From the NCBI GenBank assembly GCA_903887235.1, contig CAISOX010000053.1, positions 19,241-83,240 on the forward strand: a stretch of 64,000 nt of DNA, written 5' to 3'. Below the pieces are notes generated by a model. That model worked only from the letters and a program-made list of their open reading frames with translations. It did no database searches and was not told where the DNA came from. The stretch is from an uncultured Alphaproteobacteria bacterium (lineage in GTDB: Bacteria; Pseudomonadota; Alphaproteobacteria; Rickettsiales; Midichloriaceae). This document shows, one piece after another, positions 1-64,000 of the stretch; within the stretch, counting starts at the first letter, position 1, and every line of letters begins with the position of its first letter. Both the position numbers and the translations under genes were made by a program.

Positions 1-569
1 GCACCAGAAATAGTACCTTTTACTTGTTGATATGCATCATCCATTGCAAGACCAGCTTTTTGCATTCCAATTCCCAGATTCGCAACACCACACTGCATAT
101 CAGTGCATAGATTTAAAACTCCTGTTTTCAAATCAACCGCCACATTATGCGCACCAATTTTAATTTCATCCCATAATTTACCCAGGGAATCCATTGCCTT
201 GCCCCACATTTCTGCAATTTTATCTCCAAAATCACTCATGGCACCTTTAAAACTTTCCCACTTTTGCCCAACAGTGTCTTTGAAGCTTGCCCATGCCTCA
301 GACATTTTTTGCCCCATTTCACCAAACCAATTGCTTATAGCCTCCTTAGCGGCTTGAGCATGCTCTTTCGTCCAGGTACCTGCTCTATTAAACGCATCAA
401 TCGTAGCATTCTTAGCATTTTCAAGTTTTTCACTTTGCTCAGCCCACCACTTTTCACTTTCTAAACCTTTATATTGGTTAAACGCATCAATCAAACCAAC
501 AGTTCCTTCCTTAAAGCTAGTTTCTAATTCTGTTATTTTTAAATTTACTGCATCCACTTGTGCATTCAT
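1..569 (-). CDS. Hypothetical amphipathic-helix protein, partial (3' end runs off the window; not in the ORF track)
   Basis: Hand translation from ATG at 569 gives 189 codons with no stop: MNAQVDAVNLKITELETSFKEG...ISNWFGEMGQKMSEAWASFKDTVGQKWESFKGAMSDFGDKIAEMWGKAMDSLGKLWDEIK... A GGGAG Shine-Dalgarno-like motif lies just upstream. Confidence 0.85.
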   Translation of the reverse strand, partial: MNAQVDAVNLKITELETSFKEGTVGLIDAFNQYKGLESEKWWAEQSEKLENAKNATIDAFNRAGTWTKEHAQAAKEAISNWFGEMGQKMSEAWASFKDTVGQKWESFKGAMSDFGDKIAEMWGKAMDSLGKLWDEIKIGAHNVAVDLKTGVLNLCTDMQCGVANLGIGMQKAGLAMDDAYQQVKGTISG

Positions 570-807
570 GATAAACACTCCCACTTTTGTTATTGTTATA
601 CTCAAATGGTAATCAGATAATTTACTGTGTTTCAAGCAATATTTTTGAATAAGCTAAAAAATATTTTACTTTAAGGCAAATTATAAGATTTTTTTATAGC
701 ATTTGAGCCTAATGTATCTGGATACATGGCGAAGATGGTATGAGAAAATAACCAACTAAATTTAAATGTTAAGTTATTTTTGGTGATTGGTATTATTTAA
801 TTTTTGC

Positions 808-2241
808 TTAAATTTGCTGCAAATCGTTAAATATTTCTTTAGCAATATTAGAAATATTACCAGCTCCCATAAAAATAATGTAATCACCTGGACTGCACAA
901 TTCATTAATTTTATTTTTAATTTCAATTTTGTCTTTGCAATAAAATGCCGCTATATTGCTCTTTATATCTTCTGTAAATGTTTCAGAAGTAATGTTATTT
1001 ATCGGATTTTCTCCTGCAGAATAGATATCCAAGACTATTAGAGAATCAGCTTGCTTAAATGATGATAAAAATTGCTGATATAACTCATTAAACCTAGAAT
1101 ATCTATGTGGTTGAAAAACAGCTATAACTTTTCCTTTGCTTCTGCTTGAGTGCTCTCTTGCCATACTTAAAGTGGCTTTTATTTCATTTGGATGATGCGC
1201 ATAATCATCTATTAATGTGATATCGTTAACTTTACCTATGACTGAAAATCTTCTTTGAACACCTTCATTAAATTGCAATGCATTGTGTAAGGATTCTTTT
1301 TTCCCACCTTTAAATAGGTAGACTATAATGCCAGCCAAAGCATTTAAAACATTATGTTTACCGTAATTTTTAATAACTAGCTCCTTTATTACATTAATTT
1401 GTAAAGACAATGTTTTTTGGCATTTTTCTGATAGGGCAATGTCAAATTTTGTTCCTTCGCTGGTAGTTTCTAGATTTATGGCTCTTAGGTCAGAACTTGC
1501 TGAATCAATTCCATACGAAATGTATTTGCTATTGTGAATATAATTTTTATTAATGACTTTTAAATTTTCACAATCATCACAAACAATCACCAAATCTTTT
1601 AGTAAAGACTTATCGATAAAAAGTTTGTAAATGTTGATAATGTTTTGAAGGCTGCCGTAATAGTCTAAATGCTCATTATCAATATTGGTTATCACACTGA
1701 TGTTTGTGGGCAAAACCATAAACGTACCATCTGACTCATCCGCTTCAACAACATTAATGGCATCACTTCCTTTAAACACATTAGAGTTTATTGAATTGAT
1801 TATCCCTCCGCATATCACTGTTGGGTCAAAATTTGCTGCTTTCAACATCGAGTATACTAGGCAAGTGGTTGAAGTTTTACCATGTGCCCCAGTGATGCAT
1901 ATGTTGTAACCTGATGAAAGCATATTAGAAAGCAATTCTGCGCGAGATATTACAGGGATGGCTTTGTTTTTTGCTTCCTTAATTTCAACATTGTCATTTT
2001 TTATTGCTGAGGATTTTACTACTAAAGAACAGCCCCAAATATTTTCAGCACTATGGTTAGTAAAGACTTTTATTCCTAATTTTCTAAGTTCTGTTACTTG
2101 GAAGTTTTCACTTAAATCGGAGCCTTGGACTTTTATATTGTCTTGGTGAAGTAATTTTGCCAAACCACTCATGCCAATCCCACCTATACCTATAATGTGA
2201 ATGGGTTTTTGGCAATCTAACTTTAAATGACCTAGATTCAT
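808..2241 (-). CDS. murC: UDP-N-acetylmuramate--L-alanine ligase
   Basis: IHIIGIGGIGMSGLA, ITGAHGKTSTT, VEADESDGTF, DDYAHHPNEI and VFQPHRYSR motifs. Confidence 0.97.
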   Translation of the reverse strand: MNLGHLKLDCQKPIHIIGIGGIGMSGLAKLLHQDNIKVQGSDLSENFQVTELRKLGIKVFTNHSAENIWGCSLVVKSSAIKNDNVEIKEAKNKAIPVISRAELLSNMLSSGYNICITGAHGKTSTTCLVYSMLKAANFDPTVICGGIINSINSNVFKGSDAINVVEADESDGTFMVLPTNISVITNIDNEHLDYYGSLQNIINIYKLFIDKSLLKDLVIVCDDCENLKVINKNYIHNSKYISYGIDSASSDLRAINLETTSEGTKFDIALSEKCQKTLSLQINVIKELVIKNYGKHNVLNALAGIIVYLFKGGKKESLHNALQFNEGVQRRFSVIGKVNDITLIDDYAHHPNEIKATLSMAREHSSRSKGKVIAVFQPHRYSRFNELYQQFLSSFKQADSLIVLDIYSAGENPINNITSETFTEDIKSNIAAFYCKDKIEIKNKINELCSPGDYIIFMGAGNISNIAKEIFNDLQQI

Positions 2242-2244
2242 TTA

Positions 2245-3045
2245 TCACAAATGTTTAAAAAAGTTCTTAAATTTTGATGTATTTCTATCATTCGGATTTT
2301 TTAAAAGTATGTCGTATGATTTGCGATACCATATGCTACTTGGGTAATTATAACCTAATACCGACGCATATCTAGTGGCCTCATCCTTCACACCTAGTAT
2401 GTAATAGACTTCAACTAATCTGTATAATGCTTCCGGAGTGAATATGCTTGTTTGATATTTTTCTATAACATTTTTAAATCTGCTCACAGATGAAATTGGT
2501 TTGTAAACACGTAAATAAAATCTTCCAATATCCATTTCTTTACCTGCAAGTATGTTGTCAATATATTCCACCTTCCATTTTGCATCATGAGCATATTTTG
2601 TATTGGGAAATAGATTGATAAGCATCTCAAAGTCTTTTTTTGCATCAATGGCAAATTGTTGATCTCTCCCAACGTCCATCATCTGATTATAATTAGACAT
2701 TCCTTTGATATAATACATATACGATGCATTTTTATCTATTGGAAATTGGTGCAAAAAATCATCAATAGTGAGGATTGCGTCAGTATAATTGTCGTCTGAG
2801 TAATATGAATATGCTTTTAGAACCAGTGCATCAGAATAATGTTCAGATGCTGGATATTCATTTTCTAGTTTCGTTAGAGTTTTTACTGCTTTTTTATAAT
2901 TTTCAGCTTTTACTTCTTTTGTGCTTTGGTCATATAATTGCTTATCGCTTATATTTTCATCCAGAGTACTATCTTTTTTAGCACCACCGCAGTTAGTCAT
3001 TAAAAAAATAATAAGTGCTAAAGTTCCAAATTTTAAAATTTTCAT
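2245..3045 (-). CDS. bamD: Outer membrane protein assembly lipoprotein BamD
   Basis: Lipobox-like LMTNC, TPR helices, LAGKEMDIGRFY, EALYRLVEVY and LGYNYPSSIWY. Confidence 0.92.
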   Translation of the reverse strand: MKILKFGTLALIIFLMTNCGGAKKDSTLDENISDKQLYDQSTKEVKAENYKKAVKTLTKLENEYPASEHYSDALVLKAYSYYSDDNYTDAILTIDDFLHQFPIDKNASYMYYIKGMSNYNQMMDVGRDQQFAIDAKKDFEMLINLFPNTKYAHDAKWKVEYIDNILAGKEMDIGRFYLRVYKPISSVSRFKNVIEKYQTSIFTPEALYRLVEVYYILGVKDEATRYASVLGYNYPSSIWYRKSYDILLKNPNDRNTSKFKNFFKHL

Positions 3046-3051
3046 AATTAT

Positions 3052-3831
3052 TTATATTCTTGAAGTCATCATGTTCTTAATTTTGCTTATAGCCTTTGCT
3101 GGATTAAGTCCCTTAGGGCAAGTTTTTGTGCAATTCATTATAGTGTGGCATCTATATAATTTAAAATCATCCTCAAGCTCATCTAATCTTTCTTTAGTAT
3201 TTTCGTCCCTACTATCTATTATCCACCTATATGCTTGTAGTAAAACGGCAGGACCAAGATATTTATCTCCATTCCACCAATAACTTGGGCAACTTGTTGA
3301 GCAACAGGCGCACAATATGCATTCATACAGCCCGTCAAGTTTATCACGTTCTTCTGGAGACTGCAATCTTTCTTTACCATTTACATGCACGCTGTCAGTT
3401 TGTATCCAAGGTTTTATAGATTTTAGCTGAGCATAAAACAAATTTAAATCAGGAACTAAATCTTTGACCACATTCATATGTGGTAATGGATAAATTTTAA
3501 CGGCTCCTTTTATTGAATCTATTGGCTTTAAACAGGCTAGGGTGTTTGTTCCATCTATATTCATAGCACAGCTACCGCAGATTCCCTCTCTACATGATCT
3601 TCTGAATGTTAGTGTACTATCAATTTCATTTTTTATTTTTATCAATGCATCGAGGACCATTGCACCGCATTTATCCATATCTATTTCAAATTTATCAACC
3701 CTGGGATTGGAACCTAATTCTGGTTCATATCTATAAATTTCAAATGATTTTATGTTGTTATTTTTTGAACTTTGTTTATGTACCTTACCTTTTACAATCT
3801 TAGAATTTTTTGGCAATGTAAATTCAACCAT
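3052..3831 (-). CDS. sdhB: Succinate dehydrogenase iron-sulfur subunit
   Basis: [32 protein letters not shown] and [17 protein letters not shown] Fe-S motifs. Confidence 0.98.
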
Positions 3832-3982
3832 ACTAACCTAGGCTACACTTATTTGAATTAAATTAACATTAATAAAATCTTTTGGCAATAACTGAAGGAG
3901 GATAACATAGCGCAAAATATTATTTAAATTAAAAAAATAAATGTGATTTTATCGAATATCATTTTCGTACAATAAAGTTAAA

Positions 3983-5188
3983 TTAAGAAAATAAATAACC
4001 CTGTAAATAATTCACACCTTCATCAGCAAGAAATTTAGCTGTACTCTCTTTTTCTACATGCTCTGCAATAATCTCAAGATTTAAACTTTTTGCAAATTCT
4101 ATAAGAGTTCTTAAAATCAGTATATTATCTTTTTTATCAGGTATATCTTTTATGTAATCTCCTCCTATTTTTATACTATCAACACGTATATTTTTAAGTT
4201 GAGAAAAGGAACTATAACCAGAACCAAAATCATCTATAGAAATTTTACATCCAAGTTCTCGCAATAATTTTATAAAAAAATTTGCTGCTTTAAGGTTTGT
4301 TATAACGGCTGTTTCAGTTATTTCAACAGTTAAGCGGTGATGTAAGTCTTTTTTATAAAATAATTGCTGAGCAAGCTTAATCCATTCTGGATCGGTAATA
4401 GTCATTCCAGAGATGTTAATATGTAGTTTTAATTTATCATTATTTTCAAGATTTTTTACTGCTGTTGCTAAAGTAAATTGATCGATACGTCCGATTACTC
4501 CATATTCTTCAGCAGCCTGAATATGCGAATATCCAGATAACCTATGCCCTTTCTTGTCAACCAATCTTAAAAGACATTCATAAAATACGTTTTGTCTAGT
4601 TTTACTATCAACAATTGGCTGAAAATCGAAGGTGACTTTATTTTTTTCCAAAGCCTCTAAATAATTTGCTAAAAGGTCTGAATTATTTACATGTTTTTGA
4701 ATAGTATCAAGTGATTCTTTATAGAAACTATGTATCTTTTTACCACTAGAACATTCAAATAAAGATACCTGAGCTTTATTAAAAGTTCTTTTAATATCAT
4801 CATTGTTCGTATGCCCTGCAAGTCCTACTCTTAATAGAAAATAAATATTTTGTGTTTCCGAAAAATGTTTTCTCAAATTGATATAATTGACAATATTTTC
4901 AATTAGTCCTGCTATAAATTTATGATTTTTGTTAATAAGTGTAAATACATATGAATTGTAGCTAATTTTTTCCAAAAAATACGGATCTTTATTATATATT
5001 TGAAAAGCATCACTTACTACCCTATCTAAAACATTCGACATAAGATCACCAAAGTTCTGCTCTACTATAGAAAAATTCTCAGCTAGCAAAACTCCAACGT
5101 AAAATTCCTGTGCATCATTTAAACTATAGAAGATTTTTATCTTATTTAATACTCTGTCTAAAACTTTATGCAACTCTATATTACACAA
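3983..5188 (-). CDS. EAL-domain cyclic di-GMP phosphodiesterase with a degenerate GGDEF-like N-terminal region
   Basis: FQPIV, ECLLRL (EAL variant), INISG, VEITE, DDFGSGYSS, SIKI, AEHVE and YLQGYLF. TTG start is uncertain. Confidence 0.88.
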   Translation of the reverse strand: MCNIELHKVLDRVLNKIKIFYSLNDAQEFYVGVLLAENFSIVEQNFGDLMSNVLDRVVSDAFQIYNKDPYFLEKISYNSYVFTLINKNHKFIAGLIENIVNYINLRKHFSETQNIYFLLRVGLAGHTNNDDIKRTFNKAQVSLFECSSGKKIHSFYKESLDTIQKHVNNSDLLANYLEALEKNKVTFDFQPIVDSKTRQNVFYECLLRLVDKKGHRLSGYSHIQAAEEYGVIGRIDQFTLATAVKNLENNDKLKLHINISGMTITDPEWIKLAQQLFYKKDLHHRLTVEITETAVITNLKAANFFIKLLRELGCKISIDDFGSGYSSFSQLKNIRVDSIKIGGDYIKDIPDKKDNILILRTLIEFAKSLNLEIIAEHVEKESTAKFLADEGVNYLQGYLFS

Positions 5189-5208
5189 CTTATTGATGCT
5201 AATTTATG

Positions 5209-6024
5209 TTATATTTTTTTGCTAATCTCAGCAAGTTTTAATGCGTATATAAATTCTCGTAATTCTTGTCTTGCTGCAATTACGGAAGTGTTTAATTTAA
5301 TTAAATCATTGCTTTTTCCGGCATCTAACAGGGTTAATCCTCTCAAAAATAATTCTTTAAATATTACTCTATCCCCAAAGCCTGGAGATATAAAAAATCC
5401 CAATTTTTTTCCTAAATGCTTTATAGCAGAAGCAACATTTCTTTTATTTATTACATTTGTAGAAGATAATCTGTTTCTAACAACCACCCATTGCAACTCT
5501 TTATTTTTTTTGAAAGCTCTCAATTTTTTTTGTTCCCACACCATAGAGCTGTATATTCCAGGAATTGCTTTGCTAAAATCATTTGGATCAACCTTTCCAA
5601 GCAGATCAACATCTACAAAACTATCATTAATGGGGGTTATTATAGTATCCGCAACATAATGAGCATGTCTATTCAGAAGATTGTCATTTCCAGGTGTATC
5701 AATTATTATGAAATCAAATCCCCCATCTAATTCATTTAACAAATTTTCTAATTCCCCAATATCATCGTTTGTATATTCAATTACCTGATTAATATTGTAT
5801 TTCTTATTTAATTTAAAGTGAATAGGCAGTTTAAGCTCTATTTTTTCACTATCAATTGTCTTTTTTCTATTCTCAATATATCTAGTTAAAGACTCTTGTC
5901 TATGATCGATATCAAGAGTTGCTACTTTAAAGTCCAAATATAGCAAAGAAGTAATAAGGTGCATTGCCGTTGTTGTTTTGCCAGAACCACCTTTTTCATT
6001 ACCAAAAACAATTATATGAGCCAT
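5209..6024 (-). CDS. mipZ: Division-plane positioning ATPase MipZ (ParA family)
   Basis: HIIVFGNEKGGSGKTT, LDIDHRQESLTRYIENR, ADTIITPINDSFVDVDLLG and GFGDRVIFKELFLRGLTLLD match the MipZ subfamily pattern. Confidence 0.85.
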   Translation of the reverse strand: MAHIIVFGNEKGGSGKTTTAMHLITSLLYLDFKVATLDIDHRQESLTRYIENRKKTIDSEKIELKLPIHFKLNKKYNINQVIEYTNDDIGELENLLNELDGGFDFIIIDTPGNDNLLNRHAHYVADTIITPINDSFVDVDLLGKVDPNDFSKAIPGIYSSMVWEQKKLRAFKKNKELQWVVVRNRLSSTNVINKRNVASAIKHLGKKLGFFISPGFGDRVIFKELFLRGLTLLDAGKSNDLIKLNTSVIAARQELREFIYALKLAEISKKI

Positions 6025-6029
6025 TTCTA

Positions 6030-7280
6030 TTAAGTTATTTCTTTTAAAAAATTAATTAATTCTTCTATTTTAAGCTTTTTTTCATCACCAGTAAGCATGT
6101 TTTTCAGAATGTATGCATTGTCATTCAGCTCTTCATCACCAAATAAAACTGAATATTTAACTCCTAATTTATTTGCCTTTTGCATTTTCTTTTTAAGTGG
6201 TATGCCATAGTCAATTAACGTGTTAATTTGAGCTCTCCTAAATTCTTGCGCTATTTTAATTCCATGATTTTCTGCTGATTCACCAATAGGAATTAAATAT
6301 ATTTGTGCCTCTTTTTCTATTGATTTTTGTTTGATTTGTAACAACTCTAGCATTCTTTCAATCCCTCCAGCAAAACCTGCTGCTGGAGTTAAATTACCAC
6401 CCATTTGCGATATTAATGCGTTGTATCTTCCGCCAGCTAAAATTGTTCCTTGGCTACCTAAATCACATGTAACAAACTCAAAAACAAAATCAGAATAATA
6501 ATCAATCCCTCTGACTAACTTATTGGAGTGTTCAAAATTTATATCGAAATCTTTAAGGCGTGATAAAATTGCTTCAAATCTAATTTTTGAGTCTTTGTCA
6601 ATAAAATTATACAAGATTGGGGCGTCATTTAATATCTCTTGCTCTTTGTTATTTTTTGTATCCAAAATTCGTAGAGGGTTTTTTTCCAATCTTTGCTGAC
6701 TAATTTCTGATAACTCGTCTTTATATTTTAATAGGTATTCTATCAATGCAGTTTTATATTTATTTCTACACTCATCGTTCCCTAAGGTATTAACAACAAG
6801 TTTAACATTGTTATTGATTTCAAGTTCTTTCAGAATGTCGTTAGCAAGTATTATTAGCTCAACATCAACGTTTAGATTATTAGATCCAATATATTCGTAA
6901 TTTATTTGATGAAACTGCCTTAATCTGCATTTTTGAGGGCGTTCATGTCTAAATAATGGGCCATAACTAAATAGGCGTAATGGAATTGACTGTAACATAC
7001 CATTTGAAATTACTGCACGAACAATAGCTGCTGTGAATTCTGGTCTTAAAGTTATGTGAGTTTTATCGCGATCTAAAAAGCTATATGTTTCCTTATTAAC
7101 AATATCTGATGTTTCTCCTAAAGTCCTATGAAACACTTCGCTATTTTCCATAATAGGAGTAGATATCTCCTGAAAGCAATATAGCTTGGCTAATTTTTGT
7201 GCGATACCTATAATGTAATTAAACAGATCTATTTCCTTATCATACAAGTCAGCAACTCCTCTTATTTTTTGTAATTTCAT
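6030..7280 (-). CDS. hisS: Histidine--tRNA ligase
   Basis: LRPEFTA, FRHERPQKCRLRQFHQ, LVRGIDYY and AGGRY. Confidence 0.97.
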   Translation of the reverse strand: MKLQKIRGVADLYDKEIDLFNYIIGIAQKLAKLYCFQEISTPIMENSEVFHRTLGETSDIVNKETYSFLDRDKTHITLRPEFTAAIVRAVISNGMLQSIPLRLFSYGPLFRHERPQKCRLRQFHQINYEYIGSNNLNVDVELIILANDILKELEINNNVKLVVNTLGNDECRNKYKTALIEYLLKYKDELSEISQQRLEKNPLRILDTKNNKEQEILNDAPILYNFIDKDSKIRFEAILSRLKDFDINFEHSNKLVRGIDYYSDFVFEFVTCDLGSQGTILAGGRYNALISQMGGNLTPAAGFAGGIERMLELLQIKQKSIEKEAQIYLIPIGESAENHGIKIAQEFRRAQINTLIDYGIPLKKKMQKANKLGVKYSVLFGDEELNDNAYILKNMLTGDEKKLKIEELINFLKEIT

Positions 7281-7454
7281 TTTTTTATATTAATACAATG
7301 TGCTATTACCAACTTTGAATATTATTTATATATCCCAAAAATACTAAAAAGTCATTTTTTCAAGTAATACAATTTTTTAAAATAAATATTTTACTTATTA
7401 ACTCAACACCTTTGGAGGTATATATTTAAAAATATAGAAAAATGTAAAATTTTA

Positions 7455-7739
7455 TCATTCTAAATAGTTATTGACGTAAGATTTTATAGTTTTTTCTCCC
7501 TCAGCATATTCTTGAATGAAAAATTCTAATTTATTTTTTTTCGCAAATTTTACTGCTTGATTTTTATCTTCAAAACGTAATTTAACTTCACTTGGATACA
7601 TATTGCTACTTCCAGTCCACCCCATAATTTGTTCCTGAAATCTATCATCTGTTGATATAAATTCCAAAATCCACTGGCTTATATTGGCAGTTCCAGATTG
7701 AGTTGGTGTTTGATAGTCTTTGTATATCTTAACAATCAT
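7455..7739 (-). CDS. ETC complex I accessory subunit (NDUFS4-like)
   Basis: KIY...TQSG...W.LEF...MGWTGS...V.L.F...AV.FA.K pattern of the family. Confidence 0.8.
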   Translation of the reverse strand: MIVKIYKDYQTPTQSGTANISQWILEFISTDDRFQEQIMGWTGSSNMYPSEVKLRFEDKNQAVKFAKKNKLEFFIQEYAEGEKTIKSYVNNYLE

Positions 7740-7813
7740 TTTATTATAAATTTGAAAATGAGCTTAACTTACGTTATATAAGTTATATATAGTTATATTA
7801 GAATATTCAAGTA

Positions 7814-8059
7814 ATGAGTGTAAGTAGTGTATCTAAGTTAACTTTTGAGCAATCAATGAAACGATTGGAAGAGATAATTGATAGTTTAGAAAGTGGCAAT
7901 GTTGAATTAGAAAATGCCATCAATTTATATTCAGAAGGGATTAAGCTACAAGAACATTGTAAAAATAAATTGGAAAATGCTAAGCTGAAGATAGAGAAGA
8001 TTGTTAAAGATAAGGATAAAATTGGTACTGAAACTGTGAGCGTCAATGGTAAAAATTAA
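7814..8059 (+). CDS. xseB: Exodeoxyribonuclease VII small subunit
   Basis: LTFEQSMKRLEEIIDSLESGNVELENAINLYSEGIKL...C...LENAKLKIE. Confidence 0.93.
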   Translation: MSVSSVSKLTFEQSMKRLEEIIDSLESGNVELENAINLYSEGIKLQEHCKNKLENAKLKIEKIVKDKDKIGTETVSVNGKN

Positions 8060-8066
8060 ATATTAC

Positions 8067-8094
8067 AATATAGACTCTTGTCTATATTTTTTTT
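8067..8094 (+). terminator. Rho-independent terminator after xseB
   Basis: AATATAGAC-tctt-GTCTATATT stem followed by a T run. Confidence 0.7.
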
Positions 8095-8153
8095 GTTACT
8101 ATATGTTGTATGTATTTAACTTAAGTATAAAAACTAGGGAGCAGTAAAATTAA

Positions 8154-9872
8154 ATGAAAAATAGCAATGAAATTTCTAATAACCCATTAAGAGATGCTTT
8201 GCTCTCGTGCAAGGTAATGGTAAAATTTGTGCTGTTATTTGGGTGCTTAATCAACCTACTTATGCTTTCAACACCACTTTTTTCAATGCAGGTGTTAGAT
8301 AGAGTATTGGGTAGTCAAAATACTGATACACTTTTAATGTTGACGCTAGTAATCATTTTAGCTTTAGCGCTACTTGGATTAATTCAAGCAGCAAGGGCTT
8401 TTGCAATGAATAAAATGGGGAGCTGGTTAGAAGATAAGCTATCTGAAGTAGTATTTTCAAATTCAATTAAGCTTGCATTAGAATCTAAGGCGATGGCAAA
8501 TAGTCAGCAACTAAGAGATTTACAAACAGTAAAGACATTTTTAACTAGCCCTGGATTGATTTCTATCATGGATATGCCATGGGCAATAATATTTATTATA
8601 GTTTTATTTATTTTGCATACGTCAATAGGCTTTTTAGCGCTGATCTCAGGAGTAGTGTTGATAGTATTTGGTATTATTGCAGATAGATCTACTAAACCAC
8701 TTATTGAAATGAATAACGGCAATTTCATTAAAAGTATGAGGCAAGTGGATCAATCCACAAGAAATGCTGAAGTTATCGAAGTTATGGGTATGAAAAATAA
8801 TATTATATCGTCTTGGCAAAAAATGAACCAAGAGGTTCAGCAAACCCAAAATCTTGTTACAAAAAGGCAAGCTATATTTATGGAAATTACCAAGTTTTTT
8901 AGATTAGTTATTCAAATTTCAGTAACTGCACTTGGTGCATACTTAGTGATTCAAGGGCAAATTACTTCTGGGACAATTATTGCTAGTTCATCTCTTGTTG
9001 GTAGAGCATTGGCTCCATTTGAAGCTGCCATAACTTCATGGAAGGGCTTTATTACATGTCGTCAATCATACGAAAGACTTGAAAAATCATTTAACAGATA
9101 CAGTAGTGATAGTGATAGAATGTCTTTACCGGAACCTGAGGGAGAAATTGAAGTTGAAAATGTTTATCACGCACCACAAGGAGTAGCAAAGCATATTTTG
9201 AAAGGCATAAATTTCTCATTAAATAAAGGAGAAGTCTTGGCTATAATTGGTCCTAGTGCTTCAGGCAAAACAACTCTTGCAAAATTGTTAGTAGGAATTG
9301 CTAACCCAAGTATTGGTACAATAAGAATAGATAAAGCAAGCTTAAAAGATTGGAAAAAAGAAGAATTGGGGCCACATATAGGTTATCTACCGCAAGATGT
9401 TGAATTATTTTCTGGAACAGTTAAAGAAAACATCGCTAGAATGCATTCTGATCCGCATTACGAAGATGTAGTCATTGCAGCGCAACTTGCAGGAGTTCAT
9501 GATATGATTCTGCAATTACCTCAAGGGTATGATACTAATGTGGGTTTAGATGGTTCAATGCTTTCGGGTGGACAAAAACAAAGGATAGGATTGGCTAGAA
9601 CTTTTTATGGCACCCCAAAATTCATTGTATTAGATGAGCCAAATGCCAGTTTGGATACGCAAGGCGAGGAAGCATTGATGACTGCCATTTCAGTTGCAAA
9701 GGAAAAAGAAATTACGACCATCATAATATCACATAAAACATCAATACTTAGCATTGTGGATAAAATATTGGTTATGAAAGATGGAATGGTTGCGTCTTTT
9801 GGGCCCAAAAAAGATGTGATGGCAAAATTAAAAGAAGCTCAATCAATCGGCAAATCAAGCATAGGGGCATAA
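8154..9872 (+). CDS. Type I secretion system ABC permease/ATPase (PrtD/AprD family)
   Basis: LFSMQVLDRVL, DMPW, GRALAPFE, GPSASGKTT, IGYLPQDVELFSGTVKENIAR, LSGGQKQRIGLAR and LDEPNASLD. Confidence 0.93.
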   Translation: MKNSNEISNNPLRDALLSCKVMVKFVLLFGCLINLLMLSTPLFSMQVLDRVLGSQNTDTLLMLTLVIILALALLGLIQAARAFAMNKMGSWLEDKLSEVVFSNSIKLALESKAMANSQQLRDLQTVKTFLTSPGLISIMDMPWAIIFIIVLFILHTSIGFLALISGVVLIVFGIIADRSTKPLIEMNNGNFIKSMRQVDQSTRNAEVIEVMGMKNNIISSWQKMNQEVQQTQNLVTKRQAIFMEITKFFRLVIQISVTALGAYLVIQGQITSGTIIASSSLVGRALAPFEAAITSWKGFITCRQSYERLEKSFNRYSSDSDRMSLPEPEGEIEVENVYHAPQGVAKHILKGINFSLNKGEVLAIIGPSASGKTTLAKLLVGIANPSIGTIRIDKASLKDWKKEELGPHIGYLPQDVELFSGTVKENIARMHSDPHYEDVVIAAQLAGVHDMILQLPQGYDTNVGLDGSMLSGGQKQRIGLARTFYGTPKFIVLDEPNASLDTQGEEALMTAISVAKEKEITTIIISHKTSILSIVDKILVMKDGMVASFGPKKDVMAKLKEAQSIGKSSIGA

Positions 9873-9891
9873 ATTTAAGGAGAATAATACC

Positions 9892-11565
9892 ATGATAGAA
9901 AATAAAAAAGAAGAGACAAAGGTTATAAAAGAAAAGGATATTGAAGTTATTTCTGAAAATAATGCAAATAGGAAATTTCAGATGGAAAATGATTTATCCA
10001 ATGGAGAAAAAAAAACGGTTTCAGTAAGCGAGGAGTTTGAAGAAAATTTAGTAGAAAAATATAAAAATTACAAAATTCTCGATATTAAGGCTTTTCAAGA
10101 ACTTTTAAAAGAAGCCAAGGATTTTTTATTTGGCATAACGCTAGAAAAGTCTAATTATGTAGAAAAAAATGAAAAAGAAATATCAAATCAAATTAAATAC
10201 CCAATAAAATTTGGACTTCTTGCAGTTGCCATAACTTTAGGATTTTTTGGTATATGGAGTGCGTTGGCTCCACTTGATAGTGCATCAATAGCGGAAGGCC
10301 ACGTTATTTTAAGTGATCACAGAAAGCAAATATTTCATTTAGAAGGTGGGATTATAGATCAAATCTTAGTGAAAGATGGAGATAAGGTAAAAAAAGGACA
10401 ATCTTTAATAATACTGAATGATGCTAGGGCTAAATCTGAATTGGAAAAAGTTTTATGGCAATTACGTTATGCTATCATAGTTGATGAAAAATTAAGGCAG
10501 AGCCTAAAGCTTATATCATACTACCAAGATAAGGATGCTTTAGGTGATACTGAGGAAAATAGCGATAACATTAAGAATTTACAAATTAAGTTCGATAGCA
10601 AGTATCTTGATACCTCAGATCAAAAAATTACGGAGTTGATACAAGCTCAGGCAAATGCGTTTAATTCATACCGCTTATTTATAGAAAATAGCATAAAGAC
10701 TAATGATACACAAATCGAACAAATTAAAGCTAGGATTGAGTCTATTGATGAAAGGATAAAATCTTATAGCGAAAATATTATAACTTATGCAAAAGAATAT
10801 GAAAGAAAGAAAAAATTATATGAGAGTCAGTTAGAGAACTTAAACAATTTATCTATAGCTAAAGTTGAATTGCAAAGATATAAGGGGCAGGTTCTAGAAG
10901 ATAAAGCAGCAAGATTATCTGAAGAACATAAAATTTCGGAGGTAATTGCAAGAAAGGCAAATTTTTTAGATGAGCAAAATGTCAAAATTGCAGAAGATTT
11001 CAAAAGGAATCACACAGACTTACTCACATTGGAAGCCGGATATCTACAAGCAAAAGATTCTCATGAAAGAACTAACATCACTGCTCCTAATGCTGGAGTG
11101 GTTACCGCGTTAAGTGTGCATACTGTTGGTTCAGCAATACGCCAAAACGATAAGCCACTTTTAGAAATTATTCCTCAGGATGACAATTTAGTGATTGAGG
11201 CATTTATCCCTTCAAATGAAATAGATAGTATTAATTTAGGTAGTACCGCGAAAATTCAATTAAATGCGTATAAGGCCAGATTAGTTCCAAGAATTGAGGG
11301 TAATGTTATTTATATTTCAGCTGATAAATTTGATAAAGAATCACCAGGAATGATGGGCCCAGGGCAACCTAAACTGGCCCCAATGGGTTATTATAAAGCT
11401 AAAATAGAGGTTACACCTGAAGAACTTGCAAAGGTTAATACAGATATTAAATTATATCCAGGTATGCCAGTGACAGTGTTTATTGTTAAAGGAACCAGGA
11501 GTTTCGCAGAGTACCTTTATTCTCCAATTAAAGATAGCTTCCATAAAGCGTTTAAAGAGCCGTAG
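9892..11565 (+). CDS. HlyD-family type I secretion membrane fusion protein (PrtE/AprE family)
   Basis: WSALAPLDSA, IFHLEGGII, ITAPNAGVV, LEIIPQDDNLVIEA, LYPGMPVTVFI and YLYSPI; adjacent to the ABC gene. Confidence 0.93.
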   Translation: MIENKKEETKVIKEKDIEVISENNANRKFQMENDLSNGEKKTVSVSEEFEENLVEKYKNYKILDIKAFQELLKEAKDFLFGITLEKSNYVEKNEKEISNQIKYPIKFGLLAVAITLGFFGIWSALAPLDSASIAEGHVILSDHRKQIFHLEGGIIDQILVKDGDKVKKGQSLIILNDARAKSELEKVLWQLRYAIIVDEKLRQSLKLISYYQDKDALGDTEENSDNIKNLQIKFDSKYLDTSDQKITELIQAQANAFNSYRLFIENSIKTNDTQIEQIKARIESIDERIKSYSENIITYAKEYERKKKLYESQLENLNNLSIAKVELQRYKGQVLEDKAARLSEEHKISEVIARKANFLDEQNVKIAEDFKRNHTDLLTLEAGYLQAKDSHERTNITAPNAGVVTALSVHTVGSAIRQNDKPLLEIIPQDDNLVIEAFIPSNEIDSINLGSTAKIQLNAYKARLVPRIEGNVIYISADKFDKESPGMMGPGQPKLAPMGYYKAKIEVTPEELAKVNTDIKLYPGMPVTVFIVKGTRSFAEYLYSPIKDSFHKAFKEP

Positions 11566-11593
11566 TATTATTGCATTAATATTTACTTTCTCC

Positions 11594-11750
11594 AAAAAAA
11601 AACGTCTCCTAAGAGGTCAGGCCGTAGAGTCTCATATACATCATGTGGAAGTATTCATATAAACCTCATGTCCATGCCAGGCTAAAAAATATTCTAGAGA
11701 ATTGGTATAACTTAGTGGCTTAATCTCAGCGCTTAGGCAACGATTTTACC
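11594..11750 (-). ncRNA. Candidate 6S RNA
   Basis: Intergenic ~140-150 nt segment. On the minus strand its ends pair (CGT..CCTAA..GAGATTAAGCC with GGCCTGACCTC-TTAGG..ACG) around a large central bubble containing TTATACCAA, with an apical stem and a 9-T tail. The architecture is 6S-like; no covariance search was run. Confidence 0.5.
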
Positions 11751-11762
11751 ATATGTCGCAAA

Positions 11763-12245
11763 TTAACTAAGTTCTATGTTTCTTTTTAAATCTTTTGCTA
11801 TTTTATCTAATATGCTATTAATAAAACCCAATTCCTCTGAATGGTTTAAGGACTTTGTAATCTGAAGATAATCATTGATTATGGTGGCCATTTCTAGATG
11901 ATTCATTATTGATATATCAGCTATACCAACTCTTAAGATAGCTAATACTAACTTAGGCAACCTTTCCAACTTCCATTTTTTATCTAAATTTGTCCTAATT
12001 AGTTCATCAATGCTTGAGGTATTATCAATAGTAGAGTTTAATAGCTCATAATAAAATTTTTCATCTAAGTTTTGATTTGAGTATTTTTCAACGTGATACT
12101 CAATATAATCTGACGAAATTTGCGCTATATCTTTTTTTTTATTTAAAATATCAATAGAATACAAAGTCTGTACCACCAGAATTCTAGCTGGATAAAGAGA
12201 TAGGTATTCAGAATTATCAGTTAAATTTTGAATATCTTTTATCAT
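11763..12245 (-). CDS. nusB: Transcription antitermination factor NusB
   Basis: ARILVVQTLY, IDELIRTNLDKKWKLERL, AILRVG and GFINSILDKIA; directly downstream of ribH (conserved order). Confidence 0.9.
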   Translation of the reverse strand: MIKDIQNLTDNSEYLSLYPARILVVQTLYSIDILNKKKDIAQISSDYIEYHVEKYSNQNLDEKFYYELLNSTIDNTSSIDELIRTNLDKKWKLERLPKLVLAILRVGIADISIMNHLEMATIINDYLQITKSLNHSEELGFINSILDKIAKDLKRNIELS

Positions 12246-12660
12246 TATATATCATAAATTGATCTTTAACCTTGATCATCTGAATGCATGCGTTTGCAGC
12301 ATTTTCACCATATTTTTTTGCTCTACTTAATGCTTGGTCAATATTATCAACCGTTAATACGCCAAATCCTAATGGGATGGAATAATAAATAGAGATATCT
12401 TGAATTGCTCTAGCGCATTCACGTGTAATCAGGTCATAGTGAGAAGTTTCACCTCTTATAACGCATCCTAGCGCTATCACACCATTATATTCAAACGTCT
12501 CTAATCCCATATTTATTGAACTTGCCAACTCAAAAGCTCCTGGAACAATAATTTGTTCATAATTCATGCTATTTTTTTCAAGTGTTGAAACAGCTGAATC
12601 TAACAGAAGTTTGGAAATGTCTTTATAATAATCTGATATCGAAATTAAAATTTTAGTCAT
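12217..12660 (-). CDS. ribH: 6,7-dimethyl-8-ribityllumazine synthase
   Basis: VPGAFEL, IALGCVIRGETSHYD and PLGFGVLT. Confidence 0.96.
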   Translation of the reverse strand: MTKILISISDYYKDISKLLLDSAVSTLEKNSMNYEQIIVPGAFELASSINMGLETFEYNGVIALGCVIRGETSHYDLITRECARAIQDISIYYSIPLGFGVLTVDNIDQALSRAKKYGENAANACIQMIKVKDQFMIYNDKRYSKFN

Positions 12661-12679
12661 TAGATAAAAACCTATTATT

Positions 12680-12764
12680 TGGTGCGGATGGAGGGACTTG
12701 AACCCACACGCCTTGCGGCACTAGATCCTAAGTCTAGCGCGTCTGCCAATTCCGCCACATCCGC
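12680..12764 (-). tRNA. tRNA-Leu(TAG)
   Basis: Reverse complement GCGGATGTGGCGGAATTGGCAGACGCGCTAGACTTAGGATCTAGTGCCGCAAGGCGTGTGGGTTCAAGTCCCTCCATCCGCACCA: anticodon TAG, long variable arm, CCA end. Confidence 0.97.
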
Positions 12765-12900
12765 AAAAGTATCCAAGTGCAATGTTATAATACTTTTATT
12801 AGTCAATAAAATAGATATAATGTCCTTGAACCAATTTGTTATAACAATTTAATACACTTAATAAATTTTAAATCAAGAAAAATTAATGAAATAAGCAACC

Positions 12901-13227
12901 ATGACATACGTAGTTACAGATAAATGTATAAAATGTAAATATACCGATTGTGTTGAAGTGTGCCCAGTAGATTGTTTTTACGAAGGAAAGAATATGATAG
13001 TAATAAATCCGGAAGAATGTATAGATTGTGGTGTTTGTGAAGCTGAATGTCCTGTAGGTGCTATAGAACCAGAATCAAGCAAATTGATTAAATGGCTTGA
13101 AATTAATAAAAAGTACTCTGATATTTGGCCCAATATTACGGAGAAAAAGGAAGCTCTAAAAGATGCTAAAAACTTTGAGGATGAAGAAGATAAGTACGAA
13201 AAATATTTTCATGAAAATACCAAATAG
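12901..13227 (+). CDS. fdxA: Ferredoxin FdxA (7Fe/8Fe type)
   Basis: [29 protein letters not shown]...[17 protein letters not shown]...WPNIT. Confidence 0.95.
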
Positions 13228-13234
13228 TATATTG
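13118..13234 (+). repeat. 117-bp direct repeat, copy 1 (last 110 nt of fdxA plus 7 nt)
   Basis: Identical to 15056-15172 except G13143 versus C15081. Confidence 0.95.
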
Positions 13235-13290
13235 CTATCTTTTTATGAACACTCCCCCCTTACCAGCACTTGATGCCAAGAAAGGCGATT

Positions 13291-15051
13291 ATGCATAAAC
13301 CACAAAAAGTATTATCCTTCCTATGGTCTGTCATTAAACCATATAAATGGTGGTATTTACTGATGATGCAAGCACCATTTGCTAATGCTATTTTCCCATT
13401 AATATACAATTATGCAATCAAATTATTGATAGATTTATTCGCTGCGAAATCGCAAATTACATTACACTCAGCTATTTATCCTGTACTCTTATTTATTGGT
13501 GTCAATGCTTGGCTGGAAATTTGCTGGAGGATTCACAATTTTGCTGCATGGAAATCTATGCCGTATATAATGCAAAATGTGATGAACAAAGTTTATAATT
13601 ATGTTTTAAATCACTCATATCGATTTTTTCAAAACAATCTAACTGGAACAATTACAAGTAAAGTAAAGGGCATTCATGATGGATGTCAACAAATACATGA
13701 TGCACTTGAATATCAAGTTAGCAAGCCTGTTTTAACGACTATCGTTACTGGTATTGGATTAGCTTGTGTCAATTGGAAAATATTCTTAGTAGTTATAATT
13801 TTTGCAATCATTCAAGGATCAGTTTCTATATTTTTTGGTAAAAAACTTAACTCCATAGAAACGGCAAAAGAGAATGCTTGGCATAAAATAGTTGGTTATA
13901 TGGCTGACAATATTTCAAATATTTTTACAATTTGTTCATACGCAAAAAAACAACATGAGGAGTATAAAGTAAATGCACAGTATGAAAAAAGTTACAAACC
14001 TCTTGCTTTAAAGTGGTGCAAGATAGATTTCATTATGGCTTGTTTACAAGCAACCGTATATTTAATATTTATGGCGTTATTGTTTATTTATATGATTCAT
14101 CTTAGAAATAACGGTGATATTAGCATAGGCGATATTGCGTTTATTATGGCTATGGCATATGTTTTTATTGATAATATGTGGACTGCCATAAATGTGATAA
14201 AAGATTTTTCGCAAACGATTGCACGATTTATATCTTCATTTTCAATTATGCAAATCCCTCAAGAGATTATTGATATACCTCATTCAATAAAATTAAAGGT
14301 GTCAGGAGGTGAAATTATTTTCAAGAATCTATGTTTCAATTACGAAAATAATAGTGCTATTTTTAATAATTTAAACTTACACGTTAAGGCTGGAGAAAAA
14401 GTTGGTATTGTTGGACATTCTGGAGCGGGAAAATCTACATTTATTTCACTTTTATTGAAAAACTTCAAAATAACATCTGGTGATATTATTATTGATAATC
14501 AAAGTATATGTGATGTTTCGTCTGATTCTCTTCGAGCTCAAATTTCATTAATCCCACAAGATATTATGCTTTTTCATCGTTCTATTGGTGAAAATATTGG
14601 CTATGCAAAAGAGAATGCAACTCAAAACGAAATAGAAATGTCTGCAAAAGCAGCTAATATTCATGTCTTTATTGAAAGTTTGCCTGAAAAATATGACACT
14701 TTAGTGGGTGAGCGAGGAGTGAAACTTAGTGGTGGTCAGCGTCAAAGAATAGCAATTGCTCGTGCAATTCTAAAAAATGCACCAATTTTGATTTTAGATG
14801 AGGCAACTTCGAGCCTTGATTCACAAACTGAATATGAAATTCAGAAATCTATAAATATTATGCTTGAACAAAATAGTGCAACAGTTATCGCAATAGCACA
14901 TCGCCTTTCAACAATCAAACATTTGGATAGAATCATTGTTATGGATGGCGGTCAGATTATTGAGGATGGCTCATTTCAGGATTTACTTACAAAAAATAAT
15001 GGAAAGTTTAAGATAATGTGGGATAGTCAAGTTAATGGAATGGTGATTTAA
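13291..15051 (+). CDS. ABC exporter, fused permease/ATPase (MsbA/multidrug-like)
   Basis: Multiple TM helices, GHSGAGKST, IPQDIMLFHRSIGENI, LSGGQRQRIAIARA, LDEATSSLD and IAHRLST. ATG 13291 is preferred over the track's TTG 13270. Confidence 0.93.
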   Translation: MHKPQKVLSFLWSVIKPYKWWYLLMMQAPFANAIFPLIYNYAIKLLIDLFAAKSQITLHSAIYPVLLFIGVNAWLEICWRIHNFAAWKSMPYIMQNVMNKVYNYVLNHSYRFFQNNLTGTITSKVKGIHDGCQQIHDALEYQVSKPVLTTIVTGIGLACVNWKIFLVVIIFAIIQGSVSIFFGKKLNSIETAKENAWHKIVGYMADNISNIFTICSYAKKQHEEYKVNAQYEKSYKPLALKWCKIDFIMACLQATVYLIFMALLFIYMIHLRNNGDISIGDIAFIMAMAYVFIDNMWTAINVIKDFSQTIARFISSFSIMQIPQEIIDIPHSIKLKVSGGEIIFKNLCFNYENNSAIFNNLNLHVKAGEKVGIVGHSGAGKSTFISLLLKNFKITSGDIIIDNQSICDVSSDSLRAQISLIPQDIMLFHRSIGENIGYAKENATQNEIEMSAKAANIHVFIESLPEKYDTLVGERGVKLSGGQRQRIAIARAILKNAPILILDEATSSLDSQTEYEIQKSINIMLEQNSATVIAIAHRLSTIKHLDRIIVMDGGQIIEDGSFQDLLTKNNGKFKIMWDSQVNGMVI

Positions 15052-15055
15052 TCCC

Positions 15056-15172
15056 CTGATATTTGGCCCAATATTACGGACAAAAAGGAAGCTCTAAAAG
15101 ATGCTAAAAACTTTGAGGATGAAGAAGATAAGTACGAAAAATATTTTCATGAAAATACCAAATAGTATATTG
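15056..15172 (+). repeat. 117-bp direct repeat, copy 2 (duplicated fdxA 3' end)
   Basis: CTGATATTTGGCCCAATATTACGGACAAAAAGG...GAAAATACCAAATAGTATATTG, matching 13118-13234. Confidence 0.95.
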
Positions 15173-15236
15173 ATTTTGTTGTAATTTGAATGCTATGTGT
15201 TAGGGTGACGAAATGTTTTTATAATTTGGATAGTAC

Positions 15237-17117
15237 ATGGTAAGAATTTTTATTAGTTGCTTTGTTTTAGTTTTTTTAAGCATAGATTCAAATGCGAGAT
15301 GGGCAACTTTACAGGATTCATCTATAAGAATAATTGAATCTAATGCCAATATCACAGTTAATAAAGACTATACTTATGAATCGACCATAGAATTTTTAGA
15401 CGAAATATTAAAAGAGCAAGGTAGACAAAATTACTCTAAATATACTTTTCAGTATGATATTAAGCGAGAAAAAATAGATATTTTGGAAGCTTATACAATT
15501 TTTGAAAACAAAAAATATATTGTAGGTGAAAGCGAAATAGAAAATAAACCACTTGCAAGTGAGGCTGATGCTCTTGCAGAATATGGGCAAATATCCATTG
15601 CATTTCCAAAAGTAGTAGTGGGTGCCAAAATATACCTTAAATACAGGAAAAAAGTGATAAATCCTTCTCCACCAGAATATTTCGATTATTTCCTTTCCTT
15701 CGGCGAAGGTGGTTATTCAGAAAATGATAATATAACAATAAATTCCGCAATTCCACTATATAGTTATGTTAATGATCCAAATAAGGTGCTTGAGGTTAAA
15801 AGCGATAACGAAAAAAATCAATTTACAAAAAAACTTATTATTAAACAAAAGAAACCATTTACTAGTGACTTAGTTGATGAGCCAAGTGAGGGAAGTATTA
15901 ACTCAAAATATCTTACCTGGGTTGCTATCACAAGTGAAGATACATGGCAAGGAATGCACAAAAAATTTATTGATAAGTATTTAAAAGCAATTAATCAGAA
16001 GTTACCTAGCGATTTTGAAAAAATTTATGAAAAGGCTAAGCAACAAAAAAGTGAGATTGAACAGATAAATTACATTACGCGTAGTTTAAATGACCAAATA
16101 CAATATTTAATGGACATGCGTACTATCTCTGGCAATGTTTTCCCCAGAGATTTAGAGGAGGTTGCTAAAACTCAATATGGTGATTGTAAGGATTTTTCAT
16201 TTGTAACGGGCGCAATACTTAAAAAACTTGGATATAACGTAGACATTACTATAGTTTACAGAGGTGAAATTTACCCAGAATTTAAATCTCCTATTCCAGA
16301 GTTGGCTTTTAATCATATGATGCTTAAGGTAAGTGGTAAAAGCGGCAATGTATATTGGTTGGATCCTACTAATTTTCAAAGTATGGCAAATGGTATATTT
16401 CCAGATGTTGCGGATAGGATGGCTTTAGTAATTTCTGAAAAAGAAGCTAAATATGAAAAAATACCTGAAATCGATCCGATTAAAGCTAATAATTCTATAA
16501 CTAAGGAATATTTGATTAATGAAGACGCTGTTAATGTTGTGTTTAATGCAAATTTGAGTGGGCAAAATTCTTGGCATTTCAGTGGTTTGGGGAAAATGTA
16601 TTCTAAAAGACGTTTAGAAGATACGTTTTTTATGCTTGCAAATGGTTATAAGATAGTTAGCCCAAAAGATAGAATAAGTTCAGAAATACCTAATTTAGAA
16701 TCAAGAATTGTTAAAGATGTAAAGTTTAAGGTTGAATATAAAACCGATGATTTATTATTTCACACAAATTTAGGAAAAGGATTAAAATTGAGATATCAAT
16801 TTTTGGAATTTGTTGCTGATACTATTGAGGATAATAAAATAGACTTTTATATAGGAACCCCCAGAGAGTATAGTATAAAAACCATTATAAAATCCAGATG
16901 CATAAAAAACACAAAAAGCCTTAATTTTGATATTGATACTCAATGGTTAAAATTAAACAGAACTGCAAAATGCATAAATGATGATACTATCGTAATCGAT
17001 AATGCGTTATTCAAAAAGTCCTTTATTAAAAATGAAGAAATTACAACAGATGAATTCAAAAAGTTAAAAAAGGCTATCAATGATAATTATATAGGTATGG
17101 CTGTTATTGTTGATTAA
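15237..17117 (+). CDS. Exported DUF3857/transglutaminase-like protein
   Basis: Signal-peptide-like N-terminus; GDCKDFS (Cys), FNHMML (His) and WLDPT (Asp) catalytic-triad motifs. Confidence 0.8.
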   Translation: MVRIFISCFVLVFLSIDSNARWATLQDSSIRIIESNANITVNKDYTYESTIEFLDEILKEQGRQNYSKYTFQYDIKREKIDILEAYTIFENKKYIVGESEIENKPLASEADALAEYGQISIAFPKVVVGAKIYLKYRKKVINPSPPEYFDYFLSFGEGGYSENDNITINSAIPLYSYVNDPNKVLEVKSDNEKNQFTKKLIIKQKKPFTSDLVDEPSEGSINSKYLTWVAITSEDTWQGMHKKFIDKYLKAINQKLPSDFEKIYEKAKQQKSEIEQINYITRSLNDQIQYLMDMRTISGNVFPRDLEEVAKTQYGDCKDFSFVTGAILKKLGYNVDITIVYRGEIYPEFKSPIPELAFNHMMLKVSGKSGNVYWLDPTNFQSMANGIFPDVADRMALVISEKEAKYEKIPEIDPIKANNSITKEYLINEDAVNVVFNANLSGQNSWHFSGLGKMYSKRRLEDTFFMLANGYKIVSPKDRISSEIPNLESRIVKDVKFKVEYKTDDLLFHTNLGKGLKLRYQFLEFVADTIEDNKIDFYIGTPREYSIKTIIKSRCIKNTKSLNFDIDTQWLKLNRTAKCINDDTIVIDNALFKKSFIKNEEITTDEFKKLKKAINDNYIGMAVIVD

Positions 17118-17121
17118 GATA

Positions 17122-17226
17122 ATAGCATAATTCAGCTAAGTATTGACATCGTCATTCTTCGCTTATGTAGGTTTTACTACACTTCGCTCATCACTCCTTG
17201 TCACTACCTATCTGACCTAAAGCTAT
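17122..17226. repeat. Dispersed ~105-bp palindromic element, copy 1
   Basis: About 92% identical to 45963-46066 (7 mismatches, 1 gap, 54-bp identical core). ATAGC...GCTAT termini and an internal TGTAG/CTACA hairpin. Confidence 0.9.
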
Positions 17227-17265
17227 AGCACTTTTACCCTTGTTTTTTGGGGACAGATTTCAATC

Positions 17266-17319
17266 TTAACGTAAATTTAACGTAACCTTAACATAATTGT
17301 AACATTTCATGTGTATAAT
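17266..17319 (+). promoter_or_regulatory. Tandem CtrA-like boxes plus a -10 element
   Basis: TTAAC at 17266, 17277 and 17288 and GTAAC at 17299 (11-bp period, i.e. overlapping TTAA-N7-TTAAC), then TATAAT at 17314-17319. Confidence 0.65.
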
Positions 17320-17386
17320 ACAAAAATAAGCCCAAAGTTAATAATGACCTTGGGTGAATTTAACAATATAAGTGAAGGTTTACATT

Positions 17387-18190
17387 ATGAGACATTATTA
17401 TAGCATTGCTAATTTTTTAGCAGGAATAGGAATAGAAATATATGATAATTATTTTTCTAGTTACGGCGAAACTTACCAACAGTTGCTTGGTGAGATGCTC
17501 GGATGGTCACAAGGTCATACCGGGGAAGTACAAGCAATATTTAATAACAATGTCCTGCCAGAACTTTTTGTAAATCAATGGGGAAATAATTTAACAAGAA
17601 CAATAGTTAAGCAGTTTAAGCATCAGTATATTGAGTATGAAAATGGTAATATTAAAGGGTGGAATGGTGATGCCGCAGCCATAATGCAGCACACATCTCT
17701 TTGGAATTTCATGAGTAAGTGGAATAATGTCGCAACAATCGTTGCAGGTGTAAGTGATGTAATATATCAATTAATAGATGATGGAATATTAGATGAAACA
17801 ACAGTTACAGAACTCACAAAAAAAGTAGGGCTAACAATAGGTGCAATAAACTTGGTGGCGATTATGGGGATGACATTGCTAATAGTCCCAGAAGCCATGG
17901 GTACAGTGCTTGTAACTTCAGCCTTTTCAACTGTAATAATTATCCTGGAAAGCCTAAACCTTTTGGAAGATGTAAAAATCAATCTAATGTATCAATTAGG
18001 AGTGGGTTTTTCTAAGTTATATAACTTGGATATTGAGATAACTGAATTATATAAAATTATTGATGATAGCAAGGTTGAGCAAGATACCATCTCAGTTATT
18101 ATCGAAGAAGTAGAAGTTAATAACTTGCAGGGTATAGTGACAGAGCTTAACACATCTTCATGGAGTGAGGATTTTGCAATTACCACATAA
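17387..18190 (+). CDS. Hypothetical protein with a central hydrophobic hairpin
   Basis: Long ORF with ATG 17387 preceded by GAAGG (the track starts at GTG 17372). About 45-aa hydrophobic stretch VGLTIGAINLVAIMGMTLLIVPEAMGTVLVTSAFSTVIIILESLNLL. Confidence 0.75.
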   Translation: MRHYYSIANFLAGIGIEIYDNYFSSYGETYQQLLGEMLGWSQGHTGEVQAIFNNNVLPELFVNQWGNNLTRTIVKQFKHQYIEYENGNIKGWNGDAAAIMQHTSLWNFMSKWNNVATIVAGVSDVIYQLIDDGILDETTVTELTKKVGLTIGAINLVAIMGMTLLIVPEAMGTVLVTSAFSTVIIILESLNLLEDVKINLMYQLGVGFSKLYNLDIEITELYKIIDDSKVEQDTISVIIEEVEVNNLQGIVTELNTSSWSEDFAITT

Positions 18191-18369
18191 TTTCGGATAA
18201 AGAATTAAACTCCCCTTTTTTACAATAAAAAGCTTAAATAGCTAGCATTAGAATGAGCTGGTGTTTTAGAGTGGGGGGCTGGCTATTTGCAATTTTAAAG
18301 TTTCTGTAAATTTGCTAGCCCTTATCCAAAACTTGGGTTAATTATTAAAAATATAAAATCAATATAATA

Positions 18370-18398
18370 TTGTACTTGTAGTTAATTCGATTCATAAT
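18370..18398 (+). promoter_or_regulatory. Sigma70-type promoter for tRNA-Thr(CGT)
   Basis: TTGTAC-N17-CATAAT, ending 16 nt before the tRNA. Confidence 0.55.
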
Positions 18399-18414
18399 TA
18401 CATTGAATTTTTAT

Positions 18415-18489
18415 GCCGAAGTAGCACAGAGGTAGTGCAACTGATTCGTAATCAGTAGGTCGGGAGTTCAATTCTCCCCTTCGGCACCA
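18415..18489 (+). tRNA. tRNA-Thr(CGT)
   Basis: GCCGAAGTAGCACAGAGGTAGTGCAACTGATTCGTAATCAGTAGGTCGGGAGTTCAATTCTCCCCTTCGGCACCA. Confidence 0.96.
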
Positions 18490-18686
18490 GATTTTAATGA
18501 TTTTTCTGGCTAATTGTATAAAGCTTAATGCTTTTTCCCTCTTATATCTGGAGTGAATATTAAATATTTTTGAAAATCCTGATTCATATTATATAGCGTT
18601 TTTTAAAATTTCCTTCAAAATCTAAAATCTATATATGCTATATATGAAAAAAAACACCAAGATTTACTTGTAAGACACAATAAAAA

Positions 18687-18761
18687 TGGTGCCGCTAGTG
18701 GGAATCGAATCCACGACCTCTTCATTACCAATGAAGTGCACTACCACTGTGCTATAGCGGC
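18687..18761 (-). tRNA. tRNA-Thr(GGT)
   Basis: Reverse complement GCCGCTATAGCACAGTGGTAGTGCACTTCATTGGTAATGAAGAGGTCGTGGATTCGATTCCCACTAGCGGCACCA. Confidence 0.96.
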
Positions 18762-18766
18762 TAAAA

Positions 18767-18843
18767 TGGTAGCGAAGGAGGGACTCGAACCCCCGACACG
18801 CGGATTATGATTCCGCTGCTCTAACCAGCTGAGCTACTCCGCC
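18767..18843 (-). tRNA. tRNA-Met(CAT), probably elongator
   Basis: Reverse complement GGCGGAGTAGCTCAGCTGGTTAGAGCAGCGGAATCATAATCCGCGTGTCGGGGGTTCGAGTCCCTCCTTCGCTACCA. It lacks the three consecutive G-C anticodon-stem pairs and the C1 mismatch of initiator tRNA. Confidence 0.93.
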
Positions 18844-18921
18844 AAGAATAAAATAAAAAATTTATAGCATATTTAAATTGATTAGTTAATTGTTTGTTGC
18901 AAATTTGGTGAAATTAATTAT

Positions 18922-18951
18922 TTGACTAAGGTAAAATTTTGTTGTTAGAAT
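18922..18951 (+). promoter_or_regulatory. Near-consensus sigma70 promoter for the 18982 ORF
   Basis: TTGACT-N18-TAGAAT, with an AAGGTG RBS before the ATG. Confidence 0.5.
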
Positions 18952-18981
18952 TGATAATAATAATATTTAAAAGGTGAACAA

Positions 18982-19608
18982 ATGGCAGTGCAAGAAATTT
19001 TAGGTGAAGCTTTTGAAAAGGTTGCTAATATTCAAAATGCGGTAGATGATATAAAGGATGCGATGGGGAAAATTGAAAAAAATAATCCTATGATAGGTGA
19101 TTTGGAGGAATCAGTTGGTTCCATTACTAAAATTATTGAATCTGCTCAAGAAAAGAATATTTCTGGTGTAATTGAAAATGGAGTTGCGCTGGCTAAAGAA
19201 TTAAGTGAGTTGCCTGGTCATGTTAAGGAGTTTATTGATACCAAGGGCACAAGTTTACTTAATGATGGTAAGGATATAAAAGACGAAGTTGTTGATCTTG
19301 TAAAGCAAATAGGTAGTCAGTTTAATGAAATTATAGGGGATTTAAAAGAAGGAGGTTTGCAAGGCTTTCTTAAAGCATTTAATGATCTTACGAGTGCGAT
19401 TACTGAAGATATACAAGCCGGAAAAGGTATAACTGATAAGGTCGAGCACATGGTTCAGACATTAGAAGAAAAAGGTGATATTGCTAAGGTAAGTGAAGGG
19501 CTTAAAGGTGTTGGAGATGTAAAAGATGCAGGTGGTAAAGATGGTCAGCAAGCTCCTACCACACCAGGCCAAGATGTTGGTGGGCAGGATCAAGGAATGG
19601 CAATGTAA
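18982..19608 (+). CDS. Hypothetical all-helical amphipathic protein with a Gly/Gln-rich tail
   Basis: 208-aa ORF with its own promoter, RBS and terminator. No signal peptide or TM segment; no family recognised. Confidence 0.85.
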   Translation: MAVQEILGEAFEKVANIQNAVDDIKDAMGKIEKNNPMIGDLEESVGSITKIIESAQEKNISGVIENGVALAKELSELPGHVKEFIDTKGTSLLNDGKDIKDEVVDLVKQIGSQFNEIIGDLKEGGLQGFLKAFNDLTSAITEDIQAGKGITDKVEHMVQTLEEKGDIAKVSEGLKGVGDVKDAGGKDGQQAPTTPGQDVGGQDQGMAM

Positions 19609-19656
19609 TTTTAGTCAAGTTTATCCTTTATAGAATAATATTTAAGTTTGGTTTTT

Positions 19657-19684
19657 TATGGCGCATTTTTTGTTATGCGCCATA
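19657..19684. terminator. Bidirectional terminator between convergent genes
   Basis: TATGGCGCAT-loop-ATGCGCCATA, a 10-bp perfect stem. Confidence 0.7.
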
Positions 19685-19709
19685 TCTTTTGGAAAGTTAA
19701 GAAGTTGGT

Positions 19710-20960
19710 TTATTTCATGTAATGGTAGATCGTATCGATTGCAATTTTTGAAATATTTTTTTGTGATGTAATTATGTTATTTGAATTAGCAATCAACTGA
19801 TTTTTATAATTTGAATCGTTGAACAACTTCAGTAATTCACACTTTAATTCATCATAATCTCTAGCAACCACTATAGCCTTTTTGGTTTTAAAATCGTCAA
19901 TTATATCTTTAAAATTAGAAGTATGAGGTCCCACAATGATTGCGCAGCCTTGTTTTGCAGGTTCAATTATATTATGTCCTCCAATATTTACTAAAGATCC
20001 ACCAATAAAAACAATATCTGAAATCTCAAAATAATTGCCAAGTACCCCAAAAGATGACACTAACAATAATTCAGTTTCATGATGGTTATAGTTGTCAATA
20101 TCGGTTACATAGCATAATTTATACTTTTCTGCCATTGAGATTATTTCTTCAATTCGTTTTGGGTGACGAGGAATTATAATAGTAAATATGTTTGGAATTT
20201 TCTCTTTTATCTCTTTATGCAGTTTTATAATAATTTCTTCTTCCCCATTATGTGTGCTGGCTACAACAAATATATTTTTATTTTTTAATTTTGTTCTCGT
20301 AGTTTGAACATATTCGCTTGAGTAGGTTAATGGGGGAGATGAATATTTAAAATGCCCAATAAATTTTAGATTATTTTTAGTGAAAACATTAAATCTTTCA
20401 TAATCTAAATTGCTAGCTGTAAAAATCAGGGATAGTTTTTGCAATAAATTACTAGTAAAATTTTTATACCTACTCCATCTATTAAAAGAGATATCTGATA
20501 ATCTTGCGTTATATAATAATAAAGGAATTTTTTTTGTAGTCGCATCTATTAAATTTGGCCATATTTCTGATTCAATGAAAATTGCAACTTTAGGATTCCA
20601 ATGAGCTAAAAATCTATTAATAAAAAAAGTTATATCAATTGGGAGAAATTGATGTGTTGTATTTTTTATATTTGCAGATTTAAAAATTTTTGCAGATGTG
20701 AGTGTTATAGTTGTAATCAAGCAATGCACATCAGCTCTTTCATTAATAATAGTCTTAATTATTGGAATGGCCATATTAACTTCTCCAACACTTGCCGCAT
20801 GAAACCAAATTACCAATTTATTTTTGGGGCATTTGTCAGACTTCAGAACGAATTTTTGAGTTATACTTGCAAGATTCTCTTTATTTTTTATCAACCTAAT
20901 TATCATACATACGAATATTATAGGAAATAAAAAAATTGATATAATTTTGTATAATTTCAT
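19710..20960 (-). CDS. waaA: 3-deoxy-D-manno-octulosonic acid (Kdo) transferase
   Basis: IWFHAASVGE, ESEIWPNL, NARLS, ASTHNGEE, IPRHPKR and GGSLVNIGGHNIIEPA. Confidence 0.96.
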   Translation of the reverse strand: MKLYKIISIFLFPIIFVCMIIRLIKNKENLASITQKFVLKSDKCPKNKLVIWFHAASVGEVNMAIPIIKTIINERADVHCLITTITLTSAKIFKSANIKNTTHQFLPIDITFFINRFLAHWNPKVAIFIESEIWPNLIDATTKKIPLLLYNARLSDISFNRWSRYKNFTSNLLQKLSLIFTASNLDYERFNVFTKNNLKFIGHFKYSSPPLTYSSEYVQTTRTKLKNKNIFVVASTHNGEEEIIIKLHKEIKEKIPNIFTIIIPRHPKRIEEIISMAEKYKLCYVTDIDNYNHHETELLLVSSFGVLGNYFEISDIVFIGGSLVNIGGHNIIEPAKQGCAIIVGPHTSNFKDIIDDFKTKKAIVVARDYDELKCELLKLFNDSNYKNQLIANSNNIITSQKNISKIAIDTIYHYMK

Positions 20961-20981
20961 GACAGTTTTTACGTTTTTGCT

Positions 20982-21650
20982 CTAAAGGTATTTTTTTAAA
21001 TCTTGCATTTGTTTTATCATCAAAACCTCTAGTTTGCTATTTTGTTTTTCAGTAAAAAAATTTGGAGCAGAGATATCTACTATAATCTTGGTAAAAGGTA
21101 ATGGAATTGTAAATTCATCCCAACTTCTAAGAATTTTAGCTTTGGAGGATACAAAAGAAATATTAATGACTGGGATTTTGAATTTTGATGCAAGATTTGT
21201 AACGGCACTATTGACTTTATATCTAGGTCCTCTAGGGCCATCCGGAGTTATGACAATGCTTTCTTTATTTTTGATTGAATTTATAATATCTTTTGTTGCA
21301 GATAAACCACCTTTATAACTTGAGCCACGAATGGTTTTATGACCATATAATTGTACAAATTTATCAACATATTTACCGTCTTTATGCAAGGAAGTTAAAA
21401 CATTAAATTTTCCAAATTTTCTCATTATTTTTGGAAACACTATTATTTTGCCGTGCCATAGTGTTAAAAAACAAACCTCTTTAGAATTTAAAATATCTAT
21501 AGCTTTGTCATTAATATGAGTGTCTACTTTAGATGTAATAAATACAAATTCCAAATATATCTGTATTATTTTAGTGATGCATAATACAGATAAATTATTG
21601 TTAAGAAGTTTTTTTATGGACTTTTTTAATATTCTCTTAAATTGTATCAA
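20982..21650 (-). CDS. DUF374-family lysophospholipid acyltransferase-like protein
   Basis: WHGK, SLHKDG, TIRGSS, ITPDGPRGP and SWDEFTIPLPF; adjacent to waaA. Confidence 0.85.
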   Translation of the reverse strand: MIQFKRILKKSIKKLLNNNLSVLCITKIIQIYLEFVFITSKVDTHINDKAIDILNSKEVCFLTLWHGKIIVFPKIMRKFGKFNVLTSLHKDGKYVDKFVQLYGHKTIRGSSYKGGLSATKDIINSIKNKESIVITPDGPRGPRYKVNSAVTNLASKFKIPVINISFVSSKAKILRSWDEFTIPLPFTKIIVDISAPNFFTEKQNSKLEVLMIKQMQDLKKYL

Positions 21651-21877
21651 CGTATTTGTATAAAATATAATGATTATTTTAATCGCATACTACATTAAAG
21701 TTTGGTGTTGAGCTACAATTGCTTATATTATTTTTATAATATGATGTGATGCAGCATAAATTTTAAAAAAATCTGGATTTAAAAAAATAAACTTGCTAGC
21801 ATGTAATTAATTAGTAAATTGGAACCTTTATTCAGTATAATGCAAGGTTCTATGTGTGAGTGGGTTTTTAAGTAACA

Positions 21878-23524
21878 ATGGAATTTTTAAAAAGATTAAG
21901 TACAAATAAGTTAGTAATATTGGCTTTACTTATGGCTGCAATTTTAATAGGCGCTTTGTTCTTTGTAATGAGCTCTAAGCCTATTTATAGTAGTTTATAT
22001 AGCGAACTAAGTGATAATGATAGGTTAAATGTAACTTTAAAGTTGCAATCCATGGGTGTGGATTATAAGGTGGACATGAAAAATTCCCAAATACTGGTTC
22101 CGGCACATAAAGTGTTAGAATTAAGGATGTATTTTTCACAAAGTGGGCTTATTAGCTCTGGTAACATTGTTGGATATGAAATTTTTGACAAAGAAAATGG
22201 GCTTGGTAGTTCACAGTTTCTAAATAATATCAATTCTTTAAGGGCGCTTGAAGGAGAATTGTCCAGAACTATTAATAGTTTGTCTCAAATTGAAAATTCT
22301 AGAATTCATCTAGTTTTGCCAAAAAAAGAGCTTTTTTCTAAGTCAAATGTGACTCCTTCTGCTTCGATTATGATAAAATTAAAGCCTGGGGCAGCTATTT
22401 CAAAAAATGAAGTTAAAGCAATTACCAATTTGGTGTCAAAAGCTGTGCCTGATTTGCTTTCAGAAAATATCACTATTATGGATAGTATGGGGCATCCGTT
22501 GAAGATGCCAGGATCTGAAAACGAAGGTTTATTGGGTGGTGATAATTCTGAATTCAAACTTATAGAATATCAAAATTTGCTAGAGAAGCAGTTAAGATTA
22601 AAAATTGAACATCTTTTGGAGAGCCGAGTTGGTATAGGCAAGGTAAAGGTTGACGTTGCGGCAAAAATTAATAACAATAGAGAGGTAATGGTTTCTGAAT
22701 TTTTTGACCCAGATGGACAGGTGATTCGTTCCAAAAAAACTAGTGAAGAGAGAGAAAAAGATGGAGATGAGAATGAAAACATTTCAGTTGCTAATAATAT
22801 TCCAAATTCTAATCAGCAAATTTCTGGCTCTAGTCAAGTACCTAAGACAAAAAGTAAGCTAGATGATATCACAAATTACGAAATATCCAAAACAGTGACG
22901 AATACAATAATAGAGGAGGGGGGTGTTGAGAAACTTTCAGTTGGGATTTTGGTTGATGGATACTATGAGATAGATGAAAGTACTAAGAAACAGGTATATC
23001 ACAAAAGAAGTGATGAAGAGCTTGCGCAACTGAAGATATTAGTAAAATCTGCAATTGGCTTTGATGAAAAAAGGGGCGATAAATTAGAGATAATTAATCT
23101 TGAATTTACAAATGATAAGCTTCAGGATTCCGATCAAAAAGTAAATTGGTTAGATGAAAATCTAAAAAACCTTATTCAGATGGGTATGATAGGGGTAATT
23201 GTTATTTTGATAATATTACTTATCTTTAAACCAATATTATCAAGAATTTTAGAGGCAAATAAAAATGGAGCTGGGGAGATAAATAAATTTTTTGATTTTA
23301 AAAAATTAGGATTTAATAATAAATTTTCTGATGAGGGTAATATGGAAAATAAAAATTTTGATTCTTCAGATGACTCGAGTAGCAATGCTATAATCAACAA
23401 ACTACATATTGGAAACAAGCACAAACATATGTTAGATAGTGTAAATGAGTTAGTTGAAAAATATCCTGAAGAGGCAATAGATATATTGAAAAAATGGATA
23501 AATAATGATCAGAAAGTGCAGTAA
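21878..23524 (+). CDS. fliF: Flagellar MS-ring protein FliF
   Basis: GYEIFDK...GSSQF...RALEGELSRTI, RIHLVLPKKELF, PSASIMIKL, GFDEKRGD; two TM segments; C-terminal ELVEKYPEEAIDILKKW. Confidence 0.95.
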   Translation: MEFLKRLSTNKLVILALLMAAILIGALFFVMSSKPIYSSLYSELSDNDRLNVTLKLQSMGVDYKVDMKNSQILVPAHKVLELRMYFSQSGLISSGNIVGYEIFDKENGLGSSQFLNNINSLRALEGELSRTINSLSQIENSRIHLVLPKKELFSKSNVTPSASIMIKLKPGAAISKNEVKAITNLVSKAVPDLLSENITIMDSMGHPLKMPGSENEGLLGGDNSEFKLIEYQNLLEKQLRLKIEHLLESRVGIGKVKVDVAAKINNNREVMVSEFFDPDGQVIRSKKTSEEREKDGDENENISVANNIPNSNQQISGSSQVPKTKSKLDDITNYEISKTVTNTIIEEGGVEKLSVGILVDGYYEIDESTKKQVYHKRSDEELAQLKILVKSAIGFDEKRGDKLEIINLEFTNDKLQDSDQKVNWLDENLKNLIQMGMIGVIVILIILLIFKPILSRILEANKNGAGEINKFFDFKKLGFNNKFSDEGNMENKNFDSSDDSSSNAIINKLHIGNKHKHMLDSVNELVEKYPEEAIDILKKWINNDQKVQ

Positions 23525-23548
23525 TTATCAACCTATATATAGTATGTT

Positions 23549-24547
23549 ATGGAGCTAAAAAATCTAGAAAATGAAAATTTAGAAAGTGCAGCTGTTTTGC
23601 TTTTAGCATTGAATGAGGAAAATGCAGGGAAAATTTTAAAGCATTTATCGGAAAGTGATGTTTATAAAATATCTAATCAGATTGCTAATTTAAGAGATAT
23701 GGAGGCTGATAGAGTATTAGATACACTGTCGTATTTTGCTGATAGAATAAGTAATGCGAGTTTATTAGGCGGGCATTTACCTAGGTTAAGAAGATTTTTA
23801 CATAAAGTTTTTGACCAAGAAAAAGTGGATCTTATAATGCAAAATGTTGATGGTCCTTTGAATAAAACTTGGGAAATCATAGCTGGTATGAGTGATAAAG
23901 TGCTAGTTGAATATTTAAAAAACGAATATCCTCAAACAGTGGCGTTTATTTTATCTAAATTACCATCTCAAAAAGCATCAAAAATTATCAGTAAATTCTC
24001 GGAAAATTTTTCTTTTGAGGTAATTAAGAGAATTTTAAATATGGATGAGGTTAATAAGAGTGTACTTCTAAATTTAGAAAATACCTTAAGAAGAGATTTA
24101 GTTGAAAAATCCGACATTTCAAAAGAATTGGATAATAATCAAATCGTTGCAGATATATTTAACAATCTTGACAAAAAAGATGAAAGTCTGTTCTTTGAGC
24201 TATTAGAAAAATATGATGCTAATAAAGCGCAATTAGTTAGAAAAAATATGCTAATTTTTGATGATATTAAGAGAGTTGACTCAAGGGGAATGCAGATGCT
24301 AATAAGATACTCAGATAAATCAGTTTTACCAAAAGCGTTAAAATTTGCTGATGATAACATTAAGAATTGCTTTTTTAATAACATGTCTGCTAGAGCAGCA
24401 AAAATTCTAATTGAAGAAATTGATAATTCTAACAACACCAAGCTTGAAGAATCTGAGCTAGCTCAGAAAAATATATTGTTAATTTTGAGGGAGTTGATGA
24501 ATAAAGGACAAGTAACTTTAAGAGACATTATAAAAAATTCAGATTAA
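23549..24547 (+). CDS. fliG: Flagellar motor switch protein FliG
   Basis: AAVLLLAL, NEYPQTVAFILS (EHPQ-like), MLIFDDI and NMSARAAKILIEEI. Confidence 0.93.
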   Translation: MELKNLENENLESAAVLLLALNEENAGKILKHLSESDVYKISNQIANLRDMEADRVLDTLSYFADRISNASLLGGHLPRLRRFLHKVFDQEKVDLIMQNVDGPLNKTWEIIAGMSDKVLVEYLKNEYPQTVAFILSKLPSQKASKIISKFSENFSFEVIKRILNMDEVNKSVLLNLENTLRRDLVEKSDISKELDNNQIVADIFNNLDKKDESLFFELLEKYDANKAQLVRKNMLIFDDIKRVDSRGMQMLIRYSDKSVLPKALKFADDNIKNCFFNNMSARAAKILIEEIDNSNNTKLEESELAQKNILLILRELMNKGQVTLRDIIKNSD

Positions 24548-24548
24548 C

Positions 24549-25247
24549 ATGCAAAATTATGTTATAAAAAAATTTCCTTTTAATAGTTTTTCAGATAATA
24601 AGGGATATGACAATAACTTGGCTTTAAAGAAAAACATCAAAGATGAATACACTGGAAAAAATTTAGAAGTGGCTAGCAACATATTGGCCAAAAAAGATAT
24701 TATAGTTGAACAGAATGAATACACAAAAGAGAAAGTGGAAGCATTAAAATTTGAGTCCTTCGAAAATGGGTGGGCAGAATGTGAAAAAGCCCAACAAAAG
24801 TTAATAGATCGGACGAAAGAAGATAGTAGTATCAGCCTAATGATGAAAATTGAATCGAATCTATTCAATATTTATGAAACAATTGAAAGCAAATATGATA
24901 ATTTGTCAAAGGATTGTGTAGAGTTAAGCTATGTAATTGCAAATAAATTAGTAGGAAAGTTAAGTGAAAAATTTCCAAATGAGGTTATATTAGATTTTTT
25001 GAGTAAAAGCCTCCCTTTACTTACTCATGCAAATGATATTAGGGTGGGTGTTAACCCAAAAAATTTACCGCATATAAAAAGCTATATTGACGATGTAAAT
25101 CAAAATTCAGCAATAAAAATTAAGCTAGTAGAAGACGAATCAATAGATATTGGTGACTGTAAAGTAGATTGGGGCAATGGATTGATAAAAAAAGATACAG
25201 AAAAAGTCAAAAAGGATTTAGAGTCCATTTTTAAAAATAATTTATAA
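24549..25247 (+). CDS. fliH: Flagellar assembly protein FliH
   Basis: Lies between fliG and fliN; FENGWAE segment, IRVGVNPKNL and EDESIDIGDCKVDWGNG. Confidence 0.75.
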   Translation: MQNYVIKKFPFNSFSDNKGYDNNLALKKNIKDEYTGKNLEVASNILAKKDIIVEQNEYTKEKVEALKFESFENGWAECEKAQQKLIDRTKEDSSISLMMKIESNLFNIYETIESKYDNLSKDCVELSYVIANKLVGKLSEKFPNEVILDFLSKSLPLLTHANDIRVGVNPKNLPHIKSYIDDVNQNSAIKIKLVEDESIDIGDCKVDWGNGLIKKDTEKVKKDLESIFKNNL

Positions 25248-25267
25248 TAAATTTTTGGTAACGTTAT

Positions 25268-25549
25268 ATGACTACAGAGACAGAAGATATTAAAAACAGA
25301 AATGGGATTAATTTAAATTTAAAGGCGATTTATGATGTCCCAATGAAATTAAAAGTCGTTTTAGGGCAAGCAGAATTTAAAGTAAGTGATTTACTTAAAT
25401 TAAATAAAGGCGATAAAATTGAGTTAGATAAAAAGCCTGGAGATCCTGTGGATTTATTTGTTAATGATAAATTAGTTGCAAAAGGGGAAATAGTATTGAT
25501 AGATGATAAGGTGGGTCTGACGCTTACAGAAATTATTGCAAATGATTAA
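25268..25549 (+). CDS. fliN: Flagellar motor switch protein FliN
   Basis: IYDVPMKLKVVLG...LLKL..G..IELDKKPGDPVDLFVNDKLVAKGEIV. Confidence 0.93.
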   Translation: MTTETEDIKNRNGINLNLKAIYDVPMKLKVVLGQAEFKVSDLLKLNKGDKIELDKKPGDPVDLFVNDKLVAKGEIVLIDDKVGLTLTEIIAND

Positions 25550-25634
25550 TTTGTATTTTATTTAAATTTTACTTGATTATTAAGTAACAAATTATATATT
25601 CAACGTATAAATAACATTTCAGTATAATTATATT

Positions 25635-25922
25635 ATGATAGAAGGATTAATTAGTTTTTTGCATGTGGCTCCGCTGGTTGTGATATTTTCTCTTATGGTT
25701 GGTAGTAAAATATACAAAAAAACTACAGGTAAAAGTGTGGACTTTTCGCCAACTGTATTATTGTTAAGTTCTATCGGTATTGCTTCTGGATTTGGTATAC
25801 ATCATCATGCTGGAGAAGAAGCATCAAGCATTTGCTATCTATGTTTCGGTTATGCAACGATATTGGCGATTGTGGGATTAAAGCTTGCTAAAACAAACAA
25901 AGTTGTAAGACAAAACGCGTAA
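25635..25922 (+). CDS. Small three-TM hypothetical membrane protein
   Basis: 95 aa with three hydrophobic segments and ATG start; fills the gap between fliN and hemA. Confidence 0.65.
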   Translation: MIEGLISFLHVAPLVVIFSLMVGSKIYKKTTGKSVDFSPTVLLLSSIGIASGFGIHHHAGEEASSICYLCFGYATILAIVGLKLAKTNKVVRQNA

Positions 25923-25956
25923 TTGATTTTAAAGTCAGTTTTATGCGCCAGATAAA

Positions 25957-27177
25957 ATGAATAACCACTTTCACTCAGCTCTTTCTAAGATCAAAGCAGA
26001 GGGAAGGTATAGGGTTTTTACCGAATTAAAAGGTTATTCTTCTAGTAGTGTAAGAGCATATAGCGTAAAGCATGGTAAAGACATTACTCTTTGGTGCAGT
26101 AACGATTATTTGTCTATGAGTAAAAATCAATCTGTGATTGATGCTCTGGCAAAGGGAGCGTATCAATTTGGAGTTGGTTCTGGAGGTACGAGAAATATCT
26201 CTGGTACAAGTAATGCAATAATTAATGTTGAAAAAGAGATTAGTGATTTGCATAATAAAGATACAGCTCTTGTTTTTACTTCTGGATATATTGCAAATCA
26301 GGCAACTTTATCTACTATATCGAAGATTATACCAGACTGTGTAATATTTTCTGATCAAAACAATCATGCATCCATAATATATGGAATAAAAGAAAGTAAA
26401 CTTGAAAAGGTTGTATTCAATCATAATGATATGGATGATCTGGAGAGTAAATTAAAAAAATATCCATCTGAACGTCCTAAAATTATAGTTTTTGAGGCGG
26501 TTTATTCAATGTCAGGAACGACAGCAGCGGTTGGTAAAATTTGTATGTTAGCAAAAAAGCATAATGCCTTAACATATGTGGATGAAGTACATTCTGTTGG
26601 GATTTATGGAAAAGAGGGTGCAGGAATGTGTGCAAAGCTTGGATATCAAGATAAAGTTGATATAATACAAGGTACATTCGCAAAAGCATACGGAGTAATT
26701 GGTGGTTATATTGCATCAAAACATGAAATAGTAGATAGTATCAGATCTTATTCTCCAGGTTTTATATTTACTACTTCTCTTCCCCCCGCAATTGCGGAGG
26801 CAATTTTGAGTAGTATAAAGTATTTGAGAAGATCTAATCTTGAAAGGGATAAATTACAAAATGTTGTATCTGTATTAAAAGACAGGCTTAGTAGTAAGGG
26901 GATTAATTTTTTACAAAATGAGACTCATATAATATCTGTAATGGTAAATGATGCTACATTATGCCAAGAAGTTTACATGGACTTGCTTCAAAATCATAAT
27001 GTGTACGTACAGGGGATTAATTTTCCTACGGTTCCCAAAGGGCAAGAGAGATTAAGAATAACAGCAAATCCATTTCATACAGAAGAAATGATTAATCATT
27101 TCGCTGAGTCGCTTTATAATGTATTGGTAAAATACAATATACTTAATTCAACTGATCAGAAAATTTCTTTTGGCTAA
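25957..27177 (+). CDS. hemA: 5-aminolevulinate synthase
   Basis: WCSNDYL, GSGGTRNISGT, NHASII, DEVHSVG, GTFAKAYG (PLP lysine) and INFPTVPKGQERLR. Confidence 0.96.
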   Translation: MNNHFHSALSKIKAEGRYRVFTELKGYSSSSVRAYSVKHGKDITLWCSNDYLSMSKNQSVIDALAKGAYQFGVGSGGTRNISGTSNAIINVEKEISDLHNKDTALVFTSGYIANQATLSTISKIIPDCVIFSDQNNHASIIYGIKESKLEKVVFNHNDMDDLESKLKKYPSERPKIIVFEAVYSMSGTTAAVGKICMLAKKHNALTYVDEVHSVGIYGKEGAGMCAKLGYQDKVDIIQGTFAKAYGVIGGYIASKHEIVDSIRSYSPGFIFTTSLPPAIAEAILSSIKYLRRSNLERDKLQNVVSVLKDRLSSKGINFLQNETHIISVMVNDATLCQEVYMDLLQNHNVYVQGINFPTVPKGQERLRITANPFHTEEMINHFAESLYNVLVKYNILNSTDQKISFG

Positions 27178-27325
27178 TCAATACCAATATCTATGTTAAT
27201 ATACTTAAGTTTTTCTCATTTAATAATAATATCAGGTCATCGATGGGTAGTTTTAAAAAAATTGTTTAACATATTGAAAAATTCTGATAAACCTGAATCT
27301 AAAATAATTATAAAGTAAAATCGAA

Positions 27326-28657
27326 ATGAAAATTGAAGAAACAAAAAACGAAAAATTTCATAAAGAATATAATATTCAAATTCCTTTTGACACAATAAAT
27401 GCAAAAATTGAAGAAAAAGTTTCTGAAGCTGCGAAGACTTTTAGGATGCCTGGATTTAGAGAAGGGAAAGTTCCTTTAAGCATTGTAAGACAAAAAGTGG
27501 CTAAAGAAGAAACAGGAAGGCAAATTCAGGAAAACATATCTGCTTGTATAAAAGAGCTTATAGATACGAAAAAAATTATTCCGTTCTCAAAGCCAGATGT
27601 TGAAATATTATCCTTTGATGAGGAAAATGGTTTGTCCGTTAGGATTGCAATCGAAACAATGCCTGAGGTACCAGAGGTAAAATGGGAGACTATAGAGATT
27701 GAAAAGGTTGATATTAAAATTTCTGATAAAGAAATAAATGAAACTAAAAATAATTTACTAAAAGAATTTAGAAAATTTAAAAAAGCTAAAGATGATTATA
27801 AATCAAAAGCAGGAGATAAAGTAGCAATTGACTTCCATGGTCAAATAGACGGCAAAGATTTTGATGGAAATAAAGCTGAAAATATGGAGCTTGTGATTGG
27901 AGATAATAGCTTTTTAGCTGATTTTGAAAATGAATTAATAGGGTGTAAGTTAAATGAGGAAAAATCATTTAATTTAGTATTCCCAGCAGATTATCCAAAA
28001 GAAGATATTGCCAATAAAGATGCTCAATTTAAAATCAAAGTCGTTGATTTGCAAGAGCTAGAAGAAATAGGAAAAGTATCAGATGAAATGTTAAAAAGGC
28101 TAGGAGTTGAATCTGAAGAAAGACTGAATGAGCTTATAAAGCAAAAATTAAACCTTGATTTTATGAGCACAGTAAGGATGAAAATGAAAAGAGAGTTATT
28201 TGATAAAATTGATAAAGAATATAATTTTGATTTGCCGGAGAAAATGGTTGATCAGGATTTTGAAGTTTTGTGGAAAGAAGTAGAGAAGAACAAAGATACA
28301 CAAGAGAATTTGAAAAATAAATCAGAGGAAGAGCTAAAATCTGAGTATAAAAAAATTGCTCACAGAAGAGTGAAATTAGGGTTAATAATGGCTGAAGTTG
28401 CAAGAAAAGGTGAAATAACAATAACTCACGATGAGTTAAAGCAGATAGTTGAAATGCAGGCTAACCAAAATCCTCAAATTAAAGACAAAATTTTAGAATT
28501 TTATAAAGACCCAGAAAATTTAGAAAAAATTAAAGGGCCTATCCTTGAGGAAAAAGCGCTTGATTTTATTTTGTCTAAGGTTAAGCTTAAAAGTACGGAA
28601 ATGACTACTGATGATTTTATAAAAAAGGTATTGCCTGAATTGAAGGAAAATAATTAA
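27326..28657 (+). CDS. tig: Trigger factor
   Basis: MPGFREGKVP; FKBP domain (IDFHGQIDGKDFDG, FPADY); upstream of clpP. Confidence 0.95.
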   Translation: MKIEETKNEKFHKEYNIQIPFDTINAKIEEKVSEAAKTFRMPGFREGKVPLSIVRQKVAKEETGRQIQENISACIKELIDTKKIIPFSKPDVEILSFDEENGLSVRIAIETMPEVPEVKWETIEIEKVDIKISDKEINETKNNLLKEFRKFKKAKDDYKSKAGDKVAIDFHGQIDGKDFDGNKAENMELVIGDNSFLADFENELIGCKLNEEKSFNLVFPADYPKEDIANKDAQFKIKVVDLQELEEIGKVSDEMLKRLGVESEERLNELIKQKLNLDFMSTVRMKMKRELFDKIDKEYNFDLPEKMVDQDFEVLWKEVEKNKDTQENLKNKSEEELKSEYKKIAHRRVKLGLIMAEVARKGEITITHDELKQIVEMQANQNPQIKDKILEFYKDPENLEKIKGPILEEKALDFILSKVKLKSTEMTTDDFIKKVLPELKENN

Positions 28658-28675
28658 ATTTGAGTTATAGTTATA

Positions 28676-29275
28676 ATGTCTTATATTCCAGTTGTAATTG
28701 AACAGACTGCTAAAAGTGAAAGGGCGTTTGACATATTTTCTCGTTTGCTCAAGGAAAGAATAATATTTTTAAGTGGGCAAGTAGAGGATAATATGGCTTC
28801 TATCATCATTGCCCAACTACTATTTTTGGAATCTGAAAATCCTAGTAAGGATATATTTATGTATGTAAATTCTCCTGGTGGTGTGGTTTCAGCTGGATTG
28901 GCAATTTATGACACTATGCAGTATATAAAGCCTGATGTTTCAACATTATGCGTGGGTCAAGCTTGTTCAATGGGTTCTTTTCTTCTTGCTGCTGGTGAGA
29001 AGGGGAAGAGGTATGCCCTTCCAAATTCAAGAATCATGATACATCAACCAATAGGTGGTTTTCGTGGTCAGGCAACGGATATTGAGATACATGCAAAGGA
29101 AATGTTGCAGTTAAAAAATCGTCTTAATAAAATATTGAGTGATCACACAGGTCAAAAAGCTTCCAAAATCGAAAAAGATGCTGATAGAGATCATTTTATG
29201 TCTCCTGAAGAAGCTAAAAATTATGGTATAATAGATAAAATAATTACTAAAAGAGTGGTAGCTCAAAATGAATAA
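28676..29275 (+). CDS. clpP: ATP-dependent Clp protease proteolytic subunit
   Basis: [24 protein letters not shown] and RIMIHQP. Confidence 0.98.
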
Positions 29276-30533
29276 AGCAAATTCAGAAATACTGTATTGT
29301 TCTTTTTGCGGTAAGAGCCAAGATGAAGTAAAAAAACTTCTATCGGGCGTGGCGGTTTATATATGCGATGAATGTGTTGTTTTATGTTCTCAGGCCTTGA
29401 ATGAAAGTAAAATTTCATCAGAGCAGTTAATTAAAAATAACCTTACTCCTAAAAAAATATATGAAATTTTAGATGCATATGTAATTGGTCAAGAACTTGC
29501 AAAGAAGGTTTTGGCAGTTGCTGTGTATAATCATTATAAAAGATTAGAGAAGCAAGCTCAAAAAACACAATTTGATGATGTAGAAATTTCCAAATCAAAT
29601 ATACTAATGATTGGGCCTACTGGATGTGGTAAAACATTGTTAATGCAAACGCTAGCAAAGATATTAGGTGTGCCATTCGCTATTGCTGATGCAACAACTT
29701 TGACAGAAGCAGGTTACGTTGGCGAAGATGTAGAAAATATTTTAGTGAGACTATTACAAGCTGCTGATTATAATATAGAAAAGGCAGAAAGGGGTATTAT
29801 ATATATAGATGAAATTGATAAAATATCTAGAAAATCTGAAAGCCCCTCTATAACTAGGGATGTGTCAGGTGAAGGAGTGCAACAGGCTTTGCTAAAATTA
29901 ATGGAAGGTACAATTGCCTCTATACCACCTCAAGGTGGTAGAAAACACCCACAGCAAGAGTTTTTGCAAATTAATACCGAAAATATATTGTTTGTTTGTA
30001 GTGGTGCTTTTAGTGGGCTTGAAAAAATAATAAACCAAAGAATGAAAAGTAGTTCGATTGGATTTGAAGCAGTTGTTAAGGAAAAAAGTAAAGATATTGA
30101 ACTTTCTAAAATGATTAGCAAAGTTGAGCCGGAGGATTTGGTTAAATATGGATTGATCCCGGAATTTATAGGTAGGTTGCCTCAGGTAGTGACTATAGAT
30201 GATCTTGATGAGGCAATGTTGATTAGAATTCTAAAAGAGCCAAAGAACTCTTTAATTCAACAATATCAGAAATTATTTGAGTTAAATGATATTAAGCTAA
30301 ATTTTGACGATGATGCTTTAAAAGAAATAGCTAAAGTTGCATATAAAAGAAAAACAGGGGCCAGAGGGTTGAGGTCAATAATAGATAAAGTACTGCTAGA
30401 TTTAATGTTTGAATTTCCTAACGAAGGTAATATCAAAGAAGTAATTATTGATTCTAATGTTGTGACGATAGATTCAAAACCTAAAATTAAGTATCACGAA
30501 AATAAAAAAGTTAAGAGTAAAAAAGTAGTTTAA
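29268..30533 (+). CDS. clpX: ATP-dependent Clp protease ATPase subunit
   Basis: CSFCGKSQ zinc-binding domain, [22 protein letters not shown] and GARGLRSI. Confidence 0.98.
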
Positions 30534-30553
30534 TTATTTTTAGTTAAAGATTT

Positions 30554-32956
30554 ATGAAATTCACCTATAATTGGCTTAATTCGTTTATTGAGTTAAGTGC
30601 AGATTTAGAAAAAGTTATTGAGGTGTTATCAAATATTGGCCTCGAGGTTGAAGAATTTCAAGATAAAGGTAAGGTATATTCTCAATTCATAATTGCAGAA
30701 ATTGTTGAGGCTATCAGCCATCCCGATGCTGATAAATTAAAAATTTGCAAAGTGAATAATGGAAAGGAAATTTTGCAAATTGTGTGTGGTGCTCCCAATG
30801 CACGAGCTGGTATTAAAGTGGTTCTTGCTCCAGTTAATTCAACGATACCAAGTAATAACATGGTTATCAAAGCATCTGAAATTAGAGGTGTAAAAAGTAA
30901 TGGAATGTTATGCTCTGAAACAGAATTACTGATTGGTAATAATTCCGAAGGGATTATAGAGATTTTGGATGGTAATTTAAAGCCAGGGATGAATTTTGCA
31001 GATTCAACAGGTTTGAACGATAAAATTATTGATATCAATCTTACTCCTAATAGAGGTGACTGTGCATCAATTTGCGGTATAGCAAGGGATTTAGCGGCAA
31101 CTGGAATTGGCGCATTAAAATCTAAATTTTTTGATTTTTGCAAGAATACATTTGCCTTTGGAGATTCTATAAAGCACTTAAATATTTCAATAGATGATAA
31201 AAATTGCCATGAAATAGCTTTTTGTAAAATAGAAAATGTAGATAATAAAAATTCATTAACTAATGATTTAGTTTCTGTTTTTAAATTACTAGATATAAAA
31301 TCACATAGTGCGCTAGTGGACATTTCGAATTTAACTATGTATGAATTTGGTAGACCTAACCATATTTATGATGCAGATAAAATAAAAGGAGACATTAAAA
31401 TAAGATTATCTCAAGAAGGTGAATTTTTTAAATCATTAGATGGTAATGAACACACCTTGCCAAAGGATATATTAGTGATTGCTGATGATGAGAAAATACT
31501 TTCTATTGCCGGGATTATAGGTGGCGAAAATAGTAAGGTTGACGAAAATACAAAAAACATACTAATTGAAGTAGCAAATTTTAATCCTACGCATATTTCT
31601 AAGTCAGTTAGGAAATTAAACACAAGAACAGAGTCATCATTTAGATTTGAAAGAAGAATTGACTATGGGAATACGGCATCTTTTATGCAATATTTAACTA
31701 ATTTGATTTTGAGGTACTGTGGTGGAAAAATATCTGGCTCTTTGGTAATTCTGGATTCTAGATTAGAATATAAGAAACAGGTAGATATTGATTGTAAAAA
31801 AATCAATAAATTGCTAGGCTTTGAAGTTACAGAGCAGGATATAAGTAGCATTCTGATTAGCCTAGGCTTTGTGAAAATTAAGGATAATTTATTTGATATT
31901 CCAACTTGGAGACAGGGTGATATAGTTGATAATGCCGATATTGCTGAAGAAATAATCAGAATAAAAGGCACAGATTATTTGCAGGGATTAGGCAATTTTC
32001 ACTATAATGCACAAGATTTAAAACAAAAAGAATCTGATTTTTTATCTATTTTTAGAAATACTTTAATCAATAGAAATATATTTGAGGTAATTTCTTGGTC
32101 ATTTATAAATCATGCATCTGCAAATTTATTTGGGGAAAATTCGGTTATTAAAGTTGCTAATCCAATAAGTAATGAGTTTGCTGTGATGAGAAATAGTATA
32201 ATCCCAGGGTTATTAAAAACAGCTAAAAGCAACATTACAAGAGGGATGAAAAATCTTTCTCTTTTTGAATCAGGAAAAATTTATTATAAAGATAAAGGTG
32301 ATACGATAATTGAAGAAAATTGTTTGGCTATAATCAGAACTGGAGAATCGTCCAATAAAAATATTTTTTCAGATCAAAGGAAATTTGATTTTTACGATTT
32401 AAAGGATGATTTTTACTCAATATTAAATGAAATAAGCATTTTTGAAGATAGCATTATAATTAAGAAAGGTGCAAAGGCTTATTATCATCCAGGTAAAAGC
32501 GCTTCTTTTTATTTGGGGAAAAATTTAATTGCCTGTGTAGGTGAGTTACATCCAAAAGTTGTAAAAGAATTTGGTATCAAACAAAATGTTGTTTGTGCAG
32601 AAATATTTTATGATAACTTGCCAAAAAAGAATTTAGAGAAAAAAAAATCATTAGTTTTATCTGAATTGCAAAGTGTAAATAGAGATTTTGCATTTTATAT
32701 GGATGATGTAATTGAAAGCCAAGAAATTATCAAATCTATAAAATCTTTAAAGATAAATATCATAGAGGAGATTAATATATTTGATGTGTATAAAAACAAT
32801 CAAGATCCTAGATGTAAAAAGTCCGTTGCTTTCAGTATAAAATTGCAGCCAATTCAAAAAACGTTGATTGATGATGAAATAGAAGATATTTCAAAAAAAA
32901 TAATTAGCGTAGTACAAGAAAAATTAGGTGGTGAACTTAGGAACAATTCTCAGTAG
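30554..32956 (+). CDS. pheT: Phenylalanine--tRNA ligase beta subunit
   Basis: HPDADKL, IVCGAPN, TPNRGDC, SSFRFER, RDFAF and KSVAF. Confidence 0.97.
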   Translation: MKFTYNWLNSFIELSADLEKVIEVLSNIGLEVEEFQDKGKVYSQFIIAEIVEAISHPDADKLKICKVNNGKEILQIVCGAPNARAGIKVVLAPVNSTIPSNNMVIKASEIRGVKSNGMLCSETELLIGNNSEGIIEILDGNLKPGMNFADSTGLNDKIIDINLTPNRGDCASICGIARDLAATGIGALKSKFFDFCKNTFAFGDSIKHLNISIDDKNCHEIAFCKIENVDNKNSLTNDLVSVFKLLDIKSHSALVDISNLTMYEFGRPNHIYDADKIKGDIKIRLSQEGEFFKSLDGNEHTLPKDILVIADDEKILSIAGIIGGENSKVDENTKNILIEVANFNPTHISKSVRKLNTRTESSFRFERRIDYGNTASFMQYLTNLILRYCGGKISGSLVILDSRLEYKKQVDIDCKKINKLLGFEVTEQDISSILISLGFVKIKDNLFDIPTWRQGDIVDNADIAEEIIRIKGTDYLQGLGNFHYNAQDLKQKESDFLSIFRNTLINRNIFEVISWSFINHASANLFGENSVIKVANPISNEFAVMRNSIIPGLLKTAKSNITRGMKNLSLFESGKIYYKDKGDTIIEENCLAIIRTGESSNKNIFSDQRKFDFYDLKDDFYSILNEISIFEDSIIIKKGAKAYYHPGKSASFYLGKNLIACVGELHPKVVKEFGIKQNVVCAEIFYDNLPKKNLEKKKSLVLSELQSVNRDFAFYMDDVIESQEIIKSIKSLKINIIEEINIFDVYKNNQDPRCKKSVAFSIKLQPIQKTLIDDEIEDISKKIISVVQEKLGGELRNNSQ

Positions 32957-32965
32957 TAAGCATTT

Positions 32966-33475
32966 CTATTTAATTAGGTCTACAAGTGTTCTATTTTTGA
33001 ATTTCTTGCAGTGTTCTATTAAAGTTTTTTGTTCGTACATAATGTCTGGGGCAACTTCTGATGCTGGTATTAGAGCGAAATCCCTATTAAAAAATTCTAT
33101 ATGAGGTATTTGTAAATTGGGTGTATTAATTGTGAATTTTTCTGCAATTAATATGTCCAAATCAATTATTCTAGGAGACCAAGTAGGGGAATTTTTATCT
33201 CTACCCATTTTTAATTCAATTAATTTGAGTATTTCTAGTAATTGTTCAGGTGTGGCATTAAATTTTATTAATACAGCTAAGTTTAAAAATGGCTTGTCCC
33301 ACTCCTTAGGATGCTCAGGTTTTAATAGAGCTTTAGATTTGTGTATATTGGAAATTTTAATTATATTTAATTTGCCAGAAATATGCCCTATAGCAGTTTT
33401 GATATTAGCAATTTTATTTCCTAAATTAGTTCCAATACCTAGTACATAAAGCATTTGAATGGGTGAAAAATTCAA
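32966..33475 (-). CDS. folK: 2-amino-4-hydroxy-6-hydroxymethyldihydropteridine diphosphokinase
   Basis: LGIGTNLG, FLNLAV, WSPRIIDLDIL and LQIPH...RDFAL. Confidence 0.92.
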   Translation of the reverse strand: MNFSPIQMLYVLGIGTNLGNKIANIKTAIGHISGKLNIIKISNIHKSKALLKPEHPKEWDKPFLNLAVLIKFNATPEQLLEILKLIELKMGRDKNSPTWSPRIIDLDILIAEKFTINTPNLQIPHIEFFNRDFALIPASEVAPDIMYEQKTLIEHCKKFKNRTLVDLIK

Positions 33476-33486
33476 TTTTTAGAGAT

Positions 33487-34041
33487 TTAAATATTTTTAT
33501 AATCCTGTGGATAACCTGTTTTAATCTTTTCCGATGATTCATTGCTAAGCGCTTGCTGTTCAAGAGTTTTAAATATTTTAAGTAAATATTCACATAATTT
33601 TAAGCAATTTTGAGCATACTTAACATCCTGTTTTATGAAATATAGCTTTAATTGGATTTCAATTCCATTAAATTTCATAAAAAGATGATTATATATATTT
33701 TCTAGATCACTATCTTTAATCACGCTAAATAGTTTTGTAAATTCATTAATTATGGAATCGATGGTATTAATTTTATTATGGATAGAGTTTTTAATTTCCG
33801 TATCTTGATTGTAGTTAGCTTCATCAACATTTTGTTGTTCTGTGAGATGCATTATATCTTGTAACAAATGAATAACTTTTTCAATGGACTGTATATATAT
33901 TTTATACGTAGTAATGGTATCAATATCATTTTTATAGTCCTGGGTAATGCTATTGTTTTTTACATTAGCGATTGCAGAAACATAAGTGGATTTTGATTTA
34001 GTAACAGCTTTTTCATTTAATAAATATAACGAATGGCTCAT
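33487..34041 (-). CDS. Hypothetical helical protein, probably a divergent FliS-like flagellin chaperone
   Basis: ATG 34041 overlaps the fliD stop (ATGA coupling). The helical pattern KINTIDSIINEF...SDLENIYNHL...QDVKYAQNCLKL resembles FliS by eye only. Confidence 0.5.
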   Translation of the reverse strand: MSHSLYLLNEKAVTKSKSTYVSAIANVKNNSITQDYKNDIDTITTYKIYIQSIEKVIHLLQDIMHLTEQQNVDEANYNQDTEIKNSIHNKINTIDSIINEFTKLFSVIKDSDLENIYNHLFMKFNGIEIQLKLYFIKQDVKYAQNCLKLCEYLLKIFKTLEQQALSNESSEKIKTGYPQDYKNI

Positions 34042-36617
34042 GAATTCCATCCTTTCTCTGCATTATTCATTTGTTTTAGGAATTCTTCATATTGCTTGGT
34101 TTTCATCTCCTGCATTCTAAGCCCATTTAGAGCTCTTTCGATAGATTGCTTCTTATTGGCAAAACTTACTTTCTCTGAATCAAGTTGGCTCTTCTTATAG
34201 GTTCTATCACTTTCTTCAAGTCTTATAAATCTATCAATTGATCCATTTGGCTCTATATAACTACTTAGCACGTTATTAATTTTATCTGCTATACCCTGCC
34301 TAGCAAATATAGTGCTCGTTGCACTTTCCTTTGATGTATAAAAGACTTCAAAATTTTCTAAGTTAACTTTTTTGCCAGAAGCAGGATCAATAGTCGGAAG
34401 TATTTTCACTGTTCCTGATTCAAGGTTATTGTTGTTACCAAGTACAAAATACGATGGTAGTGTAACCTGAGTATTATCTTCTAAATTGGCAGTTACAATT
34501 ACCATTTTTGAGGTATCGTATGAAATAATTGTTGGAATTTTACCATCAACTAAAGGATGTGTAATAGTATCATCTAAACCAATTGCACCATTATTTGAAA
34601 AAAGGCTATTTAAGGCATTTTCTGGATCAGCTAAATTAAGTGAATATCTTAAATTATCTTGCACTTTTTTAAGATCGCCAGCATCTATATTTTTATCATT
34701 AGCACTACTTAAGGCAATTTTGAAATTTAATCCAACTGGATTGTCTGTAGGTGTTATTTTATAATCTCCAGAATTTTCTCCAAGTAGGTAGGCCTTGATA
34801 TTGGTTTGTGATGAATATTTATTAATTTCATCAACGAGAGATGAGTAGCTCGTGTTGCTATCAACATCTATTTTTATATTGTTTAATATGAAAGACTTTT
34901 TACCAGCCATATTAACATTAACCTTATCAGTAGCTGAAGTAGTTTCTTTACTAATATTATTAAAATATTTTACACTTGAATAATTTATGGAGTAATCTAA
35001 ATTTTTAACCTTATTAATTTCTAGATCTATATTTTTATGATTATTATTTAATTTAAAATTTTCATTAGTTGATTCAAATTTATACGAAACAATATTTTTA
35101 AAGGTATCAAAATTTTCATCAAGGGCATTTTGCAACTTAACCTTATCAATAACCATTTCAGATATTTCTATTGCCATGTAAACCTGCCTTTCCCCACTTT
35201 CTGCTTTTCCAGGCGGAGGTGTATAGTCAGTCTTTTTTATGGTGATGCCAAATTTAGATGAGTCATCTCCATAGCGATTAAACTGATTAAGTTTATTGAA
35301 TGCACTATAGATAGTTTCATTTATATAATTTAATTGATCTCTATAGCTATATAATGCTGCAATTTCTGCAGGTTTTGGAATGTCATCCCCTTCAACTTGT
35401 AGAGAATTTGTGCCAACAAATTTTGCAAGCTCATTATAGCTTTTTGCCAGAGCTTCAAATTTCTCCACCAGTCCTTCTGTGTCATTTTGCACTGAAAGGT
35501 TAAATATTTGATCTTTGCCATGAACTTGAGAAGGTTTGTTAAGCAAATTAATAAAAAGGTTAGCTGTTTCAATTTTATTGGTTTTTGATATGATTTCCTG
35601 CCCATCAACCTTTATTTTAGCATCCTGTGCAGAGCTTGATGTGTTAAATAGAAAGTTCACACCAGTGCTGTGGCTAATATTAATATTATTGCCTGTGCCA
35701 GTTAATAATGATTTTAAAGTTATAGTTCCAGTTTTTGTGGTGCCAGAAGAATCAAGCTGAGGGTTATATAAAACTTCAATATCAGCTTTTTTTGCACTGT
35801 TTCTTAATCTTGCAACAAAATCACTGACTGTAATCTTATCATCAAAATCAACTGTAATTTCTTGATTTTTTATTTGAAAATTAGCATTTTTCACTGCATC
35901 ACCAGATATGGTAAATTTATTTTGTATTCCATGATGCTTTTCACCGGAACGTATCCATAAATATTCTTGATTAGAAGGATCTTTTTCTACACTTGCAATA
36001 ACATGTGGATTCTTTTCTTCTCCGGCTTGCTTAGTTACATTATTAATTTTTTTAGCAATATCTAAAAGAGTATCAGTATCTATTACTTCTATTTCTTTAC
36101 TATTACCAATGGTGAACTTGCTTGAAGAAAGATTGCTACGCTCAGCTTTCAGACCATTATCTGGGACTGTGAGAGTTATTGTACCTGATTTTGGAAAAGG
36201 GTTATTGTGATTAGGAATTGAATTAATAAACACTGCATCAGGATTAAATGTATTCCTGCTTGCTAATATCTCGCCTTTTGCAATTGACTCAATCTCAAAA
36301 GGAATTTGTTGATTGGTTGTTCCAGGTTTAGCTTTTATTTCTGCATAATTTTTTGTTAGATCCTCAGGAGCAACTACTTTTTTACTATCAAAAACACCAT
36401 TTTTTCTTAAAAAATTATAGGTAAATTCTGATATATTAGATTCAAAATTTTCAAGATGCGTGCGCCATTGACCCAGACCAGAGATGGTATTTGTTGAAAT
36501 TCTTACTTCATCCTGTATTTTTTTCAAAGGTTTCTCAGCCTCTTTTATGGCCTTTGCTTGTTGAGTATTTTCCTGCGGATTGAAGACGTCCTTGACACTA
36601 CCTATTGAATCTAACAT
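34038..36617 (-). CDS. fliD: Flagellar filament cap protein FliD, enlarged (~859 aa)
   Basis: FliD-like segments: EIESIAKGEILAS, TLLDIAKKINN, AQDAKIKVDGQEIISKTNKI, LVEKFEALAKSYNEL, IDKVKLQNALDEN and GIADKINNVLSSYIEPNGSI. ATG 36617 is preferred because the track's start at 36689 overlaps uvrB. Confidence 0.85.
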   Translation of the reverse strand: MLDSIGSVKDVFNPQENTQQAKAIKEAEKPLKKIQDEVRISTNTISGLGQWRTHLENFESNISEFTYNFLRKNGVFDSKKVVAPEDLTKNYAEIKAKPGTTNQQIPFEIESIAKGEILASRNTFNPDAVFINSIPNHNNPFPKSGTITLTVPDNGLKAERSNLSSSKFTIGNSKEIEVIDTDTLLDIAKKINNVTKQAGEEKNPHVIASVEKDPSNQEYLWIRSGEKHHGIQNKFTISGDAVKNANFQIKNQEITVDFDDKITVSDFVARLRNSAKKADIEVLYNPQLDSSGTTKTGTITLKSLLTGTGNNINISHSTGVNFLFNTSSSAQDAKIKVDGQEIISKTNKIETANLFINLLNKPSQVHGKDQIFNLSVQNDTEGLVEKFEALAKSYNELAKFVGTNSLQVEGDDIPKPAEIAALYSYRDQLNYINETIYSAFNKLNQFNRYGDDSSKFGITIKKTDYTPPPGKAESGERQVYMAIEISEMVIDKVKLQNALDENFDTFKNIVSYKFESTNENFKLNNNHKNIDLEINKVKNLDYSINYSSVKYFNNISKETTSATDKVNVNMAGKKSFILNNIKIDVDSNTSYSSLVDEINKYSSQTNIKAYLLGENSGDYKITPTDNPVGLNFKIALSSANDKNIDAGDLKKVQDNLRYSLNLADPENALNSLFSNNGAIGLDDTITHPLVDGKIPTIISYDTSKMVIVTANLEDNTQVTLPSYFVLGNNNNLESGTVKILPTIDPASGKKVNLENFEVFYTSKESATSTIFARQGIADKINNVLSSYIEPNGSIDRFIRLEESDRTYKKSQLDSEKVSFANKKQSIERALNGLRMQEMKTKQYEEFLKQMNNAEKGWNS

Positions 36618-36652
36618 AGTCTTAAAATGTGTTTGTCCTTTTAATTGGTTAC

Positions 36653-36668
36653 AGCAATAATTATACCA
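36653..36668 (-). promoter_or_regulatory. Promoter element upstream of fliD (sigma54 -24/-12-like or extended -10)
   Basis: Minus strand TGGTATAATTATTGCT fits GG-N10-GC and also TGnTATAAT. Confidence 0.45.
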
Positions 36669-36682
36669 AATAATTTTTAAAA

Positions 36683-38662
36683 ATGACAATGTTTAAAATT
36701 GAAAGTGAATATAATCTGGCAGGGGATCAGGTGGCGGCTGTTGATAAACTTACTGAAGGTTTAAACGATGGCAATAGAAATCAAGTGTTATTGGGGGTTA
36801 CTGGTTCAGGAAAGACCTTCACGATGGCAAATATTATTCAGAGATGTCAAAAACCAGCACTCATCATGGCTCATAATAAAACATTAGCAGCACAGCTTTA
36901 CAATGAGATGAAAGGTTTTTTCCCCAGTAATGCTGTGGAATATTTTGTTTCGTATTATGATTATTACCAACCAGAAGCTTATATACCGCAATCAGATAGT
37001 TATATAGAAAAGGATGCGCAAATAAACGAACAAATTGATTTACTTAGGCATTCTGCCACTAGAGCATTGATGGAAAGAAAAGACGTAATAGTGATTGCTT
37101 CAGTTTCTTGTATTTATGGGTTAGGCGCTCCTGAGCTGTATTTACAAATGTCATTTAAATTAGAGCAGGGCAAGAAATATTCTCGCAGGGATATTATGCA
37201 AAAGCTCATTGAGCTACAATATAAGCGTATGGATTTGGATTTTACAAGAGGGGGGTTTAGAATCAGAGGAGAAAACGTAGATATATTCCCATCACATTAT
37301 CAAGATAGAGCTTGGAGGATAACTTTTTGCGACGATGAGGTTGAGAAAATTTATGAATTTGATTATTTAACGGGTGAAAGAATCAAAAAGCTTGATGCAA
37401 TTACCATATTTGCAAATAGTCATTATGTAACGCCCAGACCAACTCTTGAGCAAGCAATAGATTTAATTCAGGATGAATTGAAGGAGAGGGTTGAGGAATT
37501 TAAGTCATTGGATAAAATTGTAGAAGCACAAAGAATAGCTCAACGAACTAATTTTGATCTAGAAATGATTTTAGAATCAGGCTCTTGCAAAGGAATTGAA
37601 AATTATTCCAGATATTTATCTGGACGAAATGAAGGGGAAGCGCCACCAACTTTATTTGAATATTTACCGAAAGATGCATTGCTTTTTGTAGATGAAAGCC
37701 ACGTTACAGTACCGCAGATTGGGGGTATGTATAATGGAGATAGAGGGAGGAAAAAAACTCTTGTAGAGCATGGTTTTAGGCTACCTTCTGCGCTTGATAA
37801 TAGACCACTAAAATACGAAGAATGGGACTCAATGCGTCCACAGACAATTTTTGTTTCAGCAACGCCAAGTCCAAGAGAATTGGCATATACGAATGGTAAA
37901 TATGTGGAACAAATTATTAGACCAACGGGATTATTAGAACCAATATGTGAAGTGAGAAGTTGCGAAACACAGGTGGATGATTTGATAGGGGAGTGCAAAA
38001 TTTTAGCTAAAAAAGATAAAAGAATATTAGTTACAACCTTGACAAAAAGAATGTCAGAAGATTTAACCGACTATTTAAATGAAGTAAATATTAAGGCTGT
38101 ATATATGCACTCAGATATTAAAACATTAGAGAGAGTTCAAATAATTCAAGAATTACGTGAGGGTAAATATGATGTTTTAGTAGGGGTGAATTTGCTTAGA
38201 GAAGGTATTGATATTCCGGAATGTTCGTTGGTTTGTATTTTGGATGCTGATAAAGAGGGGTTTTTACGTTCAGAAACTTCACTGATTCAAACAATTGGGC
38301 GTGCAGCAAGGAATAGCGAAGGTAGGGTAATTTTGTATGCTGATAAAATTACTAACTCAATAAATAAAGCTCTTCAAGAAACTTCTAGAAGAAGAAAAAT
38401 TCAAGAAAAGCATAATGAAGAAAATGGTATTACTCCAACCACAATTAAAAAACAATTAATGAATTCTTTAAATTTAGCTGTAGCCAATTTAAGGGATAAA
38501 AATAATGATAAAAAAGTTATGGATTTAGAAGTCATAGAAAACGATATTGGAAAGTTAAAAAAGCAAATGCATGAAGCTGCTGAAAATTTAGAATTTGAAA
38601 AAGCGACAAAATTGCGAGATAAAATAGATAAATTGCAAAAGAGTTTATTGATTATCTCATAG
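36683..38662 (+). CDS. uvrB: Excinuclease ABC subunit B
   Basis: [43 protein letters not shown] and a C-terminal UVR coiled coil. Confidence 0.98.
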
Positions 38663-38664
38663 AT

Positions 38665-40737
38665 ATGAAGTGTAGCTTAATAAGATATTTATCCAAGGAT
38701 GTATCTGAATTAATGGATGTTGGCGATACAAGGGCAAAGCTATTTGCCAAACTTGGTATACGAAAATTTAAGGATTTATTATTTCATTTACCAACTGAAT
38801 ACATTGATAGAGGATACTCACCAAATATTTATGAAATTAAAAATGGAGATTTGGTAACTCTTGAAGTAGAAGTTTTTGAGATAAACATAAAAACCAGCTT
38901 TCGGCATAAATCACCTAGCAAAATATTATGTAAAAATGAATCTGGTTTTATTGAATTAATTTATTTTAATAAAATTCCACCATATATTAAGCAAAATTTT
39001 ATTGCTGAAAAAAATATTATAATTAGTGGAAAGGTAGAAATTCAAGATAAAAATTTTGTTATGGTGCATCCTGATGCAGTAGTCAAATCAAGTGAGAAAT
39101 ACAAAGTTCCTAAATTAGAAACAGTTTATCCGAAGGTTCAAGGTCTAACATCAAAATTAATTTCATACTTAATAAAGAAGATTTTAAGTAATATGCCTGA
39201 ATGTGAAAACTGGTTGCCTAATGATTTATTAGAAAAACAAGAATGGAAAGGGTTTGTGGAATCATTAAATATTTTGCATTCCCCACTTGATATTAATTCT
39301 GCAGATTTAAAAAATGCTAAATTGAGGATTGCTTTTGACGAATTACTTGCAAATCAAATATGCCTTAAAATTTTAAGGCAAAAACTTCAAAATGAATCAA
39401 AAAATTCTATAAAATTTTTTGGTAAATTGGTAGAGGGTTTTTTAGATAAATTGGAATTTACATTAACTAAAGAGCAACAGCTAGCAGTTGATTCAATTTC
39501 GCAAGACCAACTGGCAAAAAAGAAAATGCTAAGATTGCTTATGGGAGACGTCGGATGCGGAAAAACCTTTGTGGCTATCTGTGCCGCATTAAATGCTATA
39601 GAGGCAAAGATGCAAGTTGCTTTTATGGTGCCAACAGAAATTTTAGCACAACAGCATTATAGGAATATTGTCAATTACACAAAACAAATGGAGATTAAAG
39701 TTGAGCTTTTGGTTGGAAGTCTAAAAGTTTCAGAGAGGAAAAGAATTTTAAAAGAGTTGGAAAATGGTGATATTGACTTAGTTGTTGGAACCCACACTTT
39801 ATTTCAAGAAAAAGTGACATTTAAAAATTTAGGACTAGTAATAATTGATGAACAACATAAATTTGGTGTTAAGCAGAGGTTAAATCTCCTGCAAAAAGGC
39901 GATGATGTAGATTTATTAATGCTATCTGCTACCCCAATACCCAGGACTATTAGCATGTTAAATTATGGTGATATGGACGTAAGCATTATCAAACAAAAAC
40001 CAAAATCAAATGTTCCAATTATAACTAGTATGCTATCAAAATCTAAAATGGGTGATTTAATAGAAAAGATGGAAATGTTAATGAAACGAGGAGAGAGGGT
40101 TTATTGGGTATGCCCTTTGATAGAAGAGTCAGAAAAATTGCAATTATCCTATGTAGAAAATAGTTTTAAGATTTTGCAGGAAAAATTAGGAGACAAAGTT
40201 GCTATGATTCATGGTAAAATGAAGATTGAAGAGAAAGATGATGCAATGCAAAAATTTAAAAATGGCCAGAAGCTACTTTTAGTTTCAACCACAGTTATTG
40301 AGGTTGGTGTAGATGTTCCAGAAGCTACAGTTATGGTAATTGAAAATGCTGAAAGATTTGGCTTATCTCAATTGCACCAATTAAGAGGCAGAGTTGGAAG
40401 AGGAGCTCTTCAGTCATATTGTATATTGCTTTATGGAACGAAGTTGAGTTTAGATTCTAAAAAGAGATTGAGTATATTAACTAGTGTTAGTGATGGATTT
40501 GAAATTGCGGAAAAAGATTTGGAGATAAGAGGAAGTGGAGATTATTTAGGGGTCAGGCAGAGTGGTGAATCTGGATTTAGATTTTTCGATGTATGTAGAG
40601 ATGCGTCATTAGTACCTATTGCTGATGAATATGCAAGTGAGCTTATCAAACAACCACTAGCTGACTCAATAACGATTCTATTAGAAGTATTTGAAAAAGA
40701 TATATATTTTAAAGAGCAGGGAACAAGTTTGACATAG
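38665..40737 (+). CDS. recG: ATP-dependent DNA helicase RecG
   Basis: RLLMGDVGCGKT, IIDEQHKFG, SATPIPRT, QLHQLRGRVGRG and DLEIRGSG. Confidence 0.97.
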   Translation: MKCSLIRYLSKDVSELMDVGDTRAKLFAKLGIRKFKDLLFHLPTEYIDRGYSPNIYEIKNGDLVTLEVEVFEINIKTSFRHKSPSKILCKNESGFIELIYFNKIPPYIKQNFIAEKNIIISGKVEIQDKNFVMVHPDAVVKSSEKYKVPKLETVYPKVQGLTSKLISYLIKKILSNMPECENWLPNDLLEKQEWKGFVESLNILHSPLDINSADLKNAKLRIAFDELLANQICLKILRQKLQNESKNSIKFFGKLVEGFLDKLEFTLTKEQQLAVDSISQDQLAKKKMLRLLMGDVGCGKTFVAICAALNAIEAKMQVAFMVPTEILAQQHYRNIVNYTKQMEIKVELLVGSLKVSERKRILKELENGDIDLVVGTHTLFQEKVTFKNLGLVIIDEQHKFGVKQRLNLLQKGDDVDLLMLSATPIPRTISMLNYGDMDVSIIKQKPKSNVPIITSMLSKSKMGDLIEKMEMLMKRGERVYWVCPLIEESEKLQLSYVENSFKILQEKLGDKVAMIHGKMKIEEKDDAMQKFKNGQKLLLVSTTVIEVGVDVPEATVMVIENAERFGLSQLHQLRGRVGRGALQSYCILLYGTKLSLDSKKRLSILTSVSDGFEIAEKDLEIRGSGDYLGVRQSGESGFRFFDVCRDASLVPIADEYASELIKQPLADSITILLEVFEKDIYFKEQGTSLT

Positions 40738-40758
40738 TTTTATTGTTTGGTGCTTGCA

Positions 40759-40786
40759 TTGCAAGGATGTATTAGCATCCTTGCAA
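40759..40786. terminator. Hairpin terminator between recG and the convergent ORF
   Basis: TTGCAAGGATG-tattag-CATCCTTGCAA, an 11-bp perfect stem. Confidence 0.7.
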
Positions 40787-40826
40787 CCAAGATATTTTAT
40801 TTTATAATACCAAATTCTATTGATAA

Positions 40827-42455
40827 TTAATTATCAATAAACTCGAAAGCTAAAATTTTATTAAATTCTGCATCATCATGATGTGTAAGATCATAATTTT
40901 CATAATGCCAAATTTCATTATCATTTGCAGTTTGCAGTAATATATATAGATTAACCAATGGAGCGCATTCATCAGAAAATGAATTTTCTCCATAAGTGGA
41001 TACTTTTTCATTTTCCATCTTGAAGCACTCTTGACCTTCTGCATATTTTATTACTTTTTTACCGTCTTTATCAGAATGGGAGTATCTCTTGATAAAATTA
41101 CTAAAATTGGTAGCTACCATGCTCTCTAATTTCGATGCATTATTAGTGTTCATGAAATTTAAAAATTGAAGATGATTGGCATCATCCTCATCCATGCCAA
41201 TTGAATCTAAAAAATTATGCAATGAGTATATTTTTTCACAATCACTTGATTCTGATTCTAAGCTTTTTAAGCTGGAACCACTAATTTCAAAGCATTTTGT
41301 GTTTGATTCTCTCTGATTTATAGAAGTTGAGGTATCTTTTTCGACTTCATCTCCATTATTGTTTGAAAAAAAGTATTCGGATTTTATTTTTTCAATAGTT
41401 GGATTGAGCATATCATAGGCATTTTTTTCAGAATTAATTGAAGTTGGTTCGTCTGCCTTATTTGTGATAATAGCTTTGTTTTCTAATTTTGTATTAGTGT
41501 TAGAGAATTTTGTTTTTAAATCATTAAAACCATCGCTTAGCTTATTTTTTAAATCCCAAAAATTAGTTTTTAAATTATCATAACTAGCTTTAGCATTAGC
41601 TTTAAAATCATCATAATGGGCTTTAAAATTAGTTTTAAAATTAGTTTTTAAATTGCTATATTTAATTTTTAAAGCCTCATACTTTTCTTGTATGAATAAT
41701 TCACTATTAGAAATTGTACATTCATTGTTTGTTGACACAGTTTTTAGTTTTTCATCAGCATTTGCCAAAGCAGCTTTTAAATTAGTATGCTCTTTTTCGA
41801 GCTCTGCTTTTTCATTAAAAATAGTACTATTCTTATTTTCTAAAGCTTTAAGTTTTTCATCAGTACTTATTGACACAGTTTTTAGTTTTTCTTCTGTACT
41901 TGCCAATGCATTTTTTAAATTAGCATATTCTTCCTCTAGCGCAGCTTTTTCTTTTGAAAGTGTATTATTTTTCTTTTCCAATTCCTGAACTTTTGCAACT
42001 ATATTACCTGATTCATCTATAGTCTTAGTATTTGGAATAGCAATAAAATTTGTATGTATAAGGGACGGGTTAACAACTGTACCTTTATTTGAGGTGTCTT
42101 CAGTAGTTTTTGCTACATCCTTGTTGTCCTTATCAGCACTTGCCAATGCATTTTTTAAATTGGCATGTTCTCCCTCTAGTTTAGTGTATTTTTTCTCAAG
42201 CTCTGCTTTTTCAGAAGAAACCCTACTATTAAGGATTTTTAAATTCTTCACTACTTCTGTTTCTGTATTTGCTGACACAGTTTTTAGTTTTTCATCAGCA
42301 TTTGCCAAAGCAGCTTTTAAATTAGCATGCTCTTTCTTAAGTTCTGTATTTTTTGTTGAAAGTGTATAATTTGTACTTTTCAATTCCTGAACTTCTGCAA
42401 CTATGTTCTTTTTATTTGGAATATTTTCTTTCAATTGATCTGGTGATTTTGCCAT
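40827..42455 (-). CDS. Hypothetical coiled-coil repeat protein (542 aa)
   Basis: Four imperfect copies of (EKAE)LEKEHANLKAALANADEKLKTVS; AGAGGAG RBS; 13 nt downstream of the beta-barrel gene. Confidence 0.85.
   Translation of the reverse strand: MAKSPDQLKENIPNKKNIVAEVQELKSTNYTLSTKNTELKKEHANLKAALANADEKLKTVSANTETEVVKNLKILNSRVSSEKAELEKKYTKLEGEHANLKNALASADKDNKDVAKTTEDTSNKGTVVNPSLIHTNFIAIPNTKTIDESGNIVAKVQELEKKNNTLSKEKAALEEEYANLKNALASTEEKLKTVSISTDEKLKALENKNSTIFNEKAELEKEHTNLKAALANADEKLKTVSTNNECTISNSELFIQEKYEALKIKYSNLKTNFKTNFKAHYDDFKANAKASYDNLKTNFWDLKNKLSDGFNDLKTKFSNTNTKLENKAIITNKADEPTSINSEKNAYDMLNPTIEKIKSEYFFSNNNGDEVEKDTSTSINQRESNTKCFEISGSSLKSLESESSDCEKIYSLHNFLDSIGMDEDDANHLQFLNFMNTNNASKLESMVATNFSNFIKRYSHSDKDGKKVIKYAEGQECFKMENEKVSTYGENSFSDECAPLVNLYILLQTANDNEIWHYENYDLTHHDDAEFNKILAFEFIDN
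41733..42335. repeat. Intragenic direct repeats in the coiled-coil gene
   Basis: 41733-41795 and 42273-42335 match over 63 bp with 1 mismatch (540-bp offset). Shorter related copies near 41871 and 41898/42138. Confidence 0.9.
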
Positions 42456-42468
42456 TTTCTCCTCTATT

Positions 42469-43167
42469 TTAGTTAAAATGATATGTCAATCCTAAGTTAA
42501 CGGTGTGTATATTAAGTTTAGATTTTTTTGGGTCATCTTTCTTATTATCATCTTCATCATAACCATATCCTAATGATTTAACATGGCCTAGATTTACATA
42601 TTTATAATTTGTCCCAATGCTAACTTTTGTATTTAGTTTATATTCAACTCCCAAACCAGCATTCCAAGCAAATTGGCTATGCGTATTTTTGACTTCACTG
42701 TAAATAATTTGATTGGTAGTATCGTCCTTTATTGTGTAGTTGCCGAATTTATTTTTTGAAACGCCAGCTCCTGCTGTTATGTAAGGCATAAAATGATTTT
42801 CATTATTAAAATTATATTGAAAATTTAAATTAAATAAATCTGCCCTTACATTATGCTTAATAGTGGCATTTTGTTGATTTATTGTGTGATTCATATTTCT
42901 GAAATTTGTATAGTCTAAATATGTTGATAAGTTATTTGTTAATTTATAACCCCAGCCAACATTGTACAACATTGTATTAGATGGTTTTTTACTTTCTCTA
43001 TCACCATCATATTCATCGGTTAATTTTTCAGGAAAGCCGTAACCAACATTCATTTTAAAAAAAGGTTTTTCATACCAATTTGCATAAGTTGTAATTGGAT
43101 TTGTAGCAAAAGATAATGAAAATCCAAATATAATTGAAGTAGTGTATAAAATATTTTTTCCCCTCAT
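42469..43167 (-). CDS. Small outer-membrane beta-barrel protein (porin/opacity/Adr-like)
   Basis: Signal peptide, alternating beta-strands, PYITAGAGVS, QFAWNAGLGVEYKL, terminal LGLTYHF(N) aromatic signature and GGAGG RBS. Confidence 0.85.
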   Translation of the reverse strand: MRGKNILYTTSIIFGFSLSFATNPITTYANWYEKPFFKMNVGYGFPEKLTDEYDGDRESKKPSNTMLYNVGWGYKLTNNLSTYLDYTNFRNMNHTINQQNATIKHNVRADLFNLNFQYNFNNENHFMPYITAGAGVSKNKFGNYTIKDDTTNQIIYSEVKNTHSQFAWNAGLGVEYKLNTKVSIGTNYKYVNLGHVKSLGYGYDEDDNKKDDPKKSKLNIHTVNLGLTYHFN

Positions 43168-43329
43168 ATCAATTTCCTCCTTGATTATTATTTTTATTCT
43201 GTTACTGTACTAATGGTTGTAAAAAAGCCATGGTTGTGAGCAACGTTCTATATAAGAACAGGGTGGATTTCACACCCATCTAGTAGCACTTAAATTAAGC
43301 GTACTAATTAATTGTAATGAATGCAAATA

Positions 43330-44640
43330 TTAGTTGTGCAATTTTATTGCTAAATCTTTAATTTTTTTATGTAGGGCTGTTCTTTCCATGCCGATGTGTT
43401 TGGCTGTATGTGTGATGTTGCTATCAAATTTTTGAAGGTTAAATTCTATGTATTTTTTTTCAAATAATTGCTTTGCATCTTTTAATGATTTGTCGAAATA
43501 GGCAGTAAAAATGTTTTTGCTATTTTGAGAAAGTGAAAAATCATTAGAGTTTGATGTGGTTTCTTGATTTAAAAGTAATTTCAACAGTAAGTTTTCAGTA
43601 AAATTTTTTAATTCTAAAATATTTCCTGGCCAATCATAGTCTAGGAATTGTGCATAAAATTCACTACCCAGGTTTAAATTATTGATATAATAATGTTTTT
43701 TAAAATTATTAATGTAATAATCTACAATAAGTTTTATATCTTGTTTTCTCTCTCTCAATGGAGGCGCTTCTAATATTGTTAATGATAGTCTTTGAAGCAA
43801 GCTTTGATTAAAATTTGAATCCTGAATTAGTTGCTCTTGGTTTATAGTAGAAGAGCAAATTATTTTACCCAATTGATTAGAGTTTTGTGAATTATTCAAG
43901 TAATTAAGTAGCTTTTTTTGCAAGTATTTTGATAATTTTGAAATTTCGCTCAGATATATCGTTGATCTTTTGGCTTTTTCAAATATAGAAGCAGATTCAG
44001 TATTTCCGAATAAAATGTTATCCAATTCCTTCTCGGAATGATTTTCAATGCTAACTTTATAAAATGGTTTGTCATTAGAATTTTGATAAGCATGAATCAA
44101 ACGTGCAATTTTTTCTTTGCCAGTTCCAATCTCTCCAAATATCATAGTTCTAGCATTTGATCCTATATTGTTTGCAATTTTACTTTTAATTTCAGTAATT
44201 TGTTTACTGGTGCCTATAATAGAAGCTAAATCATTTTGTTGTTTTAGTTGAGTGCTATATTGTTGAAGCTCAATATTTTCTAATGTTCTTTTTACTGTTA
44301 TTACCAATTTTTCTGATTTAAACGGTTTTTCAATAAAGTTATAGGCTCCCAGCTTTATGGCTTTTACTGCAGTTTCAATATTACCATGTCCGCTAATCAC
44401 TATAACATGAATTTCTTTGTAAGTTTCCCTGATGATTTTTAATAAGCCCAATCCATCCATATCACTACCTTCCAGCCAAATATCGAGAATGACTATTTTT
44501 GGGGAAGATTTTTTGAGTATTTCTAATGCACTTGATGAGTTGAGTACAAATTCTGTTTTTAAATGGAGTTCGTCTTCAATAATATCCTTTATTAGCTCCC
44601 CAATGTCTTGCTCATCATCGATTACTAATATGTCAAACAT
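43330..44640 (-). CDS. ntrX: NtrX-like response regulator (REC-AAA-HTH)
   Basis: ILVIDDE, VILDIWLEGSDMDG, SGHGNIETAVKAIKLGAYNFIEKPF, GEIGTGKE and a Fis-type HTH (IGMERTALHKKIKDL). GAFTGA is absent and Walker B reads LSEI. Confidence 0.85.
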   Translation of the reverse strand: MFDILVIDDEQDIGELIKDIIEDELHLKTEFVLNSSSALEILKKSSPKIVILDIWLEGSDMDGLGLLKIIRETYKEIHVIVISGHGNIETAVKAIKLGAYNFIEKPFKSEKLVITVKRTLENIELQQYSTQLKQQNDLASIIGTSKQITEIKSKIANNIGSNARTMIFGEIGTGKEKIARLIHAYQNSNDKPFYKVSIENHSEKELDNILFGNTESASIFEKAKRSTIYLSEISKLSKYLQKKLLNYLNNSQNSNQLGKIICSSTINQEQLIQDSNFNQSLLQRLSLTILEAPPLRERKQDIKLIVDYYINNFKKHYYINNLNLGSEFYAQFLDYDWPGNILELKNFTENLLLKLLLNQETTSNSNDFSLSQNSKNIFTAYFDKSLKDAKQLFEKKYIEFNLQKFDSNITHTAKHIGMERTALHKKIKDLAIKLHN

Positions 44641-45284
44641 TACTTGTTTTTGTTTTTAAAGCTACCCTTAGCATATAGCAGTATTGCAATAATGATAACA
44701 ACAAAAATAATCACTATGTTAAATCTTTTGATATAAGTATATATTAACTCTTCATTTGCACTAATTATATGGCCAAGATAAAGAAGAAATGAAAGCCAAA
44801 TGAAGCTTCCTAGAATAGTGTATAGAATAAAAAGTTTTAAATCCATTCTAGCAAGTCCAGCTGGAAACGAAATAAAATGCTTAATTCCAGGGAGCATCCT
44901 TCCGAAAAATGTTGATATAGCGCCATATTTATTAAAAAACAATTCTAAAGAAAGTAACTGGCCAGATTTTAAAAAAAAGTATTTTCCATAATTTATGAAT
45001 AACTTTCTACCAAAGTGGTATGCCATAAAATAATTAAGAAGTGATCCCAACAAAGTGCCAGCTAAGCTAGATATTAAAACAGGGGCTAAGTGCAATTCTC
45101 CTTTAGCAATTAGAAATCCTGCTGGTATTAATGTTAATTCGCTAGGAACTGGTATAAAAGTACTTTCTATGAAAGTCATGATAAAAATCCCTATATAACC
45201 AAAAGTTTGGACAAAATTTAAAATTAGCTTGAATACTTCTCCAAAAAACTCTACAAACATTAATATATTGATGTTTTTATGCAA
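44640..45284 (-). CDS. DedA family membrane protein
   Basis: ESTFIPVPSELTLIPAG and FFGRMLPGIKHFISFPAG. Confidence 0.92.
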   Translation of the reverse strand: MHKNINILMFVEFFGEVFKLILNFVQTFGYIGIFIMTFIESTFIPVPSELTLIPAGFLIAKGELHLAPVLISSLAGTLLGSLLNYFMAYHFGRKLFINYGKYFFLKSGQLLSLELFFNKYGAISTFFGRMLPGIKHFISFPAGLARMDLKLFILYTILGSFIWLSFLLYLGHIISANEELIYTYIKRFNIVIIFVVIIIAILLYAKGSFKNKNK

Positions 45285-45339
45285 TTTATCTAGAATAATA
45301 TAAGTAAAAAAATATAAATCACAATTACTATTTGTTTGT

Positions 45340-45966
45340 ATGGATGTTTTAGACGAAATTAGGGATGAGGTTAATAAGGAAAGGTTTTATAATTTTCTTC
45401 AAAATTATGGAAAGTACGTTGCGATTTTTGTTTTAGCTACATTTATTTGTTTCATCATTTATTTTTGGTGGGATAAACACAAAAATAATGTGTTATTAGA
45501 GGAGGCTAGTGAATACGGAGACGCAATAGGCTCTCTTGATAAGGATAAAATTTCTAGACTAGAAAAGCTTAAAGTAGGCAAAACAGTATATTCGGATTTA
45601 GCGAAACTCCAATTGGGTGCGTATTATGCTATTAATAAGGATTTTAATCGTGCTATACATAATTATGAATTACTAATAGACTCAAAAAGTACAGATAAAA
45701 TTTATAGAGACTATGCAGAGTTGATGGTAATTAAGATGAAAATATCATCAGGGAAGATTAACTCAGAGGAAGGGATAGAAATGTATGAGAATTTTTATAA
45801 AAATGCAGAATATTTTAATAATATTGCAGTTTTGGGTGAATCAATATTGCTCATGAATAAAGGTGAAAAAGGTAAAGTTTCTTCTAAATTGAATGAAATA
45901 CTAACTGATAATGAATCTCCAAATCTGTTGATGTATCTTGCAAGAATGATAGATAAGAGGGTATAG
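45340..45966 (+). CDS. YfgM-like single-TM TPR protein (DUF2659-like)
   Basis: DEIRDEVNKER...YGKY, then a TM helix and TPR-like helices. Confidence 0.7.
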   Translation: MDVLDEIRDEVNKERFYNFLQNYGKYVAIFVLATFICFIIYFWWDKHKNNVLLEEASEYGDAIGSLDKDKISRLEKLKVGKTVYSDLAKLQLGAYYAINKDFNRAIHNYELLIDSKSTDKIYRDYAELMVIKMKISSGKINSEEGIEMYENFYKNAEYFNNIAVLGESILLMNKGEKGKVSSKLNEILTDNESPNLLMYLARMIDKRV

Positions 45967-46066
45967 CATAATTCAGATATGCATTGACATCGTCATTCTT
46001 CGCTTATGTAGGTTTTACTACACTTCGCTCATCACTTCTTGTCACTACATATCTGACTCAAGCTAT
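45963..46066. repeat. Dispersed ~105-bp palindromic element, copy 2
   Basis: GTATAGC...GCTATAC termini, TCAGATATG/CATATCTGA stem and a 54-bp core identical to 17142-17195. It overlaps the upstream gene's TAG. Confidence 0.9.
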
Positions 46067-46194
46067 ACAGTCATAGCATCATCGTTTGCTGGATTTTGAT
46101 TTGGGCTTTAGGATTTAGGATTCATAAAAAAAGCTTTACAGGATGCATGTTTAGCTTTAAGTTCTGCTCAAGAAAATTATATTCAAAATAATTT

Positions 46195-47382
46195 ATGCTG
46201 ATGAATAGCAAAGTATTTGGTTCAATATTGATTGTCGCAGGGACTAGTATCGGAGCAAGCATGTTGGCCTTGCCAATGATTTCATCATCTTTGGGCGAAA
46301 TAAGAAGTTTGTTTTTACTGATAATGGTCTGGTTATTAGGATATTATTCTTCTTTAATGGTTCTTAAAGTTAATTTATTTTATAAAGGAGCATTTTCAGT
46401 TTCTGAGTTATGCAAAAAGAGTTTTGATTTTAAAATTTGGCTCATTGCAGATTTGTCAATCATAACGCTATTTTATTCTCTTTTAGCAGCTTATATATCA
46501 GGAATTGTCGAGATAAGTGTGCTGGAAAATATGCCACATTCATCTCATTTGCTTAGTAATGGAGTTATAGGATATTTAGTAGTGATGATATTGGTATTTT
46601 TTATAATATTTAATTTTAAAGTTTTGGACGTAAGTAATAGAATTATTTTTGTTATAAAAATAGGGGTTTTTATAACCATGTTATATTTTTTAAGCTCAAA
46701 GGTAGAATTGAGTAATTTGAAAAATTTCAATGGATACTTATCACAAAACAACAATTTATTTAAAGCAATTCCAGTTTTTTTTACATCATTTGGATTCCAT
46801 GGTAGTATACCATCTATAATGAAATATTTAGACAATAATGAAAAAGATATAAAAAAAGCATTTTTATGGGGCAGCTTTTTAAGTCTGATTATATATTGTC
46901 TTTGGATATTTTTTACATCTGCAGTGCTACCAAAACATGGTTTAATCAGCTTTGATACTGTGAATAATAGTGATAATAAATTGCATGAGTTTATAAAAAT
47001 GCTTGCAGAGAGAACTGAGCAAGATAAATTGCACGTTATTATTTCAGTATTTAGTTGGATGGCGATAATTACTTCTTTTTTAGGAGTGGGAGTGGGTTTG
47101 TATGATTATATTTTAGAGAAATTTAAATTTAAAAGGGAGGTATTTAAAGATCAATTAAAAGGAATATTTATAACATTTTTTCCTCCTTTATTAATAGTAA
47201 TTCTTGGAAAAAATATTTTTGTAAAAGCCTTGGCTTTTGCTGCAATTAGTTTAAGTATGTTGGCAATCATATTTCCGGCATTTATAGCCCTAAAATTAGG
47301 GCAAAAAAATAAGATAGCTATAATTATGTCATTAATATTAGGGGTGCTTATAATTACAATCGAACTAATTAATTTTTTATAA
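46195..47382 (+). CDS. Aromatic amino acid permease (TyrP/Mtr, HAAAP family)
   Basis: LIVAGTSIGASMLALP, IPVFFTSFGFHG, AIITSFLGVGVGLYD and about 11 TM segments. Confidence 0.88.
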   Translation: MLMNSKVFGSILIVAGTSIGASMLALPMISSSLGEIRSLFLLIMVWLLGYYSSLMVLKVNLFYKGAFSVSELCKKSFDFKIWLIADLSIITLFYSLLAAYISGIVEISVLENMPHSSHLLSNGVIGYLVVMILVFFIIFNFKVLDVSNRIIFVIKIGVFITMLYFLSSKVELSNLKNFNGYLSQNNNLFKAIPVFFTSFGFHGSIPSIMKYLDNNEKDIKKAFLWGSFLSLIIYCLWIFFTSAVLPKHGLISFDTVNNSDNKLHEFIKMLAERTEQDKLHVIISVFSWMAIITSFLGVGVGLYDYILEKFKFKREVFKDQLKGIFITFFPPLLIVILGKNIFVKALAFAAISLSMLAIIFPAFIALKLGQKNKIAIIMSLILGVLIITIELINFL

Positions 47383-47451
47383 ATGATGTGCTTTTATACA
47401 GAATATAGAAGCATTTATATGACAATATAAGTAACTATAAATTATAACTAC

Positions 47452-48837
47452 ATGAATTTAAATAGATTGGATATTAGTGTATTTATAATTTTGACGGTTT
47501 TGACGTTATTATACACAGTATTGTTATCAAGAAAGCATAATGAAAAAAGTGCGGTTGATTATTTACTCTTTGGTCGCAAATTGACACTTCCTTTATTTGT
47601 TACAACATTGGTTTCCACTTGGTATGGAGATATTTTTGGTGTCACGCAAATAGCATTTAAAAGGGGGATTAATACTATCGCAATATATGGAATTGGTTTT
47701 TATATTTCTGGAATTTTCTTTATGATATTTTTTGTCGAAAAGGCAAGAAAAATGAATGTTTTTACATTGCCAGAGATAATCCAAAAAAAATATGGCAAAA
47801 CTGCATATAAATTATCTTCATTAATGATTTTGATTAAAGCATTACCTGTTACGTATCTTATTGGGATAGGGTTGCTGATTCAAAGACTATTCGGTTTAGA
47901 TTTGTATTGTTCAATGATTGTGGGGCTAATTTTTGTTATTTCATATATTGGTGTTAGGGGGTTTAGCGGTATCATATACTCAGATGCAATTCAATTTGTA
48001 TTGATGTATGTATCGGTGATTATGGTTGTTGTATTTTCTTATTTTCAATATGGTGGATATGATTTTTTAGATGTTAATTTAGATGAAAGTTATTTCTCAA
48101 TAAATGCTAATGAGGCTTTTTCTGGACTTTTTTTGTGGTTTTTTATTTCGATTATAACAACATTTATGAGTCCTGTTTTTTACCAAAGGTGTTTTGCGGC
48201 AAAGGATGTGAAAATTGCAAAAAGAGGGATTGTTATTTCGGTTATATTTTGGATGATTTGTGATTTTTGCACTGTGACTGGTTCCATGTATGCTAAAGCG
48301 GTTTTGCCTAACTCAATGCCTAATGAGGCTTATTTTAATTATGCATTGAATATTTTGCCAATAGGTTTGAAGGGTGTGTTTCTTGCTGGTATAGCTGCAA
48401 CGATATTGTCTACTCTTGATTCATTTTTGTTTATTTGTAGCAACACGTTGACATATGATTTGTTTGATAAAAGATTTTCCAAAAGTAATGTGTATAAAAT
48501 GGGAAGTCTCATTGTTGTAGGTGGTATAACGTTTTTTTTAGCAGGCCATTTTGCTAATGATATTGATAAATTTTATCTTATGCTTAGGAGTTATTGTGGG
48601 GTAACTTTAGCTATACCATTGATGTGCACAATTGTATTTGGTAAATTTTTAAGTGAGAAACAATTTGTTGCGTCTATAATATTAGCGGGTTTATTTATGG
48701 CTATAAATGATCTTATTAAAACTGATTTTTATGTAGAAAGTTTCTATATAGGAGCTCTAGCAAGTTTTTTTAGCATAGCAATTTTCGTTATTATAAATAA
48801 CATAAAAAAAAAGTTTTCATTGAAAGCGCGTTGTTAA
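47452..48837 (+). CDS. Sodium:solute symporter family protein
   Basis: DYLLFGRKL, TTLVSTW, FTLPEII, SDAIQ, YQRCFAAKD and AATILSTLDS. Confidence 0.88.
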   Translation: MNLNRLDISVFIILTVLTLLYTVLLSRKHNEKSAVDYLLFGRKLTLPLFVTTLVSTWYGDIFGVTQIAFKRGINTIAIYGIGFYISGIFFMIFFVEKARKMNVFTLPEIIQKKYGKTAYKLSSLMILIKALPVTYLIGIGLLIQRLFGLDLYCSMIVGLIFVISYIGVRGFSGIIYSDAIQFVLMYVSVIMVVVFSYFQYGGYDFLDVNLDESYFSINANEAFSGLFLWFFISIITTFMSPVFYQRCFAAKDVKIAKRGIVISVIFWMICDFCTVTGSMYAKAVLPNSMPNEAYFNYALNILPIGLKGVFLAGIAATILSTLDSFLFICSNTLTYDLFDKRFSKSNVYKMGSLIVVGGITFFLAGHFANDIDKFYLMLRSYCGVTLAIPLMCTIVFGKFLSEKQFVASIILAGLFMAINDLIKTDFYVESFYIGALASFFSIAIFVIINNIKKKFSLKARC

Positions 48838-48870
48838 TTAAATGAATATTGGGTTTGGCATAAAAATCAC

Positions 48871-48899
48871 TTGACTAGATGGGAAGTTATAAATATTAT
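48871..48899 (+). promoter_or_regulatory. Sigma70 promoter of the str operon
   Basis: TTGACT-N17-TATTAT, ending 38 nt before rpsL. Confidence 0.65.
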
Positions 48900-48937
48900 C
48901 TCCTGACCACATTGTTTTAATTTTATAAATATTTGTA

Positions 48938-49312
48938 ATGCCAACGATAAGTCAATTAGTTAGAAATCCTAGGAAATCTAAGGTACCTAAGAATAAGGTT
49001 CCAGCTTTACAAGGTTGTCCTCAAAAAAGAGGTGTTTGCGCTAGGGTGTATACTACTACTCCAAGAAAGCCAAACTCAGCTATGAGGAAGGTTGCCAGAG
49101 TGAAGCTTACTAATGGATATGAAGTAACTAGTTACATACCTGGTGAAGGTCATAATCTTCAAGAGCACTCTGTGATATTGATTAGAGGCGGTAGAGTAAA
49201 AGATTTACCAGGTGTTAGGTATCACACAATTAGAGGTGCTTTAGATACTCAAGGTGTTCAAAAGAGGAAGCAATGTAGGTCTAAATATGGAACAAAAAAA
49301 CCTAAATCGTAA
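48938..49312 (+). CDS. rpsL: 30S ribosomal protein S12
   Basis: MPTISQL...[15 protein letters not shown]...[11 protein letters not shown]. Confidence 0.99.
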
Positions 49313-49317
49313 ATAAT

Positions 49318-49791
49318 ATGTCAAGACGTAGAGCTGCAGAAATAAAGAGTGTTACTCCTGATGCAAATTACAAAAGCGTAGTAATTGCAAAGTTCATAAA
49401 TTATTTAATGTATGATGGTAAAAAATCAAAAGCTGAGAAAATTGTTTATGAAGCTATTGAAAATCTTTCTAATAAAGTAAAGAAGGAGCCAATTGAAGCT
49501 TTTGAAGAAATTGTGGACAATTTAAGGCCTGCGATAGAGGTGAAATCAAGAAGAGTTGGTGGTGCAACTTATCAGGTTCCTATGGAGGTTAGATCTTCCA
49601 GAGCTCTATCTTTAGCTTTGAAGTGGCTCGCAAATGCTGCAAGATCGAGAAAATCTGAAAAAACTATGGTTGATAGACTTTCTGGTGAACTTGTGGATGC
49701 CTATAATAAAAAGGGAATGGCATACAAGAAAAAAGAAGATACTCATAAAATGGCTGAGTCTAATAAGGCATTTTCTCACTATAGGTGGTAA
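49318..49791 (+). CDS. rpsG: 30S ribosomal protein S7
   Basis: MSRRRAA...[11 protein letters not shown]...[15 protein letters not shown]. Confidence 0.99.
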
Positions 49792-49793
49792 TT

Positions 49794-51887
49794 ATGAGTA
49801 ACAGAGAGACAAAAATAGAAGATTATAGAAATATTGGTATAATGGCGCATATTGACGCTGGAAAGACTACCACTACGGAAAGAATACTTTATTATACTGG
49901 TAAATCTCACAAGATAGGTGAGGTTCATGAAGGGAACGCTACCATGGATTGGATGGAGCAGGAGCAGGAGCGTGGTATAACGATAACCTCTGCTGCTACT
50001 ACTTGTTTTTGGAAAAGCAGAAGTGGCCAACAATGCAGGATTAACATAATTGATACTCCAGGTCACGTTGATTTTACAATTGAAGTAGAGAGATCGTTAA
50101 GAGTCCTTGATGGTGCTATAGCTGTTTTTGATGGAGTTGCTGGTGTTGAGCCGCAATCAGAGACGGTATGGAGGCAAGCCGATAAATATAATGTTCCAAG
50201 AATGTGTTTTGTTAATAAAATGGATAGGACTGGGGCTGATTTTTATAGATGTGTTGACATGATTGTCAACAGATTAGGTGCTAAACCTGCTGTCATGCAA
50301 CTGCCAATTGGAGCAGAAGATGAGTTTTTAGGGGTTGTGGATTTGATATCAAATCAATCTATAACATGGAAAGATGATAAATTGGGAGCAGAGTATGAAT
50401 ATGGTGAAATTCCAAATGATTTAAAGGACAAGGCCGAAGAGTACAGAGCTAGTCTAATTGAGCTTGTAGTAGAGTCTGACGATGAATTGATGGAGAAATA
50501 TCTATCAGGTAAGAGCTTAACTGCAGAGGAAATCAGAATTTGTGTTCGTAAAGGTGTTTTAAAGGGTTTGTTTATCCCAGTTTTTTGTGGCTCGGCATTT
50601 AAAAACAAAGGGGTGCAACCTTTGTTAGATGCGGTGGTTGATTATCTTCCAAGTCCTGTAGATATTCATGCTGCAAAGGGACTAAAAGTATCAAATGATG
50701 AAGAAGTTGAAGTTAGGCCTTCGGATAATAGTAAATTATGCGCGCTTGCTTTTAAGGTTATGAATGATCCATTTGTTGGTACGCTGACATTTGTTAGAAT
50801 TTATTCAGGTATGTTAAAATCTGGTGTTACCGTGCAAAATACCACCAAAGATAAAAAAGAGCGTGTTGGACGTATGTTGTTAATGCATGCAAATAACAGA
50901 GAAGATGTGAAAGAATGTTTTTCTGGAGATATAGTTGCTATTGCTGGATTGAAGGCTACAACTACTGGTGACACTCTTTGTGAGATAGGTAATGATATCA
51001 TTTTGGAAAAAATGGAATTTCCTGAGCCAGTCATAGAAGTTGCGATAGAACCGAAAACCACGCAAGATCAGGAGAAAATGTCGGTGGCAATAGCTAGATT
51101 AGTTGCTGAAGATCCTTCTTTGAGAGTAAGTAGCGATCCTGAAACAAATCAGACAAAACTTGCAGGTATGGGAGAGCTTCATTTAGAAATTATAGTTGAT
51201 AGGATGAGGAGAGAGTTTAAGGTTGATGCCAATATTGGCGCGCCTCAAGTTGCTTATAGAGAAACGATTGTTGGTTCATATGAAATTGATTATACTCATA
51301 AAAAGCAATCAGGTGGTGCTGGTCAATTTGCTAGAGTTAAAATTTTATTTGAAAAAGCTGAATCAGGTGATGGTTATCAGTTTGTTAACAAGATTATTGG
51401 TGGTAATATACCCAAGGAGTACATCCCAGCGGTTGAAAAGGGTATAGAGCAAGTTAGTAAGACAGGTGTTCTTGCGGGGTATCCGCTTATAGATTTTAAA
51501 GCTACCTTACTTGATGGAGCGTATCACGATGTTGATTCTAGTGCTTTGGCATTTGAGATTGCAGCTAAGGCTGCGTTTAGGGAAGGTATGAAAAAGGCAT
51601 CGCCGGTTTTGCTAGAGCCAATTATGGATGTTGAAGTTATTACTCCAGATGATTATATTGGAGATGTTATAGGGCATTTAAATAGTATTCGTGGACAGGT
51701 TCTAGGTATGGAGCCAAGGGGTAATGCGCAAGTTATTAGAGCTAAAGTTCCTTTAGCGACAATGTTTGGTTATGTTAATACTTTGAGATCTATGACTCAA
51801 GGTAGAGCTCAATATAGTATGCAATTTGCTAACTATGAAAGAGTTTCTCAACATATTGCAAACGAAATTATTAACCAAGAAAAATAA
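49794..51887 (+). CDS. fusA: Elongation factor G
   Basis: [18 protein letters not shown] and DTPGHVDF. Start set at ATG 49794. Confidence 0.99.
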
Positions 51888-51902
51888 AAAAGGAGAACGA
51901 AA

Positions 51903-53084
51903 ATGGCAGAAGGAAAATTTGAAAGAAACAAACCGCACGTAAACACTGGGACGATAGGGCACGTAGACCATGGGAAGACGACATTGACGGCGGCAATAAC
52001 GAAGTATTTTGGGAAGAGGGCGATAAGGTATGATGAAATAGATAAGGCGCCAGAGGAGAAGGAAAGAGGGATAACGATAAATTCAGCGCATGTAGAATAT
52101 GAGACAGAAAAGAGGCATTATGCGCACGTGGATTGTCCTGGACATGCGGATTACGTAAAAAATATGATAACAGGTGCAGCACAGATGGATGGGGCGATAT
52201 TAGTGGTGAGTGCAGTAGATGGACCGATGCCGCAAACAAGAGAGCATATATTATTAGCAAAGCAAGTGGGGATAGGAACGTTAGTAATATTCCTGAATAA
52301 GGTGGATATGGTAGAAGATGAAGAGTTATTAGAGTTAGTAGAAATGGAAGTAAGAGAATTGTTAACAAAGTATGGATTTGATGGAGATGCAGCAAGAGTG
52401 GTTAGAGGGTCTGCACTCAAAGCATTAACAGAAGAAGGAACGGAATTAGGAGAGAAGGCGATAAGAGAATTGATGAAGGTAGTGGATGAAGCGATACCAA
52501 TGCCAATAAGAGATATAGAAAAACCATTTTTAATGCCAATAGAAGATGTGTTTTCAATATCAGGGCGTGGTACAGTGGTCACAGGAAGGATAGAGCAAGG
52601 GAAAATAAAAGTAGGAGAAGAGGTAGAGATAGTGGGGATAAGGAAGGAGAGCAAGAAGACTAAGTGTACGGGTGTGGAAATGTTCAAGAAAGAGCTTGAA
52701 GAAGGAATGGCAGGAGATAATGCCGGGTTATTATTAAGAGGGATAGCGAAGGAAGAAGTGGAAAGAGGGCAAGTATTAGCGAAGCCAGGTAGTATAACAC
52801 CACATACTAAGTTTAAAGCGGAAGTGTATGTACTTAAGAAGGATGAGGGTGGAAGGCACACGCCGTTTTTCAAGAATTACAGGCCGCAGTTTTATTTTAG
52901 AACAACGGATGTAACGGGAACTGTAGAATTGAAAGAAGGAGTAGAAATGGTAATGCCAGGAGATAATACAGAGATAGTTGTCGAGTTGATATCGCCAATA
53001 GCGATGGATAAAGGTTTAAAGTTTGCAATCAGAGAAGGCGGTAAGACTGTTGGTGCTGGTGTAGTTGCTGAAGTTATTAAATAA
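51903..53084 (+). CDS. tuf: Elongation factor Tu
   Basis: [19 protein letters not shown] and NKVD. Confidence 0.99.
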
Positions 53085-53100
53085 TTTAGGGGTCCTTGAT

Positions 53101-53433
53101 ATGAGTTTTCAGCAATCTATAGAATTAAAGTTAAAAGCTTTTGAGCCAAGAGTTTTGGATAAGGCCGTTAGTGAAATAGTAGATACTATTTCCAGAATTG
53201 GTGCTAGATATAAAGGGCCAATACCTATGCCTAGAAAAATTAGTAGATTTACGGTTAATAGATCGCCGCATGTTGATAAAAAATCCAGAGAGCAGTTTGA
53301 AATTAGGGATCATTCAAGATTTTTAATTATTGAAGCTTCTCCCCAAACTGTAGATGCGTTAATGAAATTGGATATAGCGGCGGGTGTGGATATTCAAATT
53401 AAAATGAAGGGAGCTAAAAATGAAGGAAAGTAG
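53101..53433 (+). CDS. rpsJ: 30S ribosomal protein S10
   Basis: GPIPMP...[16 protein letters not shown]. Start set at ATG 53101. Confidence 0.98.
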
Positions 53434-54073
53434 ATGTGGTGTTATAGCTAAGAAAATAGGTATGACTCAAATTTTTAAGGATAATGGGGAGGTTATTCCC
53501 GTTACTGTGCTTCATGTAGATGAGAATGTTGTATTATCAGTAAAAAATGAGGAAAAAAATGGCTATGATAGTTTGCAGATAGCGGCATTTGATCAAAAAA
53601 TGCAAAGATTATCAAAAAGCATTAGAGGTATATTTGAAAAAGCTAAGGTAGCGCCAAAAAAGAAAATCAAGGAATTTTCTATTAATAAAAAATATGCACT
53701 GAAAGTAGGTGATGTAATAAATGTTAATCACTTCAAAAAAGGGCAATATGTTGATATTACTGGTACATCTATAGGTAAGGGTTATGCTGGTGTTATGAAA
53801 AGGCATAATTTCAAAGGATTAGAAGCTTCTCACGGTGTTTCAGTAAGTCATAGATCGGCTGGTTCAACTGGGCAATGTCAAGATCCAGGAAAGGTATTTA
53901 AGGGTAAAAAAATGGCTGGGCGATTGGGTGGTGAAAAGGTAACTAAGCAAAATATTCTTATAGTAGATATTGATAGTGAGTTAAATGTTTTACTGGTTAA
54001 AGGTGCAGTACCTGGCAACAAAAATGGATATTTGTATATAAGGGATGCTATCAAAAAAGCGTTACCATGTTAA
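53420..54073 (+). CDS. rplC: 50S ribosomal protein L3
   Basis: [20 protein letters not shown] and [11 protein letters not shown]. Confidence 0.98.
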
Positions 54074-54088
54074 TTATTAAGGTATAAT

Positions 54089-54709
54089 ATGTATTTAGAA
54101 GTATTGAGCTCTGAAAATAAAATTTTAAGAAAGATTGATGCAAATATTTTTGACATTAAAGATATTAGGTATGATTTAATTCATCAATTAGTTTTATGGC
54201 AGCAGGCAAAAAGAAGATCGCCTATAAGTCATGCTAAGGGAATTTCAGAAGTAAAAGGTTCAACAAGAAAAATTTATAAGCAAAAAGGTACTGGTAAAGC
54301 GAGGCATGGTAGTATAAGAGGTGCGCAGTTTGTGGGTGGAGGAATAATATTTGGTCCAACTAAAAATAAAGTATACGAGTATAAGGTTAATAAAAAGGTA
54401 AAGAAAATAGCATTGTTGAATGCTTTAGCATTGAAATATAGAGATAAATCTATTACTGTACACGAGCACTTAAAAGTTGAGACATATAAATTTAAAGATT
54501 TTTCAAAGATGTACGGAGATAAATTATCATCACAAAAAACGTTGTTTATAGATAGTAATTTTGACGATAATTTTGTGAAATCTATTGGAAATAATCATAA
54601 GGTTGACAGATTATGTTTAGCTGGGATAAATGTGTTAGACATAATAAAGCATGATAAAATACATTTTTCTGAAAACGCATTTAATGGTATATTAGAGAGG
54701 TTCAAGTGA
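54089..54709 (+). CDS. rplD: 50S ribosomal protein L4
   Basis: KIYKQKGTGKARHGS and GGGIIFGP. Confidence 0.97.
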   Translation: MYLEVLSSENKILRKIDANIFDIKDIRYDLIHQLVLWQQAKRRSPISHAKGISEVKGSTRKIYKQKGTGKARHGSIRGAQFVGGGIIFGPTKNKVYEYKVNKKVKKIALLNALALKYRDKSITVHEHLKVETYKFKDFSKMYGDKLSSQKTLFIDSNFDDNFVKSIGNNHKVDRLCLAGINVLDIIKHDKIHFSENAFNGILERFK

Positions 54710-54999
54710 TAAAATTAGATATGTATGATATTATTAAAATGCCTCTGTTAACAGAGAAGAGTAATAGTCTTGAATCTTTGGGGAAATATGTGTTTATTGT
54801 GAGTTCAGATAGCAATAAAATTCAAATTAAAAAAGCAATTGAGCATATTTTTAATGTAGAAGTAAAAAATGTGAATATAATTAATATCCAAGGAAAAACA
54901 AAGGTTTTTAAAGGTAAAAAAGGTAAGAGAGCTAGCTTTAAGAAAGCGATTGTAACAACAAAAGATATGAAAAAAATTGAATTTTCAAAAGGTGTTTAA
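54706..54999 (+). CDS. rplW: 50S ribosomal protein L23
   Basis: PLLTEKS, IKKAIEHIFNVEV and KKAIVT. Confidence 0.96.
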   Translation: MIKLDMYDIIKMPLLTEKSNSLESLGKYVFIVSSDSNKIQIKKAIEHIFNVEVKNVNIINIQGKTKVFKGKKGKRASFKKAIVTTKDMKKIEFSKGV

Positions 55000-55002
55000 A
55001 AA

Positions 55003-55833
55003 ATGGCATTAATAAATTATAATCCAGTTACCCCTTCACAAAGGCAGCTTGTTTTGGTTGATAAATCTGGGCTTTGGAAAGGGGCTCCTATAAAAGGGCT
55101 TGTTAAAGGTAAAAACAGTAGTGGTGGTAGGAATAATCTTGGTAGAATAACCGTTTATGGTAAATCAAGAGGCGCTAAGAAAAAATATAGAATAATTGAT
55201 TTTAAAAGAACAAAAGAGCTTTCTGCGACAGTGGAGCGATTTGAGTATGATCCGAATAGATCTGCTAATATTGCGTTAATAAAATATGATGACAATGAGT
55301 ACTCGTATATAATAGCGTTAGAAAATTTAAAAATAGGAGATAAAATTGTATCTTCTAATAGTGCTGAGATAGCAATCGGTAACTGTATGCAGTTAAAAAA
55401 CATTCCTGTTGGAATAGTAATTAGTAATATAGAATTGAAACCCAATAAAGGTGCTCAATTGGCTAGGTCAGCTGGAGCATCTGCAACAATTGTTAATAAG
55501 GATTCTGGAAAGGTATCCATTAAGCTTCGCTCAGGTGAAGTTAGAATTGTTGAAGGAGAGTGCAAAGCAACTATAGGAACAGTTTCTAATGCTGATAAGA
55601 AAAATGTGAAGCTTGGTAAAGCTGGAAGAAAAAGATGGTTGGGTTTTAGGCCTAAAGTAAGGGGTGTTGCTAAAAATCCAGTAGATCACCCGCATGGTGG
55701 TGGTGAAGGTAAAACATCGGGTGGTAGGCATCCTGTATCTGCTTGGGGTAAGCCAACAAAAGGATTTAAGACTAGAAATAATAAACGAACAGATAAGTTT
55801 ATAATAAAAAGTAGACATAAAAAAAATAAATAA
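55003..55833 (+). CDS. rplB: 50S ribosomal protein L2
   Basis: [22 protein letters not shown] and [12 protein letters not shown]. Confidence 0.99.
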
Positions 55834-55847
55834 TAAGTGAATGAATT

Positions 55848-56117
55848 ATGAGTAATAGATCAGTTTGGAAAGGACCATTTGTTGAACCGAAATTGCTAAA
55901 GAAAGTAAATGATGTAGTTGTTGGTGGGAAATTTGTTGCAATCAAAACGTGGTCAAGAAAATCTACTATTTTACCAAATTTTGTTGGATTGACATTTTCT
56001 GTGCATAATGGAAAGAAATTTATTCAAGTTTTAGTTAACGAAAAAATGGTAGGTAAAAAGCTTGGAGAATTTTCTCCTACAAGAACATTTAATGGTCACG
56101 GAAATAACAGAAAATAA
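55848..56117 (+). CDS. rpsS: 30S ribosomal protein S19
   Basis: [15 protein letters not shown] and LGEFSPTR. Confidence 0.98.
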
Positions 56118-56136
56118 TTATTATATTAGTGAATTT

Positions 56137-56472
56137 ATGCAAGTTAAAGCAACAGATAAATTGGTGAAATCAAGTGTTCAGAAGTTGAACATTATTGCAG
56201 ATCTTATAAGGAAAGAGAATGTTAATGAAGCAATATTGCAACTTGAATTTTGCAAAAGAAAAGCATCAAAGCAATTGCAAAATATCCTTAAGTCTGCAAT
56301 AGCTAATTCGCAAAATAATCATGGATTAGATATAGACAAATTATATGTAAAGGAAGTTAGGATTGGTAAATCATTAACTTTAAAGCGTTCAATGGTTAGA
56401 GCGAGAGGTAGAATAAACAGAATAGTGAAGCCATTTAGTAAAGTTACAATAATTGTAGAGGAAAGAGGTTAA
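56137..56472 (+). CDS. rplV: 50S ribosomal protein L22
   Basis: KLNIIADLIR, LKSAIAN and RARGR. Start set at ATG 56137. Confidence 0.96.
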   Translation: MQVKATDKLVKSSVQKLNIIADLIRKENVNEAILQLEFCKRKASKQLQNILKSAIANSQNNHGLDIDKLYVKEVRIGKSLTLKRSMVRARGRINRIVKPFSKVTIIVEERG

Positions 56473-56473
56473 T

Positions 56474-57157
56474 ATGGGACAAAAAGTAAATCCAAATAGC
56501 TTTAGATTAGGAATTGTATCTACATGGGATTCATCCTGGTATAGCAAAAAAGATTATGCTAAAAAATTGCATGAAGATATTAAGATTAGAGGTATGATTT
56601 TTGATAAATTGAATTATGCTGGCATAAGCAAAGTTTGTGTGGAGCGTCCAGCTAATAAAATTATGATAAATATTCATTCATCAAGGCCTGGTGTTGTAAT
56701 AGGTAAAAAGGGTGTTGATGTGGCAAAAATTAAAGAAGATATAGCGAAAATAACTTCTAATGAGATAATCATAAATATCACAGAGGTGCGAAAAGCTGAA
56801 ACAGAGCCGCTACTTGTGGCAAAAACAGTAGCAGAGCAATTAGAAAAAAGGGTCTCTTTTAGAAAAGCTGTAAAAAGGGCTATATCGAATGCTATGAAAA
56901 TGGGAGCAAAGGGAGTTAAAATAAGCGTTTCCGGACGTTTAGGTGGAGCTGAAATAGCGAGAACAGAATGGTATAAAGAAGGTAGAGTTCCACTTCATAC
57001 ACTTAGGGCGATAGTTAGTTATGATATGGCAGAGGCTCATACAATATATGGTCTGATAGGGGTAAAGGTATGGATATATAAGGGAGATATGCTTGATAAT
57101 TTAAAAAATAATACAGTAGAGAAAAATGATATTACATCCAAAGAAAACAAAATTTAG
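56474..57157 (+). CDS. rpsC: 30S ribosomal protein S3
   Basis: [21 protein letters not shown] and [10 protein letters not shown]. Confidence 0.99.
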
Positions 57158-57548
57158 AAAAGCTTTTAAAGGAAGAATTCATGGAAAAGCCAAGGGTGGT
57201 TTTAAGATTGCTTTTGGTAAGTTTGCTCTTAAAGCATTAGAGCCAGAAAGGATTCAGGAAAAGCAAATTGAATCTGCCAGAAAAGCTATTAATAGACATT
57301 TAAGAAGAGCTGGTAAATTATGGATAAGGATATTTCCAGATATTCCAGTAAGTAAAAAGCCTGCTGATGTCAGGATGGGTAAGGGAAAGGGTTCCCCGGA
57401 ATTCTGGGCTTGTAGGGTTAAGCCGGGTAGAATTTTATTTGAACTTGATTCAGTGACTGAAGAACAAGCTATGGAGGCTTTTGCAAGAGCTGCTGCAAAA
57501 TTGCCAATAAAAACAAAAGTAATTAGAAACATAGAAGAGGGAGTCTAA
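57126..57548 (+). CDS. rplP: 50S ribosomal protein L16
   Basis: PKKTKFRK and [10 protein letters not shown]. Confidence 0.98.
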
Positions 57549-57549
57549 A

Positions 57550-57747
57550 ATGAAATTTCATGAAATTAATAATTTAGATAATAATGCTTTACAAAATGAA
57601 TTACTTAAGTATAAAAAGGAGTACTTTAATTTGAGATTTCAAAAAGTTTTAGGTGAATTGAACAATACTTCTAGAATAAAGGTTGTCAAAAAGAGCATAG
57701 CGAGAATTTTTACCGTATTAAATAAAATTAAAGATAAAAATAGTTAA
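57550..57747 (+). CDS. rpmC: 50S ribosomal protein L29
   Basis: FNLRFQ and KKSIARIFT; expected position in the operon. Confidence 0.95.
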
Positions 57748-57752
57748 TTATT

Positions 57753-57992
57753 ATGTCAAAAAAAGTATTAGAAGGTATTGTATTAAATAATAAAGCTGAT
57801 AAGACGGTAACTGTGTTAGTAGAGAGAAAAGTGTTGCATAAGAAGTATAAAAAGATTATTAAGAGGAGTAAAAAATATTTAGCTCATGATGAGGGTAATA
57901 TTTTGAATATTGGTGATAAAGTTAAAATAATAGAAAGTAAACCGATATCTAAGCTAAAAAAATGGCAAATTTTGTTAAGTGATAAGGATTGA
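57753..57992 (+). CDS. rpsQ: 30S ribosomal protein S17
   Basis: [16 protein letters not shown] and [10 protein letters not shown]. Confidence 0.97.
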
Positions 57993-57994
57993 TT

Positions 57995-58363
57995 ATGATA
58001 CAGATGGGTACGAAATTAAATGTGGCAGATAACACTGGAGCTAAATTAGTGCAGTGTATTAAGGTTCTTGGTGGAAGTAAAAAAATGTCCGCAAGTATTG
58101 GGGACAAGATTGTTGTGTCGATTAAAAAAGCTGCTGTATCTGACAAAGTTAAAGAGGGAGAAGTATTTCACGCAGTGGTCGTAAGAACTAGAAAGGAAAA
58201 GAGAAGGAAGGATGCTGTAGTAATTAGGTTTTTTGATAATGCGGTGGTATTGCTTGATAAGCAAGGAGAATTGATTGGTACTAGGATATTCGGAATTATC
58301 CCAAGAGAACTTAGAGAAAAAAATTATTTGAAAATAATTTCATTAGCCCCAGAGGTAACATAA
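57995..58363 (+). CDS. rplN: 50S ribosomal protein L14
   Basis: [16 protein letters not shown] and GTRIFG. Start set at ATG 57995. Confidence 0.98.
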
Positions 58364-58364
58364 A

Positions 58365-58694
58365 ATGGCAAATAAATTTAAAAAAAGTGATAAAGTTAAG
58401 GTTATAACTGGTAAGGATAAAGGTAAAATTTCTGAAATTATCAGTTTTATACCAAAAAGTAATAAGGTTGTTATTGGTGGTGTAAATATTGTTAAAAGGC
58501 ATACTAAGCCTAATAAATTTAATCCAGAAGGTGGAATTGTGCAAAAGGAAATGCCAATCCATGTTTCAAATATTATGCATGTTGATCTAAAAACAAATTC
58601 TGCGAGTAAGATAGGGTTTAAATTTTTAGAAGATGGCAAGAAAGTTAGATATTTGAAAAAAACAGGTGAATTGATAGATAATAAAAAAGTTTAA
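58365..58694 (+). CDS. rplX: 50S ribosomal protein L24
   Basis: VITGKDKGK and EMPIHVSN. Confidence 0.97.
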   Translation: MANKFKKSDKVKVITGKDKGKISEIISFIPKSNKVVIGGVNIVKRHTKPNKFNPEGGIVQKEMPIHVSNIMHVDLKTNSASKIGFKFLEDGKKVRYLKKTGELIDNKKV

Positions 58695-58696
58695 TT

Positions 58697-59242
58697 ATGG
58701 CTAATTCAAGATTAGAAGAACATTATAGTACGGTTAGTAGAAAGGAATTAAAGGAGCATTTTAAGTTTAAAAATGACATGCAAATTCCTAGGCTAAAAAA
58801 GATATCAATCAATGTTTCTGTAAAAGATGCTGTGATAGATTCTAAGGTTATGGATAAAGTCTATGATGAAATTATGGCTATTACAGGTCAAAAGCCCGTG
58901 ATAACAAAGGCAAAAAAATCAATAGCTACGTTTAAGTTGAGAGAAGGAATGAAAATTGGTTGTAAGGTTACACTTAGAAAAACCATGATGTACGAATTTT
59001 TAGATAGATTAATAAATATAGCGCTTCCGAGAGTTAGGGATTTTAAGGGGGTAAGTTCAAAACAGTTTGATGGTAATGGTAATTTTTCATTAGGAATAAA
59101 AGAGCAGATTGTATTTCCTGAGGTTGATTATAATAAGATTGATAAAATAAGAGGAATGAACATTATTATTGTTACTTCTACAAATAGTAATGAAGAGGCA
59201 AAGTTTTTACTAAAAACATTTAATCTACCATTTTATAATTAG
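58697..59242 (+). CDS. rplE: 50S ribosomal protein L5
   Basis: ITGQKP, KVTLRK and ALPRVRDFKG. Confidence 0.98.
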   Translation: MANSRLEEHYSTVSRKELKEHFKFKNDMQIPRLKKISINVSVKDAVIDSKVMDKVYDEIMAITGQKPVITKAKKSIATFKLREGMKIGCKVTLRKTMMYEFLDRLINIALPRVRDFKGVSSKQFDGNGNFSLGIKEQIVFPEVDYNKIDKIRGMNIIIVTSTNSNEEAKFLLKTFNLPFYN

Positions 59243-59260
59243 AATAATAGGATAAATATC

Positions 59261-59566
59261 ATGGCAAAAAAAAGTGTAATACAGAGAAATTTAAAAAGGA
59301 TTAGATTATTCAATAATAATCTAGAAAAAAGAATGGAGTTTAAAGAAATTCGTAATAATAAGTCAATTACTTTAGAGGAAAGGTTTGAGGCTCAAGCAAA
59401 TTTGTCTAAGTTGCCAAGGAATAGTTCAAAAGCAAGAATAAGAAACAGATGTTTGCTGAGTGGTAGAGGAAGGGGATTTTATAGAAAATTCAAGTTATCC
59501 AGAATATGGTTTAGGAAATTAGCATCAGAGTGTAAGTTGCCTGGTGTAATTAAGGCTAGTTGGTAA
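59261..59566 (+). CDS. rpsN: 30S ribosomal protein S14 (long, non-zinc form)
   Basis: PRNSS..RIRNRC..SGR.RG...GVIKASW. Confidence 0.97.
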
Positions 59567-59586
59567 TAATAAAGGAAATATAAAAT

Positions 59587-59991
59587 ATGTCACAAACACA
59601 TTTACTTTCAGATACAATAGCGAGAATTAAAAATGCTCAGTCAGTTAAAAAACAGTATACAGTCGTATATTGTTCTAAAAAAATTGAGCAAGTTTTGGAT
59701 GTATTGCTTAAAGCTGGCTACATTTCAAATGTTGAAAAATACGAGGTAAGAAAAAATGTGCATATGATTAAGGTGGGGCTTAAATATGAAGGTAAGTTGA
59801 GCTGCCCTGTAATCAAGGAGTTTAATGTGGTGTCGAAGCCTGGCAGAAAGGTATTTAAATCATATAAAGATGTAAATAAAATGTATGGTGGATTAGGCAT
59901 GACAGTATTGTCAACTTCTAGAGGTATAATAAATGACAATGAGGCCAGGGATATTAAAGCTGGTGGTGAAATTTTGTGTAATATTTTTTAA
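59587..59991 (+). CDS. rpsH: 30S ribosomal protein S8
   Basis: DTIARIKNA, SKPGRK and STSRG...GGEILC. Confidence 0.97.
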   Translation: MSQTHLLSDTIARIKNAQSVKKQYTVVYCSKKIEQVLDVLLKAGYISNVEKYEVRKNVHMIKVGLKYEGKLSCPVIKEFNVVSKPGRKVFKSYKDVNKMYGGLGMTVLSTSRGIINDNEARDIKAGGEILCNIF

Positions 59992-59999
59992 AATAAATT

Positions 60000-60530
60000 A
60001 TGTCAAAAATAGGAAAACAGCAGATCAAAATACCAGGTCAAGTCAAAATCAATTTTGAAGACGATTTCCTAGTTGTAAAAGGTCCCAAGGGTGAATTGAG
60101 CATGAATGTGTTTGATTCGATTAATTTAAAATTAAATGAGGATAGTATTGTACTGTCTCCAAAGACAATTACTAAAAAAGTTAAATCACTGTGGGGGTTG
60201 ACACGTTCATTGATAAATAACATGGTTATAGGTGTCACCGATGGATTTGTAAAAAAATTAGAAATTAATGGAGTAGGTTATAAAGTTAATATGGATGGTG
60301 ATTTATTAATATTAGCTTTAGGATATAGTCATGATATTGTTTATCCCATCCCTGAAGGTGTTAGTGTTAAATGTACAAAGAACACGATTGAGGTAATTGG
60401 GTGTGATAAACAACTTGTTGGACAAGTTAGTGCAGACATTAGGAGTTTAAGAAAACCTGAGCCTTATAAAGGTAAAGGGATTAAGTATGAGAATGAAGTG
60501 ATTGTAAGAAAAGAAGGTAAGAAAAAATAA
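60000..60530 (+). CDS. rplF: 50S ribosomal protein L6
   Basis: MSKIGK, GPKGEL and RKPEPYKGKGI. Confidence 0.98.
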   Translation: MSKIGKQQIKIPGQVKINFEDDFLVVKGPKGELSMNVFDSINLKLNEDSIVLSPKTITKKVKSLWGLTRSLINNMVIGVTDGFVKKLEINGVGYKVNMDGDLLILALGYSHDIVYPIPEGVSVKCTKNTIEVIGCDKQLVGQVSADIRSLRKPEPYKGKGIKYENEVIVRKEGKKK

Positions 60531-60546
60531 TTTGGTATTTTAAAAA

Positions 60547-60906
60547 ATGTTAAGCAAAAAGTTAAAGCATATTAGAAGAAAAGAGAGAACAAGATTTAAA
60601 CTTAAAAGTGGTAATTTGGATAGGTTGAGATTGTGTTTTTATACTTCAAATAAGTATATTTATGGTCAAGTTATTGATGAAAGTAAAAGAATAACGATTA
60701 CTTCTTTAGCTACGTACGATAAGGATTTTAAAGATTTTAAAAATAAAAATAATATTAAAGCTGCTGAACTACTTGGTGAAAAATTTGCTAAAATACTGCT
60801 AGATAGAAAAATTAAAGATGTATATTTTGATAGAGGTAGGCTTAAGTATCATGGTAAAGCAAAGGCTTTTGCTGATAGTGCAAGGAAAAATGGGTTAAAT
60901 TTTTAA
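60547..60906 (+). CDS. rplR: 50S ribosomal protein L18
   Basis: FDRG..KYHGK.KAFADSARKNGL.F. Confidence 0.96.
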   Translation: MLSKKLKHIRRKERTRFKLKSGNLDRLRLCFYTSNKYIYGQVIDESKRITITSLATYDKDFKDFKNKNNIKAAELLGEKFAKILLDRKIKDVYFDRGRLKYHGKAKAFADSARKNGLNF

Positions 60907-61433
60907 TGGCTGACAAAATGGTGAATAATAATAGTAATACAGAAATCGTAGAAAAATTAGTTAAAGTAAATAGATGTACTTCTGTTACTAAAGGGGGTAG
61001 AAAATTTAGTTTTTCGGTTATTGTAGTAGTTGGAGATAAAAAAGGAAAGGTAGGATATGGTTTAGGAAAGGCTACTGAAGTAATGGATGCTAAAGCAAAG
61101 GCATTGGGAGAAGCAAGAAAAAACATGTTCAGAATCCCACTGAGAGAAGGAAGGACTTTGCATCATGATACTATTGGTAAATATTGTTCTGGGAAGGTAA
61201 TAATGAGAGCTGCTCCAGCTGGTACTGGTATTATAGCAGGAGGACCAACAAGGCCATTATTTGAAGTATTAGGTATTAAGGATATTGTGGCTAAATCAGT
61301 TGGTTCAAATAATCCTCATAATATTGTTAAAGCGGTTATTATGGGACTTAGAAATACTAGTACGCCTAAAATGATTGCAGATAAAAGAGGAAAAAAGATA
61401 GTTGAAATTGCTAGTCAACGAGAAAAAACTTAA
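60906..61433 (+). CDS. rpsE: 30S ribosomal protein S5
   Basis: TKGGRKFSF and APAGTGIIAGG. Confidence 0.98.
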   Translation: MADKMVNNNSNTEIVEKLVKVNRCTSVTKGGRKFSFSVIVVVGDKKGKVGYGLGKATEVMDAKAKALGEARKNMFRIPLREGRTLHHDTIGKYCSGKVIMRAAPAGTGIIAGGPTRPLFEVLGIKDIVAKSVGSNNPHNIVKAVIMGLRNTSTPKMIADKRGKKIVEIASQREKT

Positions 61434-61448
61434 AGATGGTATAATGTT

Positions 61449-61895
61449 ATGTTGAATCAGTTAAAAGGAAATATAGGAGCGAGAAAAAAAAGGAAATGTC
61501 TGGGAAGAGGAATAGCCTCTGGAAAAGGTAAAACATGTGGTAGAGGTGGGAAAGGGCAAACTGCGAGAAGTGGTGTTGCTTTAAATGGATTTGAGGGAGG
61601 TCAAATGCCCTTATATAGGAGATTGCCTAAAAGAGGATTTAACCCTATTAATAGACAGGTATATAAAATTATTAATTTATATCAGATAAATTATTTAATT
61701 AAAAACCAAAAGCTTACTCAAGATATTAAATTAGAAGATATAGAAAAATTAGGTTTATTTAATTCTAAAAAAGAAAAATTAAAGTTACTTGGAAAAGGAG
61801 TATTTGAACAAAAATTTAATATAGAAGTGAACAATGCTTCTAAAAAGTTGATTGAATATGCTTCAAAAAATGGGTCAGCTATCACATTAGTATAA
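61449..61895 (+). CDS. rplO: 50S ribosomal protein L15
   Basis: [15 protein letters not shown] and [17 protein letters not shown]. Confidence 0.98.
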
Positions 61896-61911
61896 GTCAA
61901 AGATAATAAAA

Positions 61912-63243
61912 ATGAAAAATCAGCAGAGCCAAAATTTTGGTAATCCTATAATGGGTGGCGGAGAGTTAGGCAAAAAGATTTTTTTTGTGATATTGATTTT
62001 AATTATTTATAGATTTGGAACTTACATACCCCTTCCTGGGGTTAATTTAATGATTTTAGACAGTATTGTCAAAGAGCAGGCTAAAGGAATTTTAGGAATG
62101 TTTAACGTACTAACAGGTGGTGCGCTTGGCAGGATGTCTATATTTACCTTAAACATTATGCCATACATAACTGCTTCAATAATTATGCAATTGATGACGG
62201 TATTATCTAAAGAATTTAGTGAGCTTAGAAAATCTGGTGAAGCTGGTAGACAGAAAATAAATCAATATTCAAAATATTTATCCGTTATCCTAGCTTTATT
62301 TCAAGGGTATGGTATAGCGATTGGGATTGAATCGCTTAATCATAATGGTATTGCGTTAATAAGTGATCCTGGAATTTATTTTAGAATTGTTACAATGTTT
62401 AGCCTCATGGGAGGAACAATAGTTGTCGTTTGGTTTGCGGATCAAATAAATACAAAAGGAATTGGAAATGGAAGTTCCGTTATAATTTTTGCAGGTATAG
62501 TTTCAGGTTTATTACCTTCAGTATTTTCACTACTAGAGATGGGAAAAAATAATATTGTCTCAACTCCATTTTTATTATTATGCTTTGCAGTTGTTGTATT
62601 TATGATTGTTTTTGTGGTGTTCATGGAGAAGGCTCAAAGAAAACTAGTAGTACAATATCCTAGAAAGCAAATTGGAAAGAAAATATATGCTGGAGACTCA
62701 ACACATTTACCAATGAAAGTTAATGTGTCTGGAGTAATACCACCGATATTTGCCAATGCGCTATTATTATTTCCTGCCACAATAGCTGGTTTTAATGTGG
62801 GTGCAGAAACCAATGGATGGCGCAAATTTGTTGAAAGTTATTTATCTCAGGGGAAGCCGTTATATGTTGCGCTATACATACTTTTTATAATATTTTTCTG
62901 CTTTTTTTACAGTACAATTGTGTTTAATCCAGAGGAAACTGCTGAAAATTTAAGGAAAAGTGGCGCAATTATTATTGGTAGAAGGCCTGGAAACCAAACT
63001 AAAGATTATTTACAATATATTTTAACAAGAATTACTGTGATTGGAGCTTTGTATATAGCAATAATTTGTGCAGTACCAGAAGTTTTAACATATCAATTTA
63101 GTATGCCTTTCTATTTAGGTGGTACGAGTATTTTAATAGTTATCAGCGTAGTGTTAGATTTGAGCTCGCAAATTCAATCGCATTTATTAAGTAGTAAATA
63201 TGTAAACTTGATGAAAAAGACTAATATGATGAGGCGCAGGTAA
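61912..63243 (+). CDS. secY: Preprotein translocase subunit SecY
   Basis: IMPYITASIIMQL, GIGNGSS, GVIPPIFA and GGTSILI. Confidence 0.98.
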   Translation: MKNQQSQNFGNPIMGGGELGKKIFFVILILIIYRFGTYIPLPGVNLMILDSIVKEQAKGILGMFNVLTGGALGRMSIFTLNIMPYITASIIMQLMTVLSKEFSELRKSGEAGRQKINQYSKYLSVILALFQGYGIAIGIESLNHNGIALISDPGIYFRIVTMFSLMGGTIVVVWFADQINTKGIGNGSSVIIFAGIVSGLLPSVFSLLEMGKNNIVSTPFLLLCFAVVVFMIVFVVFMEKAQRKLVVQYPRKQIGKKIYAGDSTHLPMKVNVSGVIPPIFANALLLFPATIAGFNVGAETNGWRKFVESYLSQGKPLYVALYILFIIFFCFFYSTIVFNPEETAENLRKSGAIIIGRRPGNQTKDYLQYILTRITVIGALYIAIICAVPEVLTYQFSMPFYLGGTSILIVISVVLDLSSQIQSHLLSSKYVNLMKKTNMMRRR

Positions 63244-63902
63244 TGATAATAGTTTTATTGGGTGCCCCTGGTGTTGGTAAAGGTACTCAGGCAAAATTAT
63301 TAGCGGATAGATATCATTTAAAAATATTATCTACAGGGGAGATTTTAAGAAGAGCTATCAAAGAAAAAACAAGTTTGGGGATAAAAGTAGAGGCAATTAT
63401 TGATCAAGGTGATTTAGTTTCTGATGATATAGTTTGTAGTTTAGTGGAAGACGAGCTAAAGGTGAACAACAAAAATTTTAGTGGATTTATTTTAGATGGA
63501 TTCCCTAGAACAATTGTGCAAGCAAAGAAGCTTGATTTAATTTGTGTTAAAAATAATTTAACTCAGCCTTATATTGTAAGCTTAAATTTATCTGAAAACG
63601 AAATATTAAAAAGGTTATCAGCTAGGGTATATTGTTCAAATTGCAATCAAAGTTATAACTCTGTTACCAATCCTACTAAAGTAAAAGGTAGGTGCGATAA
63701 TTGTCTTGGTCAAAATTTTTATATTAGAAATGATGACAAAATTGAGGTGATAAAGTTAAGATTAGATGCATATTTGAATCAAACGAAACCTCTAATTCAG
63801 TACTACAAAAAGTGCAAAAATTATTTTTCCATTGAAGCCAAGCAGAGCATCAGTACTATACATGATAAAATAGCTTCTTTCATTGATCAATCAATAGTGT
63901 GA
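63243..63902 (+). CDS. adk: Adenylate kinase (long LID with Cys4)
   Basis: GAPGVGKGTQA, LDGFPRT and CSNC...CDNC. Confidence 0.97.
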   Translation: MIIVLLGAPGVGKGTQAKLLADRYHLKILSTGEILRRAIKEKTSLGIKVEAIIDQGDLVSDDIVCSLVEDELKVNNKNFSGFILDGFPRTIVQAKKLDLICVKNNLTQPYIVSLNLSENEILKRLSARVYCSNCNQSYNSVTNPTKVKGRCDNCLGQNFYIRNDDKIEVIKLRLDAYLNQTKPLIQYYKKCKNYFSIEAKQSISTIHDKIASFIDQSIV

Positions 63903-63915
63903 ATTTGCTAAATAA

Positions 63916-63998
63916 ATGTCAGACAAGTTGAAGTGATCCAAAGTCGTCAGACCAAAATCGACTCAAAAAGAGAGACATGACGGTGCCGATTAGCCTAA
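63916..63998. repeat. Possible diverged, inverted member of the palindromic element family
   Basis: Minus strand ATCGGCACCGTCAT...ATCACTTCAACTTGTC versus element ATTGACATCGTCAT...ATCACTTCTTGTC; the middle differs. Confidence 0.35.
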
Positions 63999-64000
63999 TA

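Follow-up and report, generated by a model that had tools for sequence, protein, structure and literature searches.

Within the 64,000-nt window analysed here, from an uncultured freshwater member of the Midichloriaceae (Rickettsiales), a gene for an ABC half-transporter lies between the ferredoxin gene fdxA and a DUF3857 gene, and it is bracketed by two copies of the fdxA 3' end (Table 1). The two copies match at 116 of 117 positions, the sole mismatch being G at 13143 and C at 15081, and 0 matches are expected from 100 dinucleotide-preserving shuffles. Between them, positions 13235-15055 (1,821 nt) hold a 56-nt leader, one ABC_membrane plus ABC_tran gene and 4 nt; the ABC gene is the only open reading frame of at least 50 amino acids, leaving 60 nt besides. 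ORF and Pfam analysis of the segment between the repeats, whose neighbors are fdxA and the DUF3857 gene, shows neither an integrase nor an excisionase or transposase gene, nor any other gene of a mobile element. No terminal inverted repeats occur at 13235/15055, no attC-type imperfect palindrome is present (the gap from the ABC stop codon to copy B is just 4 nt), and an Rfam scan of 11000-19500 returned tRNAs only.

Table 1. Features of the fdxA / ABC / DUF3857 locus (window coordinates)
Feature	Position	Strand	Basis or remark
nusB	11763-12245	-	Pfam NusB; left part of conserved block
ribH	12217-12660	-	Pfam DMRL_synthase; left part of conserved block
tRNA-Leu (TAG)	12680-12764	-	ARAGORN; Rfam tRNA
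fdxA, intact, 108-aa 7Fe ferredoxin	12901-13227	+	NCBIfam FdxA_Protbact; Pfam Fer4 and DUF3470
Microhomology site within fdxA, CTCTGATATTT	13116-13126	+	Inserted segment rejoins fdxA sequence here
Repeat copy A	13118-13234	+	fdxA codon 73 (from second base) to 108, stop codon (13225-13227) and 7 nt
Strain- and copy-variable site cluster	13138-13168	+	Sites 13138, 13140, 13143, 13164, 13167, 13168
56-nt leader, arrived with ABC gene	13235-13290	+	Left junction 13234/13235
Inserted ABCB-type half-transporter gene (TMD+NBD, 586 aa)	13291-15051	+	Pfam, NCBIfam, orthologues, dN/dS
TCCC, remnant of native ABC 3' flank	15052-15055	+	TCCT in L100, TCTCT in L016
Repeat copy B, non-coding fdxA-tail copy	15056-15172	+	Sequence comparison
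Native fdxA-DUF3857 intergenic region	15173-15236	+	Seamless continuation of copy B
DUF3857 (transglutaminase-like) gene	15237-17117	+	Pfam; ancestral immediate downstream neighbor of fdxA

The first-pass annotation had described a 117-bp duplication of the fdxA tail with one mismatch, enclosing essentially the exporter with no integrase, transposase or inverted repeats, and both statements are borne out by the repeat, ORF and Pfam scans. It had also proposed that the duplication leaves the gene intact, and fdxA is indeed full length: its product scores 155.8 bits against the proteobacterial FdxA model (NCBIfam FdxA_Protbact, NF045490; cut-off 135) and carries the C-terminal DUF3470 domain over residues 64-103 (Pfam). 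Its remark that the single mismatch exchanges Glu for Asp reads the codons correctly but is irrelevant, since copy B lies beyond the ABC stop codon and has a 1-nt deletion in one strain type.

To define the ABC gene we took the ATG common to all orthologues, which gives 586 amino acids. The protein has the N-terminal six-helix ABC_membrane domain (PF00664, residues 30-292, E value 6.6e-24) and the C-terminal ABC_tran ATPase (PF00005, residues 358-507, E value 1.1e-33) that characterize an ABCB-type exporter. It falls short of the MsbA equivalogs, with 352.5 bits against a cut-off of 602 for TIGR02203 and 271 against 867 for NF008381, and it is best described from its domains as an MsbA-like half-transporter under every equivalog cut-off. 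Orthologues of 93, 90, 84, 82, 79 and 70% identity occur in six mutually different contexts, none of which adjoins fdxA or is flanked by repeats. The genes found beside them (Sua5/YciO, DegT, Bac_transf, methyltransferase, NUDIX, AAA_14, beta-lactamase, APH, OPT) have no homologue in the 64-kb window; in the 93% relative, the flanking genes are DegT, Bac_transf and Sua5/YciO. Homology between the window and the orthologues extends only from ~11 nt before the ATG to ~13 nt past the stop codon. Of the leader, no more than the final ~11-30 nt align to orthologue upstream regions, and searches against the upstream regions in L016, L015, L014, L013 and L005 gave short, low-scoring matches only.

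More distant orthologues (55-62% identity) are found throughout Rickettsia, Tisiphia and Trichorickettsia. The GC content of the ABC gene (0.29-0.35) is like that of its flanks, and its dN/dS was about 0.09-0.18 before the gene moved to its present position and has stayed so since, which indicates purifying selection. Its dS to strain L004 is 0.09, similar to that of neighboring genes, and it is a single-copy gene, present once on a 1.2-Mb contig and once at 512x depth in run X9. No close homologue exists on known plasmids, where the best match is 37% identical. The ABC gene is a resident, vertically inherited, conserved gene with host composition, and not foreign cargo. Horizontal gain was considered on account of the identity gap to the nearest outgroup (ABC 93% versus DUF3857 81%) and was rejected, because DUF3857 evolves ~1.7-fold faster; identity to Tisiphia is 58% for ABC and 40% for DUF3857.

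No terminator-like site lies between fdxA and the ABC gene, and metatranscriptome contigs bridge 13033-13478 (fdxA-leader-ABC), though these are assembled contigs that may contain DNA; transcription apparently continues from fdxA into the ABC gene. A weak sigma-70-like match occurs inside the repeat at 13206-13233 and again at 15144-15171. We considered whether copy B might preserve a promoter for DUF3857 and set this aside, as the promoter scan found 19 sites compared with 18.1 in shuffled sequence and the repeat site is not conserved in L008. A read-through fusion of ABC to an in-frame fdxA tail was rejected in view of the 1-nt copy-B deletion in X10-type strains.

The arrangement recurs in 37 or more contigs from independent assemblies; by list, 18, 19 and a further 2 contigs of the clade are filled, where the first two lists may share assemblies. 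It is found in contigs assembled at k=141, longer than the repeat, and in the 1.2-Mb contig at 211x, which to judge from its name (ctg..._211x_c) is probably a circular assembly of long reads. SNPs specific to one copy connect it with the flank it belongs to in k=31 unitig graphs, where depth is ~2x over the part that the copies share. A collapsed or chimeric join at the repeat, which the first-pass annotation had named as the result that would undo its reading, has nothing in its favor beyond the general risk of metagenome assembly, and the agreement across independent assemblers and samples, the k=141 and 1.2-Mb contigs and the proper connection of copy-specific SNPs to their flanks leave it virtually no credibility.

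No empty or amplified allele was found in ~40 contigs from many samples, a search in which excision rarer than ~1-5% would be undetectable in k=31 contigs. The copy-number variation that had been suggested as a check is not seen in read depth: the cassette/flank ratio in k=31 contigs is about 1.0, with 511.8x for the cassette and 514/512.9 for the flanks in X9, and 23.1 and 25.2/24.2 in X1. A metagenome search with a first pattern, across the right junction of copy B, gave no match; a second pattern matched two JGI contigs, both filled. An FdxA scan of GTDB genomes returned mainly Pelagibacterales and Hyphomicrobiales, did not retrieve the window's species, and held only one relevant entry (L019, the same contig as L010).

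Relatives do have an empty site, as the first-pass annotation had proposed to look for. In three sister lineages (L008/L009, L012 and L010/L011), nusB-ribH-tRNA-Leu-fdxA is followed directly by the DUF3857 gene, with a fdxA-DUF3857 gap of 21-25 nt in all five contigs, and the order nusB-ribH-tRNA-Leu-fdxA-DUF3857 is the same in L008, L009, L010 and L012. The DUF3857 proteins of these lineages are 80% (L008/L009), 78% (L012) and 69% (L010/L011) identical to that of the window. As judged by this comparison, the exporter gene is a true insertion into the ancestral fdxA-DUF3857 junction. Both junctions are common to the window, L001-L004, L017, L018, L099, L100 and runs X9, X10, X14 and X18, strains that differ by 1-5% elsewhere. 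Since the junctions are the same in all insertion-bearing strains, whose nucleotide divergence is 3-5%, they derive from one event in a common ancestor; the insertion has a single origin and is fixed in all sampled strains.

The right junction retains a trace of how the segment may have arrived. In L100 and X10 it reads TAATCCTCTAATATTT followed by GGCCC, which is the native flank of L016, TAATCTCTCTAATATTT, minus one T, and this TAATCCTCTAATATTT junction overlaps the fdxA sequence CTCTGATATTT. Comparing the native ABC 3' flank CTCTAATATTT (from L016, a proxy only for the donor flank, and from the L100 junction) with fdxA CTCTGATATTT, we find that 10 of 11 positions match, a microhomology evident in the alignment. 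Such a match at the right junction points to illegitimate recombination or template switching rather than to integrase/att chemistry. In addition, the inserted stretch has orthologues at other loci and is accompanied by a 117-nt target duplication, in line with the templated insertions and return-step duplications listed for FoSTeS/MMBIR (PMC2621351, Table 2).

The locus is a fixed rearrangement scar in one freshwater Midichloriaceae species, and neither a mobile element nor a genetic switch. We consider it fairly probable that the scar goes back to a single ancient non-reciprocal rearrangement in which the ABC gene was copied into the fdxA-DUF3857 junction by a microhomology-mediated template switch. 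In the ancestor of the clade, the resident single-copy ABCB gene, together with ~56 nt of its upstream and 4-15 nt of its downstream sequence, would have been copied into this junction. The most likely process is illegitimate recombination guided by microhomology, in its replicative, template-switching form (FoSTeS/MMBIR). The nascent strand would have departed from the fdxA template 7 nt past the stop codon (13234), copied the ABC locus as far as CTCTAATATTT, just beyond the ABC stop, and re-annealed at fdxA CTCTGATATTT (13116-13126), ~110 nt behind the departure point. This return step would have re-copied the fdxA tail, so that fdxA stayed intact and DUF3857 retained its native upstream sequence. 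A template switch that returns behind its point of departure yields a duplication, and in the same process sequence from elsewhere follows the microhomology at a junction (PMC2621351). The one-step replicative route and the loss of the ABC gene from its old site are both inferred; the gene may have moved by cut-and-paste or by copying followed by loss. A microhomology of 10/11 exceeds the 2-5 bp typical of MMBIR and would also fit RecA-independent recombination at short homologies, or a point where a circle closed. So would a fragment captured at a staggered break, which is inseparable by sequence from a one-step replicative event.

The two copies have since exchanged sequence. At sites 13140, 13167 and 13168, copy A of L004 has T, A and G, as in the outgroups, while G, T and A are found in all B copies and in the A copies of the window and X9; X10 and L100 have C, A and G at 13164-13168 in both copies. 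Site 13143 adjoins a run of A and is a hotspot. All differences between the copies in L004 fall within the left 51 nt, and the right 66 nt of the repeat are identical in L004, the window and X9. These allele mosaics argue for gene conversion in both directions, B-to-A and A-to-B. An A at 13168 gives K90 in FdxA where the ancestral residue is E90, and B-to-A conversion apparently wrote copy-B changes, E90K among them, into the FdxA of the window lineage. The clustering of variable sites within 31 nt could also reflect a patch imported from another strain, and inter-strain recombination is evident. Copy B has meanwhile accumulated a 1-nt deletion (X10-type) and 4-9 substitutions in some strains. 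The earlier proposal that the copies recombine is supported by the mosaics, which indicate conversion; no excised or amplified product appears in the ~40 contigs. The sole role of the 117-nt copies is to provide homology for recombination, visible as gene conversion. A crossover between them would delete a conserved single-copy gene, a product not observed in this set.

Other histories could lead to the same arrangement. A circle carrying the fdxA tail, leader and ABC gene might have recombined with the chromosomal tail in one RecA-dependent crossover, as in the Campbell-type integration of a circle put forward in the first-pass annotation. The product has exactly the expected form of homologous segment, cargo and homologous segment, copy B runs seamlessly into the native intergenic region, the microhomology CTCT[A/G]ATATTT could be the point of circle closure, and the confinement of L004 differences to the left 51 nt is what a crossover of diverged tails might leave. 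Such a circle, however, could arise only where fdxA and ABC already lay side by side, in an earlier state or in a donor. Across the lineages sampled, fdxA is missing from all six other ABC contexts, and ABC from all three fdxA contexts found beyond the clade. A diverged donor tail should also differ on both sides of the crossover, yet in L004, the window and X9 the rightmost 66 nt show no difference, and the route takes more steps than a one-step templated insertion. We regard it as unlikely, and for a mobile circle the vertically inherited, single-copy cargo and the lack of a recombinase offer no support. Integrative elements often target gene 3' ends, restoring them with a direct repeat, and the first-pass annotation had alternatively proposed the remnant of a larger element with fdxA as attB. 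The element would be an island, ICE or prophage inserted at the fdxA 3' end, with the repeats as attL and attR and with its integrase and other genes since deleted. The one observation in this direction is that the L014 orthologue adjoins Tn3-family transposase and resolvase genes. Against it, there are no element genes and just 60 nt besides one gene between the repeats, the cargo has host composition and is a core gene passed on by vertical descent, a 117-nt att core would be a long one, the best plasmid homologue reaches 37%, and an att core would not explain why the left end of the repeat sits in a 10/11-nt microhomology with the native flank of the cargo. A literature search found no fdxA att site, and we give this origin hardly any weight.

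The suggested on/off or dosage switch, in which RecA crossover between the copies would reversibly excise or amplify the exporter in subpopulations, draws on copies that are 116/117 identical, directly oriented and demonstrably exchanging sequence, and on the fact that deletion would restore an intact fdxA beside DUF3857. Every contig of the clade is filled, however, with no empty or tandem allele among ~40; cassette depth equals flank depth at 512x; no orthologue elsewhere is repeat-flanked; a lost circle would have no replication origin or means of re-integration; and copy B is decaying in some strains. The ABC gene has only one copy, is conserved across the Rickettsiales and evolves under purifying selection, so its loss would probably be deleterious. 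An active switch is thus very unlikely. The same holds for the possibility that the ABC gene itself moves repeatedly within the Midichloriaceae as a single-gene cassette, by machinery encoded elsewhere in the genome. Seven contexts in seven lineages, with homology ending within ~15 nt of the ORF, would suit it, but outside the five-gene block from nusB to DUF3857 both flanks differ in every lineage; the genomes are generally scrambled, so the changing neighbors of the ABC gene are not exceptional. The other contexts lack a conserved end motif, attC-like structure or flanking repeats, and intergenic DNA would anyway not align at such divergences. There is a slim chance, only slightly better than these, that the 1.94-kb unit of fdxA tail, leader and ABC gene is a recombinase-free, homology-driven cassette that in rare cells still leaves as a circle and re-integrates or amplifies by way of the 117-bp repeat. 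If so, it would be a reversible exporter dosage switch in an endosymbiont-like bacterium, and the differing location of the gene in each related lineage would reflect repeated moves of this kind.

The favored template-switch origin can be set beside known systems. It shares with FoSTeS/MMBIR a segment derived from elsewhere, a target duplication produced by return behind the departure point, and, at the right junction, microhomology (PMC2621351), but differs in the length of that microhomology (10/11 nt compared with 2-5 bp), in that the right junction alone could be read and in that the process is inferred from its product, in an uncultured bacterium of endosymbiont-like character. Campbell insertion-duplication by single crossover, as with suicide vectors, likewise places cargo between homologous segments with the target gene intact; at this locus there is no evident source of a fdxA-tail circle, and the left edge of the repeat is a microhomology to the cargo flank. 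Integrative elements at gene 3' ends also leave direct repeats around the insert and a reconstituted target 3' end, whereas here there are no integrase or element genes, the cargo is a resident gene of housekeeping type fixed in all strains, and the repeat is 117 nt with a boundary set by microhomology. In contrast to transposons and IS elements, there is no transposase or TIR, and the duplication is 117 nt rather than a short 2-14 bp. Integron cassettes and IS26 translocatable units resemble the ~1.9-kb single-gene unit in being circularizable in principle, but this unit has no attC, attI, IntI or IS, and its orthologues lack conserved cassette ends. In gene/pseudogene conversion, a form of concerted evolution of short duplicates reported for chloroplast rpl23 (PMC6620283), a non-functional partial copy donates mutations to the gene and the reverse also occurs; here the tract is only 117 nt, with 1.9 kb separating the copies, and allele mosaics in wild strains supply the evidence.

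The locus opens no new class of system. It does carry a warning for annotation, in that a tail-cargo-tail structure at a gene 3' end is by itself no evidence of an integrative element or switch. For the Rickettsiales, it offers a natural example, with proxies for both the empty site and the donor flank, of a conserved gene relocating in a reduced, heavily rearranged genome, where one junction retains the microhomology that was probably used in the relocation. The 117-nt dead copy of the fdxA tail would in turn act as a mutation reservoir, from which conversion appears to write changes such as E90K into an essential-type ferredoxin gene.

The two copies of the fdxA tail, copy A and copy B, differ at a single position (13143 G vs 15081 C), and no such match arose in any of 100 shuffles, bearing out the duplication described in the first-pass annotation. 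Copy A is the fdxA 3' end, starting within codon 73 and ending 7 nt past the stop codon, and copy B continues without a break into the intergenic region ahead of the DUF3857 gene. The 1,821-nt cassette between them holds, as that annotation also stated, essentially one ABC exporter gene, which is MsbA-like and scores under every NCBIfam equivalog cut-off. We found no recombinase, transposase or terminal inverted repeats at the cassette; GC content is flat over the region, and an Rfam scan of the region returned tRNAs only. Copy B is in frame with the ABC gene (15049-15172), such that reading through the TAA would append SPDIWPNITDKK...ENTK. This shared frame is probably a coincidence, because strains of the type found in sequencing run X10 break it by a 1-nt deletion at 15081.

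Features of the window and of three loci carrying the ABC orthologue elsewhere (L013, L014, L015)
Feature	Position	Size	Remarks
PrtD-type type I secretion ABC protein and HlyD-family gene	8154-11565		697 bits, TIGR01842; directly upstream of nusB
fdxA	12901-13227	108 aa	FdxA_Protbact, 155.8 bits vs cut-off 135
Copy A	13118-13234	117 nt	
Leader	13235-13290	56 nt	start of cassette
ABCB-type half-transporter gene	13291-15051	586 aa	ABC_membrane + ABC_tran
TCCC		4 nt	between ABC gene and copy B
Copy B	15056-15172	117 nt	
DUF3857 gene	15237-17117		reached from copy B via 64-nt intergenic region
Dispersed intergenic repeat, first copy	17122-17216	95 nt	5 nt past DUF3857 stop
Dispersed intergenic repeat, second copy	45963-46057	95 nt	overlaps stop of ORF 45340-45966
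fliF, fliG, fliH	21878-25247		flagellar
Degenerate coding repeats	41722-42407	~138 nt each	within 542-aa ORF 40827-42455 (minus strand)
Tn3-family transposase genes (DDE_Tnp_Tn3, DUF4158), two resolvase genes	L014:230-7194		
ABC orthologue	L014:7421-9181		
Class A/C-type beta-lactamase-fold gene, then APH (aminoglycoside phosphotransferase-like) gene	L015:1975-4105		after ABC orthologue
Tandem array of CGGGAATGACAAGTGTCTCT	L013:9777-9902	20-nt unit	at least 5 perfect copies; 16 nt past ABC stop, reaching contig end

The same fdxA-ABC-DUF3857 order was present in 18 contigs encoding an identical ABC protein, in 19 contigs encoding an identical FdxA (which may overlap the 18), in two JGI contigs and in a 1.2-Mb contig at 211x. 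In unitig graphs built at k=31, depth was about twofold over the part of the repeat that the copies share, and copy-specific SNPs tied each copy to its own flank. Together with the independent contigs, this rules out the assembly artefact that the first-pass annotation had allowed for. Pond and lake metagenomes contain near-identical sequence. The source is a low-GC member of the Rickettsiales with flagellar genes, consistent with Midichloriaceae, and its depth of 80-514x in runs labelled with three coded organisms (among X9 and X14-X20) suggests that it is host-associated, in or on a freshwater eukaryote. Two other repeats were seen in the window: the dispersed intergenic pair is 95% identical and could be a small repetitive element, terminator or sRNA, and the degenerate coding repeats number 3-5 copies at 63-81% identity.

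Three sister lineages keep the nusB-ribH-(tRNA-Leu)-fdxA block, where fdxA is followed after 21-25 nt by the DUF3857 gene, without an ABC gene; their DUF3857 identities are 80% (L008/L009), 78% (L012) and 69% (L010/L011; the relative with this identity is labelled Candidatus Midichloriaceae). These empty sites show that the exporter gene is an insertion into the fdxA-DUF3857 junction, as had been proposed. Both junctions are common to all insertion-bearing strains even though the surrounding genes differ by 1-5%, and the insertion is therefore older than the diversification of these strains. The PrtD-type/HlyD pair upstream of nusB is confined to this clade, its place being taken by AFG1 and a hypothetical gene in L008 and by trigger factor, ClpP and ClpX in L010, and it marks another lineage-specific rearrangement boundary.

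In relatives, the ABC orthologue sits at other places, each different: downstream of DegT-Bac_transf-Sua5 (L016, 93% identity), ahead of a beta-lactamase and an APH-like gene (L015, 90%), adjoining Tn3-family transposase and resolvase genes (L014, 84%), downstream of OPT and a hypothetical gene (L013, 82%), between a methyltransferase and an AAA_14 gene (L005, 79%) and between an SDR and an HD_4 gene (L006/L007, 70%). Nucleotide homology to the window extends only about 11 nt ahead of the gene and 13 nt beyond it, and none of these loci has flanking repeats. Beyond the five-gene block both flanks change in every lineage and the genomes are generally scrambled, so the varied ABC context needs no special mobility mechanism. 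Mobile elements are active in these Midichloriaceae, given the Tn3-family genes of L014. Orthologues at 55-62% identity occur throughout Rickettsia, Tisiphia and Trichorickettsia; the 1.2-Mb contig and run X9 (512x) each hold only one orthogroup member. The ABC gene is under purifying selection (dN/dS 0.09-0.18 vs relatives, both those of the clade and those beyond it), its dS to the insertion-bearing locus L004 (0.09) is comparable in size to that of HlyD (0.07) and fdxA (0.13), and its best match in a known-plasmid search was just 37% identical. This is a gene native to the lineage that has been relocated, not imported.

The right junction reads ...GATTTAA TCCC CTGATATTTGGCCC in the window and ...GATTTAA TCCT CTAATATTTGGCCC in the X10/L100 strain type, while the 93% orthologue has the native 3' flank ...GATTTAA TCTCT CTAATATTTTATT and fdxA at 13113-13131 reads GTA CTCTGATATTT GGCCC. 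The L100 junction thus follows the native ABC flank, with one T missing, through ATATTT and then passes into fdxA sequence, and donor flank and target share CTCT[A/G]ATATTT (10/11 match). On this reading, the G at 15058 in the window is a later conversion from copy A. Aligned in this way, the sequences indicate that illegitimate recombination at microhomology, not an att-site recombinase, made the right junction. On the left, the leader aligned only weakly with other upstream regions, and a search of the 64-kb window for genes neighboring the orthologues did not find the clade's former ABC locus.

A replicative template switch would be the simplest single event yielding tail-insert-tail with such a junction: the nascent strand would depart fdxA at 13234, copy the ABC locus and return to fdxA about 110 nt behind its departure point. 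In the MMBIR scheme, return behind the departure point produces a duplication, with microhomology joints and then sequence from elsewhere (PMC2621351). Campbell-like homologous integration of a circle already carrying the fdxA tail would give the identical product and is a less likely alternative: it requires a prior fdxA-ABC adjacency, of which there is none in evidence, and if the circle donor had diverged, the copies should differ to either side of the crossover, contrary to what is seen.

The on/off or dosage switch suggested by the first-pass annotation found no support: every contig was filled, with no deletion or amplification in the k=31 run contigs, where products below a few per cent are invisible, and cassette depth equalled flank depth (511.8 vs 514 and 512.9 in X9; 23.1 vs 25.2 and 24.2 in X1). 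What the copies do is exchange sequence.

Alleles at six variable sites of the repeat (copy A coordinates)
Sequence	13138	13140	13143	13164	13167	13168
Outgroups L008/L012	A	T	G	T	A	G
L004, X14, X18 copy A	A	T	A	C	A	G
L004, X14, X18 copy B	G	G	G	T	T	A
Window copy A	A	G	G	T	T	A
Window copy B	A	G	C	T	T	A
X9, both copies	A	G	G	T	T	A
L099/L100 copy A	A	G	A	C	A	G
X10/L100 copy B	A	G	1-nt deletion (X10) / A (L100)	C	A	G

The derived G, T and A at 13140, 13167 and 13168 thus belong to copy B, from which they passed into the functional fdxA in the window/X9 lineage, turning FdxA E90 into K90; in X10/L100, copy B received the A-type patch. In other respects copy B decays as an untranslated remnant would (four changes in L018; the 1-nt deletion plus four private changes in X10), and 13143, bordering an A-run, looks like a slippage hotspot. 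Alternatively, some mosaics may have been imported between strains, not from the other copy. Identity between the window and L018 varies from 94.6 to 100% along the locus (8154-17117), at 94.6-94.9% in the type I secretion genes and DUF3857 and 98-100% in the segment that begins with the tRNA-fdxA spacer and ends with the ABC gene, a pattern indicating that strains of the population undergo homologous recombination with one another.

The architecture resembles attL-island-attR or the insertion-duplication left by a suicide vector. Tests for the features that define integrative elements, transposons and integron cassettes came out negative, and integration of a mobile element with fdxA as attB is unsupported given the lack of a recombinase, the resident gene and the microhomology at the right junction. 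Microhomology-mediated templated insertion with target duplication fits as the product class, and gene/pseudogene conversion of the ordinary kind fits the later history of the copies. The structure is a rearrangement scar that is well resolved but ordinary. Since a scan of the interval from fdxA to the ABC gene found no terminator-like site, and metatranscriptome contigs (assembled, and possibly including DNA) span 13033-13478 and 12992-13300, the relocated ABC gene is probably read through from fdxA.

Follow-up and report, generated by a model that had tools for sequence, protein, structure and literature searches.

A palindromic repeat family at gene ends in the Candidatus Bandiella numerosa complex, probably a non-autonomous selfish element

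What is a palindrome of little more than one hundred nucleotides doing at the ends of two unrelated genes in an intracellular bacterium? The window, a stretch of about 64 kb of DNA that was analysed at its full length, derives from a bacterium of the Candidatus Bandiella numerosa complex (Midichloriaceae, Rickettsiales), a freshwater lineage, and carries two such copies, each on the + strand. The reading reached here is that they very probably belong to a non-autonomous selfish palindromic repeat of the MITE, RPE or REPIN kind, which underwent a lineage-specific burst to tens of copies. A mobile element is the best reading because of the high copy number, the sharp borders, the polymorphism between strains and the lack of a match in the Rfam and Rickettsia tests made here.

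Architecture and borders of the element

The element is 106-107 nt long, and its two copies agree at 99 of the 107 columns of a global alignment (92.5%), the longest uninterrupted match being 54 nt; the window holds a 48-nt core two times, where 100 shuffles give an expectation of zero. A sequence-only reading had described two copies in the same orientation with a 54-nt identical core and about 92% identity, each at or within 5 nt of a plus-strand stop codon, and these statements were borne out on both the element and its neighbouring genes.

15237..17117, + strand: ORF of a DUF3857 gene, with its TAA stop 4-5 nt upstream of copy 1
17121..17227, + strand: copy 1, 107 nt, left border at 17121/17122, covariance model score 125 bits
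40738..40826, no strand: empty site in the window; the RecG gene and a 542-aa ORF converge on it
45340..45966, + strand: DUF2659/TPR_21 gene, 208 aa, with its last codon and TAG stop (45964-45966) inside copy 2
45962..46067, + strand: copy 2, 106 nt, TATAGC...GCTATA, covariance model score 139 bits
45962..45989, + strand: left arm of copy 2, holding the outer, middle and inner stem halves
45962-45967, + strand: outer stem TATAGC of the left arm
45973-45981, + strand: middle stem TCAGATATG of the left arm
45985-45989, + strand: inner stem TGACA of the left arm
45998..46029, + strand: centre of copy 2, direct repeats around a small hairpin
45998-46004 and 46023-46029, + strand: the 7-nt direct repeat CTTCGCT
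46007-46022, + strand: small hairpin TGTAG-GTTTTA-CTACA
46040..46067, + strand: right arm of copy 2, which pairs with the left arm
46040-46044, + strand: TGTCA of the right arm
46048-46056, + strand: CATATCTGA of the right arm
46062-46067, + strand: GCTATA of the right arm

The borders are set by the exact points at which flanks diverge in public contigs, namely the T of TATAGC on one side and the position after GCTATA on the other. The 5' end of copy 1 is degenerate, reading AATAGC in place of TATAGC, and the near-identical strain L011 carries this copy with an intact TATAGC. When the last 18 nt are reverse-complemented, they agree with the first 18 nt at 15 positions, giving imperfect terminal inverted repeats, and the element as a whole is an imperfect palindrome. 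Both copies fold into a long hairpin, and the minimum-free-energy folds contain the TATAGC/GCTATA, TCAGATATG/CATATCTGA, TGACA/TGTCA and TGTAG/CTACA stems, so that the stems and the repeat-flanked inner hairpin named in the earlier reading are all present. Fold energies for the two copies are -21.1 and -31.4 kcal/mol on the + strand (z -2.2 and -5.0) and -31.6 and -41.2 kcal/mol on the - strand (z -3.0 and -7.5). One contig of run X15 holds a variant without the central segment, i.e. without the CTTCGCT repeats and the small hairpin.

Copy 2 is open from end to end in + frame 1, while + frame 2 meets a TAA at codon 3 and is open thereafter, in line with the earlier statement that at least two plus frames are stop-free over the core; the three - frames are closed. 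The further suggestion of in-frame insertion into proteins, as in Rickettsia palindromic elements, found no support: a comparison of both open-frame translations with 5.8 billion proteins returned one weak 67-aa match (E=1.7e-3), and all 13 loci lie between genes or overlap a stop codon only.

Copy number and gains between strains

The element is far from confined to the window. The depth of the core, summed over contigs, divided by that of the flanks is about 72 in run X3, 73 in X8 and 60 in both X12 and X15, with larger values in X6 and X7 and an overall range of 60-95; the window lineage therefore has roughly 30-70 copies, a number that rests on unitig depths, by which copies may be over-counted up to about two-fold. 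In contrast, runs resembling B. numerosa Ewo1 show a core-to-flank ratio of only 1.0-3.7 (1-4 copies), and one copy with TATAGC...GCTATA borders comes from the Ewo1 genome itself. The divergence between these low-copy strains and the high-copy lineage of the window is about 5-6%, judging from the 16% of 31-mers common to X8 and L001 and from a flank identity of about 94% at the copy 2 locus. Eleven further copies, all bordered by TATAGC...GCTATA and with unrelated flanks, were found in ten freshwater metagenome contigs, and among 185,579 GTDB species representatives the core pattern (20 specified bases) matches only Ca. Bandiella numerosa. The possibility that only two copies exist genome-wide is thus ruled out, and the idea that the pair arose by a single local duplication or as an artefact of assembly, compatible as it is with just two copies within 64 kb, is refuted by tens of copies whose flanks differ, recovered from many assemblies and runs independent of one another. 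Exact 31-mers from the 5' part of the core are common to about 30-70 copies, which could reflect constraint instead of youth; positions outside those used for finding copies are 4-5% off consensus, the same as the rest of the element.

Presence or absence varies between strains at three loci, two of which can be polarised as gains by means of outgroups. Copy 1 is absent from strains X12, X15 and X19, and copy 2 from CP104164.1 (L015), L016, L017, L018 and X25, while L018 and L007 have a copy downstream of RecG that the window, L012, L015 and the outgroup L023 lack. By comparison of these alleles copy 2 is a gain, because relatives lack it and L023 also has a DUF2659 gene of 210 aa. Element-free orthologues of this gene are likewise 210 aa long and end in ...RVQS*, and the filled allele reads ...RV*, which makes copy 2 a concrete case of an insertion that clips the last two codons of a gene and donates the stop codon, here TAG.

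The footprints of these events are untidy. At copy 2, TTCAA of the empty allele is replaced by the element plus CAG, without target duplication; at copy 1 the filled allele has 150 nt against 10 nt in the empty one; and the RecG locus shows an imperfect 10-nt flanking repeat within an indel-rich stretch. Direct repeats common to both flanks, and with them any fixed-length target-site duplication, are lacking at 12 of the 13 loci, and the RecG locus alone shows such a repeat. Since a clean cut-and-paste footprint is absent from all three filled-versus-empty comparisons, new copies may originate through recombination or repair. A regular target duplication and the cognate transposase that the sequence-only reading proposed to look for were not encountered: no transposase, RAYT and IS200/IS605 types included, is encoded in the window, in related loci totalling about 150 kb or by the genes beside ten other copies, and no parent insertion sequence with the same ends occurs in the window, the related loci or the loose ends of contigs.

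These observations bear on two mechanisms of mobility. In the first, which is unlikely, a Y1 (HUH) transposase would mobilise the element in single-stranded form, be it a RAYT, the enzyme of REP/REPIN, or an IS200/IS605 TnpA, that of palindrome-associated elements; this would sharpen the preferred explanation and not contradict it. It is consistent with the clearest gain, which lacks a target duplication, with the REPIN-like build of a hairpin of about 106 nt from two inverted halves, and with a strictly extragenic location. The tetranucleotide GTAG/CTAC is typical of REPs, and its occurrence within the inner hairpin provides a lead only. Against this mechanism stand the lack of a Y1 transposase gene in the sequence searched, the lack of a conserved tetra- or pentanucleotide 5' of the copies, arms that are not themselves small palindromes, and alleles that differ by more than a precise insertion. 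The alternative is a classical MITE derived from an internally deleted DDE insertion sequence, IS630/Tc1-like as for RUP or Correia-like, in which the terminal TA...TA would be target duplications. The imperfect inverted ends, a TA on both sides of nearly every copy and a length of 106 nt close to that of RUP (107 bp) speak for such an origin, but the empty site that preceded copy 2 (AGAGGGTTCAATCGTAG; in the outgroup AGAATTCAACAATAG) has neither a TA at the insertion point nor a duplication, which contradicts it for this copy, and with no full-length insertion sequence sharing these ends among contig loose ends or related loci it is decidedly improbable.

Gene ends and the case for an RNA function

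At ten of the 13 loci a gene stop codon lies within 25 nt of the element or inside it (inside at six), and the start codons of all credible genes are at least 40 nt away. The adjoining genes are unrelated housekeeping genes, no gene class being linked to the element. There is no orientation preference: the + side alone faces an adjacent gene end at five loci, the - side alone at three, and both sides do so at two.

Could the element instead be under selection as a cis-acting module of RNA or DNA, for instance a terminator, a protein-binding site, a family of small RNAs or a site at which the 3'-UTR is stabilised or processed, with its copy number representing a regulon? The strong concentration at gene 3' ends, a very stable hairpin (z down to -7.5), the identical core 31-mers in tens of copies and the recovery of parts of the element in a metatranscriptome assembly all argue in that direction, although the contigs of that assembly carry no strand information and possibly include DNA. 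The only RNA runs available as raw reads contained none from this bacterium. The sequence variation among copies argues otherwise. Paired cells make up 91.8% of the alignment against 91.5% in shuffles, there are essentially no compensatory changes and variation mostly breaks pairs, so no sign of selection on pairing is seen. Rfam yields only four tRNAs in the window at gathering score, and under permissive settings copy 2 attracts at best eukaryotic miRNA and snoRNA models, which score 16-20 bits where the thresholds are 37-95. No terminator-like site was found in 45800-46300, copy 2 lacks a T-run, the sequences 3' of the two copies differ, and the element contains no promoter consensus. Moreover, adjacent genes are faced by either strand, 1-4 copies suffice in close relatives, and presence at single genes varies between near-identical strains. 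A selected module is therefore improbable, and of the earlier proposal of a lineage-specific mobile or RNA element the mobile part stands on copy number, borders and polymorphism, whereas the selected RNA structure finds no support.

For the selfish repeat, the following course of events can be proposed. Itself devoid of coding capacity, the element numbers 1-4 copies in those Candidatus Bandiella numerosa strains that derive from ciliate-type hosts and has burst to about 30-70 copies in the related freshwater lineage of the window, where insertion went on while strains diverged. A long hairpin, or cruciform, bearing inverted ends is most likely what a trans-acting machinery recognises, and insertion proceeds without a regular target duplication, as one clear gain shows. 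Surviving copies accumulate just past gene ends or within the last few codons. Insertions at these positions are probably nearly neutral, because stop codons in five of the six reading frames lie 5-36 nt from the element ends and promoter and terminator consensus sequences are lacking, while those at other places would disrupt a gene or a promoter and be purged; near-neutrality at gene ends and removal elsewhere are the likely reasons for the pile-up. Hairpins of REP, ERIC and Correia elements have been shown to impede exonucleases on mRNA or to draw in RNase III. Read-through from an upstream gene would similarly place a stable predicted 3' hairpin on the Bandiella mRNA, which could, as a side effect, likewise hold back exonucleases or recruit RNase III; given the location of copies at gene ends, such a putative effect on mRNA 3' ends is plausible.

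Relation to known palindromic repeats

Small palindromic repeats are common in bacteria, and the element resembles several of them. REPs and REPINs are likewise extragenic hairpins of about 100 nt with two inverted halves, inserted without target duplication, present in tens to hundreds of copies and often located directly after genes, and REPs 3' of genes stabilise the upstream mRNA. Unlike the REPIN-RAYT system, no RAYT gene is present in the sequence searched, the halves are not REP-like small palindromes, and a distinct central module places a small hairpin between 7-nt direct repeats. The ends of Correia elements (NEMIS, Neisseria) presumably begin with TATAG like those of the Bandiella element, a likeness that covers only about 5 nt; size class, insertion polymorphism between strains and co-transcription with neighbours are also similar. 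RUP differs in that its parent, IS630-Spn1, is known and in that it duplicates TA, neither of which is seen here. ERIC/IRU and RUP, too, lie in transcribed stretches outside genes and form imperfect palindromes, 107-127 bp long, but they occur in other phyla and are unrelated in sequence. ERIC copies at gene 3' ends change mRNA decay, and Correia elements have a TA duplication, promoters and an IHF site (PMC10969869), in contrast to the Bandiella empty site without TA and the element without promoter consensus.

The closest parallel is offered by the palindromic repeats RPE-1 to RPE-10 of Rickettsia (PMC10969869; R. felis genome PMC1166351). They share the host order Rickettsiales, long palindromic hairpins of about 100-150 bp, tens to hundreds of copies, a lineage-dependent copy number and the lack of both a known transposase and a regular target duplication. 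Membership of a described RPE family would also fit the one fully open reading frame across the element, but it is scarcely credible: the core pattern finds no Rickettsia genome among the species representatives, a covariance-model scan of 50 kb of plasmid pRF from R. felis gives no match at E<=10, blastn against plasmids is equally negative, and no in-frame insertions occur among predicted proteins. RPEs are noted for insertion in frame inside protein-coding genes, whereas the Bandiella element only clips last codons. An exact match to a described family, which the sequence-only reading named as a sign against novelty, did not turn up in the Rfam and Rickettsia tests. The Bandiella element is a selfish element of an ordinary kind but of a new family, neither a gene nor a proven regulatory RNA, and as far as the surveyed literature shows no palindromic repeat family had been described for Midichloriaceae before.

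It is conceivable, if rather doubtful, that the element moves by a gene-end-aiming, duplication-free mechanism and that the jump from 1-4 copies to tens, across a divergence of only about 5-6%, betrays a recently gained or activated enzyme, the one by which orphan palindromes such as RPE, Correia and REPIN are moved in Rickettsiales; or else that the copies have been co-opted as a common 3'-end RNA hairpin on dozens of mRNAs. Otherwise, this is an ordinary selfish repeat. The element explains the fragmented assemblies of Bandiella-lineage genomes. To our knowledge, the machinery that mobilises RPE, Correia and ERIC elements has never been identified. Sister lineages of one uncultured symbiont, with 1-4 copies on one side, tens on the other and gains ongoing, provide a natural contrast, and because of this difference in copy number a comparison of gene content between closed genomes could point to the mobilising enzyme.

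Two palindromic repeats and their bacterial lineage

The window contains two copies of a block of about 106 nt whose surroundings are unrelated, as seen when 16950-17400 and 45800-46250 were read and aligned. The relevant features are as follows.

15237-17117: DUF3857 gene, its TAA 4-5 nt ahead of the start of copy 1
17121/17122-17227, plus strand: element copy 1
45340-45966: DUF2659/TPR gene, its TAG inside copy 2
45962-46067, plus strand: element copy 2

In a global alignment the copies agree at 99 of 107 positions (92.5%) with a longest identical run of 54 nt, and a 48-nt core occurs exactly twice in the window and never in shuffled sequence. Both copies fold as a long hairpin, with energies of -21.1 and -31.4 kcal/mol for the plus strand and -31.6 and -41.2 kcal/mol for the minus strand, and z-scores as low as -7.5. 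The stems are TATAGC/GCTATA, TCAGATATG/CATATCTGA and TGACA/TGTCA, and two CTTCGCT direct repeats bracket a central TGTAG-GTTTTA-CTACA hairpin. Plus frame 1 of copy 2 is open throughout and plus frame 2 is open past a TAA at the third codon, while all three minus frames are closed. A sequence-only reading of this DNA had described two copies with a shared core and about 92% identity, a long hairpin with an inner TGTAG/CTACA stem, a position at gene stops and at least two stop-free plus frames in the core of copy 2, all of which is borne out. A contig from the public sequencing run X15 carries, at window position 46002, a variant that lacks the central small hairpin and joins CATTCTTCG to TTCATCAC; the CTTCGCT direct repeats may have bounded a deletion, or the central module may have been missing from an ancestral form.

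At 31% G+C the window is AT-rich; its genes include the str/S10 ribosomal operon, flagellar genes and one for a sigma-54 activator. A protein recorded under the name Candidatus Bandiella numerosa, a species with a complete genome of 1,448,196 bp (CP104164.1), matches the DUF2659 protein of the window at 96% identity. The window's strain has only about 16% of 31-mers in common with a contig of B. numerosa isolate Ewo1, and between genes it matches CP104164.1 at about 94% identity. Taken together, these three values make it a sister lineage, inside B. numerosa or adjoining it (Midichloriaceae, Rickettsiales). Pond and other freshwater metagenomes contain the strain in abundance, as do sequencing runs of three coded host organisms.

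The window holds further repeats.

13118-13245 and 15056-15183: 128-nt direct repeat, 95% identity, comprising the 3' end, stop and a few following bases of a ferredoxin gene (12901-13227); the second copy lies directly past an ABC-transporter gene (13270-15051)
~17268-17450: second multi-copy sequence, at 3-9 times flank depth in Logan contigs, spanning the upstream region and start of an ORF directly downstream of copy 1
17372-18190: that ORF, 272 aa, without Pfam match
40827-42455, minus strand: 542-aa ORF without Pfam match, mostly internal repeats of ~138 nt (families D1-D3), ranging from 527 to 584 aa in related strains

The ABC-transporter gene looks like an insertion in the course of which the end of the ferredoxin gene was doubled.

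Copy number within and beyond the lineage

A structure-aware pattern of the core, scanned against 185,579 species with one genome each, matched only B. numerosa Ewo1 (L001). JGI metagenomes added 11 further copies on 10 freshwater contigs (L002-L011), with L011, from a nearly identical strain, orthologous to window copy 1. All copies share the TATAGC...GCTATA borders in unrelated surroundings, and these borders are sharp: at the window loci, Logan contigs of public runs part from the window exactly at 45962 and 46067. Searches of plasmids, phages and viral contigs gave no match, and no copy was found in 50 kb of the Rickettsia felis plasmid pRF, in 20.6 kb of CP104164.1 or in 37 kb of a more distant Midichloriaceae genome. 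When the window, ~150 kb of related loci, pRF and the distant Midichloriaceae genome were searched with a covariance model for copies in decay or of diverged sequence, intact copies alone were recovered, none of them outside the B. numerosa complex. The scans run thus confine the element to this complex, in keeping with the lineage specificity that had been proposed.

The summed k-mer depth of the core relative to its flanks is ~72x in run X3, 73x in X8, ~60x in X12 and X15, and higher in X6 and X7. Since overlap of adjacent unitigs may inflate these sums up to about two-fold, the number of copies per genome in the window's lineage is put at roughly 30-70 and not at the raw ratio, a range that agrees with the unbiased window density of 2 copies in 64 kb if the genome measures ~1.45 Mb. 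The two copies of the sequence-only reading are therefore members of a set of tens, given depth ratios of 60-73x or more. Between lineages the copy number contrasts strongly: in runs with an Ewo1-type strain, reached via L001, the ratio is 3.7, 1.0 and 2.0, and the three copies visible there occupy loci that are filled in the window's lineage too. Judging from these low ratios and from the lack of copies in the stretch of CP104164.1 and in the distant genome, the family is old and rare in B. numerosa and has undergone a burst in the window's lineage. At the end of the Ewo1 contig (L001 4668-4700) the depth rises to 10^5-10^6 in host runs, and 4296-4660 has none in two of them; this contig end may be host-derived or chimeric.

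Gene ends, recent gains and insertion footprints

The element is intergenic in 13 of 13 distinct loci. A gene stop codon lies within it at six of them, and ten have a stop codon no more than 25 nt from an element end, while the nearest credible start codon is never closer than 40 nt.

Table. Gene stop codons inside the element (L loci are contigs of other assemblies).
Stop codon: loci
TAG at +3 to +5: L001 and window copy 2
TAA at +8 to +10: L004 and L005
Reached from the convergent side: L006a and L010

The adjacent gene may face either end of the element, so that there is no orientation rule relative to transcription. The neighbours are unrelated to each other and include genes for a flagellar rod protein, a methyltransferase, HPF and dnaN, an AFG1 ATPase, flagellin, phage-type capsid and protease, an EVE-domain protein, RecG, NuoB, an acyltransferase and RNase T2. 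No transposase was found among the genes adjoining the copies or among the called genes of the window region, and the cognate RAYT or IS200/IS605 transposase raised by the sequence-only reading is missing from both sets. Upstream of a tRNA gene on the opposite strand, 17 nt from its 5' end, lies one copy, L006b (L006 2329-2513), and an X25 metatranscriptome contig (no strand information) links the flank of this tRNA to the element. Also on L006, a 541-nt segment (2567-3109) adjoining a tRNA gene and phage-type prohead protease and capsid genes gives way to 37 nt in X3, X8 and X25, a strain polymorphism unrelated to the element. In L003 one element joins the left flank known from L004 to the right flank known from L005: either recombination between copies has rearranged the DNA, or the metagenome assembly is chimeric.

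Three loci are polymorphic for the element among strains, and two of them can be polarised as recent gains, which supports the earlier view of a mobile element. Copy 2 is missing from CP104164.1, three other assemblies and one X25 contig. Orthologues of the DUF2659 gene are nearly all 210 aa long, and that of a 77%-identical outgroup has this length too; by this comparison the empty allele is ancestral and copy 2 a gain. The empty allele ends ...AAG AGG GTT CAA TCG TAG and the filled one ...AAG AGG GTA TAG, followed by the remainder of the element, a benign truncation in which two codons are lost and the element donates the stop. L018 and L007 carry a copy downstream of the RecG gene that the window (40738-40826), L012, CP104164.1 and the outgroup lack, which makes it likewise a gain. 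Copy 1 is missing from X12, X15 and X19, where 10 nt stand in place of 150 nt of the window.

None of these three filled-versus-empty comparisons reveals a clean footprint. The target of copy 2 is not duplicated and its empty site contains no TA, so for this copy transposition with TA duplication, as in IS630 or Correia elements, is ruled out. Target duplications, which the sequence-only reading suggested as a check, have their only counterpart at the RecG locus, as an imperfect 10-nt repeat within an indel-rich stretch; at the copy 1 locus the alleles differ by a larger replacement. These footprints fit mechanisms that proceed without target duplication or involve repair. A guide-target link in the style of IS200/IS605 was rejected, as the hypervariable 8-nt arm segment showed no correlation with flanking sequence by eye, and so was an integron attC site, as GTTRRRY/RYYYAAC core sites are lacking. 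The spacer between the DUF2659 and permease genes is a recurrent insertion site: it contains an IS6-family transposase fragment in a more distant Midichloriaceae genome (L023 10634-12923) and a patatin gene in other assemblies (L024-L026).

RNA structure, coding potential and known palindromic families

Covariation among 14 aligned copies, scored on the full hairpin, does not differ from that in shuffles: 91.8% of cells are paired compared to 91.5%, and only one pair has changes on both sides. The hairpin is founder inheritance that is not visibly maintained by compensation, and the selected RNA structure considered earlier finds no support here. Outside the positions of the search patterns each segment diverges from the consensus by 4-5%, against 22% along 8 nt of the left arm and ~12% in the right arm. 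Because such positions diverge like the rest of the element, the core owes part of its apparently perfect conservation to the patterns by which copies were detected. Rfam yielded nothing credible at gathering or permissive thresholds, so that no family described there matches the element, and a promoter and terminator scan found no consensus in or at it. Raw-read RNA runs of a host species (X40, X41) contain zero reads of the bacterium. A protein-coding palindrome inserted in frame, the other analogy drawn from the sequence, is rejected: the two open-frame translations met a single weak 67-aa match among 5.8 billion predicted proteins, and all 13 loci are intergenic.

The best-supported interpretation is a selfish palindromic repeat, non-autonomous and spread in trans within one Bandiella lineage. 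The lineage-specific mobile repeat of the sequence-only reading is retained, without its in-frame insertion and selected RNA structure. In how it works, the element resembles RPEs, REPINs and orphan MITEs, Correia and ERIC among them (review PMC10969869). It belongs to none of these systems, since no match to Rickettsia sequence, in-frame insertion, TA duplication, RAYT or parent IS was found: Rickettsia RPE-1 sits in frame inside proteins whereas the Bandiella element does not, Correia/IS630-type elements duplicate a TA that is missing at copy 2, REPINs depend on a RAYT and MITEs on a parent IS. The literature search found no description of palindromic repeats in Midichloriaceae or Bandiella.

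The mobilising machinery would recognise the hairpin with its inverted ends. Because five of its six frames hold stops and transcription signals are lacking, copies of the element may persist chiefly where genes end, and read-through transcripts would gain a stable 3' hairpin that may affect their decay. The system is of value chiefly because it offers low-copy and high-copy lineages for comparison, through which the enzyme that mobilises such palindromes could be found.

Follow-up and report, generated by a model that had tools for sequence, protein, structure and literature searches.

Tandem 11-bp units in place of a -35 element: a putative OmpR/PhoB-family operator that recurs in Candidatus Bandiella

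Head-to-tail 11-bp repeats that abut a -10 element and replace the -35 are the hallmark of class II activation by regulators of the OmpR/PhoB family. In Bacillus subtilis, the repeats associated with PhoP follow the sequence TT(A/T/C)ACA with an 11-bp periodicity, and the element of PmrA is a tandem cTTAATatT-N2 repeat. The sites of OmpR and RpaB are phased at 10 bp; those for OmpR at ompF and ompC are located between -100 and -40, and the half-sites of the Escherichia coli protein read GTTACATATT and GAAACATCTA.

PHO boxes, more generally, are made of 11-nt direct repeat units (PMC4415409). SphR of the cyanobacterium Synechocystis depends on three or more tandem CTTAACCT boxes separated by 3-bp linkers, and the Pho box of E. 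coli is found 10 bp 5' of the -10 (PMC1906773). Control by winged-helix response regulators is also known for the Icm/Dot effectors of Legionella pneumophila and Coxiella, through PmrA and CpxR, and PmrA-type activation reaches dozens of scattered, lineage-specific host-interaction genes by means of an element whose spacing to the -10 is fixed (PMC6989116).

The array and the orphan gene downstream

The window, by which we mean the whole 64,000-nt stretch of DNA that was analysed, corresponds to C53:19241-83240 in a genome of 1.6 Mb (31% G+C, 100% complete) that belongs to Candidatus Bandiella (Midichloriaceae, Rickettsiales). On its forward strand, an array of four head-to-tail 11-bp units, the putative operator, extends from 17266 to 17309, as seen by direct reading, Tandem Repeats Finder, shuffles and conservation. 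The units, all read directly on that strand, are TTAACGTAAAT (17266-17276), TTAACGTAACC (17277-17287), TTAACATAATT (17288-17298) and GTAACATTTCA (17299-17309), and they are followed at 17310-17319 by a 4-nt spacer, TGTG, and a -10 hexamer, TATAAT (17314-17319), with no -35. If the hexamer is set at -12 to -7, the KTAACn cores of the units fall at about -60, -49, -38 and -27. The first-pass annotation had described TTAAC at 17266, 17277 and 17288, GTAAC at 17299 and TATAAT at 17314 as sites phased on one helical face without a good -35, and this description holds in every part: the register is exactly 11 bp, and there is no usable hexamer at a workable -35 distance, as a KTAACn core taken for a -35 would leave a spacer of either 9 or 20 nt. 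It is because of the missing -35 that a simple sigma-70 scan makes no call for the promoter at 17314.

By Tandem Repeats Finder, the array has a period of 11 and spans 17265-17296. There is a single occurrence of the four-site pattern in the window, and 100 shuffles that preserve dinucleotides yielded no copy of it; TTAAC-N6-TTAAC was observed 3 times in the window against 0.38 expected. Based on the genome-wide frequency of TTAAC (5144 occurrences in 3.2 Mb, both strands), three such sites in phase are expected about 5e-4 times per 64-kb window, in agreement with the earlier rough estimate of one in 1000 windows. A position weight matrix for the promoter gives the locus 63 bits, whereas the best score in a Markov-1 random genome of equal size was 9.4. 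The conserved unit, KTAAC(G/A)TAA, takes up 9 of the 11 positions and is thus longer than a TTAA half-site. A search of the window against Rfam returned four tRNAs only, with no match at the locus, and a search of a plasmid collection with the locus returned no match.

Downstream of the array, on the same strand, translation of 17387-18190 gives a 267-aa membrane protein with a central two-lobed hydrophobic hairpin (...GLTIGAINLVAIMGMTLLIVPEAMGTVLVTSAFSTVIIILESL...), which matches no Pfam or NCBIfam family. A paralogue with 69% identity is encoded in the same genome (C109), and homologues with 30-48% identity were found in five other genomes of the genus and in none of 34 genomes outside it, so that this orphan is a member of a multi-copy family limited to the genus. 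The array also precedes the C109 paralogue (4 units), the orthologue in G004 (6 units) and the homologues in G002, G003 and G005, where the upstream neighbour is different; in G002 and G005, in fact, the array and the orphan gene stand after a fabF-like gene. The array is hence kept 5' of family members that share just 30-48% identity, in varied contexts.

At the window locus, the upstream neighbour (15237-17117, forward strand) encodes a 626-aa protein with DUF3857 and transglutaminase-like domains according to Pfam. Between its stop codon (17117) and the array, BLAST identified a dispersed palindromic repeat of 106 bp (17122-17227, no strand assigned), with 22 further matches in the genome at 86-97% identity, of which 19 are close to full length, and with a copy at about 45963-46066 of the window. 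This repeat is absent at the equivalent junction in the paralogous (L015) and orthologous (L010) loci; it is outside the operator and marks the operator's upstream limit. Since the sequence immediately 5' of unit 1, where the repeat element was inserted in the window, is otherwise unconserved, the functional element starts at 17266. In L015 (C109:5090-5310), the array is directly preceded by a duplicate of some 200 bp from the 3' end of the DUF3857 gene (window 16918-17117), and therefore the duplication unit included the tail of the neighbour.

Judging from the promoter geometry, transcription would start about 7 nt past the -10, which gives a predicted 5' leader at 17326-17386 of the forward strand. 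Within this region, the conserved motif ATGACCTTGGGTGAA opens an upstream ORF of 19 codons by translation, MTLGEFNNISEGLHYETLL, that overlaps the start of the orphan gene (17344-17403, forward strand). The sequence ATGRCYTTRGGTRAA is present in 6 copies in the genome, each 20-85 nt 3' of an array promoter; the other copies are at C41:60171, C52:12819, C58:49842, C58:66377 and C109:5389. These copies open short ORFs (MTLGEF..., MALGKI..., MTLGKL...) with synonymous differences, and the motif could correspond to either a leader peptide or a binding site. A hairpin in the leader RNA (CCCAAAG...CCTTGGG) was also considered and set aside, as RNAalifold gave it -0.92 kcal/mol and zero compensatory pairs, which is weak support.

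Recurrence of the promoter within the genus

Such arrays proved to recur genome-wide. Scanning the whole source genome with patterns and with position weight matrices returned seven full arrays with a -10 (C41:60082, C52:12738, C53:36506, which is the window locus, C58:49733, C84:5522, C108:1961 and C109:5311) and four two-unit versions (C58:66308, C105:18370, C111:18918 and C10:7890), all of one geometry. The promoters score between 13 and 64 bits, compared to the random-genome maximum of 9.4. Not all of these are independent, as the C53, C109 and C41 arrays are paralogous duplicates. When the seven available Bandiella genomes are taken together, 21 promoters could be tabulated, with 2-6 units of KTAAC(G/A)TAAnn; the register is exactly 11 bp in 19 of them, the proximal unit starts 15 nt 5' of the -10 in all 21, and a -35 is present in none. 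The -10 hexamer is TATAAT, TACAAT, TATACT or TATTAT. Units also differ by position, the distal ones reading TTAACGTAAnn, the penultimate KTAACnTAATT and the proximal GTAACAyTTCA, and every array with a -10 is co-directional with a downstream gene or short transcript.

The strict three-unit pattern is restricted to the genus and one sister genus among the 41 relatives scanned, and a reversed-pattern control gave no match in any of the 41 genomes. With a looser pattern, G022 and G038 also yielded arrays, whose geometry is the same; one of these precedes a protein with RTX repeats, identified by eye. Two arrays of 3-4 units lack the proximal unit and the -10, one in the source genome (C97:33297-33334) and one in G004 (C1:176943-176969, L117); they look like decayed or interrupted promoters.

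One could see in these repeats a functionless 11-bp minisatellite, which the first-pass annotation had kept as its fallback in a degenerate form, or a scar of duplication carried along with a duplicated gene cassette. The number of units does vary (2-6), the C53, C109, C41 and G004 copies share promoter and leader through duplication, and the arrays at C97:33297-33334 and G004:176943 have no -10. However, the array is borne by at least six unrelated downstream genes, 19 of the 21 promoters keep the exact register to the -10, those with a -10 always run with the downstream feature, the types of unit depend on their position, and the array is kept across seven species, also between species whose target proteins are 30-48% identical. 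Position, register and orientation that are conserved across species speak against the fallback, which we consider wrong, and a repeat devoid of function is in our opinion very improbable.

Besides the 267-aa protein, the genes driven by arrays include orphans of 186, 254, 275 and 1014 aa, an operon whose second gene matches the Surface_Ag_2 and OMP beta-barrel families and, in G003, a gene for an ankyrin-repeat protein. The C58:66308 promoter lies directly 3' of virB10 (TrbI family) and of a virB11-type ATPase gene; the source genome has two virB4 genes. The promoters on C10 and C111, both two-unit versions, run into convergent genes and appear to drive transcripts of about 80 nt; the two regions (C10:7890-8020 and C111:18918-19030) have in common AGATAAGGAGAGATTATCT and a GGGG...CCCC hairpin, and the transcripts may be paralogous small RNAs of one regulon. 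No phosphate gene is found among the Bandiella targets, made of orphans, the ankyrin protein, the outer-membrane protein and short transcripts, and phmmer queries with PstS, Na/Pi, Pit and phosphoesterase sequences matched none of the ORFs in the source genome. With its orphans, outer-membrane protein, ankyrin protein and virB neighbourhood, the regulon therefore looks like host-interaction cargo.

What would read the array

The first-pass annotation took the units for CtrA boxes, through which CtrA~P would control the orphan as a cell-cycle or infectious-stage gene. In terms of letters, this is correct: TTAA-N7-TTAA(C) fits at 17266-17281, 17277-17292 and 17288-17303, and the resemblance comes from the fact that relatives with ctrA carry TTAA-N7-TTAAC at their ctrA loci, as exemplified by TTAATAGTATATTAAC located 50 nt 5' of ctrA in G036. 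The 11-bp phasing and a reader of the same protein family are further points of likeness with the CtrA boxes of Caulobacter and the Anaplasmataceae. However, ctrA itself was not found in the source genome, where the highest score for the CtrA model NF045991 was 134.5 bits, obtained by a protein that scores 258.6 bits against the PhoB model. A profile search with NF045991 found ctrA in none of the seven Bandiella genomes (103-142 bits), two of which are assembled into one and two contigs, respectively, whereas the gene was readily detected in 20 of 34 other Rickettsiales relatives (282-423 bits) and in a Caulobacter control, which scored above the cut-off. None of the four histidine kinases identified by their HisKA match is CckA-like, as none fits a hybrid kinase family. 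Furthermore, positions 6-9 (GTAA) of the Bandiella units, which would belong to the CtrA spacer, are conserved, unlike the N7 of CtrA sites. The usual arrangement of CtrA sites differs from three to six tandem units abutting a -10, and the Bandiella units are longer and more numerous. Because ctrA is absent from the genus, the CtrA reading is refuted, and we regard it as extremely improbable; a different regulator of the OmpR/PhoB type would have to read the array. The structural intuition behind the earlier claim was nonetheless sound, as CtrA belongs to the OmpR/PhoB winged-helix family, and what survives of it is the probable regulation of the orphan through the array, which replaces the -35 and recurs 5' of lineage-specific genes. 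As for the distribution of ctrA in the order, the gene is absent from 12 of 18 other Midichloriaceae genera sampled and present in 14 of 16 genomes of other families.

We favor, with a probability of roughly 75%, the reading that the array serves as operator to an activator-dependent promoter of the sigma-70 type that lacks a -35, with a reader of the OmpR/PhoB family, and that it belongs to a genus-wide regulon. Winged-helix monomers of this family would bind the 11-bp direct repeats head-to-tail, one per helical turn; the proximal copies would occupy the place of the -35 and bring RNA polymerase to the TATAAT at 17314, by class II activation as at Pho-box promoters. Given that the sites stand in for the -35 at a promoter whose -10 is good, the orphan would depend on an activator and be co-regulated with other lineage-specific genes. 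The promoter in the window would then be one member of a regulon, common to the genus, that drives lineage-specific and probably host-interaction genes, including the orphan two-lobed-hairpin membrane protein.

The closest likeness is to the Pho boxes of PhoB, PhoP and SphR (CTGTCATAWAW x2 in E. coli). These too are head-to-tail 11-bp repeats with 6-9 conserved positions, in at least three units on the coding strand, placed directly 5' of the -10 where a -35 would be, and the core of the Bandiella unit, cTTAAC(G/A)T, is nearly identical to the SphR box. At least two 11-nt units with a core of 6-8 nt are found head-to-tail both at the locus (4 units) and in the family (2-6), on the coding strand, 5' of the -10 and in place of the -35, close to the distance of about 10 bp seen for Pho boxes. 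There are differences as well: the 8-bp core ends about 8 nt 5' of the -10 in Bandiella as opposed to 10, a conserved TAA extends the unit to 9 positions, none of the targets is a phosphate-acquisition gene (pst, pho, pit, ugp), PstS and PhoU are missing from the genus and a canonical PhoR from the source genome, and the PhoB-like protein of Bandiella falls below the equivalog cut-off.

We also searched for KTAACRTAA-N2-KTAACRTAA-N2-KTAAC in 185,579 species, one genome each, and found 92 arrays in many phyla. Among 60 ORFs downstream of these arrays were six Na/Pi cotransporters, four of them with a PhoU domain, and one each of a PstS-like protein, a PHO4 transporter, a phosphoesterase and an OmpR-type regulator; the same motif thus stands 5' of Na/Pi, PstS and Pit genes in other phyla. 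Among the 86 arrays that lie outside the Midichloriaceae, hexamers of the -10 type are over-represented at offsets of 15, 26 and 37 relative to the last unit, a register of 15 + 11k that is the same as in Bandiella. Phosphate genes downstream, together with the shared -10 register, therefore indicate that the motif behaves as a Pho-box type across bacteria. One Elusimicrobiota genome, JBDRON01, has more than 10 arrays of TTAACATAAnn x3-4 followed by NNNG and TATACT, in a geometry identical to that of Bandiella, located 5' of large signal-peptide proteins without a Pfam family (loci L023, L030, L032, L039, L046, L070, L072, L076, L093, L098 and L110). At the pstS and phoB loci of 15 Rickettsiales relatives, where start calls are unreliable, the only common sequence was TTAATCAATTATTAATCA near pstS, in two families; it forms an identical 18-nt direct repeat in L157 (2560-2590, G030) and L161 (732-765, G029), a possible local form of the Pho box that lies in an ambiguous orientation with respect to pstS.

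The source genome encodes three proteins with an OmpR-type DNA-binding domain (Trans_reg_C). Since a (G/T)TAAC(A) core is generic for the OmpR family (GTTACA for OmpR, TTAAC for CtrA, and RpaB), the sequence alone cannot name the reader among them, nor did phylogenetic profiling of the three regulators against the presence of arrays discriminate among the candidates. The best candidate is a PhoB-like response regulator of 233 aa encoded at C58:59927-60628, to which we would assign the role with a likelihood somewhat short of even; the other two are live rivals. In its favor are the Pho-box grammar of the arrays, the link of the motif to phosphate genes in other phyla, a canonical RTVDVHIxRLR recognition helix (QRTVDVHITRLRKAI) and the fact that its best match is the PhoB model TIGR02154. 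That match, however, reaches 258.6 bits, below the cut-off of 296.2, and the protein, present in five or six of the seven genomes of the genus, could not be detected in G002, a genome that is 90% complete and does have arrays. The absence of phosphate genes among the targets also weighs against this candidate, as does that of the sensory partners: a Pfam search found PhoU in none of the seven genomes of the genus, no kinase in the source genome reaches the cut-off of the PhoR model, and PstS is absent from the 24 Midichloriaceae genomes sampled, with the exception of one fragment in G001. With neither PstS nor PhoU in the genus and no canonical PhoR in the source genome, any PhoB-like control would be a rewired one. 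Lastly, PhoB-like proteins, like the OmpR-like ones, are widespread in the family, whereas the arrays are almost confined to one genus. We note separately that most of the Midichloriaceae genomes sampled have retained a PhoB-like response regulator in spite of the loss of PstS, that is, a Pho regulator without its sensing module.

Alternatively, the reader could be the OmpR-like regulator of 220 aa (C10:8808-9470), which would relay an envelope- or osmolarity-type signal from an EnvZ partner to surface or host-interaction genes. This protein is present in all seven Bandiella genomes, including G002 with its arrays and no detectable PhoB-like gene; the gene for an EnvZ-like kinase (191 bits) lies on its contig at a distance of 7 kb, one of the target operons encodes an outer-membrane protein, and the unit GTAACATAAT resembles the OmpR half-sites of E. 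coli. The OmpR sites F1-F3 and C1-C3 of ompF and ompC are similar to our arrays in that up to six monomer sites with a G(T/A)(T/A)ACAT core stand in tandem at a weak promoter, and in that an EnvZ/OmpR pair is encoded in the source genome. Nevertheless, half-sites phased at 10 bp, as in an OmpR operator or in RpaB sites, are not found here, where the period is strictly 11 bp throughout and the array lies against the -10; in other phyla the identical three-unit motif accompanies phosphate transporter genes, and the OmpR-like regulator also occurs in sister genera without such arrays. We hence find this assignment unlikely.

The third protein (C80:22851-23411, 187 aa) has a winged-helix Trans_reg_C domain and a degenerate receiver domain, and would act as an atypical, probably phosphorylation-independent factor of the OmpR family, of the ChxR/HP1043 type. 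Its conservation in all seven genomes of the genus, G002 included (55-95% identity), is the best fit to the nearly genus-restricted distribution of the arrays, and its homologues elsewhere are distant (45% identity at most). Yet nothing links this protein to the array motif, many relatives without arrays encode weak homologues of it, its own gene has no array upstream, and the motif and geometry shared across phyla argue for a widely distributed regulator, which makes it a rather improbable reader.

Autoregulation was considered for all three, and no array is found 5' of the genes for the PhoB-like regulator, the OmpR-like regulator (with gatC) or the 187-aa protein. A two-unit promoter does lie 900 bp 5' of the OmpR-like gene; it runs into a convergent, ruvX-like gene and therefore cannot be the promoter of the OmpR-like gene. 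The four histidine kinases in the source genome are NtrY-like, EnvZ-like, fused to a solute symporter, and divergent; the fusion (C97:21024-23765, 914 aa) joins a sodium/solute symporter domain to the kinase, and is a possible partner for an orphan response regulator.

A regulon of lineage-specific genes in uncultured symbionts

About a dozen lineage-specific genes in Candidatus Bandiella stand behind a recurrent promoter that appears to be activator-dependent. What is new here, compared to the systems described above, is the lineage, the regulon made of orphan genes and the joint absence of CtrA, PstS, PhoU and a canonical PhoR. We tentatively propose, as a joint claim that as a whole is doubtful, that Candidatus Bandiella lost both CtrA and the Pst/PhoU machinery for sensing phosphate, and that an orphaned PhoB-type regulator kept the Pho-box grammar and was rewired to switch on fast-evolving host-interaction genes, among them Inc-like hairpin membrane proteins, ankyrin and helical-repeat proteins, an outer-membrane antigen, the virB11 neighbour and possibly small RNAs. 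Should the reader indeed be PhoB-like, this would be a clear case of a nutrient regulator rewired after the loss of its sensory partners.

In its targets (the ankyrin protein, the virB10-virB11 neighbour and the Inc-like membrane proteins, in a genome with a type IV secretion system), the regulon is reminiscent of that of PmrA. It differs from it in that Bandiella, an endosymbiont from the Alphaproteobacteria, has a secretion system of the rvh type instead of Dot/Icm, and in that the arrays reach six units. If our proposal is true, it would represent a Rickettsiales counterpart of Legionella PmrA, and the arrays would provide a ready means to predict secreted effectors in a symbiont that cannot be cultivated.

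The Midichloriaceae are symbionts of ciliates and other aquatic hosts and are not culturable, and to our knowledge their gene regulation is essentially unstudied. A promoter grammar as sharply defined as this one (13-64 bits against a random maximum of 9) offers a computational handle on a co-regulated set of genes, almost all of them orphans, that looks like a host-interaction repertoire. The case also illustrates that a literal match to the CtrA consensus is no evidence for control by CtrA. The loss of ctrA in the Midichloriaceae is a notable loss of the alphaproteobacterial master regulator, and its extension to this whole genus and to many sister genera bears on how these Rickettsiales run their cell cycle.
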